A DNA stretch of 64,000 nt from NCBI GenBank assembly GCA_045613345.1, contig JAZLAT010000005.1, positions 67,588-131,587 on the forward strand. The letters run 5' to 3'. Numbering within the stretch: the stretch's first letter is position 1; each line of letters begins with the position of its first letter. Below, piece by piece: positions 1-64,000 of the stretch. The translations under genes and the position numbers were made by a program. This DNA comes from Candidatus Enterousia sp. (lineage in GTDB: Bacteria > Pseudomonadota > Alphaproteobacteria > Rs-D84). A model generated the notes under the pieces. It saw only the letters and a program-made list of their open reading frames with translations. It was not told where the DNA came from and did no database searches.

Positions 1-781
1 TGGCAATCTTGTCATTACCCTTGGGAATTACGACACGATAGTTCGGATATTGCGCATCGACCAACTTGCTGGTCAAAACCGCAGGACCAATATTAAACCG
101 CGCCTTGGTATCAGACAGTTCGATATTCACATCGTCAACGGTCGCATCTTCCAACAATTTTGACAATTCACCAATCACACGGCGCGGCAAAATCACAGAC
201 GGCATTTCCGCCGAACCCGCCGGCGCAGGCATCGCGCACAGTGCCATACGTTGCGCATCGGTTGCAACCGCGGTCAATCTGTTTTCGCCATCATCATTGG
301 CAATATGGAAATATATTCCACCCAAATGATAGCGCACATCGTCGGTTGGAATTGCGAACTTGGTCTGGTTTATCAAATGCGCCAAATCACCAGTTGTCAT
401 TTGAAATTTCGTGGTCAGGTTGCTGCCCGCCATGGCCGGGAAATTTTCCGCCGGCAAAGTCGGCAAATGGAACACCGCACGATTCGCAGACACAACCAAC
501 GAATCACCGGACTGTTTAAAAGAAATCTCGGCATCGTCGGGCAATTTGCGAACAATATCATACAGCATTTGCACCGGCACAGTAATTTTGCCACCCAATG
601 TGACATCGGCGACAACATGTTCCACCAATTCCAAATCAACATTAGTTGCAGAAAGGATTAAATCGTCCGCGACTTCGATTTTAACATTCATCAAAATCGG
701 CAAAGTCGCGCGCTTTTCTACGATGGATTGCATATGTCCCAATGCACGGATTAAAACCTGACGAAATACAGTAAATTCCAT
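1..781 (-). CDS. dnaN: DNA polymerase III beta sliding clamp, N-terminal part (runs off the left edge)
   Basis: The minus-strand ATG at 779-781 is preceded by AAGGAG. My translation reads MEFTVFRQVLIRALGHMQSIVEKRATLPILMNVKIEV...PDDAEISFKQSGDSLVVSAN, which is typical of DnaN. It is not in the ORF track because it is open to position 1. Confidence 0.85.
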   Translation of the reverse strand, partial: MEFTVFRQVLIRALGHMQSIVEKRATLPILMNVKIEVADDLILSATNVDLELVEHVVADVTLGGKITVPVQMLYDIVRKLPDDAEISFKQSGDSLVVSANRAVFHLPTLPAENFPAMAGSNLTTKFQMTTGDLAHLINQTKFAIPTDDVRYHLGGIYFHIANDDGENRLTAVATDAQRMALCAMPAPAGSAEMPSVILPRRVIGELSKLLEDATVDDVNIELSDTKARFNIGPAVLTSKLVDAQYPNYRVVIPKGNDKIA

Positions 782-888
782 TTTAATACTCCTTGGTGTG
801 TGTTTATTATTTTTTCTTTTTCTTATATTCGGGGGCTATTTTAACAAAAAAAGCCCACAAAACGCAAGGGCAAAAGTTCACAATTTGA

Positions 889-2970
889 TTATTTTTTCGA
901 ACCCGCACTTTGGGCCCGATCAATCACACCTTCTGCCAAGGTTAATGGCGATAAATTCATCCATTCTGGGTCACCCCGATGTTCGGGCGCGCCACGTTCA
1001 AGTGCGGTTTCACACGGGTTATCGTCCGCCAACCAATTGGTCAACAAATCGCCGGCAATCAATCCAACGCCCGCACTCGCAACCAAGCCGAGTCCCCCTG
1101 TGAACGGCGCAAGCAACAACCCCAATCCCGTCGCCGACAATGCCTTGCCCGCAATAGCCGCGCCACTGATTTTAATATCTGGTTCCGCCAAGTTTCCGGT
1201 TATAGTTATCGTGTTAACTACATTGCCACTGATGGACAATTTGATTCCGCGTACCGGTATGGTTGTTAAAGACAAGTTCAACGTTTCGTTACCTAAATCT
1301 ACATCACCACCAAGCATAACATTGATCGCGTTTGTTTCAATGGCCACTCCATTTTGCGTTTCAATCAATCCATCGCGTATCTTCAAGTTCGCCGCCACCG
1401 CCTTTATCGTCATTTGGTCATATTTTTTCTTGGACGAAAACATATCTTGAATACTGTGCCGCAATGTCGTCAAGAAATCCGCACCATACATATACGCAAC
1501 CAATTCCGAATGAGCCCAACCATTCCCCACAGAATAAACCCGCACGGGACCAGTTATGGTTTTCATAATGTTTGACATATCCTTGCCCATGGCGACCACA
1601 TAAATTTCAAAATCTAATGGCAAATCAGATATAAAATCATGAATATTGATTTCATCTAAAAGTGTTCCAATAGTAATCCCTTTCCCGACACCACCCATTT
1701 CTGCATGTATAACCCCAGATTCTTCGATGTCGCCATTGATTGCCGCAAGCACTTTACCACCGGCAAACCCGGTATCCGCATCGATTCGCAACTTGGTGTC
1801 CCGTACATTTATCTTTACCTTCATATTATCCAAAGATAGATTGCGATACATAATCATCTTGCCAAAATCAACATTCAAAGACACTTGGGTTTTGTACAAA
1901 TATTCCCCATAAAGTGGCATATCATGAAAGACATTTAATTCGCGTCCATTCAAATCTGGGGTTCCATATAATTCTGGGAACAATTCCAAAAGATTTATTT
2001 TCTTGGATGATATATTGGCAACAACTTCTGGCTTTGCCCTGCCCCAATCAAACGAACCAGATAACGTAATATCACTGCCGCGAACCGAAATCGAAGATTT
2101 ATGCAAAGTCAACTTACTGTGTCCCAAACCACCCGCAATATTCACCTTGATTGCCGGCATTTTTGGCATATCAATATTCAACAATTCACCAATCGGACGA
2201 ACATCAGGAATATCGCCTTTGATAATAAAATCAATTGGTATTTTACTTGTTCCTTCCAATGCAACATTCGCAATCAGCGCATCGCCATCCGACGCAAAGG
2301 CAACCTTGACCGGATAAATACGCCGTTCGGAATTATATTTATCAAACGAAACAATAAAAGGAATTGCAGAAGATCCAGGATTTATCCAACCACTATATTC
2401 GCGTGCATCGCCATGATTTGCATGCCGCACATTCATTCTTGGAACAAAGTATTTTTCACCATCAAAAAATACGGTTAAATTACTGATACCCAATGAACCA
2501 AGTCCCGGATCAACAAAAGGATATTCTGGTTTTTCCGAATCAACAGACTCATCGGAATCCGCTGTATAGCCAGTTTTTTCCCAAAAATATTTTCCATCTT
2601 TATCCTTGTCAATATATATCGTCGCATCACGCACAGCAACACGCTGAATCGCCGGACGATTTGTGAACAAAGATATCAAATTTAAATGCACATCAAGTGT
2701 TTTAGCATCAAACAAATTCTTATTTTCTTGCTTCCCCGGAATTACGACATCATGCATAGTCACCCGTGGACGCAACGATAATTTCCACGAAACATCACCC
2801 AAAATTTCAACCTGCATTCCAGTTGACGACCGCAACACACCAAGTATATTATTTTTTATTGTTGTCATATCCATATTATTCAACGCAACGATCACCGCGA
2901 CAACAAACACCGCAACGAACACAAAAACAACACGTGAAATTACAAAAAATTTATTTTTTTTGACTTTCAT
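889..2970 (-). CDS. AsmA family outer-membrane biogenesis protein
   Basis: 693 aa with an N-terminal membrane anchor (MKVKKNKFFVISRVVFVFVAVFVV). Long beta-rich body and a Gly-rich C-terminal hydrophobic segment as in AsmA-family proteins. Starts 8 nt downstream of the rluC-like gene. Confidence 0.65.
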   Translation of the reverse strand: MKVKKNKFFVISRVVFVFVAVFVVAVIVALNNMDMTTIKNNILGVLRSSTGMQVEILGDVSWKLSLRPRVTMHDVVIPGKQENKNLFDAKTLDVHLNLISLFTNRPAIQRVAVRDATIYIDKDKDGKYFWEKTGYTADSDESVDSEKPEYPFVDPGLGSLGISNLTVFFDGEKYFVPRMNVRHANHGDAREYSGWINPGSSAIPFIVSFDKYNSERRIYPVKVAFASDGDALIANVALEGTSKIPIDFIIKGDIPDVRPIGELLNIDMPKMPAIKVNIAGGLGHSKLTLHKSSISVRGSDITLSGSFDWGRAKPEVVANISSKKINLLELFPELYGTPDLNGRELNVFHDMPLYGEYLYKTQVSLNVDFGKMIMYRNLSLDNMKVKINVRDTKLRIDADTGFAGGKVLAAINGDIEESGVIHAEMGGVGKGITIGTLLDEINIHDFISDLPLDFEIYVVAMGKDMSNIMKTITGPVRVYSVGNGWAHSELVAYMYGADFLTTLRHSIQDMFSSKKKYDQMTIKAVAANLKIRDGLIETQNGVAIETNAINVMLGGDVDLGNETLNLSLTTIPVRGIKLSISGNVVNTITITGNLAEPDIKISGAAIAGKALSATGLGLLLAPFTGGLGLVASAGVGLIAGDLLTNWLADDNPCETALERGAPEHRGDPEWMNLSPLTLAEGVIDRAQSAGSKK

Positions 2971-2978
2971 TTTATCAC

Positions 2979-3944
2979 CTATGGCATGGGCAATTCTAAC
3001 AATTCTATAACCGGGCTCATAAAGTCCGGAACGTCGGCACGAAACGATATTATCTTGCCTGTTGATGGATGCCGAAAAGTCAATTTATATGCAAACAAAA
3101 ATAAATTTTTGGTTTTCAAAACCGATTGCAACCCTGCATCCATTTTTTGGCTTTTACCATATAAATCATCACCCACAATTGGCGCATTCAAAGACATTGC
3201 GCTGTGTATTCTTAATTGGTGAGTCCGACCCGTTTGTGGCAAGAATAAAATCCAAGTCAACATTCCCGACGCACGCGCCAAGACACGGTATTCGGTAACG
3301 GCATGATGTGGTCGTGCGCCCGTACCATTTTCCCGCGACGACGAATCAAATACACGTCCTTTTAACATATAATTATCTATGACACCACGCGAATTAGATA
3401 CATCACCATTTAACAAAGCAAGATATTCTTTGTGCGCAATTTTATTTTGAAATTGATGGCTAAGATTTTGTGCCGCATGTTGATTCTTGGCAACAACCAA
3501 CAAACCACTTGTTTCCCGATCCAATCGATGAACCAAAGAAACTTTATGATAAGGAAACAATGCCGCCGCCATTTTATCAATTGATTTTTTTATTCCTGTA
3601 CCGCCTTGGACGGCAAGCCCCGCGGGCTTGTTAAACACGACAATGTCATTGTCGCTGTGGATAATCATTTTTCGCAACTGTTCCAAATCAGACAACGAAA
3701 ATTTTTCACCTGATTCATCTTTTTTAGGTGCAACAGCATATTCAGAAACCGTCGGCGGAATACGAATGCCATCACCTGCATGTAAAATTTCAGTTCCACG
3801 ACAACGACGCGAATTTACACGAATTTGCCCACCGCGGCAAAGCCGATAAAACTCCCGCTGGGGCATAGAAGGGAAATGACGCAAGAACCAACGAAGCAAT
3901 CGCGTTCCATCTTCGACCGGAGAAACAATAGTGACTTCCGCCAT
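2979..3944 (-). CDS. RluA-family 23S rRNA pseudouridine synthase (RluC/RluD-like) with N-terminal S4 domain
   Basis: 321 aa with the catalytic motif HRLDRETSGLLVVAK and the C-terminal GRTHQLRIH motif. Confidence 0.8.
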   Translation of the reverse strand: MAEVTIVSPVEDGTRLLRWFLRHFPSMPQREFYRLCRGGQIRVNSRRCRGTEILHAGDGIRIPPTVSEYAVAPKKDESGEKFSLSDLEQLRKMIIHSDNDIVVFNKPAGLAVQGGTGIKKSIDKMAAALFPYHKVSLVHRLDRETSGLLVVAKNQHAAQNLSHQFQNKIAHKEYLALLNGDVSNSRGVIDNYMLKGRVFDSSSRENGTGARPHHAVTEYRVLARASGMLTWILFLPQTGRTHQLRIHSAMSLNAPIVGDDLYGKSQKMDAGLQSVLKTKNLFLFAYKLTFRHPSTGKIISFRADVPDFMSPVIELLELPMP

Positions 3945-3949
3945 ATAAC

Positions 3950-4414
3950 TTATTCGCCGTATGTTATTTTGACGATATTATTTCCGTTACCAAGGTTACA
4001 AGAACCAACCGCCCCACCCTGTTTACCATCGGAACTTTGATATCCAACCGAATCGGACCATGCTTTGGTTACAAAATATTCACAATCTGTATTAGACAAT
4101 CCCTTGATAGAAACAATAAATTGACGACTGTTAGACGGGTCAACCGCCAATTCATATGTACCGCCATATGTATTTTTGTTTGACATACCAATCGCACCGA
4201 ATATTGTAGCATTATTTATGTTTGAAAAATCGTCATATTCACCCAACAATTGACGAACACCCGTCACAAGTTGCAAAACCTCTTCATTTACGGCGTTACG
4301 TTTCTGTGTGCGCATAGCCGTAGAAATCATACCAATCGCACCGACCGTTATCACACCCATAATAGCCAACACGCCCAACATTTCAATCATAGAACGACCA
4401 GATTCATATTTCAT
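3950..4414 (-). CDS. Prepilin-type N-terminal cleavage/methylation domain protein (type IV pilin / pseudopilin-like)
   Basis: 154 aa. The N-terminus MKYESG/RSMIEMLGVLAIMGVITVGAIG has Gly, Glu at +5 and a hydrophobic helix. An AAGGAA RBS lies upstream. Confidence 0.55.
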   Translation of the reverse strand: MKYESGRSMIEMLGVLAIMGVITVGAIGMISTAMRTQKRNAVNEEVLQLVTGVRQLLGEYDDFSNINNATIFGAIGMSNKNTYGGTYELAVDPSNSRQFIVSIKGLSNTDCEYFVTKAWSDSVGYQSSDGKQGGAVGSCNLGNGNNIVKITYGE

Positions 4415-4466
4415 TTTTTATTCCTTTGGTTTGATATTTACTCTATTTTATTTTATCATATCAAGT

Positions 4467-5894
4467 ATGAATATTCAATTCAACGATTTAATATCAAATG
4501 CACCCGCCGCACCGGGGGTGTATCGTATGTACGATTCGGATGGGAACCTGCTTTATGTGGGCAAAGCCAAGAATTTGGCGGCACGTTTGGCGCAATATAT
4601 GGACATATCAAAACTTGAATTGCACAAGCAAGTTATGCGTTCGTTGGTCACACGCGTTACATGGGAAACGGTTGCGAACGAATCAGATGCTTTGGTATTA
4701 GAACAAAAACTTATCAAAACCGAAAAGCCAAAATATAACATCATGCTGACCGATGGGAAAATGTACCCTATGTTGGCATTGACAAATCATGAATTCCCAC
4801 GTTTATTAAAATTTCGCGGAAAAATTTCCCAAAAACGCGATGTATACGGTCCATATCCTTCGGTCCAGGCATTAAACGAAACCATAAAAATGATTCAAAA
4901 GGTTTGCCGCCTGCGCACTTGCAACGACACATTTATGCGAAATCGTGTGCGTCCGTGTTTGCTTTACCAAATTGGACGTTGCAGCGCACCATGTACCATG
5001 CCCAACCCTGAATACGGTGAAAACGTAAAATTGGCACGCCGAATATTGACCGGAGACAGTGAACCAATCATCACAGATTTGTCCGCACAAATGAAGAAAT
5101 TATCTGAACAAATGGATTATGAAAATGCGGGATTAATTCGTGATAAAATTGCCGCATTAACAAAAACATCAATTCGCGGTATACAGCGGAATCCGCTGTA
5201 TAGCGAAAAATCAAATGAAAGCATTGATTGGGAAAATACTGTCGCACAAATGGAAAAATGGATTGGTAAAAAAATAAATTATGTTGGTGTATTTGATAAC
5301 TCTCATTTGTTTGGAACAAACCCCGTGGGCGCAATGATAACATTTGGACATAGTGGATTTATTAAAAGCGGTTACAGACATTTCAAATTACGTGACCATG
5401 CACGCGCCGGAAACGACATTGCAATGATGGCGGAATTTGTTGAACGCGCAACTAAAAACAGTCCAGAGCTTGATTTGATAATCGTCGATGGCGGACGTGC
5501 ACAATGGAATATTGCACATAAAGTTGCGCCAAACATCCCGATTCTGGGGGTAACCAAAGGCGAAGTTCGAAATGGTGACGAGCACTTTATAATGCCCAAC
5601 GGAACCGAAGACAGAACAATGAAAAAAGATTCAAAATTATTTTTACTTTTGCGTCGTGTCCGTGATGAAGCGCACAGATTTGTTATAACATATCACCGTA
5701 CATCGCGCGCAAAATCAATGACTGGATCGTGTTTAGACGAAATCGAAGGTATTGGACCAGTTCGTAAAAAATTACTATTGAATCATTTTGGTTCTGTTCG
5801 CGCAATAATGGATGCTGATATCAAATCACTGATGCGCGTTCCAAACCTTGGACGATCAGCCGCCGAAAAAATATATAGCCATTTTCATCAATAA
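4467..5894 (+). CDS. uvrC: Excinuclease ABC subunit C (compact, 475 aa)
   Basis: GIY-YIG N-terminus (PGVYRMYDSDGNLLYVGKAKNL), Cys motif RPCLLYQIGRCSAPC, UVR domain, FDNSH endonuclease domain and C-terminal HhH. I chose the internal ATG at 4467; the track start at 4308 overlaps the divergent pilin-like gene. Confidence 0.85.
   Translation: MNIQFNDLISNAPAAPGVYRMYDSDGNLLYVGKAKNLAARLAQYMDISKLELHKQVMRSLVTRVTWETVANESDALVLEQKLIKTEKPKYNIMLTDGKMYPMLALTNHEFPRLLKFRGKISQKRDVYGPYPSVQALNETIKMIQKVCRLRTCNDTFMRNRVRPCLLYQIGRCSAPCTMPNPEYGENVKLARRILTGDSEPIITDLSAQMKKLSEQMDYENAGLIRDKIAALTKTSIRGIQRNPLYSEKSNESIDWENTVAQMEKWIGKKINYVGVFDNSHLFGTNPVGAMITFGHSGFIKSGYRHFKLRDHARAGNDIAMMAEFVERATKNSPELDLIIVDGGRAQWNIAHKVAPNIPILGVTKGEVRNGDEHFIMPNGTEDRTMKKDSKLFLLLRRVRDEAHRFVITYHRTSRAKSMTGSCLDEIEGIGPVRKKLLLNHFGSVRAIMDADIKSLMRVPNLGRSAAEKIYSHFHQ
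5180..5202. repeat. Perfect 11+1+11 palindrome TATACAGCGGA-A-TCCGCTGTATA inside uvrC
   Basis: Read directly from the sequence. Both arms carry the dispersed CCGCTGTATA motif. The palindrome is translated as GIQRNPLYS. Confidence 0.95.
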
Positions 5895-5930
5895 TGATAT
5901 AATGCATTGGTAATAATAAAGGAGAAACAT

Positions 5931-6533
5931 ATGAAATTTTTTGTAAACTTTTTATCAGGATTTCGTATTTTTGCATCATTTGCAATTATTGGAACCTTAA
6001 TGAGTGGCATGTATATCACAACATTGATTTTGTTTTTACTTGGCGCACTAAGCGATTTTTTTGACGGATACCTTGCGCGGAAATACAATGTATGCACCCG
6101 CATGGGATGCATATTAGACAGTATCGCAGATAAATTTTTGGTTGTGAACACATTGATATTGTTATGCATAATGATGCCGGTGTGGTTTATCGTAATTCCA
6201 TCAATAATTATGATTGCACGCGAATTGTATATCAGCGGCCTGCGCGAATTTGCTGGTGCACAAAAAGTTGAAATTCATGCAACAAATACACGTATGGCAA
6301 TGGGCAAAATTAAAACTTTTTTTCAAATGATTGCCATTATCGCGTTTTTGGGCTTGTTCGTCTTAGGTGTCTTGGCAAACAAATCCTTGGACAGCCGTAT
6401 GTTGTTGTATGCAATTTATGTCTTGCCAAATATCGGTATCTTTTCAATGTGGTTTGCGTTGGCGGCAAGTATTATATCGGCAATTCAATATACAAGACGA
6501 TTTATGATGGCACCAAAAAAATCTAAAAAATAA
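5931..6533 (+). CDS. pgsA: CDP-diacylglycerol--glycerol-3-phosphate 3-phosphatidyltransferase
   Basis: CDP-alcohol phosphatidyltransferase motif DFFDGYLARK...G..LDSIADK. ATG at 5931 has AAGGAG 7 nt upstream. The track start at 5907 is a TTG. Confidence 0.8.
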   Translation: MKFFVNFLSGFRIFASFAIIGTLMSGMYITTLILFLLGALSDFFDGYLARKYNVCTRMGCILDSIADKFLVVNTLILLCIMMPVWFIVIPSIIMIARELYISGLREFAGAQKVEIHATNTRMAMGKIKTFFQMIAIIAFLGLFVLGVLANKSLDSRMLLYAIYVLPNIGIFSMWFALAASIISAIQYTRRFMMAPKKSKK

Positions 6534-6543
6534 TTCAAAAAAC

Positions 6544-6574
6544 ACCCGCCAAAATTGGCGGGTTAAATTTTTAT
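6544..6574 (+). terminator. Rho-independent terminator after pgsA
   Basis: Stem ACCCGCC / GGCGGGT (6544-6550 / 6557-6563) followed by a T-rich tract. Confidence 0.6.
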
Positions 6575-6599
6575 CTATACACCGGAATCCGCTGTATAG
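6575..6599. repeat. Inverted pair of the dispersed motif (CTATACACCGGA-A-TCCGCTGTATAG) between convergent pgsA and dnaJ
   Basis: 12 bp arms with one mismatch. The right arm is an exact copy of GGAATCCGCTGTATAG. Confidence 0.9.
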
Positions 6600-6605
6600 G
6601 CAAAA

Positions 6606-7736
6606 TTAGAACCAACCTTTTTTCGCAGATTTTGTTTCACTAAATTCGGTCAAAATCTTCTTTTGTTTTTCGGTCAATTTTGTTGGGACAATAACACCTA
6701 TTTCCAAATACAAATCGCCAAAAGTATTTCCACGGCCCGTCGGCATACCATGTCCACGAACACGCAATTTTTCACCGACTTGGGTCCCAGATGGAACTTT
6801 AACGCCCAATTTCTTATCATCAATTGTTTGTATATCAATTTCATCCCCCAATGCCAATGTAGTGAACGGCAAATCAACATGCATAATTAAATTTGCACCA
6901 TCACGCACAAATCTTTCATCGGGTTTAACACGTACATCTAAATAGAAGTCACCCGCCGGTCCACCGTTTACCCCGGCTTCACCTTGGCCCGCCAAACGAA
7001 GACGCGCACCGTCTTCGATACCAGCAGGAATTTTCACGTCAATGGTCCGATTTTTGTGCACCACACCCGTACCATCGCATTCAGTACATTTTTTATCAAT
7101 CTTGTGTCCCAAACCGTTACATTCCGGACATGGGCTTTGCATTGCAAAGAAGCCACGTTGCACATTCACATACCCCGTCCCATGACAACGCGGACAAACC
7201 GGCGCCGGCTTGCCATCCGCAGTTCCGTAACCATTACACTTTTCGCACTTTACATTACTGGCGAATTTCACAGTATGAGTTGTGCCAAAATACGCATCAC
7301 GCAGGCTGATTACCACTTCTTCCAACAAATCGCGCCCACGCTGCGCCACCGATGCACCACCACGCGCACCGCCACCATCAAATCCACCAAATCCAAAACC
7401 GCGCATAGCTTCGCGCAGTATATCTTCCATCCCGGCGCCGCCACCCATATCAAAGTGGAACGCACCATTTCCGAACGGATTTCCACCCATACCCGCCGAA
7501 GCCCCATTACCACCGGCGAACGCCGCATCACCGAATCGGTCATATGCCGCCCGCTTTTGCGGGTCACGCAAGATATCAAAAGCGTTATTTACTTCCTTGA
7601 ATTTTTCTTCGGCGGCTTTATCACCCGGATTTTTATCGGGGTGGTATTTCATCACCAATTTATGATATGCCTTTTTAATATCGGCGTCTGACGCATCACG
7701 TGCCACGCCCAAAACTTCATAAGGATTTTTATTCAT
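6606..7736 (-). CDS. dnaJ: Molecular chaperone DnaJ
   Basis: 376 aa with a J domain (YHPDKNPGD), G/F-rich region and four CxxCxGxG zinc-finger repeats. Confidence 0.9.
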
Positions 7737-7878
7737 TTCTACGGTCCGTAATTATTTCTTGCATAAATATATAATGCGATTCCAGACAAAATCAAGCCCA
7801 CAATATTCTTATTTTTATGAACGATTTTTTATGTTTAGGCTTGCGTTGGGGGAAATAATGTTCTAATAATTACGTGTT

Positions 7879-9858
7879 ATGGCTGATATAAACTCGCACT
7901 CTTATGACGCTTCGGATATCCAAGTCCTGGAAGGATTGGAACCGGTTCGCCTGCGTCCCGGAATGTACATTGGTGGTACGGACGAAAAGGCGTGGCACCA
8001 TTTGCCAATCGAGATTATGGACAATTCTATTGACGAAGCCGTCGCGGGTTTTGCCAAGAAGATTTCCGTAAATCTGATTGATTCAAAGACCATAGAAATT
8101 ACGGACGACGGTCGCGGTATCCCGGTTGATGAACACCCAAAGTATCCCGGCAAATCGGCACTTGAGGTTATTCTTACGACCCTGCACTCGGGTGGCAAGT
8201 TTAATAATAATGTGTATAAAACCAGTGGCGGTCTGCACGGCGTGGGCAGCGCGGTTGTAAATGCGTTGTCGTCGCGTATGGACGTGGTAATTTCGCGCGA
8301 CGGTTATGAATGGGCACAGTCTTTTTCACGTGGCAAACCAATAACAAAAATGACTCGTGGCGAACCATCACGCGCACACGGCACAAAAATAAAATTTACA
8401 ATTGACGACGAAATCTTTGGCGAATCGGCGGTTTTCAAACCGGTCAAGATTTATCGCATGGCGCGTGCCAAGGCTTTTCTGTCGCGAGGTGTTAAAATAG
8501 ACTGGCATTGTAATCCCGAATTATTGACTGCGGACATGGAAATTCCAACGGACACGACATTTTACTATCCGAACGGTGTTGCCGATTTCTTGGAAGAAAA
8601 GACCCGTGACAAGCCGCGCATTTTACCAAAACTGTTTTCGGGTGCGGTTGATTTTCCGGACGATTCGGGTCGTGTTGAATGGGCATTGACTTTTTTGACC
8701 GATGAAAATGGCGCGGCGTCCGATGATGGATTTTTCTCGTCTTATTGCAACACTATTGCTACCATTGACGGTGGCACTCATGAAAGTGGATTTAAATCTG
8801 CAATTACCCGCGGGATAAAAGCATACGGCGAAAAGGTCAATAATAAATCGGCGGCGAACATAATCGGCGAAGATGTGTTCGATTCGGTCGCGGCGATTGT
8901 TTCTGTGTTCTATAAAACGCCGCAATTCTTGGGGCAAACCAAGGAAAAACTGTCCAATCCAGAAATTGCGAAATATACTGAAAACGCGCTGCGTGACCCA
9001 TGGGAAATGTTCTTGGCATCGGACCCAAAGACGGCAAACGCACTGTTGGAATTTGTGATAAATCTGGCCAATGCGCGCATCCGCGTAAAACAGGTCAAAG
9101 AGGTTGCACGTAAAACCCCGACAAAACGGATTCGTATGCCGGCAAAATTGGCAGATTGTTCAAAGCATGGTGTTGCCGGAACCGAGTTGTTTATTGTCGA
9201 AGGTGAATCGGCGGGCGGTACCGCGAAACAAGCACGCGACCGCGCGACCCAAGCGATTATGCCACTGCGTGGCAAAGTGTTAAATGTCGTGTCTAATTCT
9301 GATGAAAAATTCGGGAACAACCGCGAATTGAACGACTTGATTGATATCATTGGTGCGGGGACTGCAAAAAATTGGGACGACAACAAATTGCGATATGACA
9401 AGATTATAATTATGACCGATGCCGATGTCGACGGAAGTCATATTGCGTCACTGCTGATGGCGTTCTTTTACCAATTTATGCCCCAGTTGATTTATGGTGG
9501 ACATTTATATTTGTCTTGTCCGCCACTATATAAACTGACATGTGGCACCGAATCGCTTTATGTGGACACGGACGAAGAATTGGAAAGCCTGACGAACGGC
9601 AAATACAAAAACAGACGTGTTGAAATCTCACGATTCAAAGGTTTGGGCGAAATGATGCCGAACCAGTTGCGCGAAACAACAATGTCACCAAAGACACGTC
9701 GTCTGGTTCGGGTGGAATTGCCCCCGCGCACGGACGAAGGTGCCGAAGACACGGAAAAAACCCGCACTATTGTTTCCGAGCTGATGGGTAAAAAGCCGGA
9801 ATTTCGTTTCCGATTCATCACTGAACATGCCCAGTTTGTTAAAGATTTATTTGTATAA
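7879..9858 (+). CDS. parE: DNA topoisomerase IV subunit B
   Basis: 659 aa with GHKL ATPase and TOPRIM motifs (EGESAGG, DADVDGSHI). Its length and the lack of the GyrB insertion favour ParE over GyrB. Confidence 0.8.
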   Translation: MADINSHSYDASDIQVLEGLEPVRLRPGMYIGGTDEKAWHHLPIEIMDNSIDEAVAGFAKKISVNLIDSKTIEITDDGRGIPVDEHPKYPGKSALEVILTTLHSGGKFNNNVYKTSGGLHGVGSAVVNALSSRMDVVISRDGYEWAQSFSRGKPITKMTRGEPSRAHGTKIKFTIDDEIFGESAVFKPVKIYRMARAKAFLSRGVKIDWHCNPELLTADMEIPTDTTFYYPNGVADFLEEKTRDKPRILPKLFSGAVDFPDDSGRVEWALTFLTDENGAASDDGFFSSYCNTIATIDGGTHESGFKSAITRGIKAYGEKVNNKSAANIIGEDVFDSVAAIVSVFYKTPQFLGQTKEKLSNPEIAKYTENALRDPWEMFLASDPKTANALLEFVINLANARIRVKQVKEVARKTPTKRIRMPAKLADCSKHGVAGTELFIVEGESAGGTAKQARDRATQAIMPLRGKVLNVVSNSDEKFGNNRELNDLIDIIGAGTAKNWDDNKLRYDKIIIMTDADVDGSHIASLLMAFFYQFMPQLIYGGHLYLSCPPLYKLTCGTESLYVDTDEELESLTNGKYKNRRVEISRFKGLGEMMPNQLRETTMSPKTRRLVRVELPPRTDEGAEDTEKTRTIVSELMGKKPEFRFRFITEHAQFVKDLFV

Positions 9859-9874
9859 AAATTCGCCACAAATC

Positions 9875-9902
9875 TTGACTTTTTCAAAATTTATTCTATA
9901 TT
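9875..9902 (+). promoter_or_regulatory. Candidate sigma70 promoter for the 143 aa ORF
   Basis: TTGACT at 9875-9880, a 16 nt spacer, then TATATT at 9897-9902. Confidence 0.4.
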
Positions 9903-9932
9903 TTTGCGGCTGTTTAACAAAAGGGGCAAAAT

Positions 9933-10364
9933 ATGGCAAAGAAAGTATCGTCTTTCAAAAACACTTATGTTATCGATATGCGCGCATTAAGTGAGCGCCC
10001 AGTACAATGGACGGAAAATGGCGCAATTTTACCGATTGAATCGATAAATGGTGCGGCGCCCGCAACCCCCGAAGAATCAATTAAGTTGTTTGCGGAACGC
10101 CCTGTGCGTCGCATGTTGGACCAATATTCTGTACTGTTTCCAATGGTGAACAAAGCGGCACAAACAATTACAGAATATATTGATTTGGACGGCAAGCCTT
10201 TGATTACATTGTATCCCAATAATGATGTTTATAAAAACAACGATGATTGGGAAATGTACCTGGGGCGGGCGGCATTGGACGACCTGCGCGAGGTATATGA
10301 TCGCCAGAAACATACAATGGCGGGAATTGCCGGCGCCCTGCGTCAATTAAAGAAAAATAAATAA
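9933..10364 (+). CDS. Hypothetical protein, 143 aa
   Basis: Intact ORF with an AAAGGGG RBS and its own candidate promoter. I recognise no motif. Confidence 0.5.
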   Translation: MAKKVSSFKNTYVIDMRALSERPVQWTENGAILPIESINGAAPATPEESIKLFAERPVRRMLDQYSVLFPMVNKAAQTITEYIDLDGKPLITLYPNNDVYKNNDDWEMYLGRAALDDLREVYDRQKHTMAGIAGALRQLKKNK

Positions 10365-19509: not shown

Positions 19510-19593
19510 TTGTCAAAAACTTAGCACACAGGATTAGTTTCTTAAAGTAAAAAATGAACACAAAAAAATTTTTTTTAAACCCGAAAAATCAAC

Positions 19594-19623
19594 TTGACCC
19601 GATTCGGTGATTTTTGATAATAT
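19594..19623 (+). promoter_or_regulatory. Candidate sigma70 promoter
   Basis: TTGACC at 19594-19599 and TGATAATAT (extended -10-like) at 19615-19623. Confidence 0.45.
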
Positions 19624-19625
19624 TG

Positions 19626-19870
19626 TAACGAGCCGAAAGGGATTTCGGTTCGGGGCCCTGAGAAGCCTCCTATTCTCGGTGCAGAGCATCGTTAACATTT
19701 TTGGTTTTCACGTGTTTTTGCACCGTCAAGATTTTATCGCCCCCTTGTCGGGGTGCTGATGGTTATAATGCATCTGCAAAAGGCCATCAGGGTCAATAGA
19801 ATAGTGATTTCTCAACGCCCCGACATGTCGTTCGCGACATTGTTTCATTTTGTAAACGGGGGGGCGAAAG
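19626..19870 (+). promoter_or_regulatory. Long structured 5' leader (candidate riboswitch or attenuator) of the 268 aa secreted protein gene
   Basis: Nested stems: TAACGA/TCGTTA (19626-31 / 19689-94), CCGAAA/TTTCGG (19633-38 / 19643-48), CTGATGG/CCATCAG (19756-62 / 19784-90). Competing C/G runs lie at 19738-44, 19749-53, 19816-23 and 19857-66, the last overlapping the RBS. A hairpin ATGTCG-TTCG-CGACAT plus T-rich tract sits at 19825-19852. Confidence 0.4.
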
Positions 19871-20677
19871 ATGAAGAAATTTATTGTTGGTTTGTTGTCT
19901 ATGTTTTTTGCAGGTGCGGCACATGCATATACTTGCGGTGCGGGGTATTATTTGGGTGATAATAATGAATGTGTTGCATGTAATACATCGGGCGCGTATT
20001 ATTGTCCGGGCGACGACACCAAACACAATTGCCCCCAAATAGATGATAATTTTTACCAATGGGCATATGATACATATGGTTTTACTCGCACATCCGAACC
20101 ATTATATTGGACCAGCCAACCATCAGGCATGTCATCATTGCGTACTGGTGTAATATATTGTATAGCATACCACAGCATGCGAAATGATGTAGCATCAAGT
20201 ATATATTTTTCAGTGCGCTATGATGAGACAAACGGTTCTTATACAAACAACATATTTGTACTTTATCTACTTGCCGAGCACGGATATTATTTAAAACAAG
20301 CATATGATTCCGCAAATACCTATTGGCGACAAAGTGCCGCCTGCACCAATGCGCCGGCAAACGCGCATTATACTGGTGCGGGAACAAATGATACCTATGA
20401 TGGCACAGTGGTTGATGCAAACGACTGCCCTTGGGAATGTGACAGTGGTTATGGACAAACCACAAATGGACAATGTCTTGCACTTTGCGGTGCGGGTATT
20501 ACCGAATTGCATGTTGGGGATTATGTATTTAATTTATATGCGACCAAGCAAACTTCACCGGCATTATATATTAAATACAATGATACAATATGTTATGTAT
20601 CACTGGCAACGGGCACAGGGACAAATGCTATGCATATTAAAACCGGCGATGGAACAATTTACCATACGGTGAATTAA
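19871..20677 (+). CDS. Secreted Cys-rich hypothetical protein, 268 aa
   Basis: Signal peptide MKKFIVGLLSMFFAGAAHA followed by the CxxGYYL...CVAC pattern. Confidence 0.6.
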   Translation: MKKFIVGLLSMFFAGAAHAYTCGAGYYLGDNNECVACNTSGAYYCPGDDTKHNCPQIDDNFYQWAYDTYGFTRTSEPLYWTSQPSGMSSLRTGVIYCIAYHSMRNDVASSIYFSVRYDETNGSYTNNIFVLYLLAEHGYYLKQAYDSANTYWRQSAACTNAPANAHYTGAGTNDTYDGTVVDANDCPWECDSGYGQTTNGQCLALCGAGITELHVGDYVFNLYATKQTSPALYIKYNDTICYVSLATGTGTNAMHIKTGDGTIYHTVN

Positions 20678-20678
20678 T

Positions 20679-20780
20679 GGTTAGTGTTAGTGGTTAGCAG
20701 TATCTGGAATTAATCCGCAATTACGAAATTTTTCCAGAGCCTGCTAACCACTAGCCACTTACACTAATCACTTACACTCT
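20679..20780. repeat. Two facing TAGTG-type repeat arrays forming a long imperfect inverted repeat with a nested hairpin
   Basis: Left arm GGTTAGTGTTAGTGGTTAGCAG (20679-20700). Right arm CTGCTAACCACTAGCCACTTACACTAATCACTTACACTCT (20741-20780). Inner stem TCTGGAA/TTCCAGA (20703-09 / 20732-38). Confidence 0.8.
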
Positions 20781-21353
20781 CTACCATTGACCGGCGGGTT
20801 GGATACGACCCCATGCGGCTTTATATCCACCATCACGCGTCAAGACGATTTTTGCATTCTTTAATTTTTGGCAATTCAAACCACGCAATGTGTAAGACTT
20901 GTTCAAACGCATCGGTTCATCAACATATAACGTTGGCAAACTGACATTCATACTTGTGGATGCACAGCAACTGTAATCACTGCAATTTCCACAAGGATAA
21001 ATCTTTACTGTATAATCTTTACCCGGACGCAGGTCGGTTACATCAACCATCATTTTTGTTCCGTTATCGGCTGGTGCAAATTTAATATATCCCATTGCTG
21101 ATGTTCCGCCGGTGCTGCTGCGAGTATACATTGGCGCACTCATCATTGGACCAGACATTGGTTCAACCGCAACAACTTCCACTGCTTCGGCTTCATACAT
21201 TACGACTTCTTTGGGCTGTTGTTGGTGTGCGTAATGGCGGCGATGCATATCGTGCGGATGTTCACCATCGCATGTCGCGGCACAACCCGCCAAGATACTT
21301 ACCGCACCCAAAGCCATCGTCAATTTTGTGATTTTTTCTAATGTTTTATTCAT
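20781..21353 (-). CDS. Lipoprotein, hypothetical, 190 aa
   Basis: ATG at 21353 with an AAGGAG RBS and lipobox SILAGC. His-rich N-terminal linker and beta-rich body. The track start at 21473 is probably an upstream extension. Confidence 0.55.
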   Translation of the reverse strand: MNKTLEKITKLTMALGAVSILAGCAATCDGEHPHDMHRRHYAHQQQPKEVVMYEAEAVEVVAVEPMSGPMMSAPMYTRSSTGGTSAMGYIKFAPADNGTKMMVDVTDLRPGKDYTVKIYPCGNCSDYSCCASTSMNVSLPTLYVDEPMRLNKSYTLRGLNCQKLKNAKIVLTRDGGYKAAWGRIQPAGQW

Positions 21354-21495
21354 ATTTACTCCTTTTGGTTTACACGACACGATTATATTGTAAAAAATAT
21401 TCGTATGCCGCAGGTATGATTGCCTAGGGACCAAATCGCAAAAAAACTGACCCCGATTTTCGGGGTCAAACACATGACAAACAAAGGGTTTTTTC

Positions 21496-22098
21496 TTAGA
21501 ACATATATCTTATACCAACATCACCGGTAAAGTTATGCATCCCAGAATTTATGTCGGTATAGTTATAACGGAACGCCAAATCAACGGCAAAGACGCGCCA
21601 ATCGAATGTGACACCCAATGTGCCCATCGCAGAAAAACCACCTTTGTCATGATTGAACGCCTCGGCACCCGTCGGTTTTACATCTTGTTCGGTAAAGGCG
21701 ACACCCGCACCCAAACCAACGAACGGACGAATCATTGTGTAATCACCAAAGTCCATGTATGCATTCATCAACAATGTCTGCATTTTTGTATCTATGTTGA
21801 CATTGGTTGTACCAAATGTTTCACTGTCTTTGATTTTTGTGAACATAGACCATTCGATTTCAGTCCGTGCTCGGTTGCACCACATGGATAAACCAAGTGC
21901 GGCACGACCATGCATTTCTTCATCGTTCAAAGATTCACGATAACCGTCATAACGATAGTTAAGATTCGTATAACCGGCACCAACACGCAGTGCCATATAC
22001 GGGTTCAAAGAATCCCAAAAAGATTCTTGATGATGTTGACCCGCCATCGCCGGACACGCAACAAGTGCCGCCAAGACAGGTATTGCAACGTTCTTCAT
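21496..22098 (-). CDS. Small outer membrane beta-barrel protein (OmpA-like / OMP_b-brl family)
   Basis: 200 aa with signal peptide MKNVAIPVLAALVACPAMA, alternating beta-strand pattern and C-terminal GIRYMF. Confidence 0.65.
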   Translation of the reverse strand: MKNVAIPVLAALVACPAMAGQHHQESFWDSLNPYMALRVGAGYTNLNYRYDGYRESLNDEEMHGRAALGLSMWCNRARTEIEWSMFTKIKDSETFGTTNVNIDTKMQTLLMNAYMDFGDYTMIRPFVGLGAGVAFTEQDVKPTGAEAFNHDKGGFSAMGTLGVTFDWRVFAVDLAFRYNYTDINSGMHNFTGDVGIRYMF

Positions 22099-22231
22099 AT
22101 TTTCTCCTTTCTGTTATTTATGCAGATGCTTTTGCATCCACTTACTGGTTTTATCATAACACGACCGTGGCAAAGTTTATATAGGTATGGATGCCTGTTA
22201 TTACGGCAAATACTGGCAATGCGATAAAAAC

Positions 22232-22259
22232 TTGCATTTTATAAAAAAGATAATATAAT
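22232..22259 (+). promoter_or_regulatory. Candidate sigma70 promoter for tRNA-Lys
   Basis: TTGCAT at 22232-22237, a 16 nt spacer, then TATAAT at 22254-22259. Confidence 0.45.
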
Positions 22260-22286
22260 TTGCGGGTCACAAAGTTAAAGACCCAT

Positions 22287-22362
22287 GGGTGCGTAGCTCA
22301 GTTGGTAGAGCAACTGACTCTTAATCAGTGGGTCCAGGGTTCGAGTCCCTGCGCGCCCACCA
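22287..22362 (+). tRNA. tRNA-Lys (anticodon CTT), CCA encoded
   Basis: GGGTGCGTAGCTCAGTTGGTAGAGCAACTGACTCTTAATCAGTGGGTCCAGGGTTCGAGTCCCTGCGCGCCCACCA. The cloverleaf is canonical with anticodon loop CTCTTAA. Confidence 0.9.
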
Positions 22363-22406
22363 AAAATCAAAACCGCGAATGCGGTTTTTATTTTTGGGCT
22401 AAGCGG
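22346..22406 (+). repeat. Direct repeat copy 1 (61 nt): tRNA-Lys 3' end plus terminator plus 11 nt
   Basis: TCCCTGCGCGCCCACCAAAAATCAAAACCGCGAATGCGGTTTTTATTTTTGGGCTAAGCGG, identical to 22527-22587. Confidence 0.95.
22368..22395 (+). terminator. Rho-independent terminator after tRNA-Lys
   Basis: Stem AAAACCGC / GCGGTTTT with a GAAT loop, followed by TTATTTTT. Confidence 0.7.
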
Positions 22407-22526
22407 CGGACGAGAACCCGTGGGTTCGACGCGATAGCCGGTTTCGCGAGTGTAACAAAGCGAAACCGTTGCGTGCGGAAGGGGTCCCCATAACGGCACA
22501 TTTATGTGACGGATGGGGATGTGCAA

Positions 22527-22587
22527 TCCCTGCGCGCCCACCAAAAATCAAAACCGCGAATGCGGTTTTTATTTTTGGGCTAAGCGG
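22527..22587 (+). repeat. Direct repeat copy 2 (61 nt), includes a second copy of the terminator (22549-22576)
   Basis: Perfect match to 22346-22406. Its hairpin also sits directly after the ftsK stop on the other strand. Confidence 0.95.
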
Positions 22588-22611
22588 TGAACGAAAATAA
22601 AACAACATAAA

Positions 22612-24840
22612 TTACAACAACTGGCGCTTGCCGTTGGCATCGGGTGCACTTACTATACCGTCTTGTTCCATACGTTCCATAAATCCCGCCGCTTTGTTAT
22701 AGCCAACACTTAAACGCCGTTGAATATAAGATATCGTCGGTTTTTTATCACGTATGACATACTGTTTCGCCTGTTCATATAAATCTGCATCTTTATCACC
22801 CGTGCCCCCAGAAGCGCCCACAATCGCACCCGAAACATCACCGCTTTCCGCATCACTGGTTACCCCTTCAACATATTCCGGTTCGCCTTGGGACCGCAAG
22901 AAATCGCCAATGCGTTGCAATTCATCATTATCAATCAATGCCGCGTGTATACGCACCGGCAACCTGCCCGCTTCACTGAACAGCATATCGCCTTTGTCCA
23001 ATAAATTTTCTGCGCCTTTTTCGCCCAACGATGTCATAGAATCAACCATACTGCGCGCTTGGAAAGAAATGCGCGTTGGGAAATTCGCCTTGATAACACC
23101 GGTAATAATCGTCGCATCCGGTCTTTGTGTCGCCATAACAAGGTGTATACCTGCGGCACGCGCCTTTTGTGCAATTCTTTGCACGCATGCTTCAACTTCT
23201 TTACGCGCAACCCCCATCAAATCGGCAACTTCGTCGATAATAATCACGATATATGGCATATCAGACAAATCTACTTGCTGGGTTTCATAAAGCAATTCAC
23301 CAGTTTCTTCATCGGTTCCAACCGCGACCTGTTTTGTTACAACTTCGCCAGATGCGCGTTTTGCACCAACCGCTTCGTTATATTGTTCAATATTTTGCGC
23401 CTTGAATTCTTGCAACTGTTTATACCGGTCGTCCATTTCACGCACCGCCCATTTCAGAGCATTTACCGCCGGAACCGGATCCAACTTTACAATCGGAGTA
23501 ATCAGGTGCGGAATATCATCCCAGAACCCAAAGTCCACACCCTTGGGGTCGATAATCATCAACTTGCACTTGTCGGGTGTAAAGTGATAAACAATTGATG
23601 TAATAATAGACTGCACGAATACCGACTTACCGGTTCCGGTACGCCCCGCAACCAACATATGCGGCATCTTGGCCAAATCGAAATACATCGGATTACCACC
23701 AATATCCACCCCCAACGCAAGCGGAATTTTATATTTAGAATTCACAAAAGCGTCATTCGCAACCAAGTTTCGGAACCGCACAATTTGCCGATTCAAATTC
23801 ACCATTTCCACACCAACCAAATCAGTCCGCGGAATATGCGCAATACGAATTCTTTCGGTCGCCATCGCACGCGTCATATCACTTACCGTCTTGTTGACAT
23901 CGACCATCTTTGTTCCGCTTTCGGGACGGAATTCATAAAGTGTCACAATCGGTCCTGGACGAATTCCCGTGACATGACCATTAACTTTATATTCTGCAAA
24001 ATGAGTTTCCAACAAGGCCCCTTGACGCTTTAATTCCGGGGTTACAATATTTTTACCAAACACCGATTGTTCCAATAATTCCGGATCAGGTAATTCATAT
24101 TCAACGGCGGCACTGGTTGATACGGCACGACGACGCGCAGATTTTCGCTTTGGTTTTTCCTCTGGCTCTTCGTCTTCCTCCTCCTCTTCATCTTCAGTTT
24201 CTTCTTCGTCCTCTTCTGCTTCCTCTTCTTCGTCATACTCTTCAATCGGGCGCATAAGATGAAATGCCGTCAACACCCAACGTGTTATGCGCCAAAGCCC
24301 GCGCAAAATACGCAAAACATCGTTCAACTTGATATGCAACAATATTCCCGCAATCCAAAAAAAACCAACCAAACAAAGCAACCCGATAACAATACCAAAA
24401 CCGCCAACTAAATGTCCAATATCCGCACTTGCAATCGCGCCACACATACCACCAAAAGTCGCACGGGGTGCAACCAAACCAAAACCCGCCGCCCCCAAAC
24501 AAATTCCAACAAACCCGCGCAAGATATTATATTCTGGGGTTCCATCCCCCGTACCCAACGCAAGATTTATTCCGTACCTTGCAATACAAAGCAATAAAAA
24601 CAATGCTGGCATAAAACCCACAGCATATCGTAAAACGCCAACAAAATTCCCCATTAAACTCTGTGACCCAAAACTGCCCGCCGCAGCAACACCTTCAAGA
24701 TAAGGGTCATGCAATATCAACGCAATAACCGCCCACAATGCGACACAAACAACCGCGCCACCACAAAGTTTAAGAATAAAACCTTTGATTGCGCCCGAAA
24801 CACTGTCCGGCAAAAATTTAGACTGACTACCCATGTCCAT
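22612..24840 (-). CDS. ftsK: DNA translocase FtsK
   Basis: 742 aa with N-terminal TM segments, an acidic E/D-rich linker, the FtsK/SpoIIIE motor (Walker A GRTGTGKS) and a C-terminal gamma domain. Confidence 0.9.
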   Translation of the reverse strand: MDMGSQSKFLPDSVSGAIKGFILKLCGGAVVCVALWAVIALILHDPYLEGVAAAGSFGSQSLMGNFVGVLRYAVGFMPALFLLLCIARYGINLALGTGDGTPEYNILRGFVGICLGAAGFGLVAPRATFGGMCGAIASADIGHLVGGFGIVIGLLCLVGFFWIAGILLHIKLNDVLRILRGLWRITRWVLTAFHLMRPIEEYDEEEEAEEDEEETEDEEEEEDEEPEEKPKRKSARRRAVSTSAAVEYELPDPELLEQSVFGKNIVTPELKRQGALLETHFAEYKVNGHVTGIRPGPIVTLYEFRPESGTKMVDVNKTVSDMTRAMATERIRIAHIPRTDLVGVEMVNLNRQIVRFRNLVANDAFVNSKYKIPLALGVDIGGNPMYFDLAKMPHMLVAGRTGTGKSVFVQSIITSIVYHFTPDKCKLMIIDPKGVDFGFWDDIPHLITPIVKLDPVPAVNALKWAVREMDDRYKQLQEFKAQNIEQYNEAVGAKRASGEVVTKQVAVGTDEETGELLYETQQVDLSDMPYIVIIIDEVADLMGVARKEVEACVQRIAQKARAAGIHLVMATQRPDATIITGVIKANFPTRISFQARSMVDSMTSLGEKGAENLLDKGDMLFSEAGRLPVRIHAALIDNDELQRIGDFLRSQGEPEYVEGVTSDAESGDVSGAIVGASGGTGDKDADLYEQAKQYVIRDKKPTISYIQRRLSVGYNKAAGFMERMEQDGIVSAPDANGKRQLL

Positions 24841-24885
24841 AATTCTATCATAAAAAAACAGAAAATAACAGACCGATAAATTTTT

Positions 24886-25536
24886 TTATTTTGCACGTCG
24901 TGCCAAAATGAACTTTGCAACATCAGCCATCAAAATACCGATAAACGCGCCCAATATAACATCAGACGGCCAATGAAAGCCCGCGCACACGCGCGACACG
25001 CCAATCACAATTGCGAACAACCAACAAAACCACCGCGCACTTGGCGCCAAAATTCCAATCATCACCAAACCCGCAAAAGACGCAACCGCATGTCCCGACG
25101 GCATAGAATGAAATGCCCAATCACGTGCAAACGGGAAAAATCCTGTCATGCCTAATGCTTCATAAAAAATGGGACGCGCACGACCAATAATAAACTTTAA
25201 CACAACCGCAATCATCGACGCATAAAACACCGAACACAAAACCCAAAAAGCATAACTGCCACGCACACGTGCATATATATTACCAAAACCAAATTTTTCA
25301 TGTGTTTGAATTGTCTTGCGAATGTAAAAAGCCGCAACAACAATCAAAGATAACACCAACCAACCAACCACACCAAATACTGCACCCAAATAACGCCACA
25401 CTGTATAATCAAATCCGCGTAAGAAATTATACACCGGAATATCAAACCAAAAAACACCCGCCAAAACCGTCAACAATGTGACAACCGCACCAATTATGAT
25501 TCTTGAAAAATTTAAACGATTATTTTTTATGAACAT
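24886..25536 (-). CDS. PAP2-family membrane phosphatase
   Basis: 216 aa with motifs KFIIGRARP, PSGH and SRVCAGFHWPSD. Confidence 0.75.
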   Translation of the reverse strand: MFIKNNRLNFSRIIIGAVVTLLTVLAGVFWFDIPVYNFLRGFDYTVWRYLGAVFGVVGWLVLSLIVVAAFYIRKTIQTHEKFGFGNIYARVRGSYAFWVLCSVFYASMIAVVLKFIIGRARPIFYEALGMTGFFPFARDWAFHSMPSGHAVASFAGLVMIGILAPSARWFCWLFAIVIGVSRVCAGFHWPSDVILGAFIGILMADVAKFILARRAK

Positions 25537-25546
25537 ATTTTTTCCC

Positions 25547-27049
25547 TTATTCCATATTTAACAAACGACTGTAAACCTGTTTATCGGTCAAGATTTTTAC
25601 CGCAACAGACCGTGCAAGTAAATCTTCATCTTCACCACTGGTAATAACTGGACATCCACGACGAATCGATTCTGCATCAACATTTAAATCAGCATTGTAA
25701 TCATGCGATTTAAAATCATTATTTATAACATTCAAAAAGAACGCATTTTGTTGTGAAGAATTCCTAATATTAGACAAACATACAATCGGAAAAACTCCTC
25801 GTCCATCCAAAGCACGACCACGTCCCGTCTTGACCGACTTGTTCATCAATTCTAACATTCCACCATCATTCAAATTCAACCGCGATGCAATACGCGCCGC
25901 CCCCGCTGTCGGTGTTCCTATAACTACCCCGCGTCCTGTTTCATAAAATGCGGCGGCAATCGCTTCGGCGGTACCACGCGTCATATTTGAAACGACCACA
26001 ACAACCGGAACGTTTGTCATCTGATTATCCCCGGGCACAACTTCTAATTCAGACACAGCAGTTTCAACAATTCTCATCACTGGCCGTGCCCCAATAAAAA
26101 GCCCCGCCAATTTTGCCGCCGCCCGTTCATCATCACCCGTTGCCGCACGCAAATCTAAAATTATACCCGATAAATTTTTATGTTTACTCAATGCTTCGGC
26201 AACAATAGAAGCGGCATTATTTGAAACTTGATTCACAACTATTTCTAAAATCCCACCATTATCATCATCCATAAACACAACATCTGCATCTGCCAATACA
26301 ATCGTCGCACGCCGCACGACCACACGACGAGTCCCCGTTGGTGTCATCAATGTCATTTTCAAAGTTCCCGAATTAAATCCCGACATCATTGACGCTAATG
26401 CTGAATCGGTCATATCGGATACCAATGTTCCATTTATTTCACCAATCAAATCACCCGATGCCACCCCCGCATTATCAGCAGGCGACCCCCGGTACACACC
26501 CAACACACGAAAGTTACCCCGTTCATCACGACGACCTTCGATTCCGACACTTGTCAATATCTTGTCGCCACCATTCAATTCTGCATCACGCGAATAAACA
26601 TACCGACCGCGTTCATCGATTCCGCGCAAAAGCCCATCAACCACCGCACGATAAATTTCAACATCATTTGCCGCCGCCAAATTTGCATCGCGTTCGCGCA
26701 TCTTAAGGACAAGCGCAGTTGTAATTTCACCAAAAGCGTCCCAATCACGGGCCGCCGGCCGCGGATAATTTGCAACAATAGAATCACCCCACACCAAAAC
26801 CACGCGTTCATCGGTTGCGGCAATATGCGCATTAGTGTTCATATTTTCCAAACTTTCAATTGCGACATTTATATCCTTGCCACCCCAACTTACCCCATCC
26901 AGTTTTTCATAAATATCTGCAAAGCCACGCGACATTTCGACGACATTTAATCCACCCTGGATTGGTTCGTCTTCAAAGAACAAATCGCCCGCGCGTGCAC
27001 CGGTTGCAAATATCAATATGGTTAAAAAAGTTTTTATTATTTTTGTCAT
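25547..27049 (-). CDS. S41-family (C-terminal processing peptidase) homolog with PDZ domain, possibly catalytically inactive
   Basis: 500 aa with a signal peptide, PDZ-like GVYRGSPADNAGVASGDLIGEING and an S41 core (ILDLRAATG...VVVVSNMTRGTAEAIAAAF...GTPTAGAA). Confidence 0.65.
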   Translation of the reverse strand: MTKIIKTFLTILIFATGARAGDLFFEDEPIQGGLNVVEMSRGFADIYEKLDGVSWGGKDINVAIESLENMNTNAHIAATDERVVLVWGDSIVANYPRPAARDWDAFGEITTALVLKMRERDANLAAANDVEIYRAVVDGLLRGIDERGRYVYSRDAELNGGDKILTSVGIEGRRDERGNFRVLGVYRGSPADNAGVASGDLIGEINGTLVSDMTDSALASMMSGFNSGTLKMTLMTPTGTRRVVVRRATIVLADADVVFMDDDNGGILEIVVNQVSNNAASIVAEALSKHKNLSGIILDLRAATGDDERAAAKLAGLFIGARPVMRIVETAVSELEVVPGDNQMTNVPVVVVVSNMTRGTAEAIAAAFYETGRGVVIGTPTAGAARIASRLNLNDGGMLELMNKSVKTGRGRALDGRGVFPIVCLSNIRNSSQQNAFFLNVINNDFKSHDYNADLNVDAESIRRGCPVITSGEDEDLLARSVAVKILTDKQVYSRLLNME

Positions 27050-27085
27050 ATCATCCCTCCGTTATTTGCAACCGATGCGATTTAT

Positions 27086-27949
27086 TTAATATTTTGTTTC
27101 GCGCAGGTTAAAGTGATACAAAATCACATTAGAAATATACATACTGGTCAATGTTCCCATAACAATAGAGAAAGTCATCGCAATTGCAAAATCGCGCAAA
27201 GCCATTCCACCGAACACAAACAACCCAAGCAACGCAAGTATTGTCGTAATACTGGTCATCATGGTTCGCGACAACATTTCATTAACCGACAAATCGATCA
27301 ATTCATCCATTGGCATTTTATGGTACTTTTTAATATTCTCGTCGATTCGGTCATAGTTCACAACCTTATCATTAATGGAATATCCAACGCCCATCAAGAC
27401 AACGGCAATCGCGGTCTGATTAAATTCTAATCCAACCACCGAAAAGAATCCGAACATCAAAACAAAGTCAAACACCAACGATACAAAAGACCCAACGGCA
27501 TACCCGCCACGATACCGAATCCAAATATAAACCGCCATCAGCAAGAACGATACCAATACCGCCAAGATACCGCCGCGCACCAATTCGCCACCAATTTTTG
27601 GTCCAACAATTTGCACCTGGGCATATTCAACTTTGTTACCCAAAATATCCTTGATTTCACGCACGCGTTCATTTTGTTCTGCATCTGTTGCGCCCTTTGG
27701 CAACCCAACGCGTATCAGAATCGAATTTCCATCAACCGACTGCAGCTCTGGTTTAAACGCCGCCAAATCGTGCCGCATTTTATCGACGGTATAGTCCGAT
27801 TCGGTCGCGGTCACTTCCATAGAAATACCACCGGCAAAATCGATACCATAATTTAAACCACGGAATGCCAACGCCAACACAGATACAATCATCAAACCGC
27901 CGGAAATCCAGTACGATAATTTACGATATTTCATAAAATGCAATTTCAT
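27086..27949 (-). CDS. secF: Protein translocase subunit SecF
   Basis: 287 aa with typical SecF TM topology and motifs. It is adjacent to secD. Confidence 0.9.
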   Translation of the reverse strand: MKLHFMKYRKLSYWISGGLMIVSVLALAFRGLNYGIDFAGGISMEVTATESDYTVDKMRHDLAAFKPELQSVDGNSILIRVGLPKGATDAEQNERVREIKDILGNKVEYAQVQIVGPKIGGELVRGGILAVLVSFLLMAVYIWIRYRGGYAVGSFVSLVFDFVLMFGFFSVVGLEFNQTAIAVVLMGVGYSINDKVVNYDRIDENIKKYHKMPMDELIDLSVNEMLSRTMMTSITTILALLGLFVFGGMALRDFAIAMTFSIVMGTLTSMYISNVILYHFNLRETKY

Positions 27950-27961
27950 TTTTCGACCCCT

Positions 27962-29521
27962 TTACTGTTTAATATAGCCAATTTTTTTATTCTTGCCGCC
28001 CATATACCAATCAATCAGCAAGCGTGACAACCAAATGCAAGTGAACAAAGTCGTCAACACACCAATAGACAATGTCACCGCAAATCCACGAATCGGTCCC
28101 GCACCAAATTGGAACAAAATCAAAGCGCAAATCAAATTAGTAATTTCGCCGTCCAACACCGTCTTCATAGAACGATTAAATCCGGCATCAACCGCACGCA
28201 AAGGTGTTGCGCCCGACCGAATTTCATCACGTATACGTTCGAACGGCAATATATTCGCGTCCACCGCCATACCAAGTGTCAACACGATACCCGCGATCCC
28301 AGGCAGTGTCAGCGTTGCACCCAACAAAGCCGAAACACCGATAATCATCGCCAAGTTCACCAACAAAACGATATCTGCAATAAATCCAAATGCACGATAA
28401 ACCGCAATCATAAACAGCAACACCAACAAGACGCCGATTGCCGAACCGACCTTGCCTTGGGCAATAGTATCGGCACCCAATCCCGCACCCACAGTGCGTT
28501 CTTCAATCACTTGCAACGGTGCCGGCAAAGCACCACTGCGCAACAGAACCGCTAAATCTTTTGCACCCTGTAATGTAAATCCACCTGAAATCTGACCACG
28601 TCCACCCGGAATAGGTTCACGAATCGTCGGTGCCGACAAAACCTTGCCGTCCAAGACAATCGCGAACCGTTCATTCACATGTTCAGTGGTCAATTTTGCA
28701 AAACGCCGCGCACCCGCCGCATCAAACACAGTGGTCACAACCGGCATATTATTTTGGTCAAAGTCTGCTTGGGAATCTTTCAAACTTTCACCCGATACTT
28801 CAATACGCGAATATACGGGAACCTTGCTCCACGGCATATCCATATGTGGCAAGAATTCCGTTCCCGCCGGTGCAACCCCAGATTCCAATTGTTCATTTGT
28901 TACATTTTCATTCACCAAATGGAAAGTCATTTTCGCGGTCTGACCAATCAAGTCCTTGATACGTTCCGGATTATCAACCCCCGGCAATTGCACCAAGATA
29001 TATTTTCCGCCCTGGCTTTGAATAGACGGCTCTTTGGTCCCCAAAGCATCAATACGACGACGCACGATTTCGATACTGCGCGCCAATGCATCGGCGGTCA
29101 TTTCTTCGCGTTGCTTGTCAGTATATCTTAGTGTGATTGTGCGACCCGATGTTGAAATATCAACCGTATTACCAAGGGCACTTTTTAAACGCCCCTTTGC
29201 GCGCGACATTTCTTCGCCTTCACGCAGAGTCAGCGATATAACACCATCGTTGTTTTTAAGGTTTGAAAACCGAATCACACCTTTATTTCGGTCAATCATC
29301 GCACCACGAACTTCATCATATAATTGATTTGCTTTTTCGCGGAACATTGTTGTTGTATCCACCTCTAACAACAACTGGGCCCCACCTTTAAGGTCCAAAC
29401 CCAAAGATATCGGGTGCGCCCAAGACGGAAAATATTTCGCGGCATTCGGCACCATTGTCGGCACCGCCAACAATACACCAAAGACCGCAACAAAAATAAT
29501 TGCCAATTTTTTAAACATCAC
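27962..29521 (-). CDS. secD: Protein translocase subunit SecD
   Basis: 519 aa with LGLDLKGG near the N-terminus, a periplasmic domain and a C-terminal 6-TM bundle. Confidence 0.9.
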   Translation of the reverse strand: MMFKKLAIIFVAVFGVLLAVPTMVPNAAKYFPSWAHPISLGLDLKGGAQLLLEVDTTTMFREKANQLYDEVRGAMIDRNKGVIRFSNLKNNDGVISLTLREGEEMSRAKGRLKSALGNTVDISTSGRTITLRYTDKQREEMTADALARSIEIVRRRIDALGTKEPSIQSQGGKYILVQLPGVDNPERIKDLIGQTAKMTFHLVNENVTNEQLESGVAPAGTEFLPHMDMPWSKVPVYSRIEVSGESLKDSQADFDQNNMPVVTTVFDAAGARRFAKLTTEHVNERFAIVLDGKVLSAPTIREPIPGGRGQISGGFTLQGAKDLAVLLRSGALPAPLQVIEERTVGAGLGADTIAQGKVGSAIGVLLVLLFMIAVYRAFGFIADIVLLVNLAMIIGVSALLGATLTLPGIAGIVLTLGMAVDANILPFERIRDEIRSGATPLRAVDAGFNRSMKTVLDGEITNLICALILFQFGAGPIRGFAVTLSIGVLTTLFTCIWLSRLLIDWYMGGKNKKIGYIKQ

Positions 29522-29529
29522 ATACCCTT

Positions 29530-29844
29530 TTATTTTTCAACACTTGCGATTGCGTTCTTGCTGACCTCGATAACGACACCTTTGGCGATTTCCATTTCAA
29601 TTGTTTTATCGCCAATTTTCTTGACTGTGCCATAAATACCCGCCGCCAAGACACGATTACCAACGGTGATTGAATCAATCATCTTTTGATATTCTGCCAT
29701 ACGACGCTTGTTCGGGCGCACCATAAAGAAATAAATCACAACGAAAATAATTAAACAATAAAGCAACAAGCCACCCATACTGCCCTGTTGGGGTGCATTC
29801 GCGACAACATTATTTGTGGCATCGACAACAACTTCTTCAGTCAT
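29530..29844 (-). CDS. yajC: Preprotein translocase subunit YajC
   Basis: 104 aa with a single TM segment and the motif RPNKRRMAEYQKMIDSI..GNRV.T..GI.G.V. Confidence 0.85.
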   Translation of the reverse strand: MTEEVVVDATNNVVANAPQQGSMGGLLLYCLIIFVVIYFFMVRPNKRRMAEYQKMIDSITVGNRVLAAGIYGTVKKIGDKTIEMEIAKGVVIEVSKNAIASVEK

Positions 29845-29972
29845 ATTTTTCTCCTTTGATTATTTATTACGCCCAAAGAATAGACAAAAAAACCGCATAT
29901 GTAAAGCAGAAATTAGAGAAATTGGTGCAAATTCACCAGAGCAACAAGCCATATCACAATAAAGGATAACCC

Positions 29973-31733
29973 CTACCTTTCAAACCAAGTGTCCATTTCA
30001 GATATCGGGAAAAATTTATACACTGGGCGGCCATGATTACACTCACCGCCACGTTCTGTCCGTTCTATATCACGCAACAAGGCGTCCATTTGTTCCATGT
30101 TTAATTTTTGCCCTGCCCTTACCGAATGATGGCACGCGTGATTTGCCAATTTCAAATGCAGTTTTTCCGACAATCCGCTTGAATGTCCGTATTCACGCAC
30201 TTCGTCCGCCATATCACGCAAGACACTCGCCCAATCCATATCCCAATCAGACGGCTTTTCAAATATCGCAATTGCATCGTCGCCAAACGAATCGATGTTC
30301 AACCCGCCATCGCGCAACTCATCACGCACAGACAATACCGCATCAACTTCTTCGGGACGCAAATGCACGACAATTGGTGTCAACAACGGCTGAACCGCGA
30401 TTGTATGTGTCCGCATCTTTTCATAAGTAATGCGTTCATGCGCGGCGTGTTGGTCAATAACAACCATCGCATCACCCGTTGTCGCGATAATATATTTGTT
30501 CGCAATTTGCCCCACAACGCGCCCCAACGGCATCGATTCGAATAAATTTTCTGGGCGAATCGGTTCGACCGGCACAACAGACGCAACCTTGTTACCTTCA
30601 TTTATAAAATCGGGATTTGTCGTTCCACGCGGATTCAACCAATTGGTTTGTGGTCGTGGCGAATACATGCGTTGCGGAACTGGCGTCACAGGCGTTGATA
30701 AAATCGGACCAGCAAATGACATTTTGCTTTCATCATGTTTTGCAACCGTCGCCGTCATAGTTTGCGCCAAAGTGTCGCGCAACGATTTTATAATAAAAGA
30801 CCGCACATGATTCGGGTCCAAAAAATGCACATCCGTCTTGGTAGGCGAAACATTCACATCTACATTCGCCGGCGACAAAGTCAAATACAACGCGCACAGC
30901 GGAAATTCCCGCGCATGCATCACATCCATATATGCGGCACGCAGCGCACCAACCAAAACCTTGTCCTTGACCGGGCGACCATTCACAAACAAGAATTGGT
31001 CAACACTTGATGCCCGCCGCAAAGTTGGTTCAGAAATATATCCCTTTAACTTCATTCCACCAAGCGACGACGATTCCGAATCAACCGCACGCATCCGCCC
31101 AATTACATCGTCACCCATCACCGCGGCGATTCGTTCCAAAAGCGGTTGGTTTTTTGGAAATCGCCATTTATTATTCAAAACAAAACCAACATCACATCGC
31201 GCCATTGCAAGACGCTTTACCACATCCAAAACCGACATCATTTCCGCGCGGTCAGTACGCAAGAATTTTAATCGCGCGGGTGTTTTTGCAAACAAATTTT
31301 GAACACGAATCCGTGTTCCAGCCTGCCATGATGACGGACGGATTTCACCCGTATTGCAATCCATTTGCCATCCGTTTGAATCGACCCCATCGCATGTATC
31401 AATCGTCATATCGGACACGGATGCGATTGATGGTAATGCTTCGCCCCGAAAACCCATAAAGTTTATATTCAATAAATTATCATCGGGCAATTTAGATGTC
31501 GCATGCCGTTTAATACAATTCGCCAAATCATCGCGCGACATACCCGAACCATTGTCCACAATATTTATCAGTGTTCGCCCACCATCAACAACATCAATTA
31601 TGATTTGGTCCGCCCCCGCGTCCAGCGCATTTTCAACCAATTCTTTGACAACATTGGCACCGCGTTCCACAACTTCACCTGCGGCAATTTGATTAACCAG
31701 GTAATCGGGCAACAACCGAACCGACATATACAT
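29973..31733 (-). CDS. mutL: DNA mismatch repair protein MutL
   Basis: 586 aa with N-terminal LVNQIAAGEVVERGANVVKELVENALDAG and C-terminal QHAAHERI. The start may be the third codon (31727). Confidence 0.9.
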   Translation of the reverse strand: MYMSVRLLPDYLVNQIAAGEVVERGANVVKELVENALDAGADQIIIDVVDGGRTLINIVDNGSGMSRDDLANCIKRHATSKLPDDNLLNINFMGFRGEALPSIASVSDMTIDTCDGVDSNGWQMDCNTGEIRPSSWQAGTRIRVQNLFAKTPARLKFLRTDRAEMMSVLDVVKRLAMARCDVGFVLNNKWRFPKNQPLLERIAAVMGDDVIGRMRAVDSESSSLGGMKLKGYISEPTLRRASSVDQFLFVNGRPVKDKVLVGALRAAYMDVMHAREFPLCALYLTLSPANVDVNVSPTKTDVHFLDPNHVRSFIIKSLRDTLAQTMTATVAKHDESKMSFAGPILSTPVTPVPQRMYSPRPQTNWLNPRGTTNPDFINEGNKVASVVPVEPIRPENLFESMPLGRVVGQIANKYIIATTGDAMVVIDQHAAHERITYEKMRTHTIAVQPLLTPIVVHLRPEEVDAVLSVRDELRDGGLNIDSFGDDAIAIFEKPSDWDMDWASVLRDMADEVREYGHSSGLSEKLHLKLANHACHHSVRAGQKLNMEQMDALLRDIERTERGGECNHGRPVYKFFPISEMDTWFER

Positions 31734-31738
31734 ACAAC

Positions 31739-32221
31739 CTATTCTTTGAATTTTACTTCTAATATTTCATACTCGCGTTCACCCGACGGCAAGCGCACAA
31801 CGCAAGTATCCCCCACACAGCGACCAATCAGTGCGCGTCCCACCGGCGAAGTGCAAGATATAACCTGTTTTCCATCGGATTCAATATCAGACAAAATGCG
31901 ACATTGCATACGATTACCGTCTTCATCTTCACACACAACACGTGCACCAAAGACAACACGGTCACCACTAAGCGTATCAACATCAACAACCGCAGCATTG
32001 TTTATAACATTTTCAATAAATTGTATACGCTTGTCAATTTGACGCTGTTTTTCGCGGGCGGCACTGTAATCTGCATTTTCTGACAAATCACCCAATGACC
32101 GCGCCCATTGTACGACCTTTAATATTTCGGGTCTTTCCACTTCTTGCAACTGTTTCAATTCTTTGACCAGAGCTTCGAATCCTTGTTTTGAAATTGGTTT
32201 CTTGTCCATTTTTATCACCAT
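31739..32221 (-). CDS. greA: Transcription elongation factor GreA
   Basis: 160 aa with a coiled-coil N-terminus and the C-terminal FKBP-like motif SP.GRALIG. The start could be the internal Met at codon 5. Confidence 0.9.
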   Translation of the reverse strand: MVIKMDKKPISKQGFEALVKELKQLQEVERPEILKVVQWARSLGDLSENADYSAAREKQRQIDKRIQFIENVINNAAVVDVDTLSGDRVVFGARVVCEDEDGNRMQCRILSDIESDGKQVISCTSPVGRALIGRCVGDTCVVRLPSGEREYEILEVKFKE

Positions 32222-32301
32222 GTATTTTTTTGTTTCATATATTATAAATATTCATTTTAATTTTGCAATCAGGAATTAAAAGGTCTATACTTGCCAAAGA
32301 A

Positions 32302-33360
32302 ATGTTCAATACCAAAATATTATCACGGTTTCTGTTCCGCCGATTTTTTACCGGTGTCGGGTTGGTATTGCTTATTGTATGCGGGATTATTTTTGCGGTT
32401 ACATTTGTCGAAAGATTACCAAGCAACCCGACGGCACTTGCGGCATTAAATGACGCATGGACACGGCTTATCGAATACGTGCCAATGTTTTTGCCTTTGG
32501 CGGTATTTATGGGAACATTGGTTGCGTATTATACATTGACACGTTCAAGTGAAGGCATCATTATCTCTGGGGCTGGGTTATCGCCGTATCAAATGGCACG
32601 ACCATTTTTGTTGGGGGCTTTTTTAATCGGCGTTTTTGCTACAACCGTCATAAATCCTTATTCCGTTCGATTGGGTTCAGAAAATATAACCAAAGAACAC
32701 TTGCGATTGGTGGACGGCAAAATATGGTTGCACGAATCTTCGGATAGTGGATATATAACGATGATGGCAACCGATATGACACGCGATTCTGATTCTTTGG
32801 TATTCAAAAACGCAACCATATATATTCAAAACCCTGAATTTGTTTTAACCAATAAAATATATACCACACGTGTGACACTTTCGACATCGGGATTAAATGC
32901 GAAGCACGCAAAAATTATGGATCAAACCGGACAAACACACAAAGGCGCATGGGAAACGAATACTCTGATTACGCCACAAACGGTTTTAGAAAGATATCTG
33001 CAACCCGACCAGATTTCTTTTTGGGAATTACCAACATTTATTCGTAAAATGTCACACATTGGTGTTCCGATGCGTGGGCACTTTGTTCAATTTTGGACTC
33101 TGCTGTTTTTGCCTTTGACAATGATAGCCATGGCAACATTGGGTATCGCTTTTGCGCAAACCCGACAACGAAGAAATCACACATTTGGAAAAAAATTCAG
33201 CATTGGAATTTTAACATGCTTTGCGCTTTATTTCTTGTTAAATATATTCAGTGCATTGGGGTCAAACGGAACATTACCAACATTACTTGCAATTATTGCG
33301 CCGCCCCTTATTATAATTGCGGCATCTGGTGTGTTTATTGCGAGTTTTGATACAATCTAG
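32302..33360 (+). CDS. LptF/LptG-family LPS export permease
   Basis: The YjgP/YjgQ-type N-terminus MFNTKILSRFLFRRFF begins at the ATG at 32302. Six predicted TM segments with a large periplasmic loop. Confidence 0.7.
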   Translation: MFNTKILSRFLFRRFFTGVGLVLLIVCGIIFAVTFVERLPSNPTALAALNDAWTRLIEYVPMFLPLAVFMGTLVAYYTLTRSSEGIIISGAGLSPYQMARPFLLGAFLIGVFATTVINPYSVRLGSENITKEHLRLVDGKIWLHESSDSGYITMMATDMTRDSDSLVFKNATIYIQNPEFVLTNKIYTTRVTLSTSGLNAKHAKIMDQTGQTHKGAWETNTLITPQTVLERYLQPDQISFWELPTFIRKMSHIGVPMRGHFVQFWTLLFLPLTMIAMATLGIAFAQTRQRRNHTFGKKFSIGILTCFALYFLLNIFSALGSNGTLPTLLAIIAPPLIIIAASGVFIASFDTI

Positions 33361-33371
33361 GGTGGGGAAAT

Positions 33372-33506
33372 ATGCCATTAAAAAACAAAAATTCAAATAA
33401 AAAGAAAATTATTTTTTGGATACTTGTTATAGTATTAGTGGTTTTGATGTTGATATATTTTCCGCCCGCCCAAAATGTGACCGAAGTTGTTTTATATCCA
33501 AAATGA
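33372..33506 (+). CDS. Small membrane protein, 44 aa (tentative)
   Basis: MPLKNKNSNKKKIIFWILVIVLVVLMLIYFPPAQNVTEVVLYPK, with one TM helix. Its TGA stop overlaps the xerD ATG (ATGATG context). Confidence 0.3.
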   Translation: MPLKNKNSNKKKIIFWILVIVLVVLMLIYFPPAQNVTEVVLYPK

Positions 33507-34369
33507 TGAACTATATCGATGTTTTTCTAGAAGCGGCATCTGCCGAAAAAGGACGCAGCAAGAACACACTTGCGGCATATGCGAACGATTTGCGACATGC
33601 CGACGAAAACATTCCGGGCGGACTTATCAATGCAGATGCGAACGCGGTTGAACAATACCTTGGCACAATGGGCGGGTGCGCGTCGTCCGTTGCGCGCCGT
33701 GCAAGTTGTCTGCGCAGTTTTTATAAATTTTTAATGATTGAACATATTATTAAAACGAATCCAACAAACGGAATCGAATTACCAAAACGCGCCAAACCAT
33801 TACCTAAATTATTGACACCACAAGAGATTGAATTGCTGATATCGTCGGCGGGCGACACGAAAAACTCTGTGCGTTTACGCGCAATGATAGAACTTTTGTA
33901 TGCATCGGGGTTGCGCGTATCCGAACTGTGCGAATTACCAATGACGGCGATATTGGGCAACCGACTTTTGATTCATGGCAAAGGCGCCAAAGAACGCATT
34001 GTCCCTATGCACGAAAGTGCAATAAATGCATTGAACAAATGGCTGAATATGCGTGACGACGAATCAAAATATGTATTCCCAAGCAATTCACAAACCGGTC
34101 ATATAACACGCGACGGATTTTTCAAGATATTAAAAAAATGCGCGGTACTTGCCGGTATTGAACCCGCACGCGTGACACCGCATGTTCTGCGTCATTCTTT
34201 TGCATCGCACTTGTTGGCTAATGGTGCAAACCTGCGTGCAATACAAACAATGCTTGGGCACGAAGACATTTCAACAACCCAAATTTACACGCATGTGTTG
34301 CCCGAAAAACTGCAACGTGTTGTTGCCGAACATCATCCACTTTCAAACACCAAGGTAAATAAACAATGA
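33503..34369 (+). CDS. xerD: Site-specific tyrosine recombinase XerD (XerC/D family)
   Basis: 288 aa from the ATG at 33503. Contains FLEAASAEKGRSKNTLAAYANDL, a C-terminal HVLRHSFASHLL...LGH...TQIYTH and the catalytic Tyr. Confidence 0.7.
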   Translation: MMNYIDVFLEAASAEKGRSKNTLAAYANDLRHADENIPGGLINADANAVEQYLGTMGGCASSVARRASCLRSFYKFLMIEHIIKTNPTNGIELPKRAKPLPKLLTPQEIELLISSAGDTKNSVRLRAMIELLYASGLRVSELCELPMTAILGNRLLIHGKGAKERIVPMHESAINALNKWLNMRDDESKYVFPSNSQTGHITRDGFFKILKKCAVLAGIEPARVTPHVLRHSFASHLLANGANLRAIQTMLGHEDISTTQIYTHVLPEKLQRVVAEHHPLSNTKVNKQ

Positions 34370-34854
34370 TAAAAAAATGTGATTTTCCGGGTTGCACCCG
34401 CGCCGGCACATGTCGTGCACCAAAGTCACGCGACCTTCGCGAATATTGGAATTTTTGCACCGAACACGCGGCTGAATATAACAAAAATTGGAATTACTAT
34501 GCCGATATGACCGACGAAGAAATCGAAGCAGATTGGGAAGAACAAACATTCGGCAAATCAACCAAACGCACAAAACAAGATGCCGACGATTACATAAAAT
34601 TTCTGAATGATTTTATTACCGGTCGGTCTACATTTGATAAAATGCCACCGAAAAAAACTATGCCTTCGGAAACCATTTCGGCATTCAAGACATTGGACTT
34701 GCCCATTACGGCGTCTTGGCGCGAAATCGGTGTTCGGTATCGCGCACTTGCAAAAAAATACCACCCAGACACTGCATCTGGCACCGCATCAAATGCGGAC
34801 TTTGCCCGAATTTCTGACGCATACAGGGTATTAAAACGCCATTTCGGCAAATAA
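34366..34854 (+). CDS. J-domain protein
   Basis: 162 aa with a C-terminal J domain (KKYHPD) and an N-terminal Cys cluster CDFPGC...C. Confidence 0.75.
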   Translation: MIKKCDFPGCTRAGTCRAPKSRDLREYWNFCTEHAAEYNKNWNYYADMTDEEIEADWEEQTFGKSTKRTKQDADDYIKFLNDFITGRSTFDKMPPKKTMPSETISAFKTLDLPITASWREIGVRYRALAKKYHPDTASGTASNADFARISDAYRVLKRHFGK

Positions 34855-34929
34855 AACCACGGGCTTAAATTTTTATGGCACGCGGGCGCGGTTTATGCTA
34901 TGGTGGCGTGAACAAAAGGATATTTAGAA

Positions 34930-35835
34930 ATGTATGATGTTATTATTTTGGGTTCTGGACCTGCGGGTTTGACTGCGGCAATATATTGCGGTCGCGCAAA
35001 CAAGAATACACTGGTTATGGGTGGTGACACATTGGGTGGTCAAACCGCCGGAATTGCGACACTGGAAAATTATCCCGGTTGGGGCGGCAGTGGTTTTGAA
35101 CTGATTGAGTTTATGAAAAAACAAGCAGAATCGTTCAATGCCAAAATAGAAATGATATCGGCGGCACATATTGAAAATAAAGCCGATGGCACATTTTCCG
35201 TGACGGACACACACGGCAAAACATATGACACTCGCACTGTAATTTTGGCCACGGGCGCGTCCCCGCGAAAGTTGGAAATTGCGGGCGCACGCGAATTCTT
35301 TGGTCGCGGGGTATCATATTGTGCGACATGCGACGGGTTCTTTTATTCCGGCAAAACGGTCTTGGTTATTGGCGGTGGGAACAGCGCAATGAATGACGCA
35401 CTGTATTTATCAGACATCGCAAAAACGGTAAAAATCATTTATCGCAAATCTGCATTCACACGTGCCGAGGCAATTATTCGCGACCGTGTTTTGGCAAAAC
35501 CAAATATCGAATGTGTATTTAACACTGAATTAAAAAGCATATCTGCACGTCCGAATTCCGAAACCGGCGAATTGATTGCGACCACAACAAACAACGAACA
35601 AATTATATGTGATGGAATATTTGTTGCGATTGGACACGAAGCGAACACTGATTATTTAAGTGAGGATATTAAACGCGACGAATTGGGACGACTTTCGCCG
35701 TCTGATTTGCCACGCGGAATGTTTGTTGCGGGCGATGTCCGTTCAGAATTCAAGATGCAAATTGCGACCGCCGTTGGCACCGGATGCACCACCGCAATGG
35801 ACGCCATCGCATACTTGAATACAAACGCACAATAA
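34930..35835 (+). CDS. trxB: Thioredoxin-disulfide reductase
   Basis: 301 aa with GSGPAG FAD motif, redox CATCDG and GGGNSA NADPH motif. Confidence 0.9.
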   Translation: MYDVIILGSGPAGLTAAIYCGRANKNTLVMGGDTLGGQTAGIATLENYPGWGGSGFELIEFMKKQAESFNAKIEMISAAHIENKADGTFSVTDTHGKTYDTRTVILATGASPRKLEIAGAREFFGRGVSYCATCDGFFYSGKTVLVIGGGNSAMNDALYLSDIAKTVKIIYRKSAFTRAEAIIRDRVLAKPNIECVFNTELKSISARPNSETGELIATTTNNEQIICDGIFVAIGHEANTDYLSEDIKRDELGRLSPSDLPRGMFVAGDVRSEFKMQIATAVGTGCTTAMDAIAYLNTNAQ

Positions 35836-35852
35836 ATAAAAAGGATAAAAAC

Positions 35853-37130
35853 ATGTTGGATATAAAGTTTATTCGTGAAAACCCAGATATTGTAAAAAAT
35901 GCATGTCGTGTAAAAAACTTTCCCGATGTGGTCGATGATATTTTGACATTGGACAAACGCATTCGTGAATTGAAAACTATCACCGAAACCAAAACGGCGG
36001 AAAAGAACAAAATTTCGCACGCTATTCCAACAGCGGAAAACAAAGCCGAATTGGTTGCACAATCAAAACAAATCAGTGCGGAAATCGCAAACGATATGGA
36101 CGAACTGGCGGAAAAGCAAGAACAGTTCAACGACCTGATGCACCGTGTTCCGCAAATTCCCGATGCGTCCGCGCCGGTTGGCACCGATGACAGTGCAAAT
36201 GTAGAGGTTCGTCGTGTTGGTACACCACGCGAATTTGACTTTACGCCGCGTCCACAATGGGAATTGTTGGATATGAACGGTTGGTGGATGCCGGAAAAAA
36301 TCGCAGGTATTTGTGGCACACGCACTTATTGCCTGTGTGGGGAATTGGCGGAATTATCCTTGGCGATTCAAACCTATGTTATTCAAAAATTGATTGGCAA
36401 AGGGTTCAAATATATCGAATGTCCACCCGTTACAAAACCACAAACTATATTTAATGCCGGACATTTTATGGGGTCTGATTTGTCGGTTATGAATGACGAT
36501 GTATTTATGCTGACCGATACAGACCGTTGTTTGGCGGGAACTGCCGAGATTATTTTGAACTCTCTGCATGGTGGTGATATTTTATCGGAAAATGATTTAC
36601 CAATTAAATATGCGGGCTTTTCAACATGCTTTCGTAAGGAGGCCGGGGCGGCCGGACGCGACACACGCGGACTGGTACGGTTCCATCACTTTGACAAAGT
36701 GGAACAATATATATATTGTACCCCGGAACAAAGCGATGAAATGCACGAACATTTGTTGAACAACCTGTGCGAAGTGGTTGGCGATTTAGAAATACCGTAT
36801 CGTGTTATTGCAAATTCTACGGGCGACATGGGATTTAACAAAGTCAAAATGAACGATGTCGAGGCATGGTTCCCATCGGAAAATGCCTATCGTGAATTAG
36901 GTTCTTGTTCGTCCATTGGTCAATTCCAGGCACGTCGCACAAACACCCGTTTTCGCCGTGCAGACGGAACGCTGGATTTCTGTGCAACATTGAATAATAC
37001 GGGAATCGCCCTGCCCCGTGCTTTGGTGCCATTGATTGAAAACCATCAAAATGCGGACGGGTCGGTGAACATTCCAAAAAAACTGCAACCACTCATGGGC
37101 GGACGCACAAAAATCGGCGGAAAGCATTAA
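35853..37130 (+). CDS. serS: Serine--tRNA ligase
   Basis: 425 aa from the ATG at 35853 (MLDIKFIRENPDIV). Coiled-coil arm and class II core motifs (FRKEAGAAGRDTRGLVRFHHF). Confidence 0.9.
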   Translation: MLDIKFIRENPDIVKNACRVKNFPDVVDDILTLDKRIRELKTITETKTAEKNKISHAIPTAENKAELVAQSKQISAEIANDMDELAEKQEQFNDLMHRVPQIPDASAPVGTDDSANVEVRRVGTPREFDFTPRPQWELLDMNGWWMPEKIAGICGTRTYCLCGELAELSLAIQTYVIQKLIGKGFKYIECPPVTKPQTIFNAGHFMGSDLSVMNDDVFMLTDTDRCLAGTAEIILNSLHGGDILSENDLPIKYAGFSTCFRKEAGAAGRDTRGLVRFHHFDKVEQYIYCTPEQSDEMHEHLLNNLCEVVGDLEIPYRVIANSTGDMGFNKVKMNDVEAWFPSENAYRELGSCSSIGQFQARRTNTRFRRADGTLDFCATLNNTGIALPRALVPLIENHQNADGSVNIPKKLQPLMGGRTKIGGKH

Positions 37131-37139
37131 AAGTAAAAG

Positions 37140-37161
37140 TCGCCCACACGGGCGATTTTTT
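37140..37161 (+). terminator. Rho-independent terminator after serS (bidirectional)
   Basis: Stem TCGCCC / GGGCGA with an ACAC loop, followed by TTTTTT. Confidence 0.65.
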
Positions 37162-37174
37162 AATACAACCTGTT
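37155..37174 (+). repeat. 20 nt direct repeat copy 1 (ATTTTTTAATACAACCTGTT)
   Basis: Identical to 37752-37771. The two copies bracket the 170 aa ORF and its promoter. Confidence 0.9.
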
Positions 37175-37183
37175 TATAATACG

Positions 37184-37696
37184 CTATTTCTGGCGAGCAA
37201 TTAATTGAGACATCATTTTGTGCATTTCGCATGTAGATTGAAATTTGCAATTATTACGTGAAAAATCTGCACAATCACAGTTATCACGCATTAATTCTTT
37301 TAATTTATTCACACAAAACACATTATTACACAGCAAATATAATTTATCTAAATCTCGAAATTCTGGGTTATCAAACGAAAACTCGCGCGAACTACTGTCC
37401 CCATCAAAAAAAACTCTCATTTTTACCAACCCGCTGTCAGGATAATGCCATAACATAAATAAGTTATATTGCCTGGGTGGATATGGAGAAGATTTTTTTA
37501 TATCTAATGAAAAATTTCCTTTATATTTGAACAAACTAATTCTCTCAGAATTATCCACTTTTCTGGTCAGATCCATAAAAATCTGAATCAAACGATTGTT
37601 TGTATCTGTGGGCGACAATTTATAATTAAATCTCAAAAGTTCCCCCGCCAACTCCATAACACGGGTCACCAATGGTTCTATATTATTTTGTGTCAT
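37184..37696 (-). CDS. Hypothetical protein, 170 aa, with C-terminal Cys cluster
   Basis: Intact ORF with its own near-consensus promoter and terminator. AT-rich. The C-terminus reads CNNVFC...NCDC...CKFQSTCEMH. Confidence 0.55.
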   Translation of the reverse strand: MTQNNIEPLVTRVMELAGELLRFNYKLSPTDTNNRLIQIFMDLTRKVDNSERISLFKYKGNFSLDIKKSSPYPPRQYNLFMLWHYPDSGLVKMRVFFDGDSSSREFSFDNPEFRDLDKLYLLCNNVFCVNKLKELMRDNCDCADFSRNNCKFQSTCEMHKMMSQLIARQK

Positions 37697-37724
37697 TGCA
37701 TATCCTTTCTATAAAAACAATACG

Positions 37725-37752
37725 ATAATACACCAAAACACCACAATGTCAA
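37725..37752 (-). promoter_or_regulatory. Near-consensus sigma70 promoter for the 170 aa ORF
   Basis: On the minus strand, TTGACA (37752-37747), a 16 nt spacer, then TATTAT (37730-37725). Confidence 0.5.
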
Positions 37753-37771
37753 TTTTTTAATACAACCTGTT
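37752..37771 (+). repeat. 20 nt direct repeat copy 2
   Basis: Identical to 37155-37174. Confidence 0.9.
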
Positions 37772-37784
37772 GAAAATATAAAAA

Positions 37785-37807
37785 TCGCCCGATTGGGCGA
37801 TTTTTTT
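37785..37807 (-). terminator. Bidirectional rho-independent terminator after the 105 aa ORF
   Basis: Stem TCGCCC / GGGCGA with a GATT loop, flanked by A-run and T-run. Confidence 0.6.
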
Positions 37808-37809
37808 AT

Positions 37810-38127
37810 TTACTTTTTAACTCTTTTTGCCGCTGCCATGTGCAAAAATTGTATCATCGGAATATTTTCAATCAATTCATGCTTCTTTTTTTCATATTCT
37901 TCATGCAATACTTTCTGACTTTCGCGACCCCACACATGATAAGTATGACCATCAATAAGAATTACCTTATTCCCTTCAACTATCACCCCCGCGCTTTTAG
38001 AATACATACGAGTCGCGCCTATAGAAGTTTGTTCTATTTTTGCATCGGATGCATTAAACAAAGCCCTGGCAAATTCCATTGCTCTATCATCATCGTGAAA
38101 ATACTCACTCCCAGCACTAGTATTCAT
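37810..38127 (-). CDS. Hypothetical protein, 105 aa
   Basis: Intact AT-rich ORF with no recognisable motif. Confidence 0.5.
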   Translation of the reverse strand: MNTSAGSEYFHDDDRAMEFARALFNASDAKIEQTSIGATRMYSKSAGVIVEGNKVILIDGHTYHVWGRESQKVLHEEYEKKKHELIENIPMIQFLHMAAAKRVKK

Positions 38128-38202
38128 TTTTATACCTCTTGGTTATAATTACCCGCATATTATATACCAAAATATATTATTGTCAAGTTTTAATATAAAT
38201 TG

Positions 38203-38228
38203 TTGCAATCCCAAAAATATGGTATAAT
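38203..38228 (+). promoter_or_regulatory. Candidate extended -10 promoter for typA
   Basis: TGGTATAAT at 38220-38228. A TTGCAA at 38203-38208 has a short 14 nt spacer. Confidence 0.4.
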
Positions 38229-38259
38229 CTATGCTCTTAGGGCAAAAAAGGGCTATAAT

Positions 38260-40098
38260 ATGAAGATTCGTAATATTGCGATTATCGCGCACGTTGACCA
38301 CGGGAAAACAACCCTGGTTGATAATATGTTAAAACAGGCAGGAACTTTCCGCGAAAATGAGCGCGTCGAAGACCGCGTAATGGACAGTGGCGACATCGAA
38401 CGCGAACGCGGCATTACTATTTCGGCAAAGCCGACATCGGTCCTGTGGCATGATTATAAAATCAATATTGTTGATACGCCGGGACACGCGGACTTTGGTG
38501 GCGAAGTAGAACGTATTTTATCTATGGTTGATGGCGTGGTGCTGTTGGTGGACAGTGCCGAAGGTCCCCTGCCCCAGACTAAGTTTGTATTATCCAAAGC
38601 ATTGAAATTGGGGCTGCGTCCTATTGTTTGCATTAACAAAGTTGACCGCGGCGATGCGCGCCCAGACGAAGTATTGTCCGAAACATTTGACCTGTTTGAT
38701 AAATTGGGCGCAGACGATGCGCAATTGGATTTTCCATACCTTTACGCGGTTGGACGTGATGGTTGGGCGGTTCGCGATTTAAACGACGAACACAAAGATT
38801 TGACCCCGTTGTTCCAACTGATTGTTGACCATGTTCCGGCACCGGATTGTAATGGTTCACGTTGCCAATTGGATGCGCCTTTTACAATGCTGGCAACAAC
38901 TTTGGAATCAGACCCTTATGTCGGGCGCATCTTAACCGGAAAAATCGAATCGGGCACTGTGCGCGTTGGTCAATCAGTCAAGGCGATAAATATGCACGGC
39001 GAATTTATCGAAAATGCAAAAATCACAAAAATCATTGAACACCGCGGCATTGAAAAAGTGTCGCGCGAATCCGCGTCTGCGGGCGACATCGTCGTCTTGG
39101 CGGGGTTCAGCAAGGCAACCGTGGCGGACACATTATGTGCACCCGAAGTCACTGAACCAATTCCCGCAATGCCAATTGACCCACCAACACTTACCATGAC
39201 ATTTTTTGTGAACACATCACCATTGGCGGGAAAAAGCGGTAAAAAACTGACATCGCGTATGATTGGCGAAAGATTGTTCAAAGAGGCCGAAACTAATATT
39301 GCATTGCGCGTAACACAAAGCGAAAACAAAGAATCTTTCGAAGTTTCGGGACGTGGCGAATTACAATTGGGAATTTTAATTGAAACGATGCGCCGCGAAG
39401 GTTTTGAACTTTCGGTATCGCGTCCGCGCGTTGTTATGCAAACAGGCGAAAATGGCGAAACATTAGAACCCATCGAAGAAGTCGTTGTCGATGTCGATGA
39501 TGAATTCAGCGGCGTTGTTATCGAAAAAATGACAAAGCGCAAAGCGACCATTACCGAAATGAAATCGTCTGGTGGTGGTAAAACTCGTATTGTATTTTCG
39601 GCACCTTCACGCGGGCTGATTGGATACCTGTCGGAATTCCGCACAGACACACGTGGCACCGGTATTATGAATCGTGTATTTGATAAATACGATTTATATC
39701 GTGGTCCAATCAACCAATATCGTCCGGGCGTTTTGGTATCAATGGAAAATGGTGTAACCGCGACATATGCTCTGCACAATTTGGAACCACGCGGTGTGTT
39801 GTTTGTTGGGCCACAAACCGAAGTTTATTCTGGTATGATTATCGGCGAACACAGCAAAGAAAATGATCTGGAAGTCAACCCCATAAAAGGTAAAGAACTT
39901 ACCAATGTGCGCAGTGTCACCGCAGATGAAAAATTGTTCCTTGCACCACCACGCAAAATGTCCTTGGAAGAAGCGTTGTCATATATCCAAGATGACGAAT
40001 TGGTAGAGGTTACACCAGCAACAATTCGTCTGCGTAAAAAGGAACTGGACAGTGGCAAGCGTAAAAAACTTGCACGCGGGAAACCTGAAGAAATATAA
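38260..40098 (+). CDS. typA: Translational GTPase TypA/BipA
   Basis: 612 aa from the ATG at 38260 (MKIRNIAIIAHVDHGKTTLVD). G-domain motifs DTPGHADF and NKVD. Confidence 0.9.
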   Translation: MKIRNIAIIAHVDHGKTTLVDNMLKQAGTFRENERVEDRVMDSGDIERERGITISAKPTSVLWHDYKINIVDTPGHADFGGEVERILSMVDGVVLLVDSAEGPLPQTKFVLSKALKLGLRPIVCINKVDRGDARPDEVLSETFDLFDKLGADDAQLDFPYLYAVGRDGWAVRDLNDEHKDLTPLFQLIVDHVPAPDCNGSRCQLDAPFTMLATTLESDPYVGRILTGKIESGTVRVGQSVKAINMHGEFIENAKITKIIEHRGIEKVSRESASAGDIVVLAGFSKATVADTLCAPEVTEPIPAMPIDPPTLTMTFFVNTSPLAGKSGKKLTSRMIGERLFKEAETNIALRVTQSENKESFEVSGRGELQLGILIETMRREGFELSVSRPRVVMQTGENGETLEPIEEVVVDVDDEFSGVVIEKMTKRKATITEMKSSGGGKTRIVFSAPSRGLIGYLSEFRTDTRGTGIMNRVFDKYDLYRGPINQYRPGVLVSMENGVTATYALHNLEPRGVLFVGPQTEVYSGMIIGEHSKENDLEVNPIKGKELTNVRSVTADEKLFLAPPRKMSLEEALSYIQDDELVEVTPATIRLRKKELDSGKRKKLARGKPEEI

Positions 40099-40125
40099 AC
40101 CAACAAATGTTGGTTTTTATTTTTA
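40098..40125 (+). terminator. Rho-independent terminator after typA
   Basis: Stem AACCAAC / GTTGGTT with an AAAT loop, followed by TTTTATTTTTAT. Confidence 0.65.
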
Positions 40126-40128
40126 TAT

Positions 40129-40156
40129 TTGCGTGAACCAAAATATTTACTATAAT
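40129..40156 (+). promoter_or_regulatory. Candidate sigma70 promoter for the glycosyltransferase genes
   Basis: TTGCGT at 40129-40134, a 16 nt spacer, then TATAAT at 40151-40156. Confidence 0.45.
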
Positions 40157-40181
40157 CATACTGAAACCAAGGAATGATAAA

Positions 40182-41054
40182 ATGCAAGAACCATTAATGT
40201 CTGTGGTTGTTCCAATGTACAACGCACGCGATTTTATCCGCAAAAGTCTGGAACACCTTGTCCACCAAACTTATAAAAATTTGGAAATTATCATAGTAGA
40301 TGACGGAAGTACCGATAATTGCAGCGATATTATCAAAGAATATGCCAAACATGATGACCGCATTAAACTTATCACGCAAAAAAATGCAGGTGTATCGGCG
40401 GCATCTAATACAGGGATCAATGCCGCGACCGGCGATTATGTTTCTATTCACGATCATGACGATTTTGTAAATTTAGATTATTTTGAGAAAATGGCAAATG
40501 CCGCGATGACAACTGGTGCCGATATTTTGTGTGGCGAAGTAAACGAACCCGGATGGTCATTTCCACAATTTAAATCAATTGAAATTGCTACATCGTTGGC
40601 CGACCGCATAGGTATAACGCACGCAAATGGATTCAACTGCGCATGGCGTTATGCATATAAAACGGAATTTCTGCGTCGAACAAAATTGTTATTTGAAACC
40701 GCCGTATGGGGGGCTCAAGATGTAATATTTTCAAAATCCGCTATTATACTGGCTGATTCAGTGGCGACGGTTCCAGGCGCGATCTATAATGTCATCGATA
40801 AACCAACATCACTTGGGAAAGACAAAAAAAAGAAAAACGCACATAATACACCAGAAACCGCAAAAGCGTGGCAAAGATATCATGAATTATTAAATAAATA
40901 TGGTGCCACAGAATTAATCAATGCACCCGACAAACCGGAACAAGTTAATACATTTAAAATGTTCAATCGTGTTATATGCAAATGTGAAGTTTTTCCACGC
41001 AAGAAAAGATACTATATATTGGGGATAAATATCGGGACAAAACATATGGATTAA
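40182..41054 (+). CDS. Family 2 glycosyltransferase
   Basis: 290 aa with MSVVVPMYNARDFIRKSLEHLVHQTYKNLEIIIVDDGSTDN and a DHDD (DXD) motif. Confidence 0.8.
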   Translation: MQEPLMSVVVPMYNARDFIRKSLEHLVHQTYKNLEIIIVDDGSTDNCSDIIKEYAKHDDRIKLITQKNAGVSAASNTGINAATGDYVSIHDHDDFVNLDYFEKMANAAMTTGADILCGEVNEPGWSFPQFKSIEIATSLADRIGITHANGFNCAWRYAYKTEFLRRTKLLFETAVWGAQDVIFSKSAIILADSVATVPGAIYNVIDKPTSLGKDKKKKNAHNTPETAKAWQRYHELLNKYGATELINAPDKPEQVNTFKMFNRVICKCEVFPRKKRYYILGINIGTKHMD

Positions 41055-41057
41055 AAT

Positions 41058-41912
41058 ATGAATATAAAAGTAAAACGTCTTTTTTTGGTTGCAGCATATG
41101 ATCGCGATGGAATTGTTGATGATTCATTGATTTACTATACGCGAAAATTAAATCGATTTGGCGATATAATTTTATGTATGGATTGTGACGCACCAGAATC
41201 AGAACTAGAAAAATTAAAACCTTATTGCATGCATGTTATGGCAACCCGCCACGGCGAATATGATTTTGGTTCATATAAACGCGCATATCAATGGGCGCGC
41301 GACAACGGAATTTTGCGCGATTATATATGTGTATATTTAATAAATGATTCTGTGTATGGTCCGCTGTTTGATATGGATGACACATTTCGTAAAATGGAAT
41401 CAACACATACCAATGCCTCAAGTATCGTTATATCCAACCATCGTACACATTCCTTTATGGAATCTTGGTTTATAAAATTGGATAAAAAGATTTTCCTTAT
41501 GCCGTGGTTCGATGAATTTATATCTTCGGTCACCACCGAACCAAACAAAAATCAAATAACTATAAAATACGAACATAGATTAACCAATTTAATCAAGAAC
41601 AACGGTTGCAATGTTCGTGGACTTTACTTGGTACGCGGCAGATACACATATAATCACCCCAAAGAATTGACTATGCATGGATGTCCTTTTATTAAAAAAG
41701 CATCTTTTACGCGACACAACGGTGCGATTGGCAAACAATTAAAATATGTATTGGATAAAACAAATGTTATCACACGCACTGCGATTATGAATTCCGCGAA
41801 TCGTTTGTACGGGGTAAAATATATGAAATGGTTGCTGACATCGAACCCGTTTAAGATATTGATTCGCAACATTAAATACGCAACAAAAAAAATCAAGGAT
41901 GCTAAAATATGA
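41058..41912 (+). CDS. Polysaccharide biosynthesis protein, rhamnan-synthesis-F (RgpF)-like (tentative)
   Basis: 284 aa. AAYDRDGIVDDSLIYYTRKL, GEYDFGSYK and NDSVYGP resemble the RgpF family as I recall it. Confidence 0.5.
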   Translation: MNIKVKRLFLVAAYDRDGIVDDSLIYYTRKLNRFGDIILCMDCDAPESELEKLKPYCMHVMATRHGEYDFGSYKRAYQWARDNGILRDYICVYLINDSVYGPLFDMDDTFRKMESTHTNASSIVISNHRTHSFMESWFIKLDKKIFLMPWFDEFISSVTTEPNKNQITIKYEHRLTNLIKNNGCNVRGLYLVRGRYTYNHPKELTMHGCPFIKKASFTRHNGAIGKQLKYVLDKTNVITRTAIMNSANRLYGVKYMKWLLTSNPFKILIRNIKYATKKIKDAKI

Positions 41913-42739
41913 CAAAACGCATTGCCGCCATCACAATGGCGCGGAACGACGAATTCTTTGTATCTCGGTGGGTTGAATATTATGGTCATGAACTTGGTGT
42001 TGACAATCTTTACATCATATTGGATGGCACAGACCAAACCGAACCCAAAAATGCCGGCAATGCACACATTATAAAGTTACCGCATACCGACATGTCGCGT
42101 GCCGCGGGCGACAAATACAGAATCGGCAAGATAAATGAATTAGCGAACAAATTGTTCAAAAAATACGATATCGTTATCGGATGTGATTCTGATGAGTTTT
42201 TGATTGTGGACCCTGGCGTCGGGACGGGATTACGCGAATATTTATCAAATTTAAAATATAAAACGTGCGCCTCTGGTTTGGGATTTGATATCGGACAAAA
42301 TATGAACTATGAAAAAACATTAAATACAAAAAAAACATTTTTATCACAACGCGAATACGCACTGCTTTCGACACGATACACTAAACCTGTTATATTATTC
42401 AAACCCGCAAAATGGGGAAGCGGTTTTCATCATGTAAAATCTCATAATTTTCATATTGATAATAATTTATATCTTTTGCACTTTGGTGCCGTTGATATGG
42501 ACATGTTGATATCCAAGGCAGAAAAACGCGGTCCTGATTGGGTAAATCACCTTCGTCGTCGCGGCAACGGAACAATAAACACCGTAACAGCCAAACCCGC
42601 ACACAGTAATGTATACATCAAAATCGCACGAATCATGCAACGCATATTCCGACCATTTTACGCATGGAACAAGCCCGGAATGTTGGGCATAAAATGGGTT
42701 GTAAGAATTCCATCGAAATTCAAAAAATCCGGTGTATAG
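41909..42739 (+). CDS. Glycosyltransferase (GT2-like, Glyco_tranf_2_4 type; tentative)
   Basis: 276 aa with AAITMARNDEFFVSRWVEYYGHELGVDNLYIILDGTDQ and a DSDEF motif. Confidence 0.5.
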   Translation: MTKRIAAITMARNDEFFVSRWVEYYGHELGVDNLYIILDGTDQTEPKNAGNAHIIKLPHTDMSRAAGDKYRIGKINELANKLFKKYDIVIGCDSDEFLIVDPGVGTGLREYLSNLKYKTCASGLGFDIGQNMNYEKTLNTKKTFLSQREYALLSTRYTKPVILFKPAKWGSGFHHVKSHNFHIDNNLYLLHFGAVDMDMLISKAEKRGPDWVNHLRRRGNGTINTVTAKPAHSNVYIKIARIMQRIFRPFYAWNKPGMLGIKWVVRIPSKFKKSGV

Positions 42740-42745
42740 CGCGAT

Positions 42746-43759
42746 TTAGGCATTTATATATTTATAAATTTTTTCACGCAAATCATACCATTCATTTGGC
42801 ACATTATCCAAGACACCTTTATCACGCAAAGCACACAATAAACTACGCGCAGCATCAATATCAGATTTTTCGTTAAAAAAGCGAGTTTTATTAAAAATTC
42901 GATTTACAAAATGCCACATAAAATTTCCTTGCCATTTACGCATCTGGTAATCATTTGCAGATTTTTCATAAATGCTGTATGCATGAAAAACTCCTGTACA
43001 CAGCGATTGCATTATTTTCAATTGCTTTGCCGACAAAACAATTCCACCAAAATTTGGAATATAATAATACAGGGGCAAATTTATAATCGTGACGCGTGGA
43101 GATTTCAACATAACTTCACTCCACCATGGAAAATCTTCGAATAATATTCCCTTGATAAACGGTGTATCCGAAATTAAATCCCGACGATACAAGTGCTTCC
43201 AAACCTGACAATGTTTTACCAACCAACGATGATTTTTGTTACCGACATTATGCGCACTTTCCGTTGCGTATTCGAAAATATCATTTGTCACACGAGATTT
43301 AATTTTATCGATATTGTATTTCTTGTGAATACCCCACGGAACAATGTTATCAGTATTCATACCCAATTTATGCATGACCATCAAACGTGGACGATAAATT
43401 CGATCGTATGTAAAAGACACTATATCAGAATTATCTCGCACCGCCATACAGTATGCGATTTCCATTGTTTGGGGATGGATAAAATCGTCACTGTCAAGAT
43501 ACATTATATATTCACCCGTTGCATGTTCCATACCGACATTACGCGCATCCGACAAGCCGCCATTTTCTTTATTTATGACAACAAACCTTGAATCACGCGC
43601 AGCATATTCATCGGCAATTTCACGGGAATTATCAGGACTTCCATCATTTACACAAATCGCCTGCCAATCTTTAAAAGTTTGGTTAGCAACACTGTCCAAA
43701 CACCGCCGCAGGTATTTTTCAACATTATACATTGGAATAATTATCGAAATTTTTGGCAT
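42746..43759 (-). CDS. Family 2 glycosyltransferase (paralog 1, 337 aa)
   Basis: MPKISIIIPMYNVEKYLRRCLDSVANQTFKDWQAICVNDGSPDNS plus a DSDD motif. Confidence 0.8.
   Translation of the reverse strand: MPKISIIIPMYNVEKYLRRCLDSVANQTFKDWQAICVNDGSPDNSREIADEYAARDSRFVVINKENGGLSDARNVGMEHATGEYIMYLDSDDFIHPQTMEIAYCMAVRDNSDIVSFTYDRIYRPRLMVMHKLGMNTDNIVPWGIHKKYNIDKIKSRVTNDIFEYATESAHNVGNKNHRWLVKHCQVWKHLYRRDLISDTPFIKGILFEDFPWWSEVMLKSPRVTIINLPLYYYIPNFGGIVLSAKQLKIMQSLCTGVFHAYSIYEKSANDYQMRKWQGNFMWHFVNRIFNKTRFFNEKSDIDAARSLLCALRDKGVLDNVPNEWYDLREKIYKYINA
43581..43759 (-). repeat. About 180 nt high-identity segment shared with 44381-44552 (5' ends of the two GT2 paralogs)
   Basis: Aligned by eye. It contains exact runs of 21, 33 and 23 nt, for example TACACAAATCGCCTGCCAATCTTTAAAAGTTTG. 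Confidence 0.85.
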
Positions 43760-43766
43760 AAAAACA

Positions 43767-44552
43767 TCACCCCAAAGTTTGTATTTTTCGTAACAATTTG
43801 CGCCATCGCCACAATCTTGTCACGCCATTTTTTTTCGCAAAATTGCGTCTAAATTCTTTACCAATTTTATATTGCTGTTTAATTCGTGCATGATGTTCAG
43901 AATCTTTTCGATTTAATGCTGAACAAGAATTAAACATATAGTGATAATAAGTTCCGGCAACAAAAGCAATCGCATCAGACAGCCGAATAGCGTTTAAAAC
44001 GAACATGGCATCTTCTTGGGAAATCATATTCGTATCAAAAATCAAATCATTATCATTAATAAATCTTCGTTTAAACAAATACCGCCATACGTATCCATCG
44101 GTCAAAGCACATGTCTTACGCAATTTTTCCGACAATGTTGTTTGAACAGAATTTTTTGCGTATTTTAAATCACGCGAATATTTTGTATTTGTTACAAAAC
44201 CACTGCACACCATATCAGATTTATATTCACATGCAGCATCATACATTTTCTGGTAAAAGTCGACATCAATAAAATCATCTGCGTCCATAAAGTGAATATA
44301 TTCACCCCGCGCCATTTTAATTCCGTCGTTACGCGCCGCCGACACCCCGGCATTCTTTTTATGCACCACAACAAATCTTGAATCACGCGCAGCATATCCG
44401 GCGGCAATTTCGCCGGAATTATCAGGACTTCCGTCATCTACACAAATCGCCTGCCAATCTTTAAAAGTTTGATTTTGAACACTATCCAAACAACGCCTTA
44501 GGTATTTTTCAACATTATACATAGGAATAATTATTGAAATCTTTGGCGCCAT
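43767..44552 (-). CDS. Family 2 glycosyltransferase (paralog 2, 261 aa)
   Basis: MAPKISIIIPMYNVEKYLRRCLDSVQNQTFKDWQAICVDDGSPDNS plus a DADD motif. Confidence 0.8.
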   Translation of the reverse strand: MAPKISIIIPMYNVEKYLRRCLDSVQNQTFKDWQAICVDDGSPDNSGEIAAGYAARDSRFVVVHKKNAGVSAARNDGIKMARGEYIHFMDADDFIDVDFYQKMYDAACEYKSDMVCSGFVTNTKYSRDLKYAKNSVQTTLSEKLRKTCALTDGYVWRYLFKRRFINDNDLIFDTNMISQEDAMFVLNAIRLSDAIAFVAGTYYHYMFNSCSALNRKDSEHHARIKQQYKIGKEFRRNFAKKNGVTRLWRWRKLLRKIQTLG

Positions 44553-44561
44553 TTGATTCCC

Positions 44562-45461
44562 CTACATTTTATTTATCATCGCATCAGCAAAAGAACCCGG
44601 TATCGGATTTTCCGCCTGTTTATAAGTAGTCTTTTGAAAGAACGCACCCGCCGTAACGATTTTAAACAAATGCTCATCAAACGGTTTATCCGCATATTTC
44701 CACCACAGCGCATGCGTATCATCTTGGTCAACATGCGCCATAAGATTCATACGCTTGCGCGCACGCGGGTCATTCAAAACCAATGTCTTGAACAACAACT
44801 GGTGCATAAAGTAATCAAAACTGTGGTCTTCATGAGTCCAATAATCTAAAATCATCGCCCGCCAAGCATCAAGCAAGTATGCCCCCTTGCGCGCGCGAAT
44901 AAAGCAATTTTGAACATAACTGTATGGGCTGCCTACTGTGTCACCTGCAAGATACATAAAGAAATCTTGATCAACAATCCAATCGGGAATTGGTGCAGTC
45001 ACAAAACCAGTCGAATCTAACCAAAACCCACCATGTTCATACAACAATTCTACCCGGCAAATATCGGCAAAATGTGCATTTTTAATTTTACCTGCGCGAC
45101 GCTTTTCTATAATTTCGGGCGGCAAAGTTATATAATCAAAAACAGTCTTTTCATCTAAAACAATCAATTCTTGTTTACAATGGCGACGAACACTGCGGAA
45201 ACAGGCCTTGACCAATGGTGGTGCATTATCTTCGCCTTGCAACCATAACGAAAAAATTTTTTCATCCCTGTCATTTTTAACAACCTGACGTTCTTCAATT
45301 GCCGCCGCCGCAGGCAAATAGCGTTCAAAATATTTCGGTATTGCTTCTGCCAATATAGCGCTGCGGATTTGACGACGACGCGCACGCGGCCGCCAAAACC
45401 AGTTTAATATATGCGCCCGCCAAATAATATCAGCCAATGCAACAAATCTTTCTGAATTCAT
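44562..45461 (-). CDS. Capsular polysaccharide synthesis / DXD sugar-binding glycosyltransferase-like protein (tentative)
   Basis: 299 aa. IFSLWLQGEDNAPPLVKACFRSVRRHC and HFADICRVELLYEHGGFWLDST resemble Caps_synth / Gly_transf_sug families. Confidence 0.5.
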   Translation of the reverse strand: MNSERFVALADIIWRAHILNWFWRPRARRRQIRSAILAEAIPKYFERYLPAAAAIEERQVVKNDRDEKIFSLWLQGEDNAPPLVKACFRSVRRHCKQELIVLDEKTVFDYITLPPEIIEKRRAGKIKNAHFADICRVELLYEHGGFWLDSTGFVTAPIPDWIVDQDFFMYLAGDTVGSPYSYVQNCFIRARKGAYLLDAWRAMILDYWTHEDHSFDYFMHQLLFKTLVLNDPRARKRMNLMAHVDQDDTHALWWKYADKPFDEHLFKIVTAGAFFQKTTYKQAENPIPGSFADAMINKM

Positions 45462-45472
45462 ATTTTATACCT

Positions 45473-46546
45473 TTATTCTTCATCGTTATTTGATTCGACT
45501 TCGTCATCATCAATCGGCCCAGTTGTCATTTCTTCGGCAATACCATTTGCACGAGCCATAATCTTGTCCAACAATTCTTGTTGTGCTTCGGGATGGTCAC
45601 GCAACCAAGCACGCGCATTTGCCTCACCTTGACCGATTCGTTCATTGTTATATGAATAGAAACTTCCCGCTTTATCAATAAAGTCATATTTGACACCCAT
45701 ATCCAAAATCTCGCTTATACGGGAAATTCCTTCGCCATACATAATCTTGAAATCGACCGTACGGAACGGTGGCGCAACTTTATTTTTAACAACTTTGACA
45801 CGGGTTTCGTTTCCAATAACATTTTCTTTGTCTTTGATTGCACCAGTGCGGCGAATATCCAAACGCACCGAAGCATAGAATTTTAACGCGTTACCACCAC
45901 TTGTTGTTTCAGGATTACCGAACATAACACCAATTTTCATACGAATTTGGTTAATAAATATCAAAAGTGTATTGCTGCGCGAAACACTGCCCGCAAGTTT
46001 TTTCAATGACTGGCTCATCAGTCGTGCGGTTGTTCCAACGAAACTGTCACCGATGTTACCTTCTAATTCTGCCTTGGGTACCAATGCCGCCACAGAATCA
46101 ATAACCACGACATCAACCGCCCCAGACTTAATCAAAGTATCCGCAATTTCCAATGCCTGCTCGCCAGAATCAGGTTGTGATATAATAAGGTTTGCAACAT
46201 CAACGCCCAGCTTTTTTGCATAACTTGGGTCCAATGCATTTTCTGCATCAATATATGCACAAGTGCCACCTTTCTTTTGGGCTTCGGCAACGGCGTGCAA
46301 CGCCAATGTTGTCTTACCCGAACTTTCTGGTCCGTATATTTCGACAATACGACCGCGTGGATACCCACCAATACCCAAAGCAATATCCAAACCCAATGAC
46401 CCCGAAGATATCGCTTCGATATTCTGTTGAGAACCGTCGCCCATTTTCATAATTGCTTCTTTACCGAATTGTTTTTGAATTTGTGCCAATGCAGATTCTA
46501 ATGCTGGATTTTTGGCACCAGTATTTACAACTTCTTTCTTTGCCAT
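45473..46546 (-). CDS. recA: Recombinase RecA
   Basis: 357 aa with Walker [10 protein letters not shown], the [38 protein letters not shown] loop region and an acidic tail. Confidence 0.95.
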
Positions 46547-46572
46547 AATTTGCCCCTTTTCTTGGTATAAAA

Positions 46573-46601
46573 ATCATACAAAGAAAAAAACAGATATGCA
46601 A
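46573..46601 (-). promoter_or_regulatory. Candidate sigma70 promoter for recA
   Basis: On the minus strand, TTGCAT (46601-46596), a 17 nt spacer, then TATGAT (46578-46573). I could not see an SOS box. Confidence 0.35.
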
Positions 46602-47786
46602 TTATTTTTTAGACAATAAAACCATAACACTTAATGCGCCAATTACAGCGGTCACAAACCAAACGGCGGATGTTGCACCAAATAATGTGATACAGCCTGC
46701 CCCAATTATTGGTGCAATAACACTTGGCAAATTTGCGCTTGTGCGGAAAACGCCATAAAATCGTGTTTGTTGGGACTTTTTTGCATTATCAAAGAACAAC
46801 AAATCGTGCACAGGTTCCATAAAAGCACCCGAAAATTGCCACAATACGAATATCGCCAACACCGGAAATCCGGTCGCAAACGCCGCCCATACCGAAAAAG
46901 CCGCAAAACTGCCGAAACCCAACACAAGCCAGATTTTTTTACCAAATCTTCGCACCAAGCGCCCCATAACTTCGGTCAAAACCAAATATGGAATAATACC
47001 CAAAGTCAAAACCAAACCCAGCGTGTCTTTGGAAAATCCATTTTCAATAACCACAATTGGCACATACAAATATCGCATCGCACGCAAAGAATAAAAACCA
47101 AAATTTACCGTATACGCACGCATCATACCCGGGGTTCGGAAAAAAGCCTTGGTATTTCGCCACAACGCACGAACGGTTGTCCGCGGACTGACCGGTTTAA
47201 TTTTTTTATCTTCTTGGGTTAAATGGAAATACTTAAAGAAAACCCATGCACCAAAATATATCGCCGAAGACAAGAAAAACGCGGAACGATTTCCGAATCG
47301 CGTCGCAACCCAAACCGCCAACATCGGCGCCAATAAAGCGCCCACATTTACCCATAAATGATACCGCGCATTTAACTTTGCCATACCTGCATCGCCCGAA
47401 AAATCAGACATAAAAAGTGGTATTAAAAGTGCGGTAAGTGTTATCGCAAAACCACTTGTATAGTCCAAGACAATAAACGTTCGCGGCAACACAGAAAAAC
47501 CCATCATCGCGTAACATGCAATCATGGTCAGCAACGCGAAATAGAAAACTTTGACCTTGGAAAATTGGCGAAAAATTTGATTTGCAAACAAGGCAACAAT
47601 CATACAGAACACAGAATAAATCGCGACATATATACCAACAATTGCAGAACTTTGGAATATACTTAATATAACCAAAGAATATACAGCATTATAAACACCA
47701 TCGGCAAACCCAGTAAAAATACCAAGGTTAGCAAAAGAAAAACCGTTAACCGAACCCCGCGCCGAAATATATTTGTCGCGTGCCAT
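46602..47786 (-). CDS. MFS transporter
   Basis: 394 aa with about 12 predicted hydrophobic helices in two halves. Substrate unknown. Confidence 0.6.
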   Translation of the reverse strand: MARDKYISARGSVNGFSFANLGIFTGFADGVYNAVYSLVILSIFQSSAIVGIYVAIYSVFCMIVALFANQIFRQFSKVKVFYFALLTMIACYAMMGFSVLPRTFIVLDYTSGFAITLTALLIPLFMSDFSGDAGMAKLNARYHLWVNVGALLAPMLAVWVATRFGNRSAFFLSSAIYFGAWVFFKYFHLTQEDKKIKPVSPRTTVRALWRNTKAFFRTPGMMRAYTVNFGFYSLRAMRYLYVPIVVIENGFSKDTLGLVLTLGIIPYLVLTEVMGRLVRRFGKKIWLVLGFGSFAAFSVWAAFATGFPVLAIFVLWQFSGAFMEPVHDLLFFDNAKKSQQTRFYGVFRTSANLPSVIAPIIGAGCITLFGATSAVWFVTAVIGALSVMVLLSKK

Positions 47787-47844
47787 ACTCTCTCCCCCAT
47801 AAATTGCACGGATATTATATCATAAAAAAGGAACAACCGCAAAA

Positions 47845-47870
47845 AGAAACGCACCATTCGGTGCGTTTCT
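47845..47870 (-). terminator. Rho-independent terminator after secB
   Basis: Perfect 11 bp stem AGAAACGCACC / GGTGCGTTTCT with an ATTC loop. T-rich tracts lie on both strands. Confidence 0.7.
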
Positions 47871-47871
47871 T

Positions 47872-48312
47872 TTATTTATTGTCTGGGGCTTTTTGATTAC
47901 GTTTTTCGTACAGGTCGGCGAAATCAACCACCTGCATAGCAAAAGGTGGAAATCCTGATTCTGCGGTCAAACGCGTAACCAGGCTACGTACCGCCGGGAA
48001 CAATAATGTCGGAACATCAATCAACAGTGTGCGTTTTTTCGCTTCTTCATCTTTTTCTTCTTCCATTTGAACCAATCCAGAATAAGTCGCCTCTATCAAA
48101 AAGATAGATTTAGAATCCGCTTTTAATTTAGAATGAATTTTTGTCACTAAATCAACCATATAAAGATTTTTTTCCGAACCTTTGACCTGCATATCAATAT
48201 TGATTTCTAATTCTGCCTGACCATTATCTTGCTTAAAGAATAAATCCGGCACATTTGGACTTTCAAAAGAGATATCTTTCAAGAATTGAGATATAATATT
48301 AAACTTCGCCAT
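47872..48312 (-). CDS. secB: Protein export chaperone SecB
   Basis: 146 aa with MAKFNIISQFLKDISFESPNVP and LLFPAVRSLVTRLTAESGFPP. Confidence 0.85.
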   Translation of the reverse strand: MAKFNIISQFLKDISFESPNVPDLFFKQDNGQAELEINIDMQVKGSEKNLYMVDLVTKIHSKLKADSKSIFLIEATYSGLVQMEEEKDEEAKKRTLLIDVPTLLFPAVRSLVTRLTAESGFPPFAMQVVDFADLYEKRNQKAPDNK

Positions 48313-48393
48313 GATAATTGCTCCTTTTTTTATGACTCGTTTTATGATAATATAGCATTAAAGAATTTTTTTACAAGTGGGGGGAACAAAAAA

Positions 48394-49488
48394 ATGAAAA
48401 TTTATATTTTGCGGGGAATCGCAGCGGCGGCATTTGGGTTTTTATTGGCATCTTGCGATGTTTCGACGCCGACACATACGGGTGATGATTCGGTTGTACC
48501 ACACGCGAATTTAAAAAAAGTTTCTTATTCTGATTTGCCGGGTTGGCGCGAAGACGACGTCCGTTATGCACTGCAAGCCTTTCGTAATTCATGCAAAGCC
48601 AAGATTCAATATCGTGGACATGTAGTTCCCGACCGTGAATTATTTAATGAAAAATGCAACATGCTGCCCAGTGCCAGTGCCGACACCGCAACAGTTCGCG
48701 CTTGGTTTGAATCGCATTTTCAACCATACAAGATATATAATGATAATGGCACAAGCAAGGGAACTTATACCGGATACTATTCACCGGTAATTCCTGGGTG
48801 TCGCACCAAGACGGCGGAATGTAATGAACCACTTATGGGAATTCCAACCGACGGACGAAATTACAAAGGCGTTTCTAAAAAAGACATCGTTGAAAAGAAA
48901 ATTGGTCGCGTACTCTATTGGGCAAACATTGTCGATGTTCAAAACATTCAAATCCAAGGAAGCGGTATGTTAAAACTGTCCGATGGCACAATGGTAAAGT
49001 TAAACTTTGCGGCTGTCAACGATATGCCATTTAAATCTATTGGTGAACAACTGCGCAATCGTGGCATTCGACCCGAAGGCGGTTATTCTGCGGACGCCGT
49101 TTGGACACATTTGAAAAAGAATCCAAAATTGGCCAAAGAAGTAATTTATAACAATCCGCGATATGTATATTTCTATGAATCGGTGCCGCCCGATGTGATT
49201 GGCAAATTGGGAACACCACTGTCTAAAATACGCAGTATCGCGATGGACGATTCGCTGTATACATTGGGTTTGCCTGTATACATCGATACAAACCTTTCGA
49301 ACGGACAAAAGTTTCGCCGCCTTATGATTGCCCAAGATACCGGCAGCGCGATACGCGGTTGGGTGCGTGCCGATATATTCTTTGGCAAAGGTGATGAAGC
49401 ATATGAATACGCACACGGTCAACACGCCCAAGGCGAAATGTATATTTTAATGCCAAAAGAATACACATATGTCAAACCAACAAAATAA
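48394..49488 (+). CDS. mltA: Membrane-bound lytic murein transglycosylase A
   Basis: 364 aa from the ATG at 48394 with lipobox LLASC. MltA-type 3D-domain C-terminus (DTGSAIRG...DIFFG.G). Confidence 0.8.
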   Translation: MKIYILRGIAAAAFGFLLASCDVSTPTHTGDDSVVPHANLKKVSYSDLPGWREDDVRYALQAFRNSCKAKIQYRGHVVPDRELFNEKCNMLPSASADTATVRAWFESHFQPYKIYNDNGTSKGTYTGYYSPVIPGCRTKTAECNEPLMGIPTDGRNYKGVSKKDIVEKKIGRVLYWANIVDVQNIQIQGSGMLKLSDGTMVKLNFAAVNDMPFKSIGEQLRNRGIRPEGGYSADAVWTHLKKNPKLAKEVIYNNPRYVYFYESVPPDVIGKLGTPLSKIRSIAMDDSLYTLGLPVYIDTNLSNGQKFRRLMIAQDTGSAIRGWVRADIFFGKGDEAYEYAHGQHAQGEMYILMPKEYTYVKPTK

Positions 49489-49804
49489 GTCTGCTTTTAC
49501 CGCCCGAACAAAGCGTCCTCAAACCATCGGTGGCGCACTTGGTGGGTTATTAAAAATTTTTGGTGTTCGTGCATCAGACTCTGATTTGGTCGCCCGTTGG
49601 GCTGAAATAGTCGGGCCCGAAATATCAAACCTTGCCGATATCTGCGCGGTAAAAAAATTGCGCGACGGGAAATATAACATCGTCTTGCGCCCGCGAAATC
49701 CGGCGTATACATTAAAATTGTCTTATATGACAGACACAATCACAAAACAAATCAACAAATATTTCGGCACGGACGCGGTCGGCAAAATAAGTTTTCGAAA
49801 ATGA
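49469..49804 (+). CDS. DUF721 (DciA-like) protein
   Basis: 111 aa. LVARWAEIVGPEISNLADICAVKKLRDGKYNIVLRPRNPAYTLKLSYMTDTITKQINKYFG matches the DUF721 pattern. Confidence 0.6.
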   Translation: MSNQQNKSAFTARTKRPQTIGGALGGLLKIFGVRASDSDLVARWAEIVGPEISNLADICAVKKLRDGKYNIVLRPRNPAYTLKLSYMTDTITKQINKYFGTDAVGKISFRK

Positions 49805-50298
49805 AAAGCACAACACGAATTTTGGGAATTGACCCAGGCCTGTTGCATACGGGTTGGGCGGTGATTGATACCGCGGGCACGGAACGACACTATGTGGCCA
49901 GTGGTGTAATCTTACCGAAAAAAACCGGCGCATTGGCGGAAAGATTGGCGATTATATTTAATGAAGTTTCAAAACTGGTTGATACTTTTTCGCCAAACGA
50001 ATGCAGCATGGAAATAACATTTGTGAATAAAAATCCAACAACGACACTGATTCTGGGGCACGCGCGCGCGGCGGCAATGGTCGCGGTATCAACACACAAC
50101 ATCCCCGTATTTGAATACGAACCAAACAAAATTAAAAAGATTCTGACGGGTGCGGGTCATGCGGATAAAACCGCGGTAGATAAAATGGTGCGGATTCTAT
50201 TGCCCGCCGCACATCCAAAAACATCTGACGAAAGCGACGCCATCGCAATCGCCCTGGGCCACAGTAACATATCAAAACTTATGAAATTTATCGCCTAG
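49801..50298 (+). CDS. ruvC: Crossover junction endodeoxyribonuclease RuvC
   Basis: 165 aa with ILGIDPGLLHTGWAVID and the C-terminal DESDAIAIALGH motif. Confidence 0.9.
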   Translation: MKSTTRILGIDPGLLHTGWAVIDTAGTERHYVASGVILPKKTGALAERLAIIFNEVSKLVDTFSPNECSMEITFVNKNPTTTLILGHARAAAMVAVSTHNIPVFEYEPNKIKKILTGAGHADKTAVDKMVRILLPAAHPKTSDESDAIAIALGHSNISKLMKFIA

Positions 50299-50968
50299 AA
50301 GCGCCACGTATTTTTAAAAAAGATGCCACTATTTGATGCCGCAAATCTGGTAATTGCACTTTTCTTTTGATATATTCCTGCATATCTGAAATTTGTTTAT
50401 CATTCATTGAATAAATCTGATACAATAAGTTATTGCTTAGTTTCACATTTAATCCAAAATTGTTTTTGAATAAGATTTGAAACTTTAATGCCCGTGCAAC
50501 AAAGTGCTCAACACGATAGAATTGTGGATTATAAACATACAATTCTGATGTTTCCAGAAAATGCCGGAACAATACAGATTCCTGAACACGACCATTCTTA
50601 TAAAACAAACTGTTACAATTAAAATCGAAATAATTTGCGATTATATCTTGGGGGCTTTTAGTATATTGTTGAAACACATCAACGATTCCAAAATCACGCA
50701 ACATAATCTTTGTTCCCCCAAGAGAATTTTTTTGATACCATAATATATTTGTATTATCTTTTAATTGCAACGGATTCGGTAAAATCAAATCAAAATCTTT
50801 TGGCGCAATATTGCGTCCAACCAAATTTCCTAATAACACATCACGCACGGCACCACCAACCACACAGATTTCATTTACGCGTAATAATTCTGATATAGTG
50901 TCACAAATGCCGTCCAAATTATGGGCGGCATATTGTTTTGCAACATCAAAATCAGAAACTGTTGCCAT
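50288..50968 (-). CDS. Truncated class II nucleotidyltransferase (CCA-adding / poly(A) polymerase head-domain-like), 226 aa
   Basis: Motif A VVGGAVRDVLLG...KDFDLIL and motif B-like YFDFNCNSLFY. It lacks the usual C-terminal body and tail. AT-rich. Confidence 0.6.
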   Translation of the reverse strand: MATVSDFDVAKQYAAHNLDGICDTISELLRVNEICVVGGAVRDVLLGNLVGRNIAPKDFDLILPNPLQLKDNTNILWYQKNSLGGTKIMLRDFGIVDVFQQYTKSPQDIIANYFDFNCNSLFYKNGRVQESVLFRHFLETSELYVYNPQFYRVEHFVARALKFQILFKNNFGLNVKLSNNLLYQIYSMNDKQISDMQEYIKRKVQLPDLRHQIVASFLKIRGASRR

Positions 50969-51684
50969 TATGCTGCGGCGGTGAAAACCTTTTGCACGTC
51001 GTCATTTGCGTCCAACGCATCGACCAGTTTTTCAATTTTGCCCCATGCTTCTTCGTCCAAATCCATCGGCATATTCGGCACCCATGTCAATTCCGCATTT
51101 TCGGGTTCGCCCAAAACATCAGCGATTTTCTTTTGCACATTCATGAAGTCATCAGGCTTGGTTGAAATAATAAAACCTTCGTCGGTCGATTCCAGGTTTT
51201 CTACATCTGCGTCCATAATCAGTTCCATAATCTCATCTTCGGTCTTGCCGATTGATGCCGGATAGAAAATCTGACCCATACGCGTGAACAAGAACGCGAC
51301 ACTGCCCTCTTCACCCATATTGCCACCATGTTTCGCAAAGATATTCCGAACCTCGGGCACGGTGCGCCGCGGGTTATCGGTCAAAGCCTCGACAATAATC
51401 GGCACTGCACCCGGACCATAGCCTTCATACCGTACGGCGACATAACTTTCGGTATTTGCACCCGACGCTTTGTCAATTGCGCGTTTAATATTATCGTTCG
51501 GCATAGAATTCTTGCGTGCCTGTAAAATAGCCAGACGCAACCGCGGGTTATTGTCAGGGTTCTTGTCCCCCAACTTTGCCGCCATAGTAATTTCACGTGC
51601 CAATTTTGTGAACAGACCACTGCGTGCCGCATCGGCCAGTCCTTTTTTATGCTGTATATTATGCCATTTGCTATGTCCACTCAT
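50968..51684 (-). CDS. yebC: YebC/PmpR family protein
   Basis: 238 aa with MSGHSKWHNIQHKKG and typical YebC length. Confidence 0.9.
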   Translation of the reverse strand: MSGHSKWHNIQHKKGLADAARSGLFTKLAREITMAAKLGDKNPDNNPRLRLAILQARKNSMPNDNIKRAIDKASGANTESYVAVRYEGYGPGAVPIIVEALTDNPRRTVPEVRNIFAKHGGNMGEEGSVAFLFTRMGQIFYPASIGKTEDEIMELIMDADVENLESTDEGFIISTKPDDFMNVQKKIADVLGEPENAELTWVPNMPMDLDEEAWGKIEKLVDALDANDDVQKVFTAAA

Positions 51685-51734
51685 AATTTGACCTTTTGAT
51701 TTATTTGGATTAAAATACCCACAAAGGATAACAA

Positions 51735-52313
51735 ATGATTGGAAAATTGCAAGGCATTGTTGATTATATTGCGCCCGACCATGTTATTTTGATGACGGGC
51801 GGGGTTGGATACCGGGTCTATACACCGGAAAACCTGCGACACGGCGAAAATGTGACACTTTGGATTGAAACAATTGTGCGCGAAGATTCGATTCGCCTGT
51901 TTGGGTTTGGAACACTAGCGACACAAAACCTGTTTAATATGCTGATTGGTGTATCTGGGGTTGGACCACGTGTGGCGATGGCGATAATGTCGACAATAAA
52001 ACCCGAAACATTAATGACGGCAATCGCGACCGGCGATGCCAAAACAATTTCAACCGCGCCGGGCGTTGGGAAAAAAGTTGCCGAAAAAATCATAGTGGAA
52101 TTAAAATCCCGTGTTGGCGGCGCATCGATTGCATTGAACTTTGGTGCGGAGACGGGCGGCGCCCTGCCCGACTTGCTGGCGGCATTGGAATCATTAGGGT
52201 ACAGACGAATGGATATTGTCGATATGGCACAAAAATTGGTATCTGAAAATCCGACCGCCGATGTATCAAAACTGGTGCCACTTGCCCTGCGTGAAATCAG
52301 TGGGAATAAATAA
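51735..52313 (+). CDS. ruvA: Holliday junction DNA helicase subunit RuvA
   Basis: 192 aa with MIGKLQGIVDYI, HhH motifs (GVGPRVA, GVGKKVAEKI) and a C-terminal domain III. Confidence 0.9.
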   Translation: MIGKLQGIVDYIAPDHVILMTGGVGYRVYTPENLRHGENVTLWIETIVREDSIRLFGFGTLATQNLFNMLIGVSGVGPRVAMAIMSTIKPETLMTAIATGDAKTISTAPGVGKKVAEKIIVELKSRVGGASIALNFGAETGGALPDLLAALESLGYRRMDIVDMAQKLVSENPTADVSKLVPLALREISGNK

Positions 52314-52314
52314 G

Positions 52315-53613
52315 ATGAACAATGACACAATTTTTGCACTGTCCAGTGGCCATGGAAAATCAGGCGTTGCGGTAATCCGCATATCGGGCGATAATCTTGA
52401 ATCGTTTGCTAAAAAAATTATCGGCTGTGCCACCTTGGCACCCCGGCGGGCGTATTTTACAAACCTGTGCGATAACATGGGCGAATTGATTGATCAATGC
52501 GTTGTCATATATTTTGCCGCACCGCACAGTTTCACCGGCACCGACATAATTGAAATTCAATGCCACGGCGCACCGGCGGTGATAAATAAAATATTTGATT
52601 TCCTGCATACAAATAATATGCGAATCGCCACCCCAGGCGAATTTTCGCGCCGCGCTTTCTATAACAACAAAATGGATTTGTCTGATGTTGATGGATTGGC
52701 GGCATTGCTGGACGCCCAAACAGACCGGCAACGCGCCGCGGCATTAAAGTCTATGACCGGCGGCGACAGCGACATTTACAACGATTGGCGCAACCAAATG
52801 TTGGACATATCGGCATGCATTTTTGCGATGACCGACTATGCACCTGATGATTTGCCTGCGAATATTTTTGACACGGTTATGCAAAGAATAAAAACTCTCT
52901 ATACAGCGGTTTCCGCCGCATTGGCGAAATACACCGCATCGCGTGCAATCAGGGCTGGCGTGAATATTGCGATTGTTGGCGAAACAAATGTTGGCAAATC
53001 TTCACTGTTTAATAAAATGGTTGGAACGGCGCGCGCCATAGTATCAGATGTCCCCGGCACCACACGTGATGTGGTTTCAATGAATTTGGATATTGATGGA
53101 TATTTGGTAAATTTGTCTGACACGGCGGGTTTACGCGACACAACCGATTCGGTGGAACGAATCGGCATCGAACGTTCGCACGCCGAAATCGCAAATGCAG
53201 ATATAATAATTCATGTAATAAATCCGAACGATTCGGCACAAAAAATCGGCAACAACGAAATCTTGGTCGTCAACAAATGCGACACAACCGAATCGCGGGA
53301 CATAAAAAACGCAATCTATGTTTCGGCAAAAAATGGCATTGGGATAAACGAACTGATGCGCGAATTGCGCACACGCATTCGCGACATTACCGGAAACGGC
53401 GAATCGATTTTAATGATAAACGCACGCACCTATGATTTATTACGCACGGCGGCAACGGAATTGAAAAATGCCATTGAAAAATCCAACGGCGATTATGACA
53501 TTATGTCGGAACACGTGCGCTATGCCGCGGACGCAATCGGAAAAATTCTGGGCACCATTACCACCGCCGAAGTCATCGACAAAACCTTTTCGCAACTATG
53601 TTTAGGTAAATAA
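52315..53613 (+). CDS. mnmE: tRNA modification GTPase MnmE
   Basis: 432 aa from the ATG at 52315 (MNNDTIFALSSGHGKSGVAVIRISG). G domain GETNVGKSSL and a C-terminal CLGK. Confidence 0.9.
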   Translation: MNNDTIFALSSGHGKSGVAVIRISGDNLESFAKKIIGCATLAPRRAYFTNLCDNMGELIDQCVVIYFAAPHSFTGTDIIEIQCHGAPAVINKIFDFLHTNNMRIATPGEFSRRAFYNNKMDLSDVDGLAALLDAQTDRQRAAALKSMTGGDSDIYNDWRNQMLDISACIFAMTDYAPDDLPANIFDTVMQRIKTLYTAVSAALAKYTASRAIRAGVNIAIVGETNVGKSSLFNKMVGTARAIVSDVPGTTRDVVSMNLDIDGYLVNLSDTAGLRDTTDSVERIGIERSHAEIANADIIIHVINPNDSAQKIGNNEILVVNKCDTTESRDIKNAIYVSAKNGIGINELMRELRTRIRDITGNGESILMINARTYDLLRTAATELKNAIEKSNGDYDIMSEHVRYAADAIGKILGTITTAEVIDKTFSQLCLGK

Positions 53614-53637
53614 AAAAACGGGCGGCATTTGCCGCCC
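53612..53637 (-). terminator. Rho-independent terminator of the acyl-CoA ligase gene
   Basis: Stem GGGCGGC / GCCGCCC (53620-26 / 53631-37). A T-run follows on the minus strand (plus-strand AAAAAAA at 53612-18). Confidence 0.65.
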
Positions 53638-53672
53638 GCACTAAACACTAACCACTATCACTAACCGCACTA
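53638..53672 (-). repeat. TAGTG-type short tandem repeat element in the 3' region of the acyl-CoA ligase gene
   Basis: The sense strand reads TAG TGC GGTTAGTG ATAGTG GTTAGTG TTTAGTG CGGGCGG, from the stop codon into the terminator stem. Confidence 0.8.
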
Positions 53673-55250
53673 TTCTTTCCGCATCGGATATTTCCCGTCA
53701 ATCAGATTCTGGCGAACGACGTGATGTTTTACCTTTTGCGTACTGGTCGTTGGCAAATCTTCGGTCGTCATCGCAAAGTGCGTAACCCATTTATAAGATG
53801 CAACCTTTTTATTTGCATGCGCAACCGCCGCCGCCAATTTTTCCATTGTCATTTCGGGTTCAACACTGAACACGCCATATGCCACGGTTTTATCTTTGAC
53901 CGTATGTTCAAACACCGCAACATTTTTCACGCCCGGAATAGTAATGAATAAACCTTCCAGTTCATCTGGATAGACATTTTTACCGCTGTCCAAAACAATT
54001 ACTTGTTTTTTACGGCCGGCGAAATGCAACTCGCCATTTTTATCCATGGACACCATGTCGCCGGTATTAAAGAACCCACGATCATCAAAGATTTCTTTAT
54101 TTGCGGCTTCGTTATTCATATAACCACCGAAAACTTGGTTACCCTTTAACCACAATATTCCAACACCGTCCGCATTTTTATCGCGAATTTCAACAACGTT
54201 GTTGGTTGTCGGTCCACCAAACGCAAACGGGACACGACCCTTGCACGGTTTAGAAATGCAAATTGGTCCCACGGTTTCGGTCATACCATAACCTTGGATA
54301 AACCCAAGTCCCAATGACACAAAGAAATTTTCAATTTCCGGTTTTGTCGCCGCCCCCCCCGCAACAAGCAATTTTGCGCGACCACCAAATATATCAAGAA
54401 TCGGTTTTTTCACTTTATCAACCAACACCCCAAGTCCAATTTTGCGCAATAACACCTGGTTCTTGATAATAAACTTAAAAGCGGTCCACATATGCTTTGA
54501 TTTAATACCATCAATTATCTTGTTACGGAACACTTCAAATAAACGTGGCACTGCCGGAATAACATGCGGACGAAACTTCTTGAAATCTGCCATCAATTCT
54601 TTGGGGTTGATTGTAGGTTGCAACAACACGCCCGCGCCGTATTGTAATGTCGCCAATATTTCAACCGCAAAACCGAACACATGGTACATCGGTAAAAAGC
54701 CGTATAAAATATCGCCGGCATCAATCCACTGTTTCATATCCAACAAAGAATGCGCGCATTCTGTTAAATTATAATGCGTAAGCGGCACAACCTTTGGCGT
54801 ACCGGTTGACCCCGAAGTGAACGACAATGTTGCAATCGCCGTATCGGGATATTTTGTTGGCTTTAACTTTTTGTTTACTTCACCATCGGGGGTCGTAATA
54901 TCAAAGAAAGTAAATTTATCTGTTTTATAAAAGAAAGATTTTTCCGCACAGACAAATTTGCACCCTGTGATTTCTGTCATATTATCATATTCAAACGGTG
55001 TTAGATTCGTATCCAACAATAAAACCGTTCCGCCCAAATACCAAACCGCAAACAACGTCACCGGAAACGCCGGAATGTTATGCGATAATATACCAACAAC
55101 ATTCCCCGCCCGAACACCATTTTCATACAGTGTCGCCGCGCGGCGTTTTACCAATTCCATAAACCCAGCATAATTGACACCTTCACGTACCAAGAATAAA
55201 TTATCAGGCCACTTTTGCACGGTGTCTTGTAAAAATTGAAACATATTCAT
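53670..55250 (-). CDS. AMP-dependent synthetase/ligase (long-chain fatty acid--CoA ligase-like)
   Basis: 526 aa with AMP-binding motif LSFTSGSTGTPKVV, then GYGMTE and FNTGD. Confidence 0.8.
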   Translation of the reverse strand: MNMFQFLQDTVQKWPDNLFLVREGVNYAGFMELVKRRAATLYENGVRAGNVVGILSHNIPAFPVTLFAVWYLGGTVLLLDTNLTPFEYDNMTEITGCKFVCAEKSFFYKTDKFTFFDITTPDGEVNKKLKPTKYPDTAIATLSFTSGSTGTPKVVPLTHYNLTECAHSLLDMKQWIDAGDILYGFLPMYHVFGFAVEILATLQYGAGVLLQPTINPKELMADFKKFRPHVIPAVPRLFEVFRNKIIDGIKSKHMWTAFKFIIKNQVLLRKIGLGVLVDKVKKPILDIFGGRAKLLVAGGAATKPEIENFFVSLGLGFIQGYGMTETVGPICISKPCKGRVPFAFGGPTTNNVVEIRDKNADGVGILWLKGNQVFGGYMNNEAANKEIFDDRGFFNTGDMVSMDKNGELHFAGRKKQVIVLDSGKNVYPDELEGLFITIPGVKNVAVFEHTVKDKTVAYGVFSVEPEMTMEKLAAAVAHANKKVASYKWVTHFAMTTEDLPTTSTQKVKHHVVRQNLIDGKYPMRKE

Positions 55251-55318
55251 ATCAAAAATCCTTGTTGTAATTGAATATTCATTGTCCTATTATATATATA
55301 AAAGGAAATTTTGCAAAC

Positions 55319-56089
55319 ATGAAAATACTTACACTAAATATAAATTCTATTCGCGCACACATTGAATCTTTTATTGATATTTTGCGCGGTGGCGAATACG
55401 ACACAATTTTGGTCCAAGAATTAAAGGTTGAAAATGCCGCATTTCCGCACAATTTATTAGAAGAATACGGATATAACATCAAAGTTTTCGGACAAAAAAG
55501 TTGGAACGGGGTCGCGACTTTTTCTAAATTTTCATTGGAAGATACTGTTAGGGGCTTGCCGAATTTTCCCGATGTGAATGCACGATTTCTGGAAACTGTG
55601 GTTGATGGTCGCGTGCGTATAATAAATGTCTATATGCCGAACGGGGAATCCGAAGAATCGCCAAAATTTCAATATAAACTTCAATGGATGCGGGCTTTTA
55701 CGGACTATATTGCACCGTATTTGAACAGTGAAGAACCTGTTATAATTGGTGGCGATTTTAATGTTGCAATTTTGGATCGCGATGTATGGAATCCGAAAAA
55801 CTATATCGGGTCCAGTATATCTGCGCCCGCCGCACGTGCGATTATGACCGAATGGCTGGACTCTGGTTGGGTTGATGCATGGCGAACATTCCACCCCGAT
55901 GAAGATGATTACACTTGGTATGGATATCGTGGTCGTGACACTGTTGGCAATAGACAAGGACTTCGACTTGATTATTTCTTGGCAAATCGGGTTGCTGCAA
56001 AAATGATGCGTGCATGCGAAATAGATACCGCACCACGCATGGCAAATAAACCAACCGACCATTGTGGATTGATGTTGAAAATCGCTTAG
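55319..56089 (+). CDS. xth: Exodeoxyribonuclease III
   Basis: 256 aa from the ATG at 55319 (MKILTLNINSIRAH). Also QELK, GDFNV and a C-terminal SDH-like PTDHCGL. Confidence 0.85.
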   Translation: MKILTLNINSIRAHIESFIDILRGGEYDTILVQELKVENAAFPHNLLEEYGYNIKVFGQKSWNGVATFSKFSLEDTVRGLPNFPDVNARFLETVVDGRVRIINVYMPNGESEESPKFQYKLQWMRAFTDYIAPYLNSEEPVIIGGDFNVAILDRDVWNPKNYIGSSISAPAARAIMTEWLDSGWVDAWRTFHPDEDDYTWYGYRGRDTVGNRQGLRLDYFLANRVAAKMMRACEIDTAPRMANKPTDHCGLMLKIA

Positions 56090-58605
56090 TCACGTTCCGT
56101 AGCACGTGCAAAATCATCGAAATTTTTATATTTCGCTTCTGATGTTTTCATATATTTATAAGGCGCGCCACCCACAGAATACATATTAAATAACTCTGTA
56201 ACTTTATCGTGTGCGGCACGCATCATTTCTGCGGTTGTTTCCGAATCGTATTCTATGATACATGCATCATTGGAACGCAATTGCAAAAATTTCATAACAG
56301 GTGTTGCACAAGGCCTATACATTGGAAATCCGCCACTTTTTAACATCAAGGCTTCAAGTGGTAATTGTGGCATATTACCATTCATCAATTGCAATTTTGT
56401 TGGTGCAGCCCCAGTTTTTATATCTAAAACACCGTTGTCCCAAATTCTGTCTGCACGCGCCGCCACAGTGCGACCAGCAATTTGTATACAACCTTCGATT
56501 TCGGTTTTAGCATCGACGGTTTTGTTCAGCACATCGGCGGCAATCGGGGCGATTTCAAGAAATCGGCGATGCCAAAAATGAAACAACAAACTGTTTTTGC
56601 CCAAAATTTCATATGCCCGCGAATCCATATTTTGGACCAACCAATCCGCCGTCACATTTGCGGGTGCATTTTCCAAAACCCCATGCACCAAGTTCCCAAA
56701 ATCACGTGCATCGGGTAATGCCCAATAATCGTCAATCACATGCAAACGCAGTATATGACGCACATAGAACGCATATGGATTATGTATCAAAAGTTCCAAT
56801 TCGGTAACATATACATTTGACCAATCGGCGGGCGGCATCGGGTCAGAATAATCCAATGGACGCGATTCAACAATATCACGTGCGCGCACCGCGTTCAAAA
56901 TATCTTGTGCTGATTTTGTATCAAAGTTTCCACGTGCCACAATCACGCGCGACAAGAATCTTGATTCTTGGGTCGCCACACCACCAGAAATACGGCTGCG
57001 TGTCCAATAAACTTGCGCACCACAAGACAAATTCATAAAATCAAGTGACATCAAAGATACTTTATGATTCGGACTTGGTAAACCAACTTGCGCCGAAATC
57101 TTACGCGGCAACCACGGATTTTCATACCCCATTGACGGAAACATACCTTCATTAAGCCCCATCAATATAACAACATCCGCGGTCTGCATACGCGATTCAA
57201 TTGTTCCCAAAACCGCAACACGCCCCGAATCCGTCATTTTTCCACGTACCCGTACACCCGATAAAGCGTCCGCAATAAATGCACGCGCCGCCGAAATATC
57301 TACATGAATGTTTTGCAAATTCAAACAATCAGAAAGTTTTTTTATTGTATTCCACACCTGCACAGATGCGTCGTCATCCAATACAAATTTTGGTGCAAAC
57401 TTATCGATATATTTTTCAACAATTTCTGCAACCGTATTAAACAAATCGAAATTATTTACCGAATATATTTGTGAAAAAACCCCTGTTCCGCTTTCAATCC
57501 AATCATCAAGCAAATTCAACACAGCGCGTCCCGCGGGCGTTGCACCACCCGAAACACCACCCGAAAAATCTGCATCAATTCCACGACGCAAAAATTCGGA
57601 TTGCAACCTTTGGTTTCCGGCGGCATCAGGCGTAATAATCAAAACCGTTTTATTATCACAAATCGCGCGCGATGTTATTTCTGCAACCGTGGCAACTTCT
57701 TCGGATTCGCGCAATGATTCTATTAGGTGACAATTTGATAAATCATAATTTGAAAAATCGCTGTATACATTGGAAAAAGCCGCATTCATAAAATCAATAT
57801 GCGATGAACCAACATCTATTTCATGTACACAATTTGGCGACACACCAATTTCTTGCAAGAATTTATATTCCGAATTATATGGGTTTGTATCCAATTCAAA
57901 ATCTTCCACCCGCCCAGAAATCTTGCCCGAAAGGATTATACGCCCATTTTGCATTTGTGCAATTTCACACATCAACTTTCGTGTTGTTGGCACACTTGCG
58001 GTTGAACCACAAACAATAATCAAAGAATCATTTATTGGTAATTTTTTAATATAATCACACCACGCGTATACAGCGGAATTTCTGGCTTTCGTCTCACTGA
58101 CCCGCCCACCAAAAACATCATTTGTCACACGTGATATAATTGATAATATCTGGGCTTTGTCCCGAAAATGAGCCGCGTATCTTGAATCTATTAATTCATT
58201 CCAATCAACATCCGCAATATCAATACCACTGTTTTCCAAATAATCTTGCATTGTCACCAAAGTTCGAGCGATTGGAATCGCCGCCGAAATATTACCAACC
58301 ATTGGCAACCCCGATAATATATACGCCATCGCAACAACGCGTTCCATTACCGAAACAGTTAGAACATTTGAATCTTCCAATTCTTCATCTTCAACACCTT
58401 CACCCAAAGACACAAGGCGTGGCAATATAAGCGCGCCGCCCGCTTTTTCAGCAAGCATTTTTTCGACCACACGAACCGCACGACGACTTGGCAAGAATAT
58501 CAACATATTTGGAATTGATACGCCCGATTCGGTCATAACACGCCACAGTGCATCAAGGATTTTAGCAGGATTAGAAGCACAAAAAATATTTTTATTTGAT
58601 TCCAA
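56086..58605 (-). CDS. addB: Double-strand break repair protein AddB (alphaproteobacterial type)
   Basis: 839 aa. Degenerate helicase-like N-terminus and a PD-(D/E)XK-like C-terminal region. Called from overall family resemblance; no addA lies adjacent. Confidence 0.6.
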   Translation of the reverse strand: MESNKNIFCASNPAKILDALWRVMTESGVSIPNMLIFLPSRRAVRVVEKMLAEKAGGALILPRLVSLGEGVEDEELEDSNVLTVSVMERVVAMAYILSGLPMVGNISAAIPIARTLVTMQDYLENSGIDIADVDWNELIDSRYAAHFRDKAQILSIISRVTNDVFGGRVSETKARNSAVYAWCDYIKKLPINDSLIIVCGSTASVPTTRKLMCEIAQMQNGRIILSGKISGRVEDFELDTNPYNSEYKFLQEIGVSPNCVHEIDVGSSHIDFMNAAFSNVYSDFSNYDLSNCHLIESLRESEEVATVAEITSRAICDNKTVLIITPDAAGNQRLQSEFLRRGIDADFSGGVSGGATPAGRAVLNLLDDWIESGTGVFSQIYSVNNFDLFNTVAEIVEKYIDKFAPKFVLDDDASVQVWNTIKKLSDCLNLQNIHVDISAARAFIADALSGVRVRGKMTDSGRVAVLGTIESRMQTADVVILMGLNEGMFPSMGYENPWLPRKISAQVGLPSPNHKVSLMSLDFMNLSCGAQVYWTRSRISGGVATQESRFLSRVIVARGNFDTKSAQDILNAVRARDIVESRPLDYSDPMPPADWSNVYVTELELLIHNPYAFYVRHILRLHVIDDYWALPDARDFGNLVHGVLENAPANVTADWLVQNMDSRAYEILGKNSLLFHFWHRRFLEIAPIAADVLNKTVDAKTEIEGCIQIAGRTVAARADRIWDNGVLDIKTGAAPTKLQLMNGNMPQLPLEALMLKSGGFPMYRPCATPVMKFLQLRSNDACIIEYDSETTAEMMRAAHDKVTELFNMYSVGGAPYKYMKTSEAKYKNFDDFARATERD

Positions 58606-59146
58606 TTATCGCCCTTAATATATCAATGCCATATTTCTTTTCAACAGAAGTTTCCAATACATCGTCAACCATCGCCGGATGCGAATCCGCACAAACTTCG
58701 CACTGGTCACATTCCCGAACACGTTTATCTTTTTTGGTATAAATCACCTGGTAAGGAATTCCGTGCATATCACAAAAAGCCATTAAATCCAGGTCAGATT
58801 GCTTTGGCCCGATTCGTGAATCCACCAACACAAAAAGCCGTCTTAGTTGTCGTCGCGTCATAATATATTCTTGGAAACGCAACATCCACCGTTCTGCATC
58901 GGTTCGCGACACACGCGCATAGCCGTATCCAGGCAAATCTATAACAGCGATTCGGTCATCAACATTAAACATATTCAGCGTCTGGGTGCGTCCCGGAGTA
59001 TTTGATGTGCGTGCAACATTTTCACCCAACACAGCATTTATAAGCGACGATTTACCAACATTGCTGCGCCCTGCAAAGGCATATTCGGCAAAACTTGTTT
59101 GTGGCAAATCAGACACTTTTTCAAAACCACCGACAAACCTTATCAT
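58592..59146 (-). CDS. engB: Ribosome biogenesis GTP-binding protein YihA/EngB
   Basis: 184 aa with G motifs GRSNVGKSSLIN, DLPGYG and TKKDK. Confidence 0.85.
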   Translation of the reverse strand: MIRFVGGFEKVSDLPQTSFAEYAFAGRSNVGKSSLINAVLGENVARTSNTPGRTQTLNMFNVDDRIAVIDLPGYGYARVSRTDAERWMLRFQEYIMTRRQLRRLFVLVDSRIGPKQSDLDLMAFCDMHGIPYQVIYTKKDKRVRECDQCEVCADSHPAMVDDVLETSVEKKYGIDILRAIIGIK

Positions 59147-59940
59147 TTGCCCTCCCCTGCTTTCAGCATGCGTTTATATGCTTCTTTTTTTGAAATACCG
59201 GTTCGCACAGCAAGTTCATTTGCCGCACTTTTTACAGATTTCGCCGCAACATCGTTCACGATTTCACTGATTTCATCATCGGTCATTTTGTGTTCAGGCG
59301 CCGGTGCAACAACGATTACGATTTCCCCGCGTGGCGGTTCAATATTCAACAAATCTGCCGGGTAACCGATAATTGTTTCTTCGTGAATCTTGGTTATTTC
59401 GCGCACCACAGCAATTTTTCTTTCGGGCATAACGCGTGCAATTGCCGAAATTGCATTTTTTACCCTGTTGGGACTTTCATAGTAAATAATTGTATGCCGA
59501 ATATGATTATCATCGCGCAATTTTCTTTCGTCAAAAAAACCACAGAATGTAAATCTATCGGTTGGAAAACCACTCAACACCAACGCAGATATAACTGCCG
59601 TTGGTCCCGGAACAACAAAAACTGGCACATTTGCATTACGCGCCGCCCGCACCGCACGAAAACCCGGGTCACTGATTCCCGGCATTCCCGCATCAGAAAC
59701 TATCGCGACCGCTTCACCCACCCGAACACGGTCAATCAAACCATCAACAACTTCGCGTTCATTATGCTCGTGACAAGAAATACGCCGTGTTTTTATATCA
59801 AAATGACTTGCAATTTTTGCAAACACGCGTGTATCTTCGGCGGCAATCAAATCAACATTTTTCAACACCTCTATCGCCCGCGGCGACATATCGCTTAAAT
59901 TTCCGATTGGCGTTCCAACAATGTAAAGCCCTGTTTGCAT
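59143..59940 (-). CDS. rsmI: 16S rRNA (cytidine1402-2'-O)-methyltransferase
   Basis: 265 aa with LYIVGTPIGNLSDMSPRAIEVLKNVDLIAAEDTR. Confidence 0.85.
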   Translation of the reverse strand: MQTGLYIVGTPIGNLSDMSPRAIEVLKNVDLIAAEDTRVFAKIASHFDIKTRRISCHEHNEREVVDGLIDRVRVGEAVAIVSDAGMPGISDPGFRAVRAARNANVPVFVVPGPTAVISALVLSGFPTDRFTFCGFFDERKLRDDNHIRHTIIYYESPNRVKNAISAIARVMPERKIAVVREITKIHEETIIGYPADLLNIEPPRGEIVIVVAPAPEHKMTDDEISEIVNDVAAKSVKSAANELAVRTGISKKEAYKRMLKAGEGK

Positions 59941-59976
59941 TTATCAATCCTTTGTAGTAAAATAATACAGAATAAA

Positions 59977-61578
59977 ATGGATTTTTCAATGCATATTATT
60001 AAACGCTTTTTTTACTTTGGCATATTGATGACACTGGTCGCGGGTTGCGGTGGCGGTACCAAATGGAAATCAGAACCCGTACCAACGACGACTTCGATGC
60101 CCGGGACGTTACAATATGGCGGTTTCAGTGCGGGCATGTATGGGACTTCGGGGGCTCATAAAATTGCGGTTTTATTGCCCACCTCTGGGGCAAATGCACC
60201 GGTTGGTAAATCGATTCGTAATGGCATAGAAATTGCCGCAATGCAATTTGCACCAAACGAACTGGAACTGGATTTTTATGATACTGCAAATGGTGTAACG
60301 GCCATCAATGCCGCATTGGCATCAAACCCCGAAATTATAATTGGACCATTGTTCGCCGAAGATGCGCGGATTTTACGCGACATAAAATCATCTGATATTC
60401 CGGCATTATCGTTTACATCTGATGTGACGGCGGTTGGAAATGGCGTATTCAGTATGTCTGTTATGCCTGCAAATACTATTGAAGCAATTATAAAGCAAAT
60501 GAAAACACATGGTGCAAATGGATTTATAACTTTTGCGCCAAATAATGTATCTGGGCGCACGATGGCGGGTGCGGCAAAAACGATTACCGATGCATACGAC
60601 ATAAAAAACCTTGGAACATTTTATTATAACGAACGCGACACAGAATCAATCAAATCTGTGGCGATGGCGGCAACAATGTACAACGCCCGAAATGCGGCAA
60701 ACACACGTGCCAAAGAAATATTGTCATCAATATTGAACCATGAACAAATAACCTCATCGGAAAGATATTCTTTATCACGTCAATTGGAAAATTTGAATCG
60801 AACCGATACACTGGGGGATATGCCTTATGATTCGGTATTATTTCTTGGGTCGCCCGATGACACTAAATCGATTGCTTCATTTTTGCGGTATTATGGACTT
60901 GGGGTGCGCGACGCAACTTTTTATGGAACGCCCATGTGGCAGGAAGGAAATATAAAGAACGATATAACCATGACCGGGGCAGAATTTGTAACTCTGCCTG
61001 ATATATCAAGCGAATTTAATACCATATATGAAAGCGCAACCGGCACAACCGCGCCACGCATGGCGGCGATCGGATATGATACAGCAATCTTGGCTTTTGG
61101 TGCACTGTATTCGTCAAACGATATGGCGGCATACCTTATGTCACCCGCAGGTTATATTGGAACAAACGGCATGTTCCGATTAAGGTCAAATGGTACAAAC
61201 GAACGCGCCTTGGATACAGTTCGTATAAATGGCGACGGCACAACACAAATTATCAAAAATGCCGAAACAAACTTTATAACCCCGGTATATATGACCAACC
61301 TGAATTATATTTCGCCCGCAGACGAGACACCATTAATAACCCAAGGTATAAATCCAATGGACCATATAAATATTCCTGAACGTTTTTACGGTAAATATCG
61401 GTCCAAAACATATGGCGAAAATGATATTCAATCTGAAACACCGACCAACGAATTTCCCACCATCACGATCGAAACAAATAATGAAAACAATATTTCTATA
61501 ACCACACCTGATTACAAGCCTGTGCCACTGGAAACAATTGGGCGAACATATATCGATTCGGTTGAAGTCACAGAATAA
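59977..61578 (+). CDS. LpoA/LppC-like lipoprotein (penicillin-binding protein activator family, periplasmic-binding-protein fold)
   Basis: Lipobox LVAGC. It is divergent from rsmI, as in the conserved yraL/yraM pairing. The start is uncertain (59977 or 59989). Confidence 0.55.
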   Translation: MDFSMHIIKRFFYFGILMTLVAGCGGGTKWKSEPVPTTTSMPGTLQYGGFSAGMYGTSGAHKIAVLLPTSGANAPVGKSIRNGIEIAAMQFAPNELELDFYDTANGVTAINAALASNPEIIIGPLFAEDARILRDIKSSDIPALSFTSDVTAVGNGVFSMSVMPANTIEAIIKQMKTHGANGFITFAPNNVSGRTMAGAAKTITDAYDIKNLGTFYYNERDTESIKSVAMAATMYNARNAANTRAKEILSSILNHEQITSSERYSLSRQLENLNRTDTLGDMPYDSVLFLGSPDDTKSIASFLRYYGLGVRDATFYGTPMWQEGNIKNDITMTGAEFVTLPDISSEFNTIYESATGTTAPRMAAIGYDTAILAFGALYSSNDMAAYLMSPAGYIGTNGMFRLRSNGTNERALDTVRINGDGTTQIIKNAETNFITPVYMTNLNYISPADETPLITQGINPMDHINIPERFYGKYRSKTYGENDIQSETPTNEFPTITIETNNENNISITTPDYKPVPLETIGRTYIDSVEVTE

Positions 61579-61594
61579 ACAAAGGGGAAACAAA

Positions 61595-61840
61595 ATGAAA
61601 CCATGTTGCCAGATAATCATCGCATGCATTATGACTGCCGTTGTCACGGCATTTGCCACTGCATATATACTCGAACACAAACAATATTTCGGCACCGACA
61701 CAGAATATATCTGTAAAGATAATGCAAGCCCCGATTTAAATGGATGCTGTCCGGGGGAAGAACTTACCGATATGGGCGATCAAGGGTTTAACTGTTGTCC
61801 AATGGACGGCGGTGATTGTTTTCCGCCGATTGATAAATAA
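61595..61840 (+). CDS. Small membrane-anchored Cys-rich protein, 81 aa
   Basis: ATG at 61595 with an AAGGGG RBS. N-terminal TM helix followed by CC/CC/CC pairs (NGCCPGEE...FNCCPMDGGDC). Confidence 0.45.
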   Translation: MKPCCQIIIACIMTAVVTAFATAYILEHKQYFGTDTEYICKDNASPDLNGCCPGEELTDMGDQGFNCCPMDGGDCFPPIDK

Positions 61841-61845
61841 AAACA

Positions 61846-63216
61846 TCAATCTAAATCACGCAATTCGATATTGTCACCATCGACGATAACGATTTTGCCC
61901 GATTCGATTCGAAACATTTTTACGATACTACGCACATCGCGCTTGGCGAACAAATCCGCTGTATAGACCGATTTTACACCACGCAACAAACAAAGTTGAT
62001 TTGCGACAATTTCGCAATCGCAAACGGCGATAATTTGTGTATCTGGGCGACGACAAGAAATTTCAGTCACTGCACCTGTTTCTCGCGCAAAAACAATTAT
62101 CGCCGCCGCATGATTCAAGAAAGCCATAGAAGATACTGAACGCGACCAATCATTTTCAGACGATTTTTCAGAACGCGCCCAATCAGCCGGATGCGCAATC
62201 GCGTCGTTATCAGAAAAAGTTAAAATTTTATCCATAGTTTCAACCACACGCAAAGGATTCGAACCAATAGTTGTTTCTTCGGATGTCATTGTCGAATCCA
62301 CATGTAAATAAGCCGCACTTGCTACATCGCTAACCTCGGCACGCGTCGGGAATTCGGATTCCACCATTGAACCAAGCATCTGGGTTGCCATTATAACTGG
62401 TCGATTAAGCCGACGACATTCACGAATAATTTGTCGTGAAATTGCCGGAACTTGTTCAAATGGTAATTCGACCGCCAAATCACCACGCGCAATCATAACA
62501 CCATCCGCGGTGGCGGCAATTTCTGAGATTCTTTCAACTGCATTCTTGCGTTCTATCTTTGCAATAATCTTAATCGGTGCGGATGTGCGTTCAGTAATAA
62601 AATCACGCACAGTGGCAATATCTTTTGGACTTTGTACAAAAGAAACCGCAACCAAATCAGGATTCTTGGTCAAGGCATATTCCAAATCTGCCCTGTCCTT
62701 GTCGGTCAATGCATTCATATCAATATCTGTATCTGGGACATTAAATCCACGACGCGACCAAATTTCGGTTCCACGAATAACACGAGTTTTTACCGAATCA
62801 GGTGCAACATCTATGACCTGCATTTCTATTTTTCCATCATTTAACAAAATTCTTTCACCAACCCGCAAAGACCGCAAAACATCTGCATCTGGCAAATTTA
62901 CCCGATTCGAATTTCCAGGTGCCGGATTTGAATCAAACACAAAAGTCTGACCCACACTTAATGGATATTTTTCTTCGGTTAAAAAATTACCGATTCGGTG
63001 TTTTGGACCTTGCAAATCAATCATTATTCCAACCGGCAAATTTATTTCGCGTGATATCTTGCGAATTATATCAATTTTGTGTCCTTGGGCTTCGCCTGTA
63101 TCATGACTGAAATTTATACGAAACACATTAACCCCCCCCGCAATCATATTACGCAACATGTGTTCTGATTCTGACGAAGGGCCAATCGACGCAGTAATCT
63201 TGGTAAATATTGACAT
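61846..63216 (-). CDS. pyk: Pyruvate kinase
   Basis: 456 aa with TKITASIGPSS, MIARGDLAVE and VIMATQMLGSM motifs. Confidence 0.9.
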   Translation of the reverse strand: MSIFTKITASIGPSSESEHMLRNMIAGGVNVFRINFSHDTGEAQGHKIDIIRKISREINLPVGIMIDLQGPKHRIGNFLTEEKYPLSVGQTFVFDSNPAPGNSNRVNLPDADVLRSLRVGERILLNDGKIEMQVIDVAPDSVKTRVIRGTEIWSRRGFNVPDTDIDMNALTDKDRADLEYALTKNPDLVAVSFVQSPKDIATVRDFITERTSAPIKIIAKIERKNAVERISEIAATADGVMIARGDLAVELPFEQVPAISRQIIRECRRLNRPVIMATQMLGSMVESEFPTRAEVSDVASAAYLHVDSTMTSEETTIGSNPLRVVETMDKILTFSDNDAIAHPADWARSEKSSENDWSRSVSSMAFLNHAAAIIVFARETGAVTEISCRRPDTQIIAVCDCEIVANQLCLLRGVKSVYTADLFAKRDVRSIVKMFRIESGKIVIVDGDNIELRDLD

Positions 63217-63302
63217 AATTTAAACTCTCTCGTCTCTTTTTGTTGATTTTTATGTTTTATTGTATATCATAAAAGTCGAACTTTAACAAGGGGAAAACGG
63301 AT

Positions 63303-63551
63303 ATGAAAAATGCAAACCATGGTGCACTTGATAATCAACAATTATTAAGTATTATTGAAAGAGTTGAAAAGTTAAATGAAGATGCTGCCGCAATCGCCGC
63401 AGACATCAAAGAAATCTTTGCCGAGGCAAAATCCGCGGGCTTTGACCCGAAATATATTCGCCAAATGATTCGCCTGCGCAAGATGGATCCTGATGAATTG
63501 GACGAAACAGACGAATTAACGCATATGTATCGCACGGCTTTGGGGCTTTGA
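63303..63551 (+). CDS. DUF2312/UPF0335 (GapR-like nucleoid-associated) protein
   Basis: 82 aa with LLSIIERVEKLNEDAAAIAADIKEIFAEAKSAGFDPKYIRQMIRLRKMD. Confidence 0.75.
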   Translation: MKNANHGALDNQQLLSIIERVEKLNEDAAAIAADIKEIFAEAKSAGFDPKYIRQMIRLRKMDPDELDETDELTHMYRTALGL

Positions 63552-63868
63552 TGAAAAAATTTACCAAAAATATCGAAGATTTTACCTGCGCCCACTGTGG
63601 CGCGGTGGTCTTTGGTAACGGATATACAAATCATTGTCCACAATGCCTTTGGTCACGGCATGTGGACAACAACCCCGGGGATCGTGCGGCACACTGTGGC
63701 GGAATGATGGAACCGATATCCGCAGAACCAACCGGCAACGGATTCATTATCACGCATAAATGCACCGTATGCGGACACACGCGCCGACAGCATGCATCTG
63801 AAAATGACAATATCGATGAAATAATTAAACTGACCGCACATAATGAGTTTATATTTGGCAAAAAGTAA
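63548..63868 (+). CDS. RNHCP domain protein
   Basis: 106 aa with FTCAHCG...YTNHCPQCLWSRHVDNNPGDRAAHCGGMMEP. Confidence 0.65.
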   Translation: MMKKFTKNIEDFTCAHCGAVVFGNGYTNHCPQCLWSRHVDNNPGDRAAHCGGMMEPISAEPTGNGFIITHKCTVCGHTRRQHASENDNIDEIIKLTAHNEFIFGKK

Positions 63869-64000
63869 AATACTTACTTGGATTCGCGAACAAAAATTAA
63901 ATGCGTTTTTATGGGCACCAATTTTCTTGGCATTTGGTATCGCACTGTATTTTACAATGTTTAACGAACCCAATATTTGGACATTGATTTCGTCAATAAT
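63843..64000 (+). CDS. ComEC/Rec2-family protein, N-terminal fragment (runs off the right edge)
   Basis: My translation from the ATG at 63843 is MSLYLAKSKILTWIREQKLNAFLWAPIFLAFGIALYFTMFNEPNIW. The LW.P..L..G...YF....EP pattern is typical of the ComEC N-terminus. Only 52 codons are visible. Confidence 0.4.
   Translation, partial: MSLYLAKSKILTWIREQKLNAFLWAPIFLAFGIALYFTMFNEPNIWTLISSI

Follow-up and report, generated by a model that had tools for sequence, protein, structure and literature searches.

The closest described systems are the uptake sequences of the Neisseriaceae (DUS) and the Pasteurellaceae (USS). DUS are read by the minor pilin ComP and, like the word described here, are short, non-palindromic and strongly over-represented, lie within genes (in several frames) and between them, singly or as inverted pairs, and exist as lineage-specific dialects one or a few bases apart. 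Documented for DUS are dialects that changed in situ, the coexistence in one genome of two dialects differing by a single nucleotide, and overlapping dyad pairs; of DUS, 943 to ~6000 are found per 2.2-2.4 Mb (PMC3630211). Coexisting dialects are likewise shared, the simDUS and the kingDUS of S. muelleri being paralleled by the TGTATAG and CGTATAG sites found together in one relative of the present host (L126), and so are copies in DNA-repair genes, here uvrC, addB and ruvA. Unlike DUS, the present word belongs to an alphaproteobacterium of order Rs-D84, has an unrelated sequence without a conserved CTG-core context and is ~2-20 times less dense. Hin-type and Apl-type USS resemble it in that copies arise by point mutation and not by insertion, single sites persist through long evolutionary times, the consensus is very sharp, and types differ between related clades (PMC1626085), an exact-rich consensus being typical of USS according to Redfield et al. 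(PMC1626085). However, USS are flanked by AT-rich segments and number ~1500 per 1.8 Mb, whereas here a short W-rich stretch lies 5' of the word and copies are far fewer. The USS receptor role of ComN is itself only predicted (PMC12616744). Two further classes are more distant. Chi sites, the recombination-linked RecBCD/AddAB hotspots, are also species-specific short words with core-gene enrichment and similar density, but are strongly co-oriented with replication and form no inverted pairs. REP/BIME elements and cyanobacterial HIP1 share the character of a lineage-specific iterated palindromic sequence; REP elements, however, are extragenic insertions, and HIP1, although also found within genes in every frame, is a perfect palindrome of just 8 bp; the word here, by contrast, is asymmetric, 10-12 nt long and also occurs alone.

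The host, a relative of Candidatus Enterousia (order Rs-D84), is an alphaproteobacterium of the gut that has a small genome and is uncultured, and counts for its genome cover the window, that is, the whole stretch of ~64 kb that was analysed. Seven exact copies of the core CCGCTGTATA, also written CCGCTGTATA(G), are present, starting at 2559, 5193, 6589 and 61956 on the + strand and at 5180, 52900 and 58067 on the - strand, as the preliminary description had reported. Expectation is 0.04 from dinucleotide-preserving shuffles (0 of 100 contained seven), 0.08 under an order-3 Markov model and 0.55 under an order-5 model trained on the same sequence; the over-representation is real, and a compositional artefact is ruled out by these shuffles and models. 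At k = 8, 9, 10 and 11 the word and its sub-words are top-ranked for over-representation. The three exact copies of the 16-mer GGAATCCGCTGTATAG (2554, 5188 and 6584) were also recovered, and with up to three mismatches this 16-mer has 8 matches against 0.22 expected. Only two one-mismatch copies of the core had been claimed and seven were found (6576, 17368, 25428, 42729, 49252, 51819 and 57758); the consensus is sharp, seven copies being exact while the seven with one mismatch are distributed among 30 possible variants. The family is broader than the core: WWTCC[GA][CGA]TGTATA[GC] covers ~17 half-sites, which stand in both orientations and in more than one reading frame, and 16 of the 60 TGTATA in the window are preceded by CCGC (7), CCAA (5) or CCGG (4). 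Density amounts to ~1 exact core per 9 kb and ~1 family half-site per 4 kb, with a gap without exact copies from 6.6 to 52.9 kb. Other words are skewed in this genome as well, namely CGAWTCG (50 copies, 18 expected) and GAWTC (232, against 16 GASTC).

Coding sequence makes up 92% of the window, and most copies are in-frame parts of genes, singly or as hairpin pairs (Table 1); copies occupy variable protein segments. The copies in asmA, mnmE and the pyruvate kinase gene do share a Y-T-A-D/V frame; two gene names had been swapped, 52900 being in mnmE and 61956 in the pyruvate kinase gene. A conserved peptide is ruled out as the source of the motif because copies stand in several frames and both orientations. 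In orthologous alignments the copies substitute base for base without indels, which also contradicts the mobile miniature palindrome raised as an alternative in the preliminary description.

Table 1. Motif sites and candidate uptake genes in the window, with the spelling or state of orthologous sites in relatives.
Feature	Position	Strand	Context	Orthologous sites
Single copy, full 16-mer GGAATCCGCTGTATAG	2554..2569	+	Inside asmA (889-2970, - strand), antisense, read Y-T-A-D	Decayed in L131; imperfect inverted pair in L132
Type IV prepilin-like gene (G|RSMIEML, two Cys)	3950..4414	-	Weak TcpA match; only pilin found in loci examined	
Perfect inverted pair TATACAGCGG-AAT-CCGCTGTATAG	5180..5203	.	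Inside uvrC	
Inverted pair CTATACACCGG-AAT-CCGCTGTATAG	6575..6599	.	Between dnaJ stop codon (6606) and true terminator	
Variant CCGCCGTATA, second clade's spelling	17368..17377	+	Inside radical-SAM gene (16691-18004)	
Family member CCAATGTATA	21125..21134	-	Inside ORF 20781-21473	
Family member CCGGTGTATA	25428..25437	-	Inside ORF 24886-25536	
Family member CCGGTGTATAG	42729..42739	+	TAG is stop codon of glycosyltransferase gene (41909-42739)	
Two overlapping half-sites TCGCTGTATACATTGG, common palindrome TGTATACA	49252..49267	.	Inside mltA (48286-49488)	Kept in L126, L129 and L130
Family member CCGGTGTATA(G)	51819..51828	-	Close to 5' end of ruvA (51735-52313)	CCGCCGTATAG in L126; CCGGCGTATAA in L130
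Copy GGAAACCGCTGTATAG	52899..52914	-	Inside mnmE (52216-53613), read Y-T-A-V; imperfect partner arm (7/10)	Identical in L125 and L126; TCGCCGTATAG in L129; TCACCGTATAG in L130
Family member CCAATGTATA(G)	56316..56325	-	Inside AddB-like nuclease gene (56086-58605)	
Two overlapping half-sites TCGCTGTATACATTGG	57758..57773	.	Inside AddB-like gene	
Exact single copy, sense strand, without partner arm	58067..58076	-	Inside AddB-like gene	CTGCTGTATA in L125 and L126; GACGTATAC in L130
Exact single copy, without partner arm	61951..61966	+	Inside pyruvate kinase gene (61846-63216), read Y-T-A-D	CCGGTGTATAG in L126; CCGGCGTATAG in L129 and L130
Start of comEC, runs past window end	63855..64000	+	75% identical to relative's ComEC	

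Approximately 40% of the half-sites are arranged as inverted or overlapping dyads, and four of the ~17 make up two tight hairpin pairs. Some exact copies are true singles without a partner arm, and of 13 'single' sites five have a partner arm matching at 6/10 positions or more, against 15% by chance. Both pairs singled out as hairpins in the preliminary description do fold, the uvrC pair with -14.2 kcal/mol (z = -6.4) and the intergenic one with -5.9 kcal/mol. The left arm of the uvrC pair encodes a conserved G-I-Q-R and the right arm falls in a variable linker around which the rest of the UvrC protein is 74-92% conserved; there is no indel relative to the relatives. At this codon position the hairpin is found in most of ~85 relatives while the dialect of its arms changes, its outer 6 bp being paired in 57-64 of 69 sequences. 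The intergenic pair is not a terminator, the true bidirectional terminator hairpin lying separately at 6544-6563. Of the inverted pairs of DUS/USS, over 90% are in terminators, whereas four of the five inverted pairs here are intragenic and the fifth adjoins a terminator without forming it. Loop length ranges from 3 to 7 nt, and overlapping tail-to-tail versions also occur.

A search for the word in related genomes revealed that it is present at orthologous gene positions and altered in concert, as one-letter dialects. The window's clade spells it TGTATAG, a second clade CGTATAG, a third CGCATAG and a fourth [CT]ACATAGCGC. The pair beside the dnaJ stop codon has a positional orthologue in all clades, both arms being spelled in the clade's own dialect (TGTATAG, CGTATAG, CGCATAG or CACATAGCGC). 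For the second clade, T>C was found in L129, L130 and L133 at one motif position in 12 of 18 orthologous comparisons, as the only type of change at that position, and the five neighbouring positions GTATA differ in 5 of 90 cells. Both of the closest relatives are enriched in the 8-mer GCTGTATA, with 9 copies where 1.0 is expected and 11 where 0.6 is expected, counts that are not independent because orthologous sites are included. The second-clade words are enriched in a block from which the sites in uvrC and at dnaJ are absent (11 copies for 2.9 expected, and 10 for 2.4). The core is conserved: where AsmA identity between window and relatives is 73-84%, the 10-nt core is 89-90% identical and its flanks 78-83%. 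Exact copies without a partner arm are conserved, yet they switch dialect too. In distant clades the sites are few and their positions fixed, 33 of the 36 dialect words near uvrC standing at three such positions.

These features lead us to read the word, tentatively, as a DUS/USS-like self-recognition tag with dialects and a putative function in uptake; if this is true, it would be the first such word outside Neisseriaceae and Pasteurellaceae. The tag would comprise roughly 10-12 nt, with a core [CG]TGTATA[GC] and usually WWTCCG in front. Word-carrying DNA would be preferred by a reader that recognises the sequence; most plausibly, this would be a DNA receptor at the cell surface, part of a pilus/ComEC/DprA uptake pathway. 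Preferential uptake followed by RecA-mediated replacement would spread the word and maintain it through point substitutions wherever core genes tolerate them, and copies would settle there as singles or tight inverted pairs. Drift of the reader's preference by one base would then draw the dispersed copies after it and generate clade-specific dialects. Typical of DUS/USS are the equal numbers of exact and one-mismatch copies, the mixture of singles and inverted pairs, the location in variable segments, the dialects and the presence of comEC, dprA, recA, a pilin and a secretin.

The suggestion of an uptake-signal-like or other genome-wide signal is partly supported. Evidence against an uptake word comes from a density several-fold under that of known uptake sequences, from the long gap without exact copies, from the 7:3 distribution of single copies in favour of the - strand, which may reflect a polarity, from the mostly intragenic, non-terminator pairs, from the few and positionally fixed sites of distant clades, which also fit a site-specific function with a shared reader, and from the pilin. 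The pilin-like gene noted earlier does encode a real prepilin (G|RSMIE) and is a candidate part of a DNA-uptake machine, but this pilin, the only one found, is Tcp-like (type IVb), as the pilus appears to be, and is 76-98% conserved across dialect clades. The ComEC-like N-terminus was likewise confirmed, and relatives' comEC encodes DUF4131 and Competence domains and contains three motif sites. Of the competence gene set, dprA, comEC, recA, the pilin, TcpQ and a secretin are present, and no comEA, comF, pilT or ComP-like or ComN-like minor pilin was seen in the window and the relatives' loci examined. Many bacteria that possess ComEC and DprA are not known to be transformable, which also weighs against the uptake reading.

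The main rival, which we hold to be rather unlikely, is that the word and its hairpins bind an intracellular reader unrelated to uptake, with which fixed core-gene sites co-evolve; this could be a protein of the nucleoid or of chromosome organisation, a repair/recombination factor or a protein that binds RNA hairpins. Such a reader would agree with site positions stable across the whole order, as for the uvrC hairpin, with distant-clade dialect words nearly all at 3-4 recurrent positions, with the low density, which is like that of site-specific binding-site sets, and with the dyads, the partner arms of some 'singles' and the concurrent dialect change in both arms. However, the variable loops and overlapping versions are hard to reconcile with a fixed-geometry dimer on duplex DNA, and conserved partnerless copies also switch dialect. 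Some single copies run with transcription and others against it, and this speaks against a role for them at the RNA level. Regulatory sites usually have a less sharp consensus, and no candidate protein was identified for this reader.

A Chi-like hotspot read by an AddAB-type nuclease, that is, a species-specific self-DNA mark in double-strand-break repair, appears improbable. The window does encode an AddB-like PD-(D/E)XK nuclease, and the motif's 1 per 4-9 kb resembles the density of Chi in E. coli. Single copies favour the - strand 7:3, a split that is not statistically significant, in a window whose + strand GC skew is mostly negative. Chi sequences vary from species to species, and core genomes contain them in excess (PMC3630211). 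Nevertheless, Chi acts in one orientation, and conserved tight inverted pairs and overlapping dyads would be unexpected. Moreover, the motif exceeds the 5-8 nt of known Chi sites.

It is very improbable that the sites are remnants of a REP/RAYT-type or MITE-like palindrome spread by insertion: the unit in its full form is palindromic over 25 nt, and lineage specificity is also seen in REP families, but the gap-free alignments in a mostly coding window already contradict insertion, half-sites also stand alone, positions are conserved across the order, and no transposase gene was seen in any locus examined. Just as improbable is a pattern without a reader that results from codon usage, from oligonucleotide bias or from mismatch repair with a context bias, in keeping with which other words are skewed and some copies share the Y-T-A frame, given that the copies exceed the order-5 Markov expectation, occupy multiple frames on both strands and switch in concert at a single position beside invariant neighbours, which composition fails to explain.

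The 10-mer CCGCTGTATA, with its core TGTATAG, is a real and non-random feature of the window. The preliminary description had listed seven copies of the word or its complement, and these were confirmed exactly, down to each position, against an expectation of 0.04 in dinucleotide-preserving shuffles of the 64-kb window and of 0.08 under an order-3 Markov model of the window only. Across the 64-kb window the word is enriched by some 90-fold or more, and an excess is likewise seen in two close relatives, of which 84 kb were covered; assuming a genome of ~0.9 Mb from Rs-D84 relatives, the extrapolated total is roughly 100-250 copies. DUS and USS (the DNA uptake sequences discussed below) are 9-12-nt words that number hundreds to thousands per genome. 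In a blind k-mer ranking, the word and its sub-words occupied the top ranks for over-representation at k=8, 9, 10 and 11. The three exact copies of the 16-mer GGAATCCGCTGTATAG were equally borne out, and eight copies with up to 3 mismatches are seen in the window vs 0.22 expected. Singly mismatched copies of the 10-mer, of which only two had been reported, number seven in the window, and this balance of perfect to singly mismatched copies (7 vs 7) denotes a sharp consensus, as is characteristic of the DNA uptake sequences of Neisseriaceae (DUS) and Pasteurellaceae (USS). For DUS, exact to one-mismatch ratios run from 1:1.15 to 1:1.45 (PMC3630211); the USS consensus used for comparison was that of PMC1626085. 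CCGC, CCAA or CCGG precedes 16 of the 60 TGTATA occurrences in the window, and the family consensus WWTCC[GA][CGA]TGTATA[GC] embraces about 17 half-sites (single family copies), more widely than first described. The proposed common reading frame holds, Y-T-A-D/V recurring three times. Taken together, the copies lie in several frames and in both gene orientations; a conserved peptide as the source of the word is excluded because the copies occupy multiple frames. Two host genes were renamed, the copy at 52900 lying in mnmE and that at 61956 in the pyruvate kinase gene. When the 14-mer form was searched against a 596-Gb genome collection, for which the pattern is too short, only single chance matches in unrelated taxa were returned. 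The 23-nt palindrome had zero matches in JGI metagenomes, a collection from which the window's clade is apparently absent, and a literature search on the word retrieved primers only.

The behaviour of the word in relatives was followed in syntenic loci of graded relatedness, covering the parE/uvrC/asmA block (L120-L124, L131-L133) and the addB/mnmE/pyk/comEC block (L125-L130), with orthologous sites compared by site-wise blastn. The same word was indeed recovered: the two closest relatives (73-84% AsmA and 75-80% AddB identity) have the window's spelling, and GCTGTATA reaches 9 copies in the first (1.0 expected) and 11 in the second (0.6 expected), counts that are not independent because many copies sit at the window's gene positions. 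Identity between the window and these two relatives is 89-90% over the 10-nt core and 78-83% over the 60-nt flanks. In the second clade, represented by L129 and L130, the spelling [CG]CGTATAG is found in fmt (as a pair), truA, comEC (three sites), mnmE, pyk and ruvA. Of 18 orthologous comparisons, 12 show a change at the base 5' of GTATA, T>C every time, and the five GTATA positions differ in 5 of 90 cells only. The L120-L124 loci carry WWWC[GA]TG[CT]ACATAGCGC in rluC, uvrC and the pair adjoining dnaJ. The spellings form a one-step series of four, TGTATAG, CGTATAG, CGCATAG and CACATAG, and these clade-specific dialects replace one another in situ, in the manner of DUS, for which the literature documents dialects in situ, mixtures of dialects that differ by one nucleotide, and overlapping dyads (PMC3630211). 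The hairpin immediately following the dnaJ stop has a positional orthologue in all clades with both arms in the clade's own spelling, and comEC holds three motif sites, an inverted pair among them, in the own dialect of each examined clade (L125 2809-4755, with orthologues in L126, L129 and L130). The uvrC site was viewed in ~85 relatives through a UvrC survey with 80 loci from JGI metagenomes. It is a hairpin in most surveyed loci; 57-64 of the 69 distinct sequences show pairing across its outer 6 bp, TATAC[GA]/[CT]GTATA, and the pair separating the first two spellings covaries from G:C (50 sequences) to A:U (7), switching a UvrC residue between Arg and Gln.

The copies originated by substitution in pre-existing sequence and not by insertion, as is typical of DUS and USS; for USS, a non-insertional origin and long-term site stability are documented (PMC1626085). 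Orthologous alignments of uvrC, mnmE, pyk, addB, comEC, fmt and truA have no gaps, and gain, loss and decay of sites are seen between relatives. In the right arm of the uvrC hairpin, which falls within the sole variable linker of an otherwise 74-92% conserved UvrC, the window has AATCCGCTGTATAGCG in place of the relatives' AAACGTGTACATAGCG, base for base.

At the level of arrangement, intragenic inverted pairs of half-sites occur in uvrC, fmt, comEC and lnt, and the intergenic pair of the window lies beside a real terminator. That spacer pair was rejected as the terminator, which is a distinct bidirectional hairpin next to it; a T run follows the orthologous dnaJ pair in L133 and L121 only. 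Neither are inverted pairs concentrated in terminators, as they are in DUS/USS systems, since they are mostly intragenic. The prefix of the terminator, AAAAACACCCGC, occurs three times in the window (also at about 25450 and 31276). For 5 of 13 unpaired sites there is a partner arm with 6 or more of its 10 positions matching, vs 15% by chance. No such arm exists for the exact copies in addB (58067) and pyk (61956), yet both are conserved and follow the dialect switch. Since they do, and since the loop of pairs ranges between 3 and 7 nt, the asymmetric word counts as an independent unit.

Sites, hairpins and associated features of the window and of orthologous loci
Feature	Position	Location	Detail
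Tight hairpin	5180-5203	inside uvrC	-14.2 kcal/mol
Tight hairpin	6575-6599	pgsA/dnaJ spacer	-5.9 kcal/mol
Overlapping dyads (two further sites)		mltA and addB-like gene	common palindrome TGTATACA
Bidirectional intrinsic terminator	6544-6563	between pgsA and dnaJ	ACCCGCC-AAAATT-GGCGGGT
dnaJ hairpin		window	CCTATACAGCGG-ATT-CCGGTGTATAGA
dnaJ hairpin		L143 (locus of a relative)	CTCTATACGCCGG-TTT-CCGGCGTATAGA
dnaJ hairpin		L133 (locus of a relative; arms identical in L136)	CTCTATGCGCCGG-AAA-CCGGCGCATAGA
dnaJ hairpin		L121 (locus of a relative)	GCGCTATGTGCATG-AAATC-GTGCACATAGCGC
Pilin	3950-4414		G/RSMIEML, Arg at +1 after the cleavage Gly
Second word ACCGAATCG	e.g. 4047, 7530, 8880, 9547, 19600, 27343, 27797, 53145, 53287, 58525, 58948, 61554, 62991		

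Because the word is sharp, over-represented and asymmetric, of substitutional origin, present in genes and spacers, both singly and in pairs, and subject to a concerted in-situ dialect change, DUS and USS are its best match. By this analogy we tentatively regard it as a DNA-uptake tag, a reading that falls a little short of an even chance. Biased uptake followed by recombination would account for the concerted dialect switch. Our support goes no further because low density, mostly intragenic pairs, fixed positions, a Tcp-like pilus and an ambiguous strand polarity weigh against it. In the window there is one exact core per 9 kb and about one family half-site per 4 kb, a density 2-20 times lower than in known DUS/USS systems, which have on the order of one per 0.4-2.4 kb; Neisseriaceae carry 943 to ~6000 DUS per 2.2-2.4 Mb (PMC3630211).

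The competence machinery raised in the preliminary description was recovered in part: comEC, dprA, recA, a single prepilin, TcpQ and a secretin are present, but no comEA, comF, pilus ATPase or minor pilin turned up in the few tens of kb available per genome. The comEC start at the window's end was verified, the comEC of relatives encodes DUF4131 and Competence domains, and the dprA, recA, TcpQ and secretin genes were located in syntenic neighbourhoods of relatives. In the close relative L131, TcpQ-domain and secretin genes (17186-19828) lie upstream of dprA at a distance of ~2 kb, with rpsT, plsY and one unannotated gene in between. Gene content thus read points to a Tcp-like pilus of type IVb in an organism with a reduced genome. 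The pilin-like gene beside uvrC does encode a true prepilin (154 aa) cleaved between G and RSMIE, with two cysteines and weak TcpA similarity; arginine at +1 is probably unusual in pilins. It is 76-98% conserved across dialect clades, with differences mainly between the two cysteines, and the loci covered yielded no further pilin. The idea that the pilin is a receptor tracking the dialects was set aside, this conservation being uninformative at the present number of clades. The mechanical uvrC ORF (4308-5894) begins with a GTG at 4308 and overlaps the opposite-strand pilin gene; alignment with 475-aa relatives places the true uvrC start at ~4467.

Among the alternatives to an uptake tag, an intracellular reader unrelated to uptake is the less improbable, although we consider it unlikely; in its favour, 33 of 36 dialect words near uvrC in distant clades fall at three fixed positions. 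Even with such a reader, it would have to be explained why many intragenic sites switched by one base in concert. It is conceivable, if rather doubtful, that the word belongs to no known repeat class but to an undescribed genome-wide system of reduced-genome gut Alphaproteobacteria (order Rs-D84), composed of a 10-12-nt word and ~25-nt hairpins at fixed core-gene positions. In such a system, the specificity of a putative reader would have drifted one base at a time, with sites in uvrC, comEC, addB, ruvA, mnmE, fmt and pyk following from TGTATAG through CGTATAG and CGCATAG to CACATAG. If not an uptake sequence, the word is possibly new. A Chi-like recombination word is improbable because the inverted pairs weigh against it. 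Chi sites are strongly co-oriented with replication; here, single copies favour the - strand by 7:3 in a window whose GC skew is of one sign almost throughout. In an origin-based polarity test, GC skew had the same sign on either side of dnaA (contig of L132/L126). A compositional artefact is very improbable, and so is a mobile element, a mobile palindrome being ruled out by gap-free alignments and by the gain, loss and decay of sites from one relative to another. REP/RAYT and MITE elements are extragenic with inserted vs empty sites, and most copies here are intragenic, in frame and gap-free. A LexA box, suggested by the half-site CTGTAT, which resembles the gammaproteobacterial SOS box, was rejected because its arms are wrongly oriented and the sites lie within genes.

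Only two families, Neisseriaceae and Pasteurellaceae, are known to recognise self DNA by sequence for transformation. An uptake word here would represent a third, independent system, in uncultured reduced-genome gut Alphaproteobacteria; it would imply that tags of this sort evolve repeatedly and would suggest an important role for recombination within species in symbionts with small genomes. The stepwise dialects constitute a natural experiment in the co-evolution of a reader and its dispersed sites, and they provide clear oligonucleotide pairs (TGTATAG vs CGTATAG, CGCATAG and CACATAGCGC) as well as duplexes for binding comparison (CCGCTGTATAG, CCGCCGTATAG, CCGGCGCATAG and CGTGCACATAGCGC). Dialect words could also mark the clade of metagenomic contigs. 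The window itself has ~43% G+C and is 92% coding, with housekeeping genes. All matches of its ParE, AddB-like and AsmA proteins are to MAGs of human or animal gut origin, filed as uncultured 'Alphaproteobacteria bacterium', with one AsmA relative (53% identity) carrying the name Candidatus Enterousia sp. Enterousia falls within the order Rs-D84, in which genomes are reduced, at ~0.7-1.6 Mb (PMC12306168). The clade is common in gut metagenomes of humans and ruminants, where many strains can be sampled.

A further word, ACCGAATCG, which lies within the odd palindrome ACCGAWTCGGT, is over-represented too, with 13 copies vs 1.5 expected in the window, where CGAWTCG is found 50 times vs 18. It appears in several frames and, being enriched in every relative clade, is without dialect variation, unlike the main word. 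It includes GANTC, presumably the CcrM methylation site. GAATC/GATTC outnumber GACTC/GAGTC by 232 to 16 in the window, a disparity that may arise because a GAGTC-type restriction site is avoided or because GAWTC is selected. The CACGTG-containing word CACACGTG is present 9 times vs 1.0 expected in the window; similar words are CACGTGCA in L130 (11 vs 1.3) and GCACGTGC in L133 (6 vs 0.26). A parS search gave no convincing site, with 10 matches, all at 3 mismatches, where 3.6 were expected by chance. Besides two tRNA genes (14863-14935, - strand; 22287-22359, + strand), no Rfam family reached the gathering threshold in the window. A glycosyltransferase/rhamnan-type polysaccharide cluster at 40000-48000 has lower G+C (37% at 40-44 kb), contains no exact copies of the main word and includes two adjacent genes with nearly identical 5' ends (43726 and 44516). 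Synteny breaks at 9933-12183: dnaA and dprA lie near parE (~1-5 kb) in most relatives (L132, L133 and L120-L124 compared), and in the window and L131 ruvX and gatC come next in their place.
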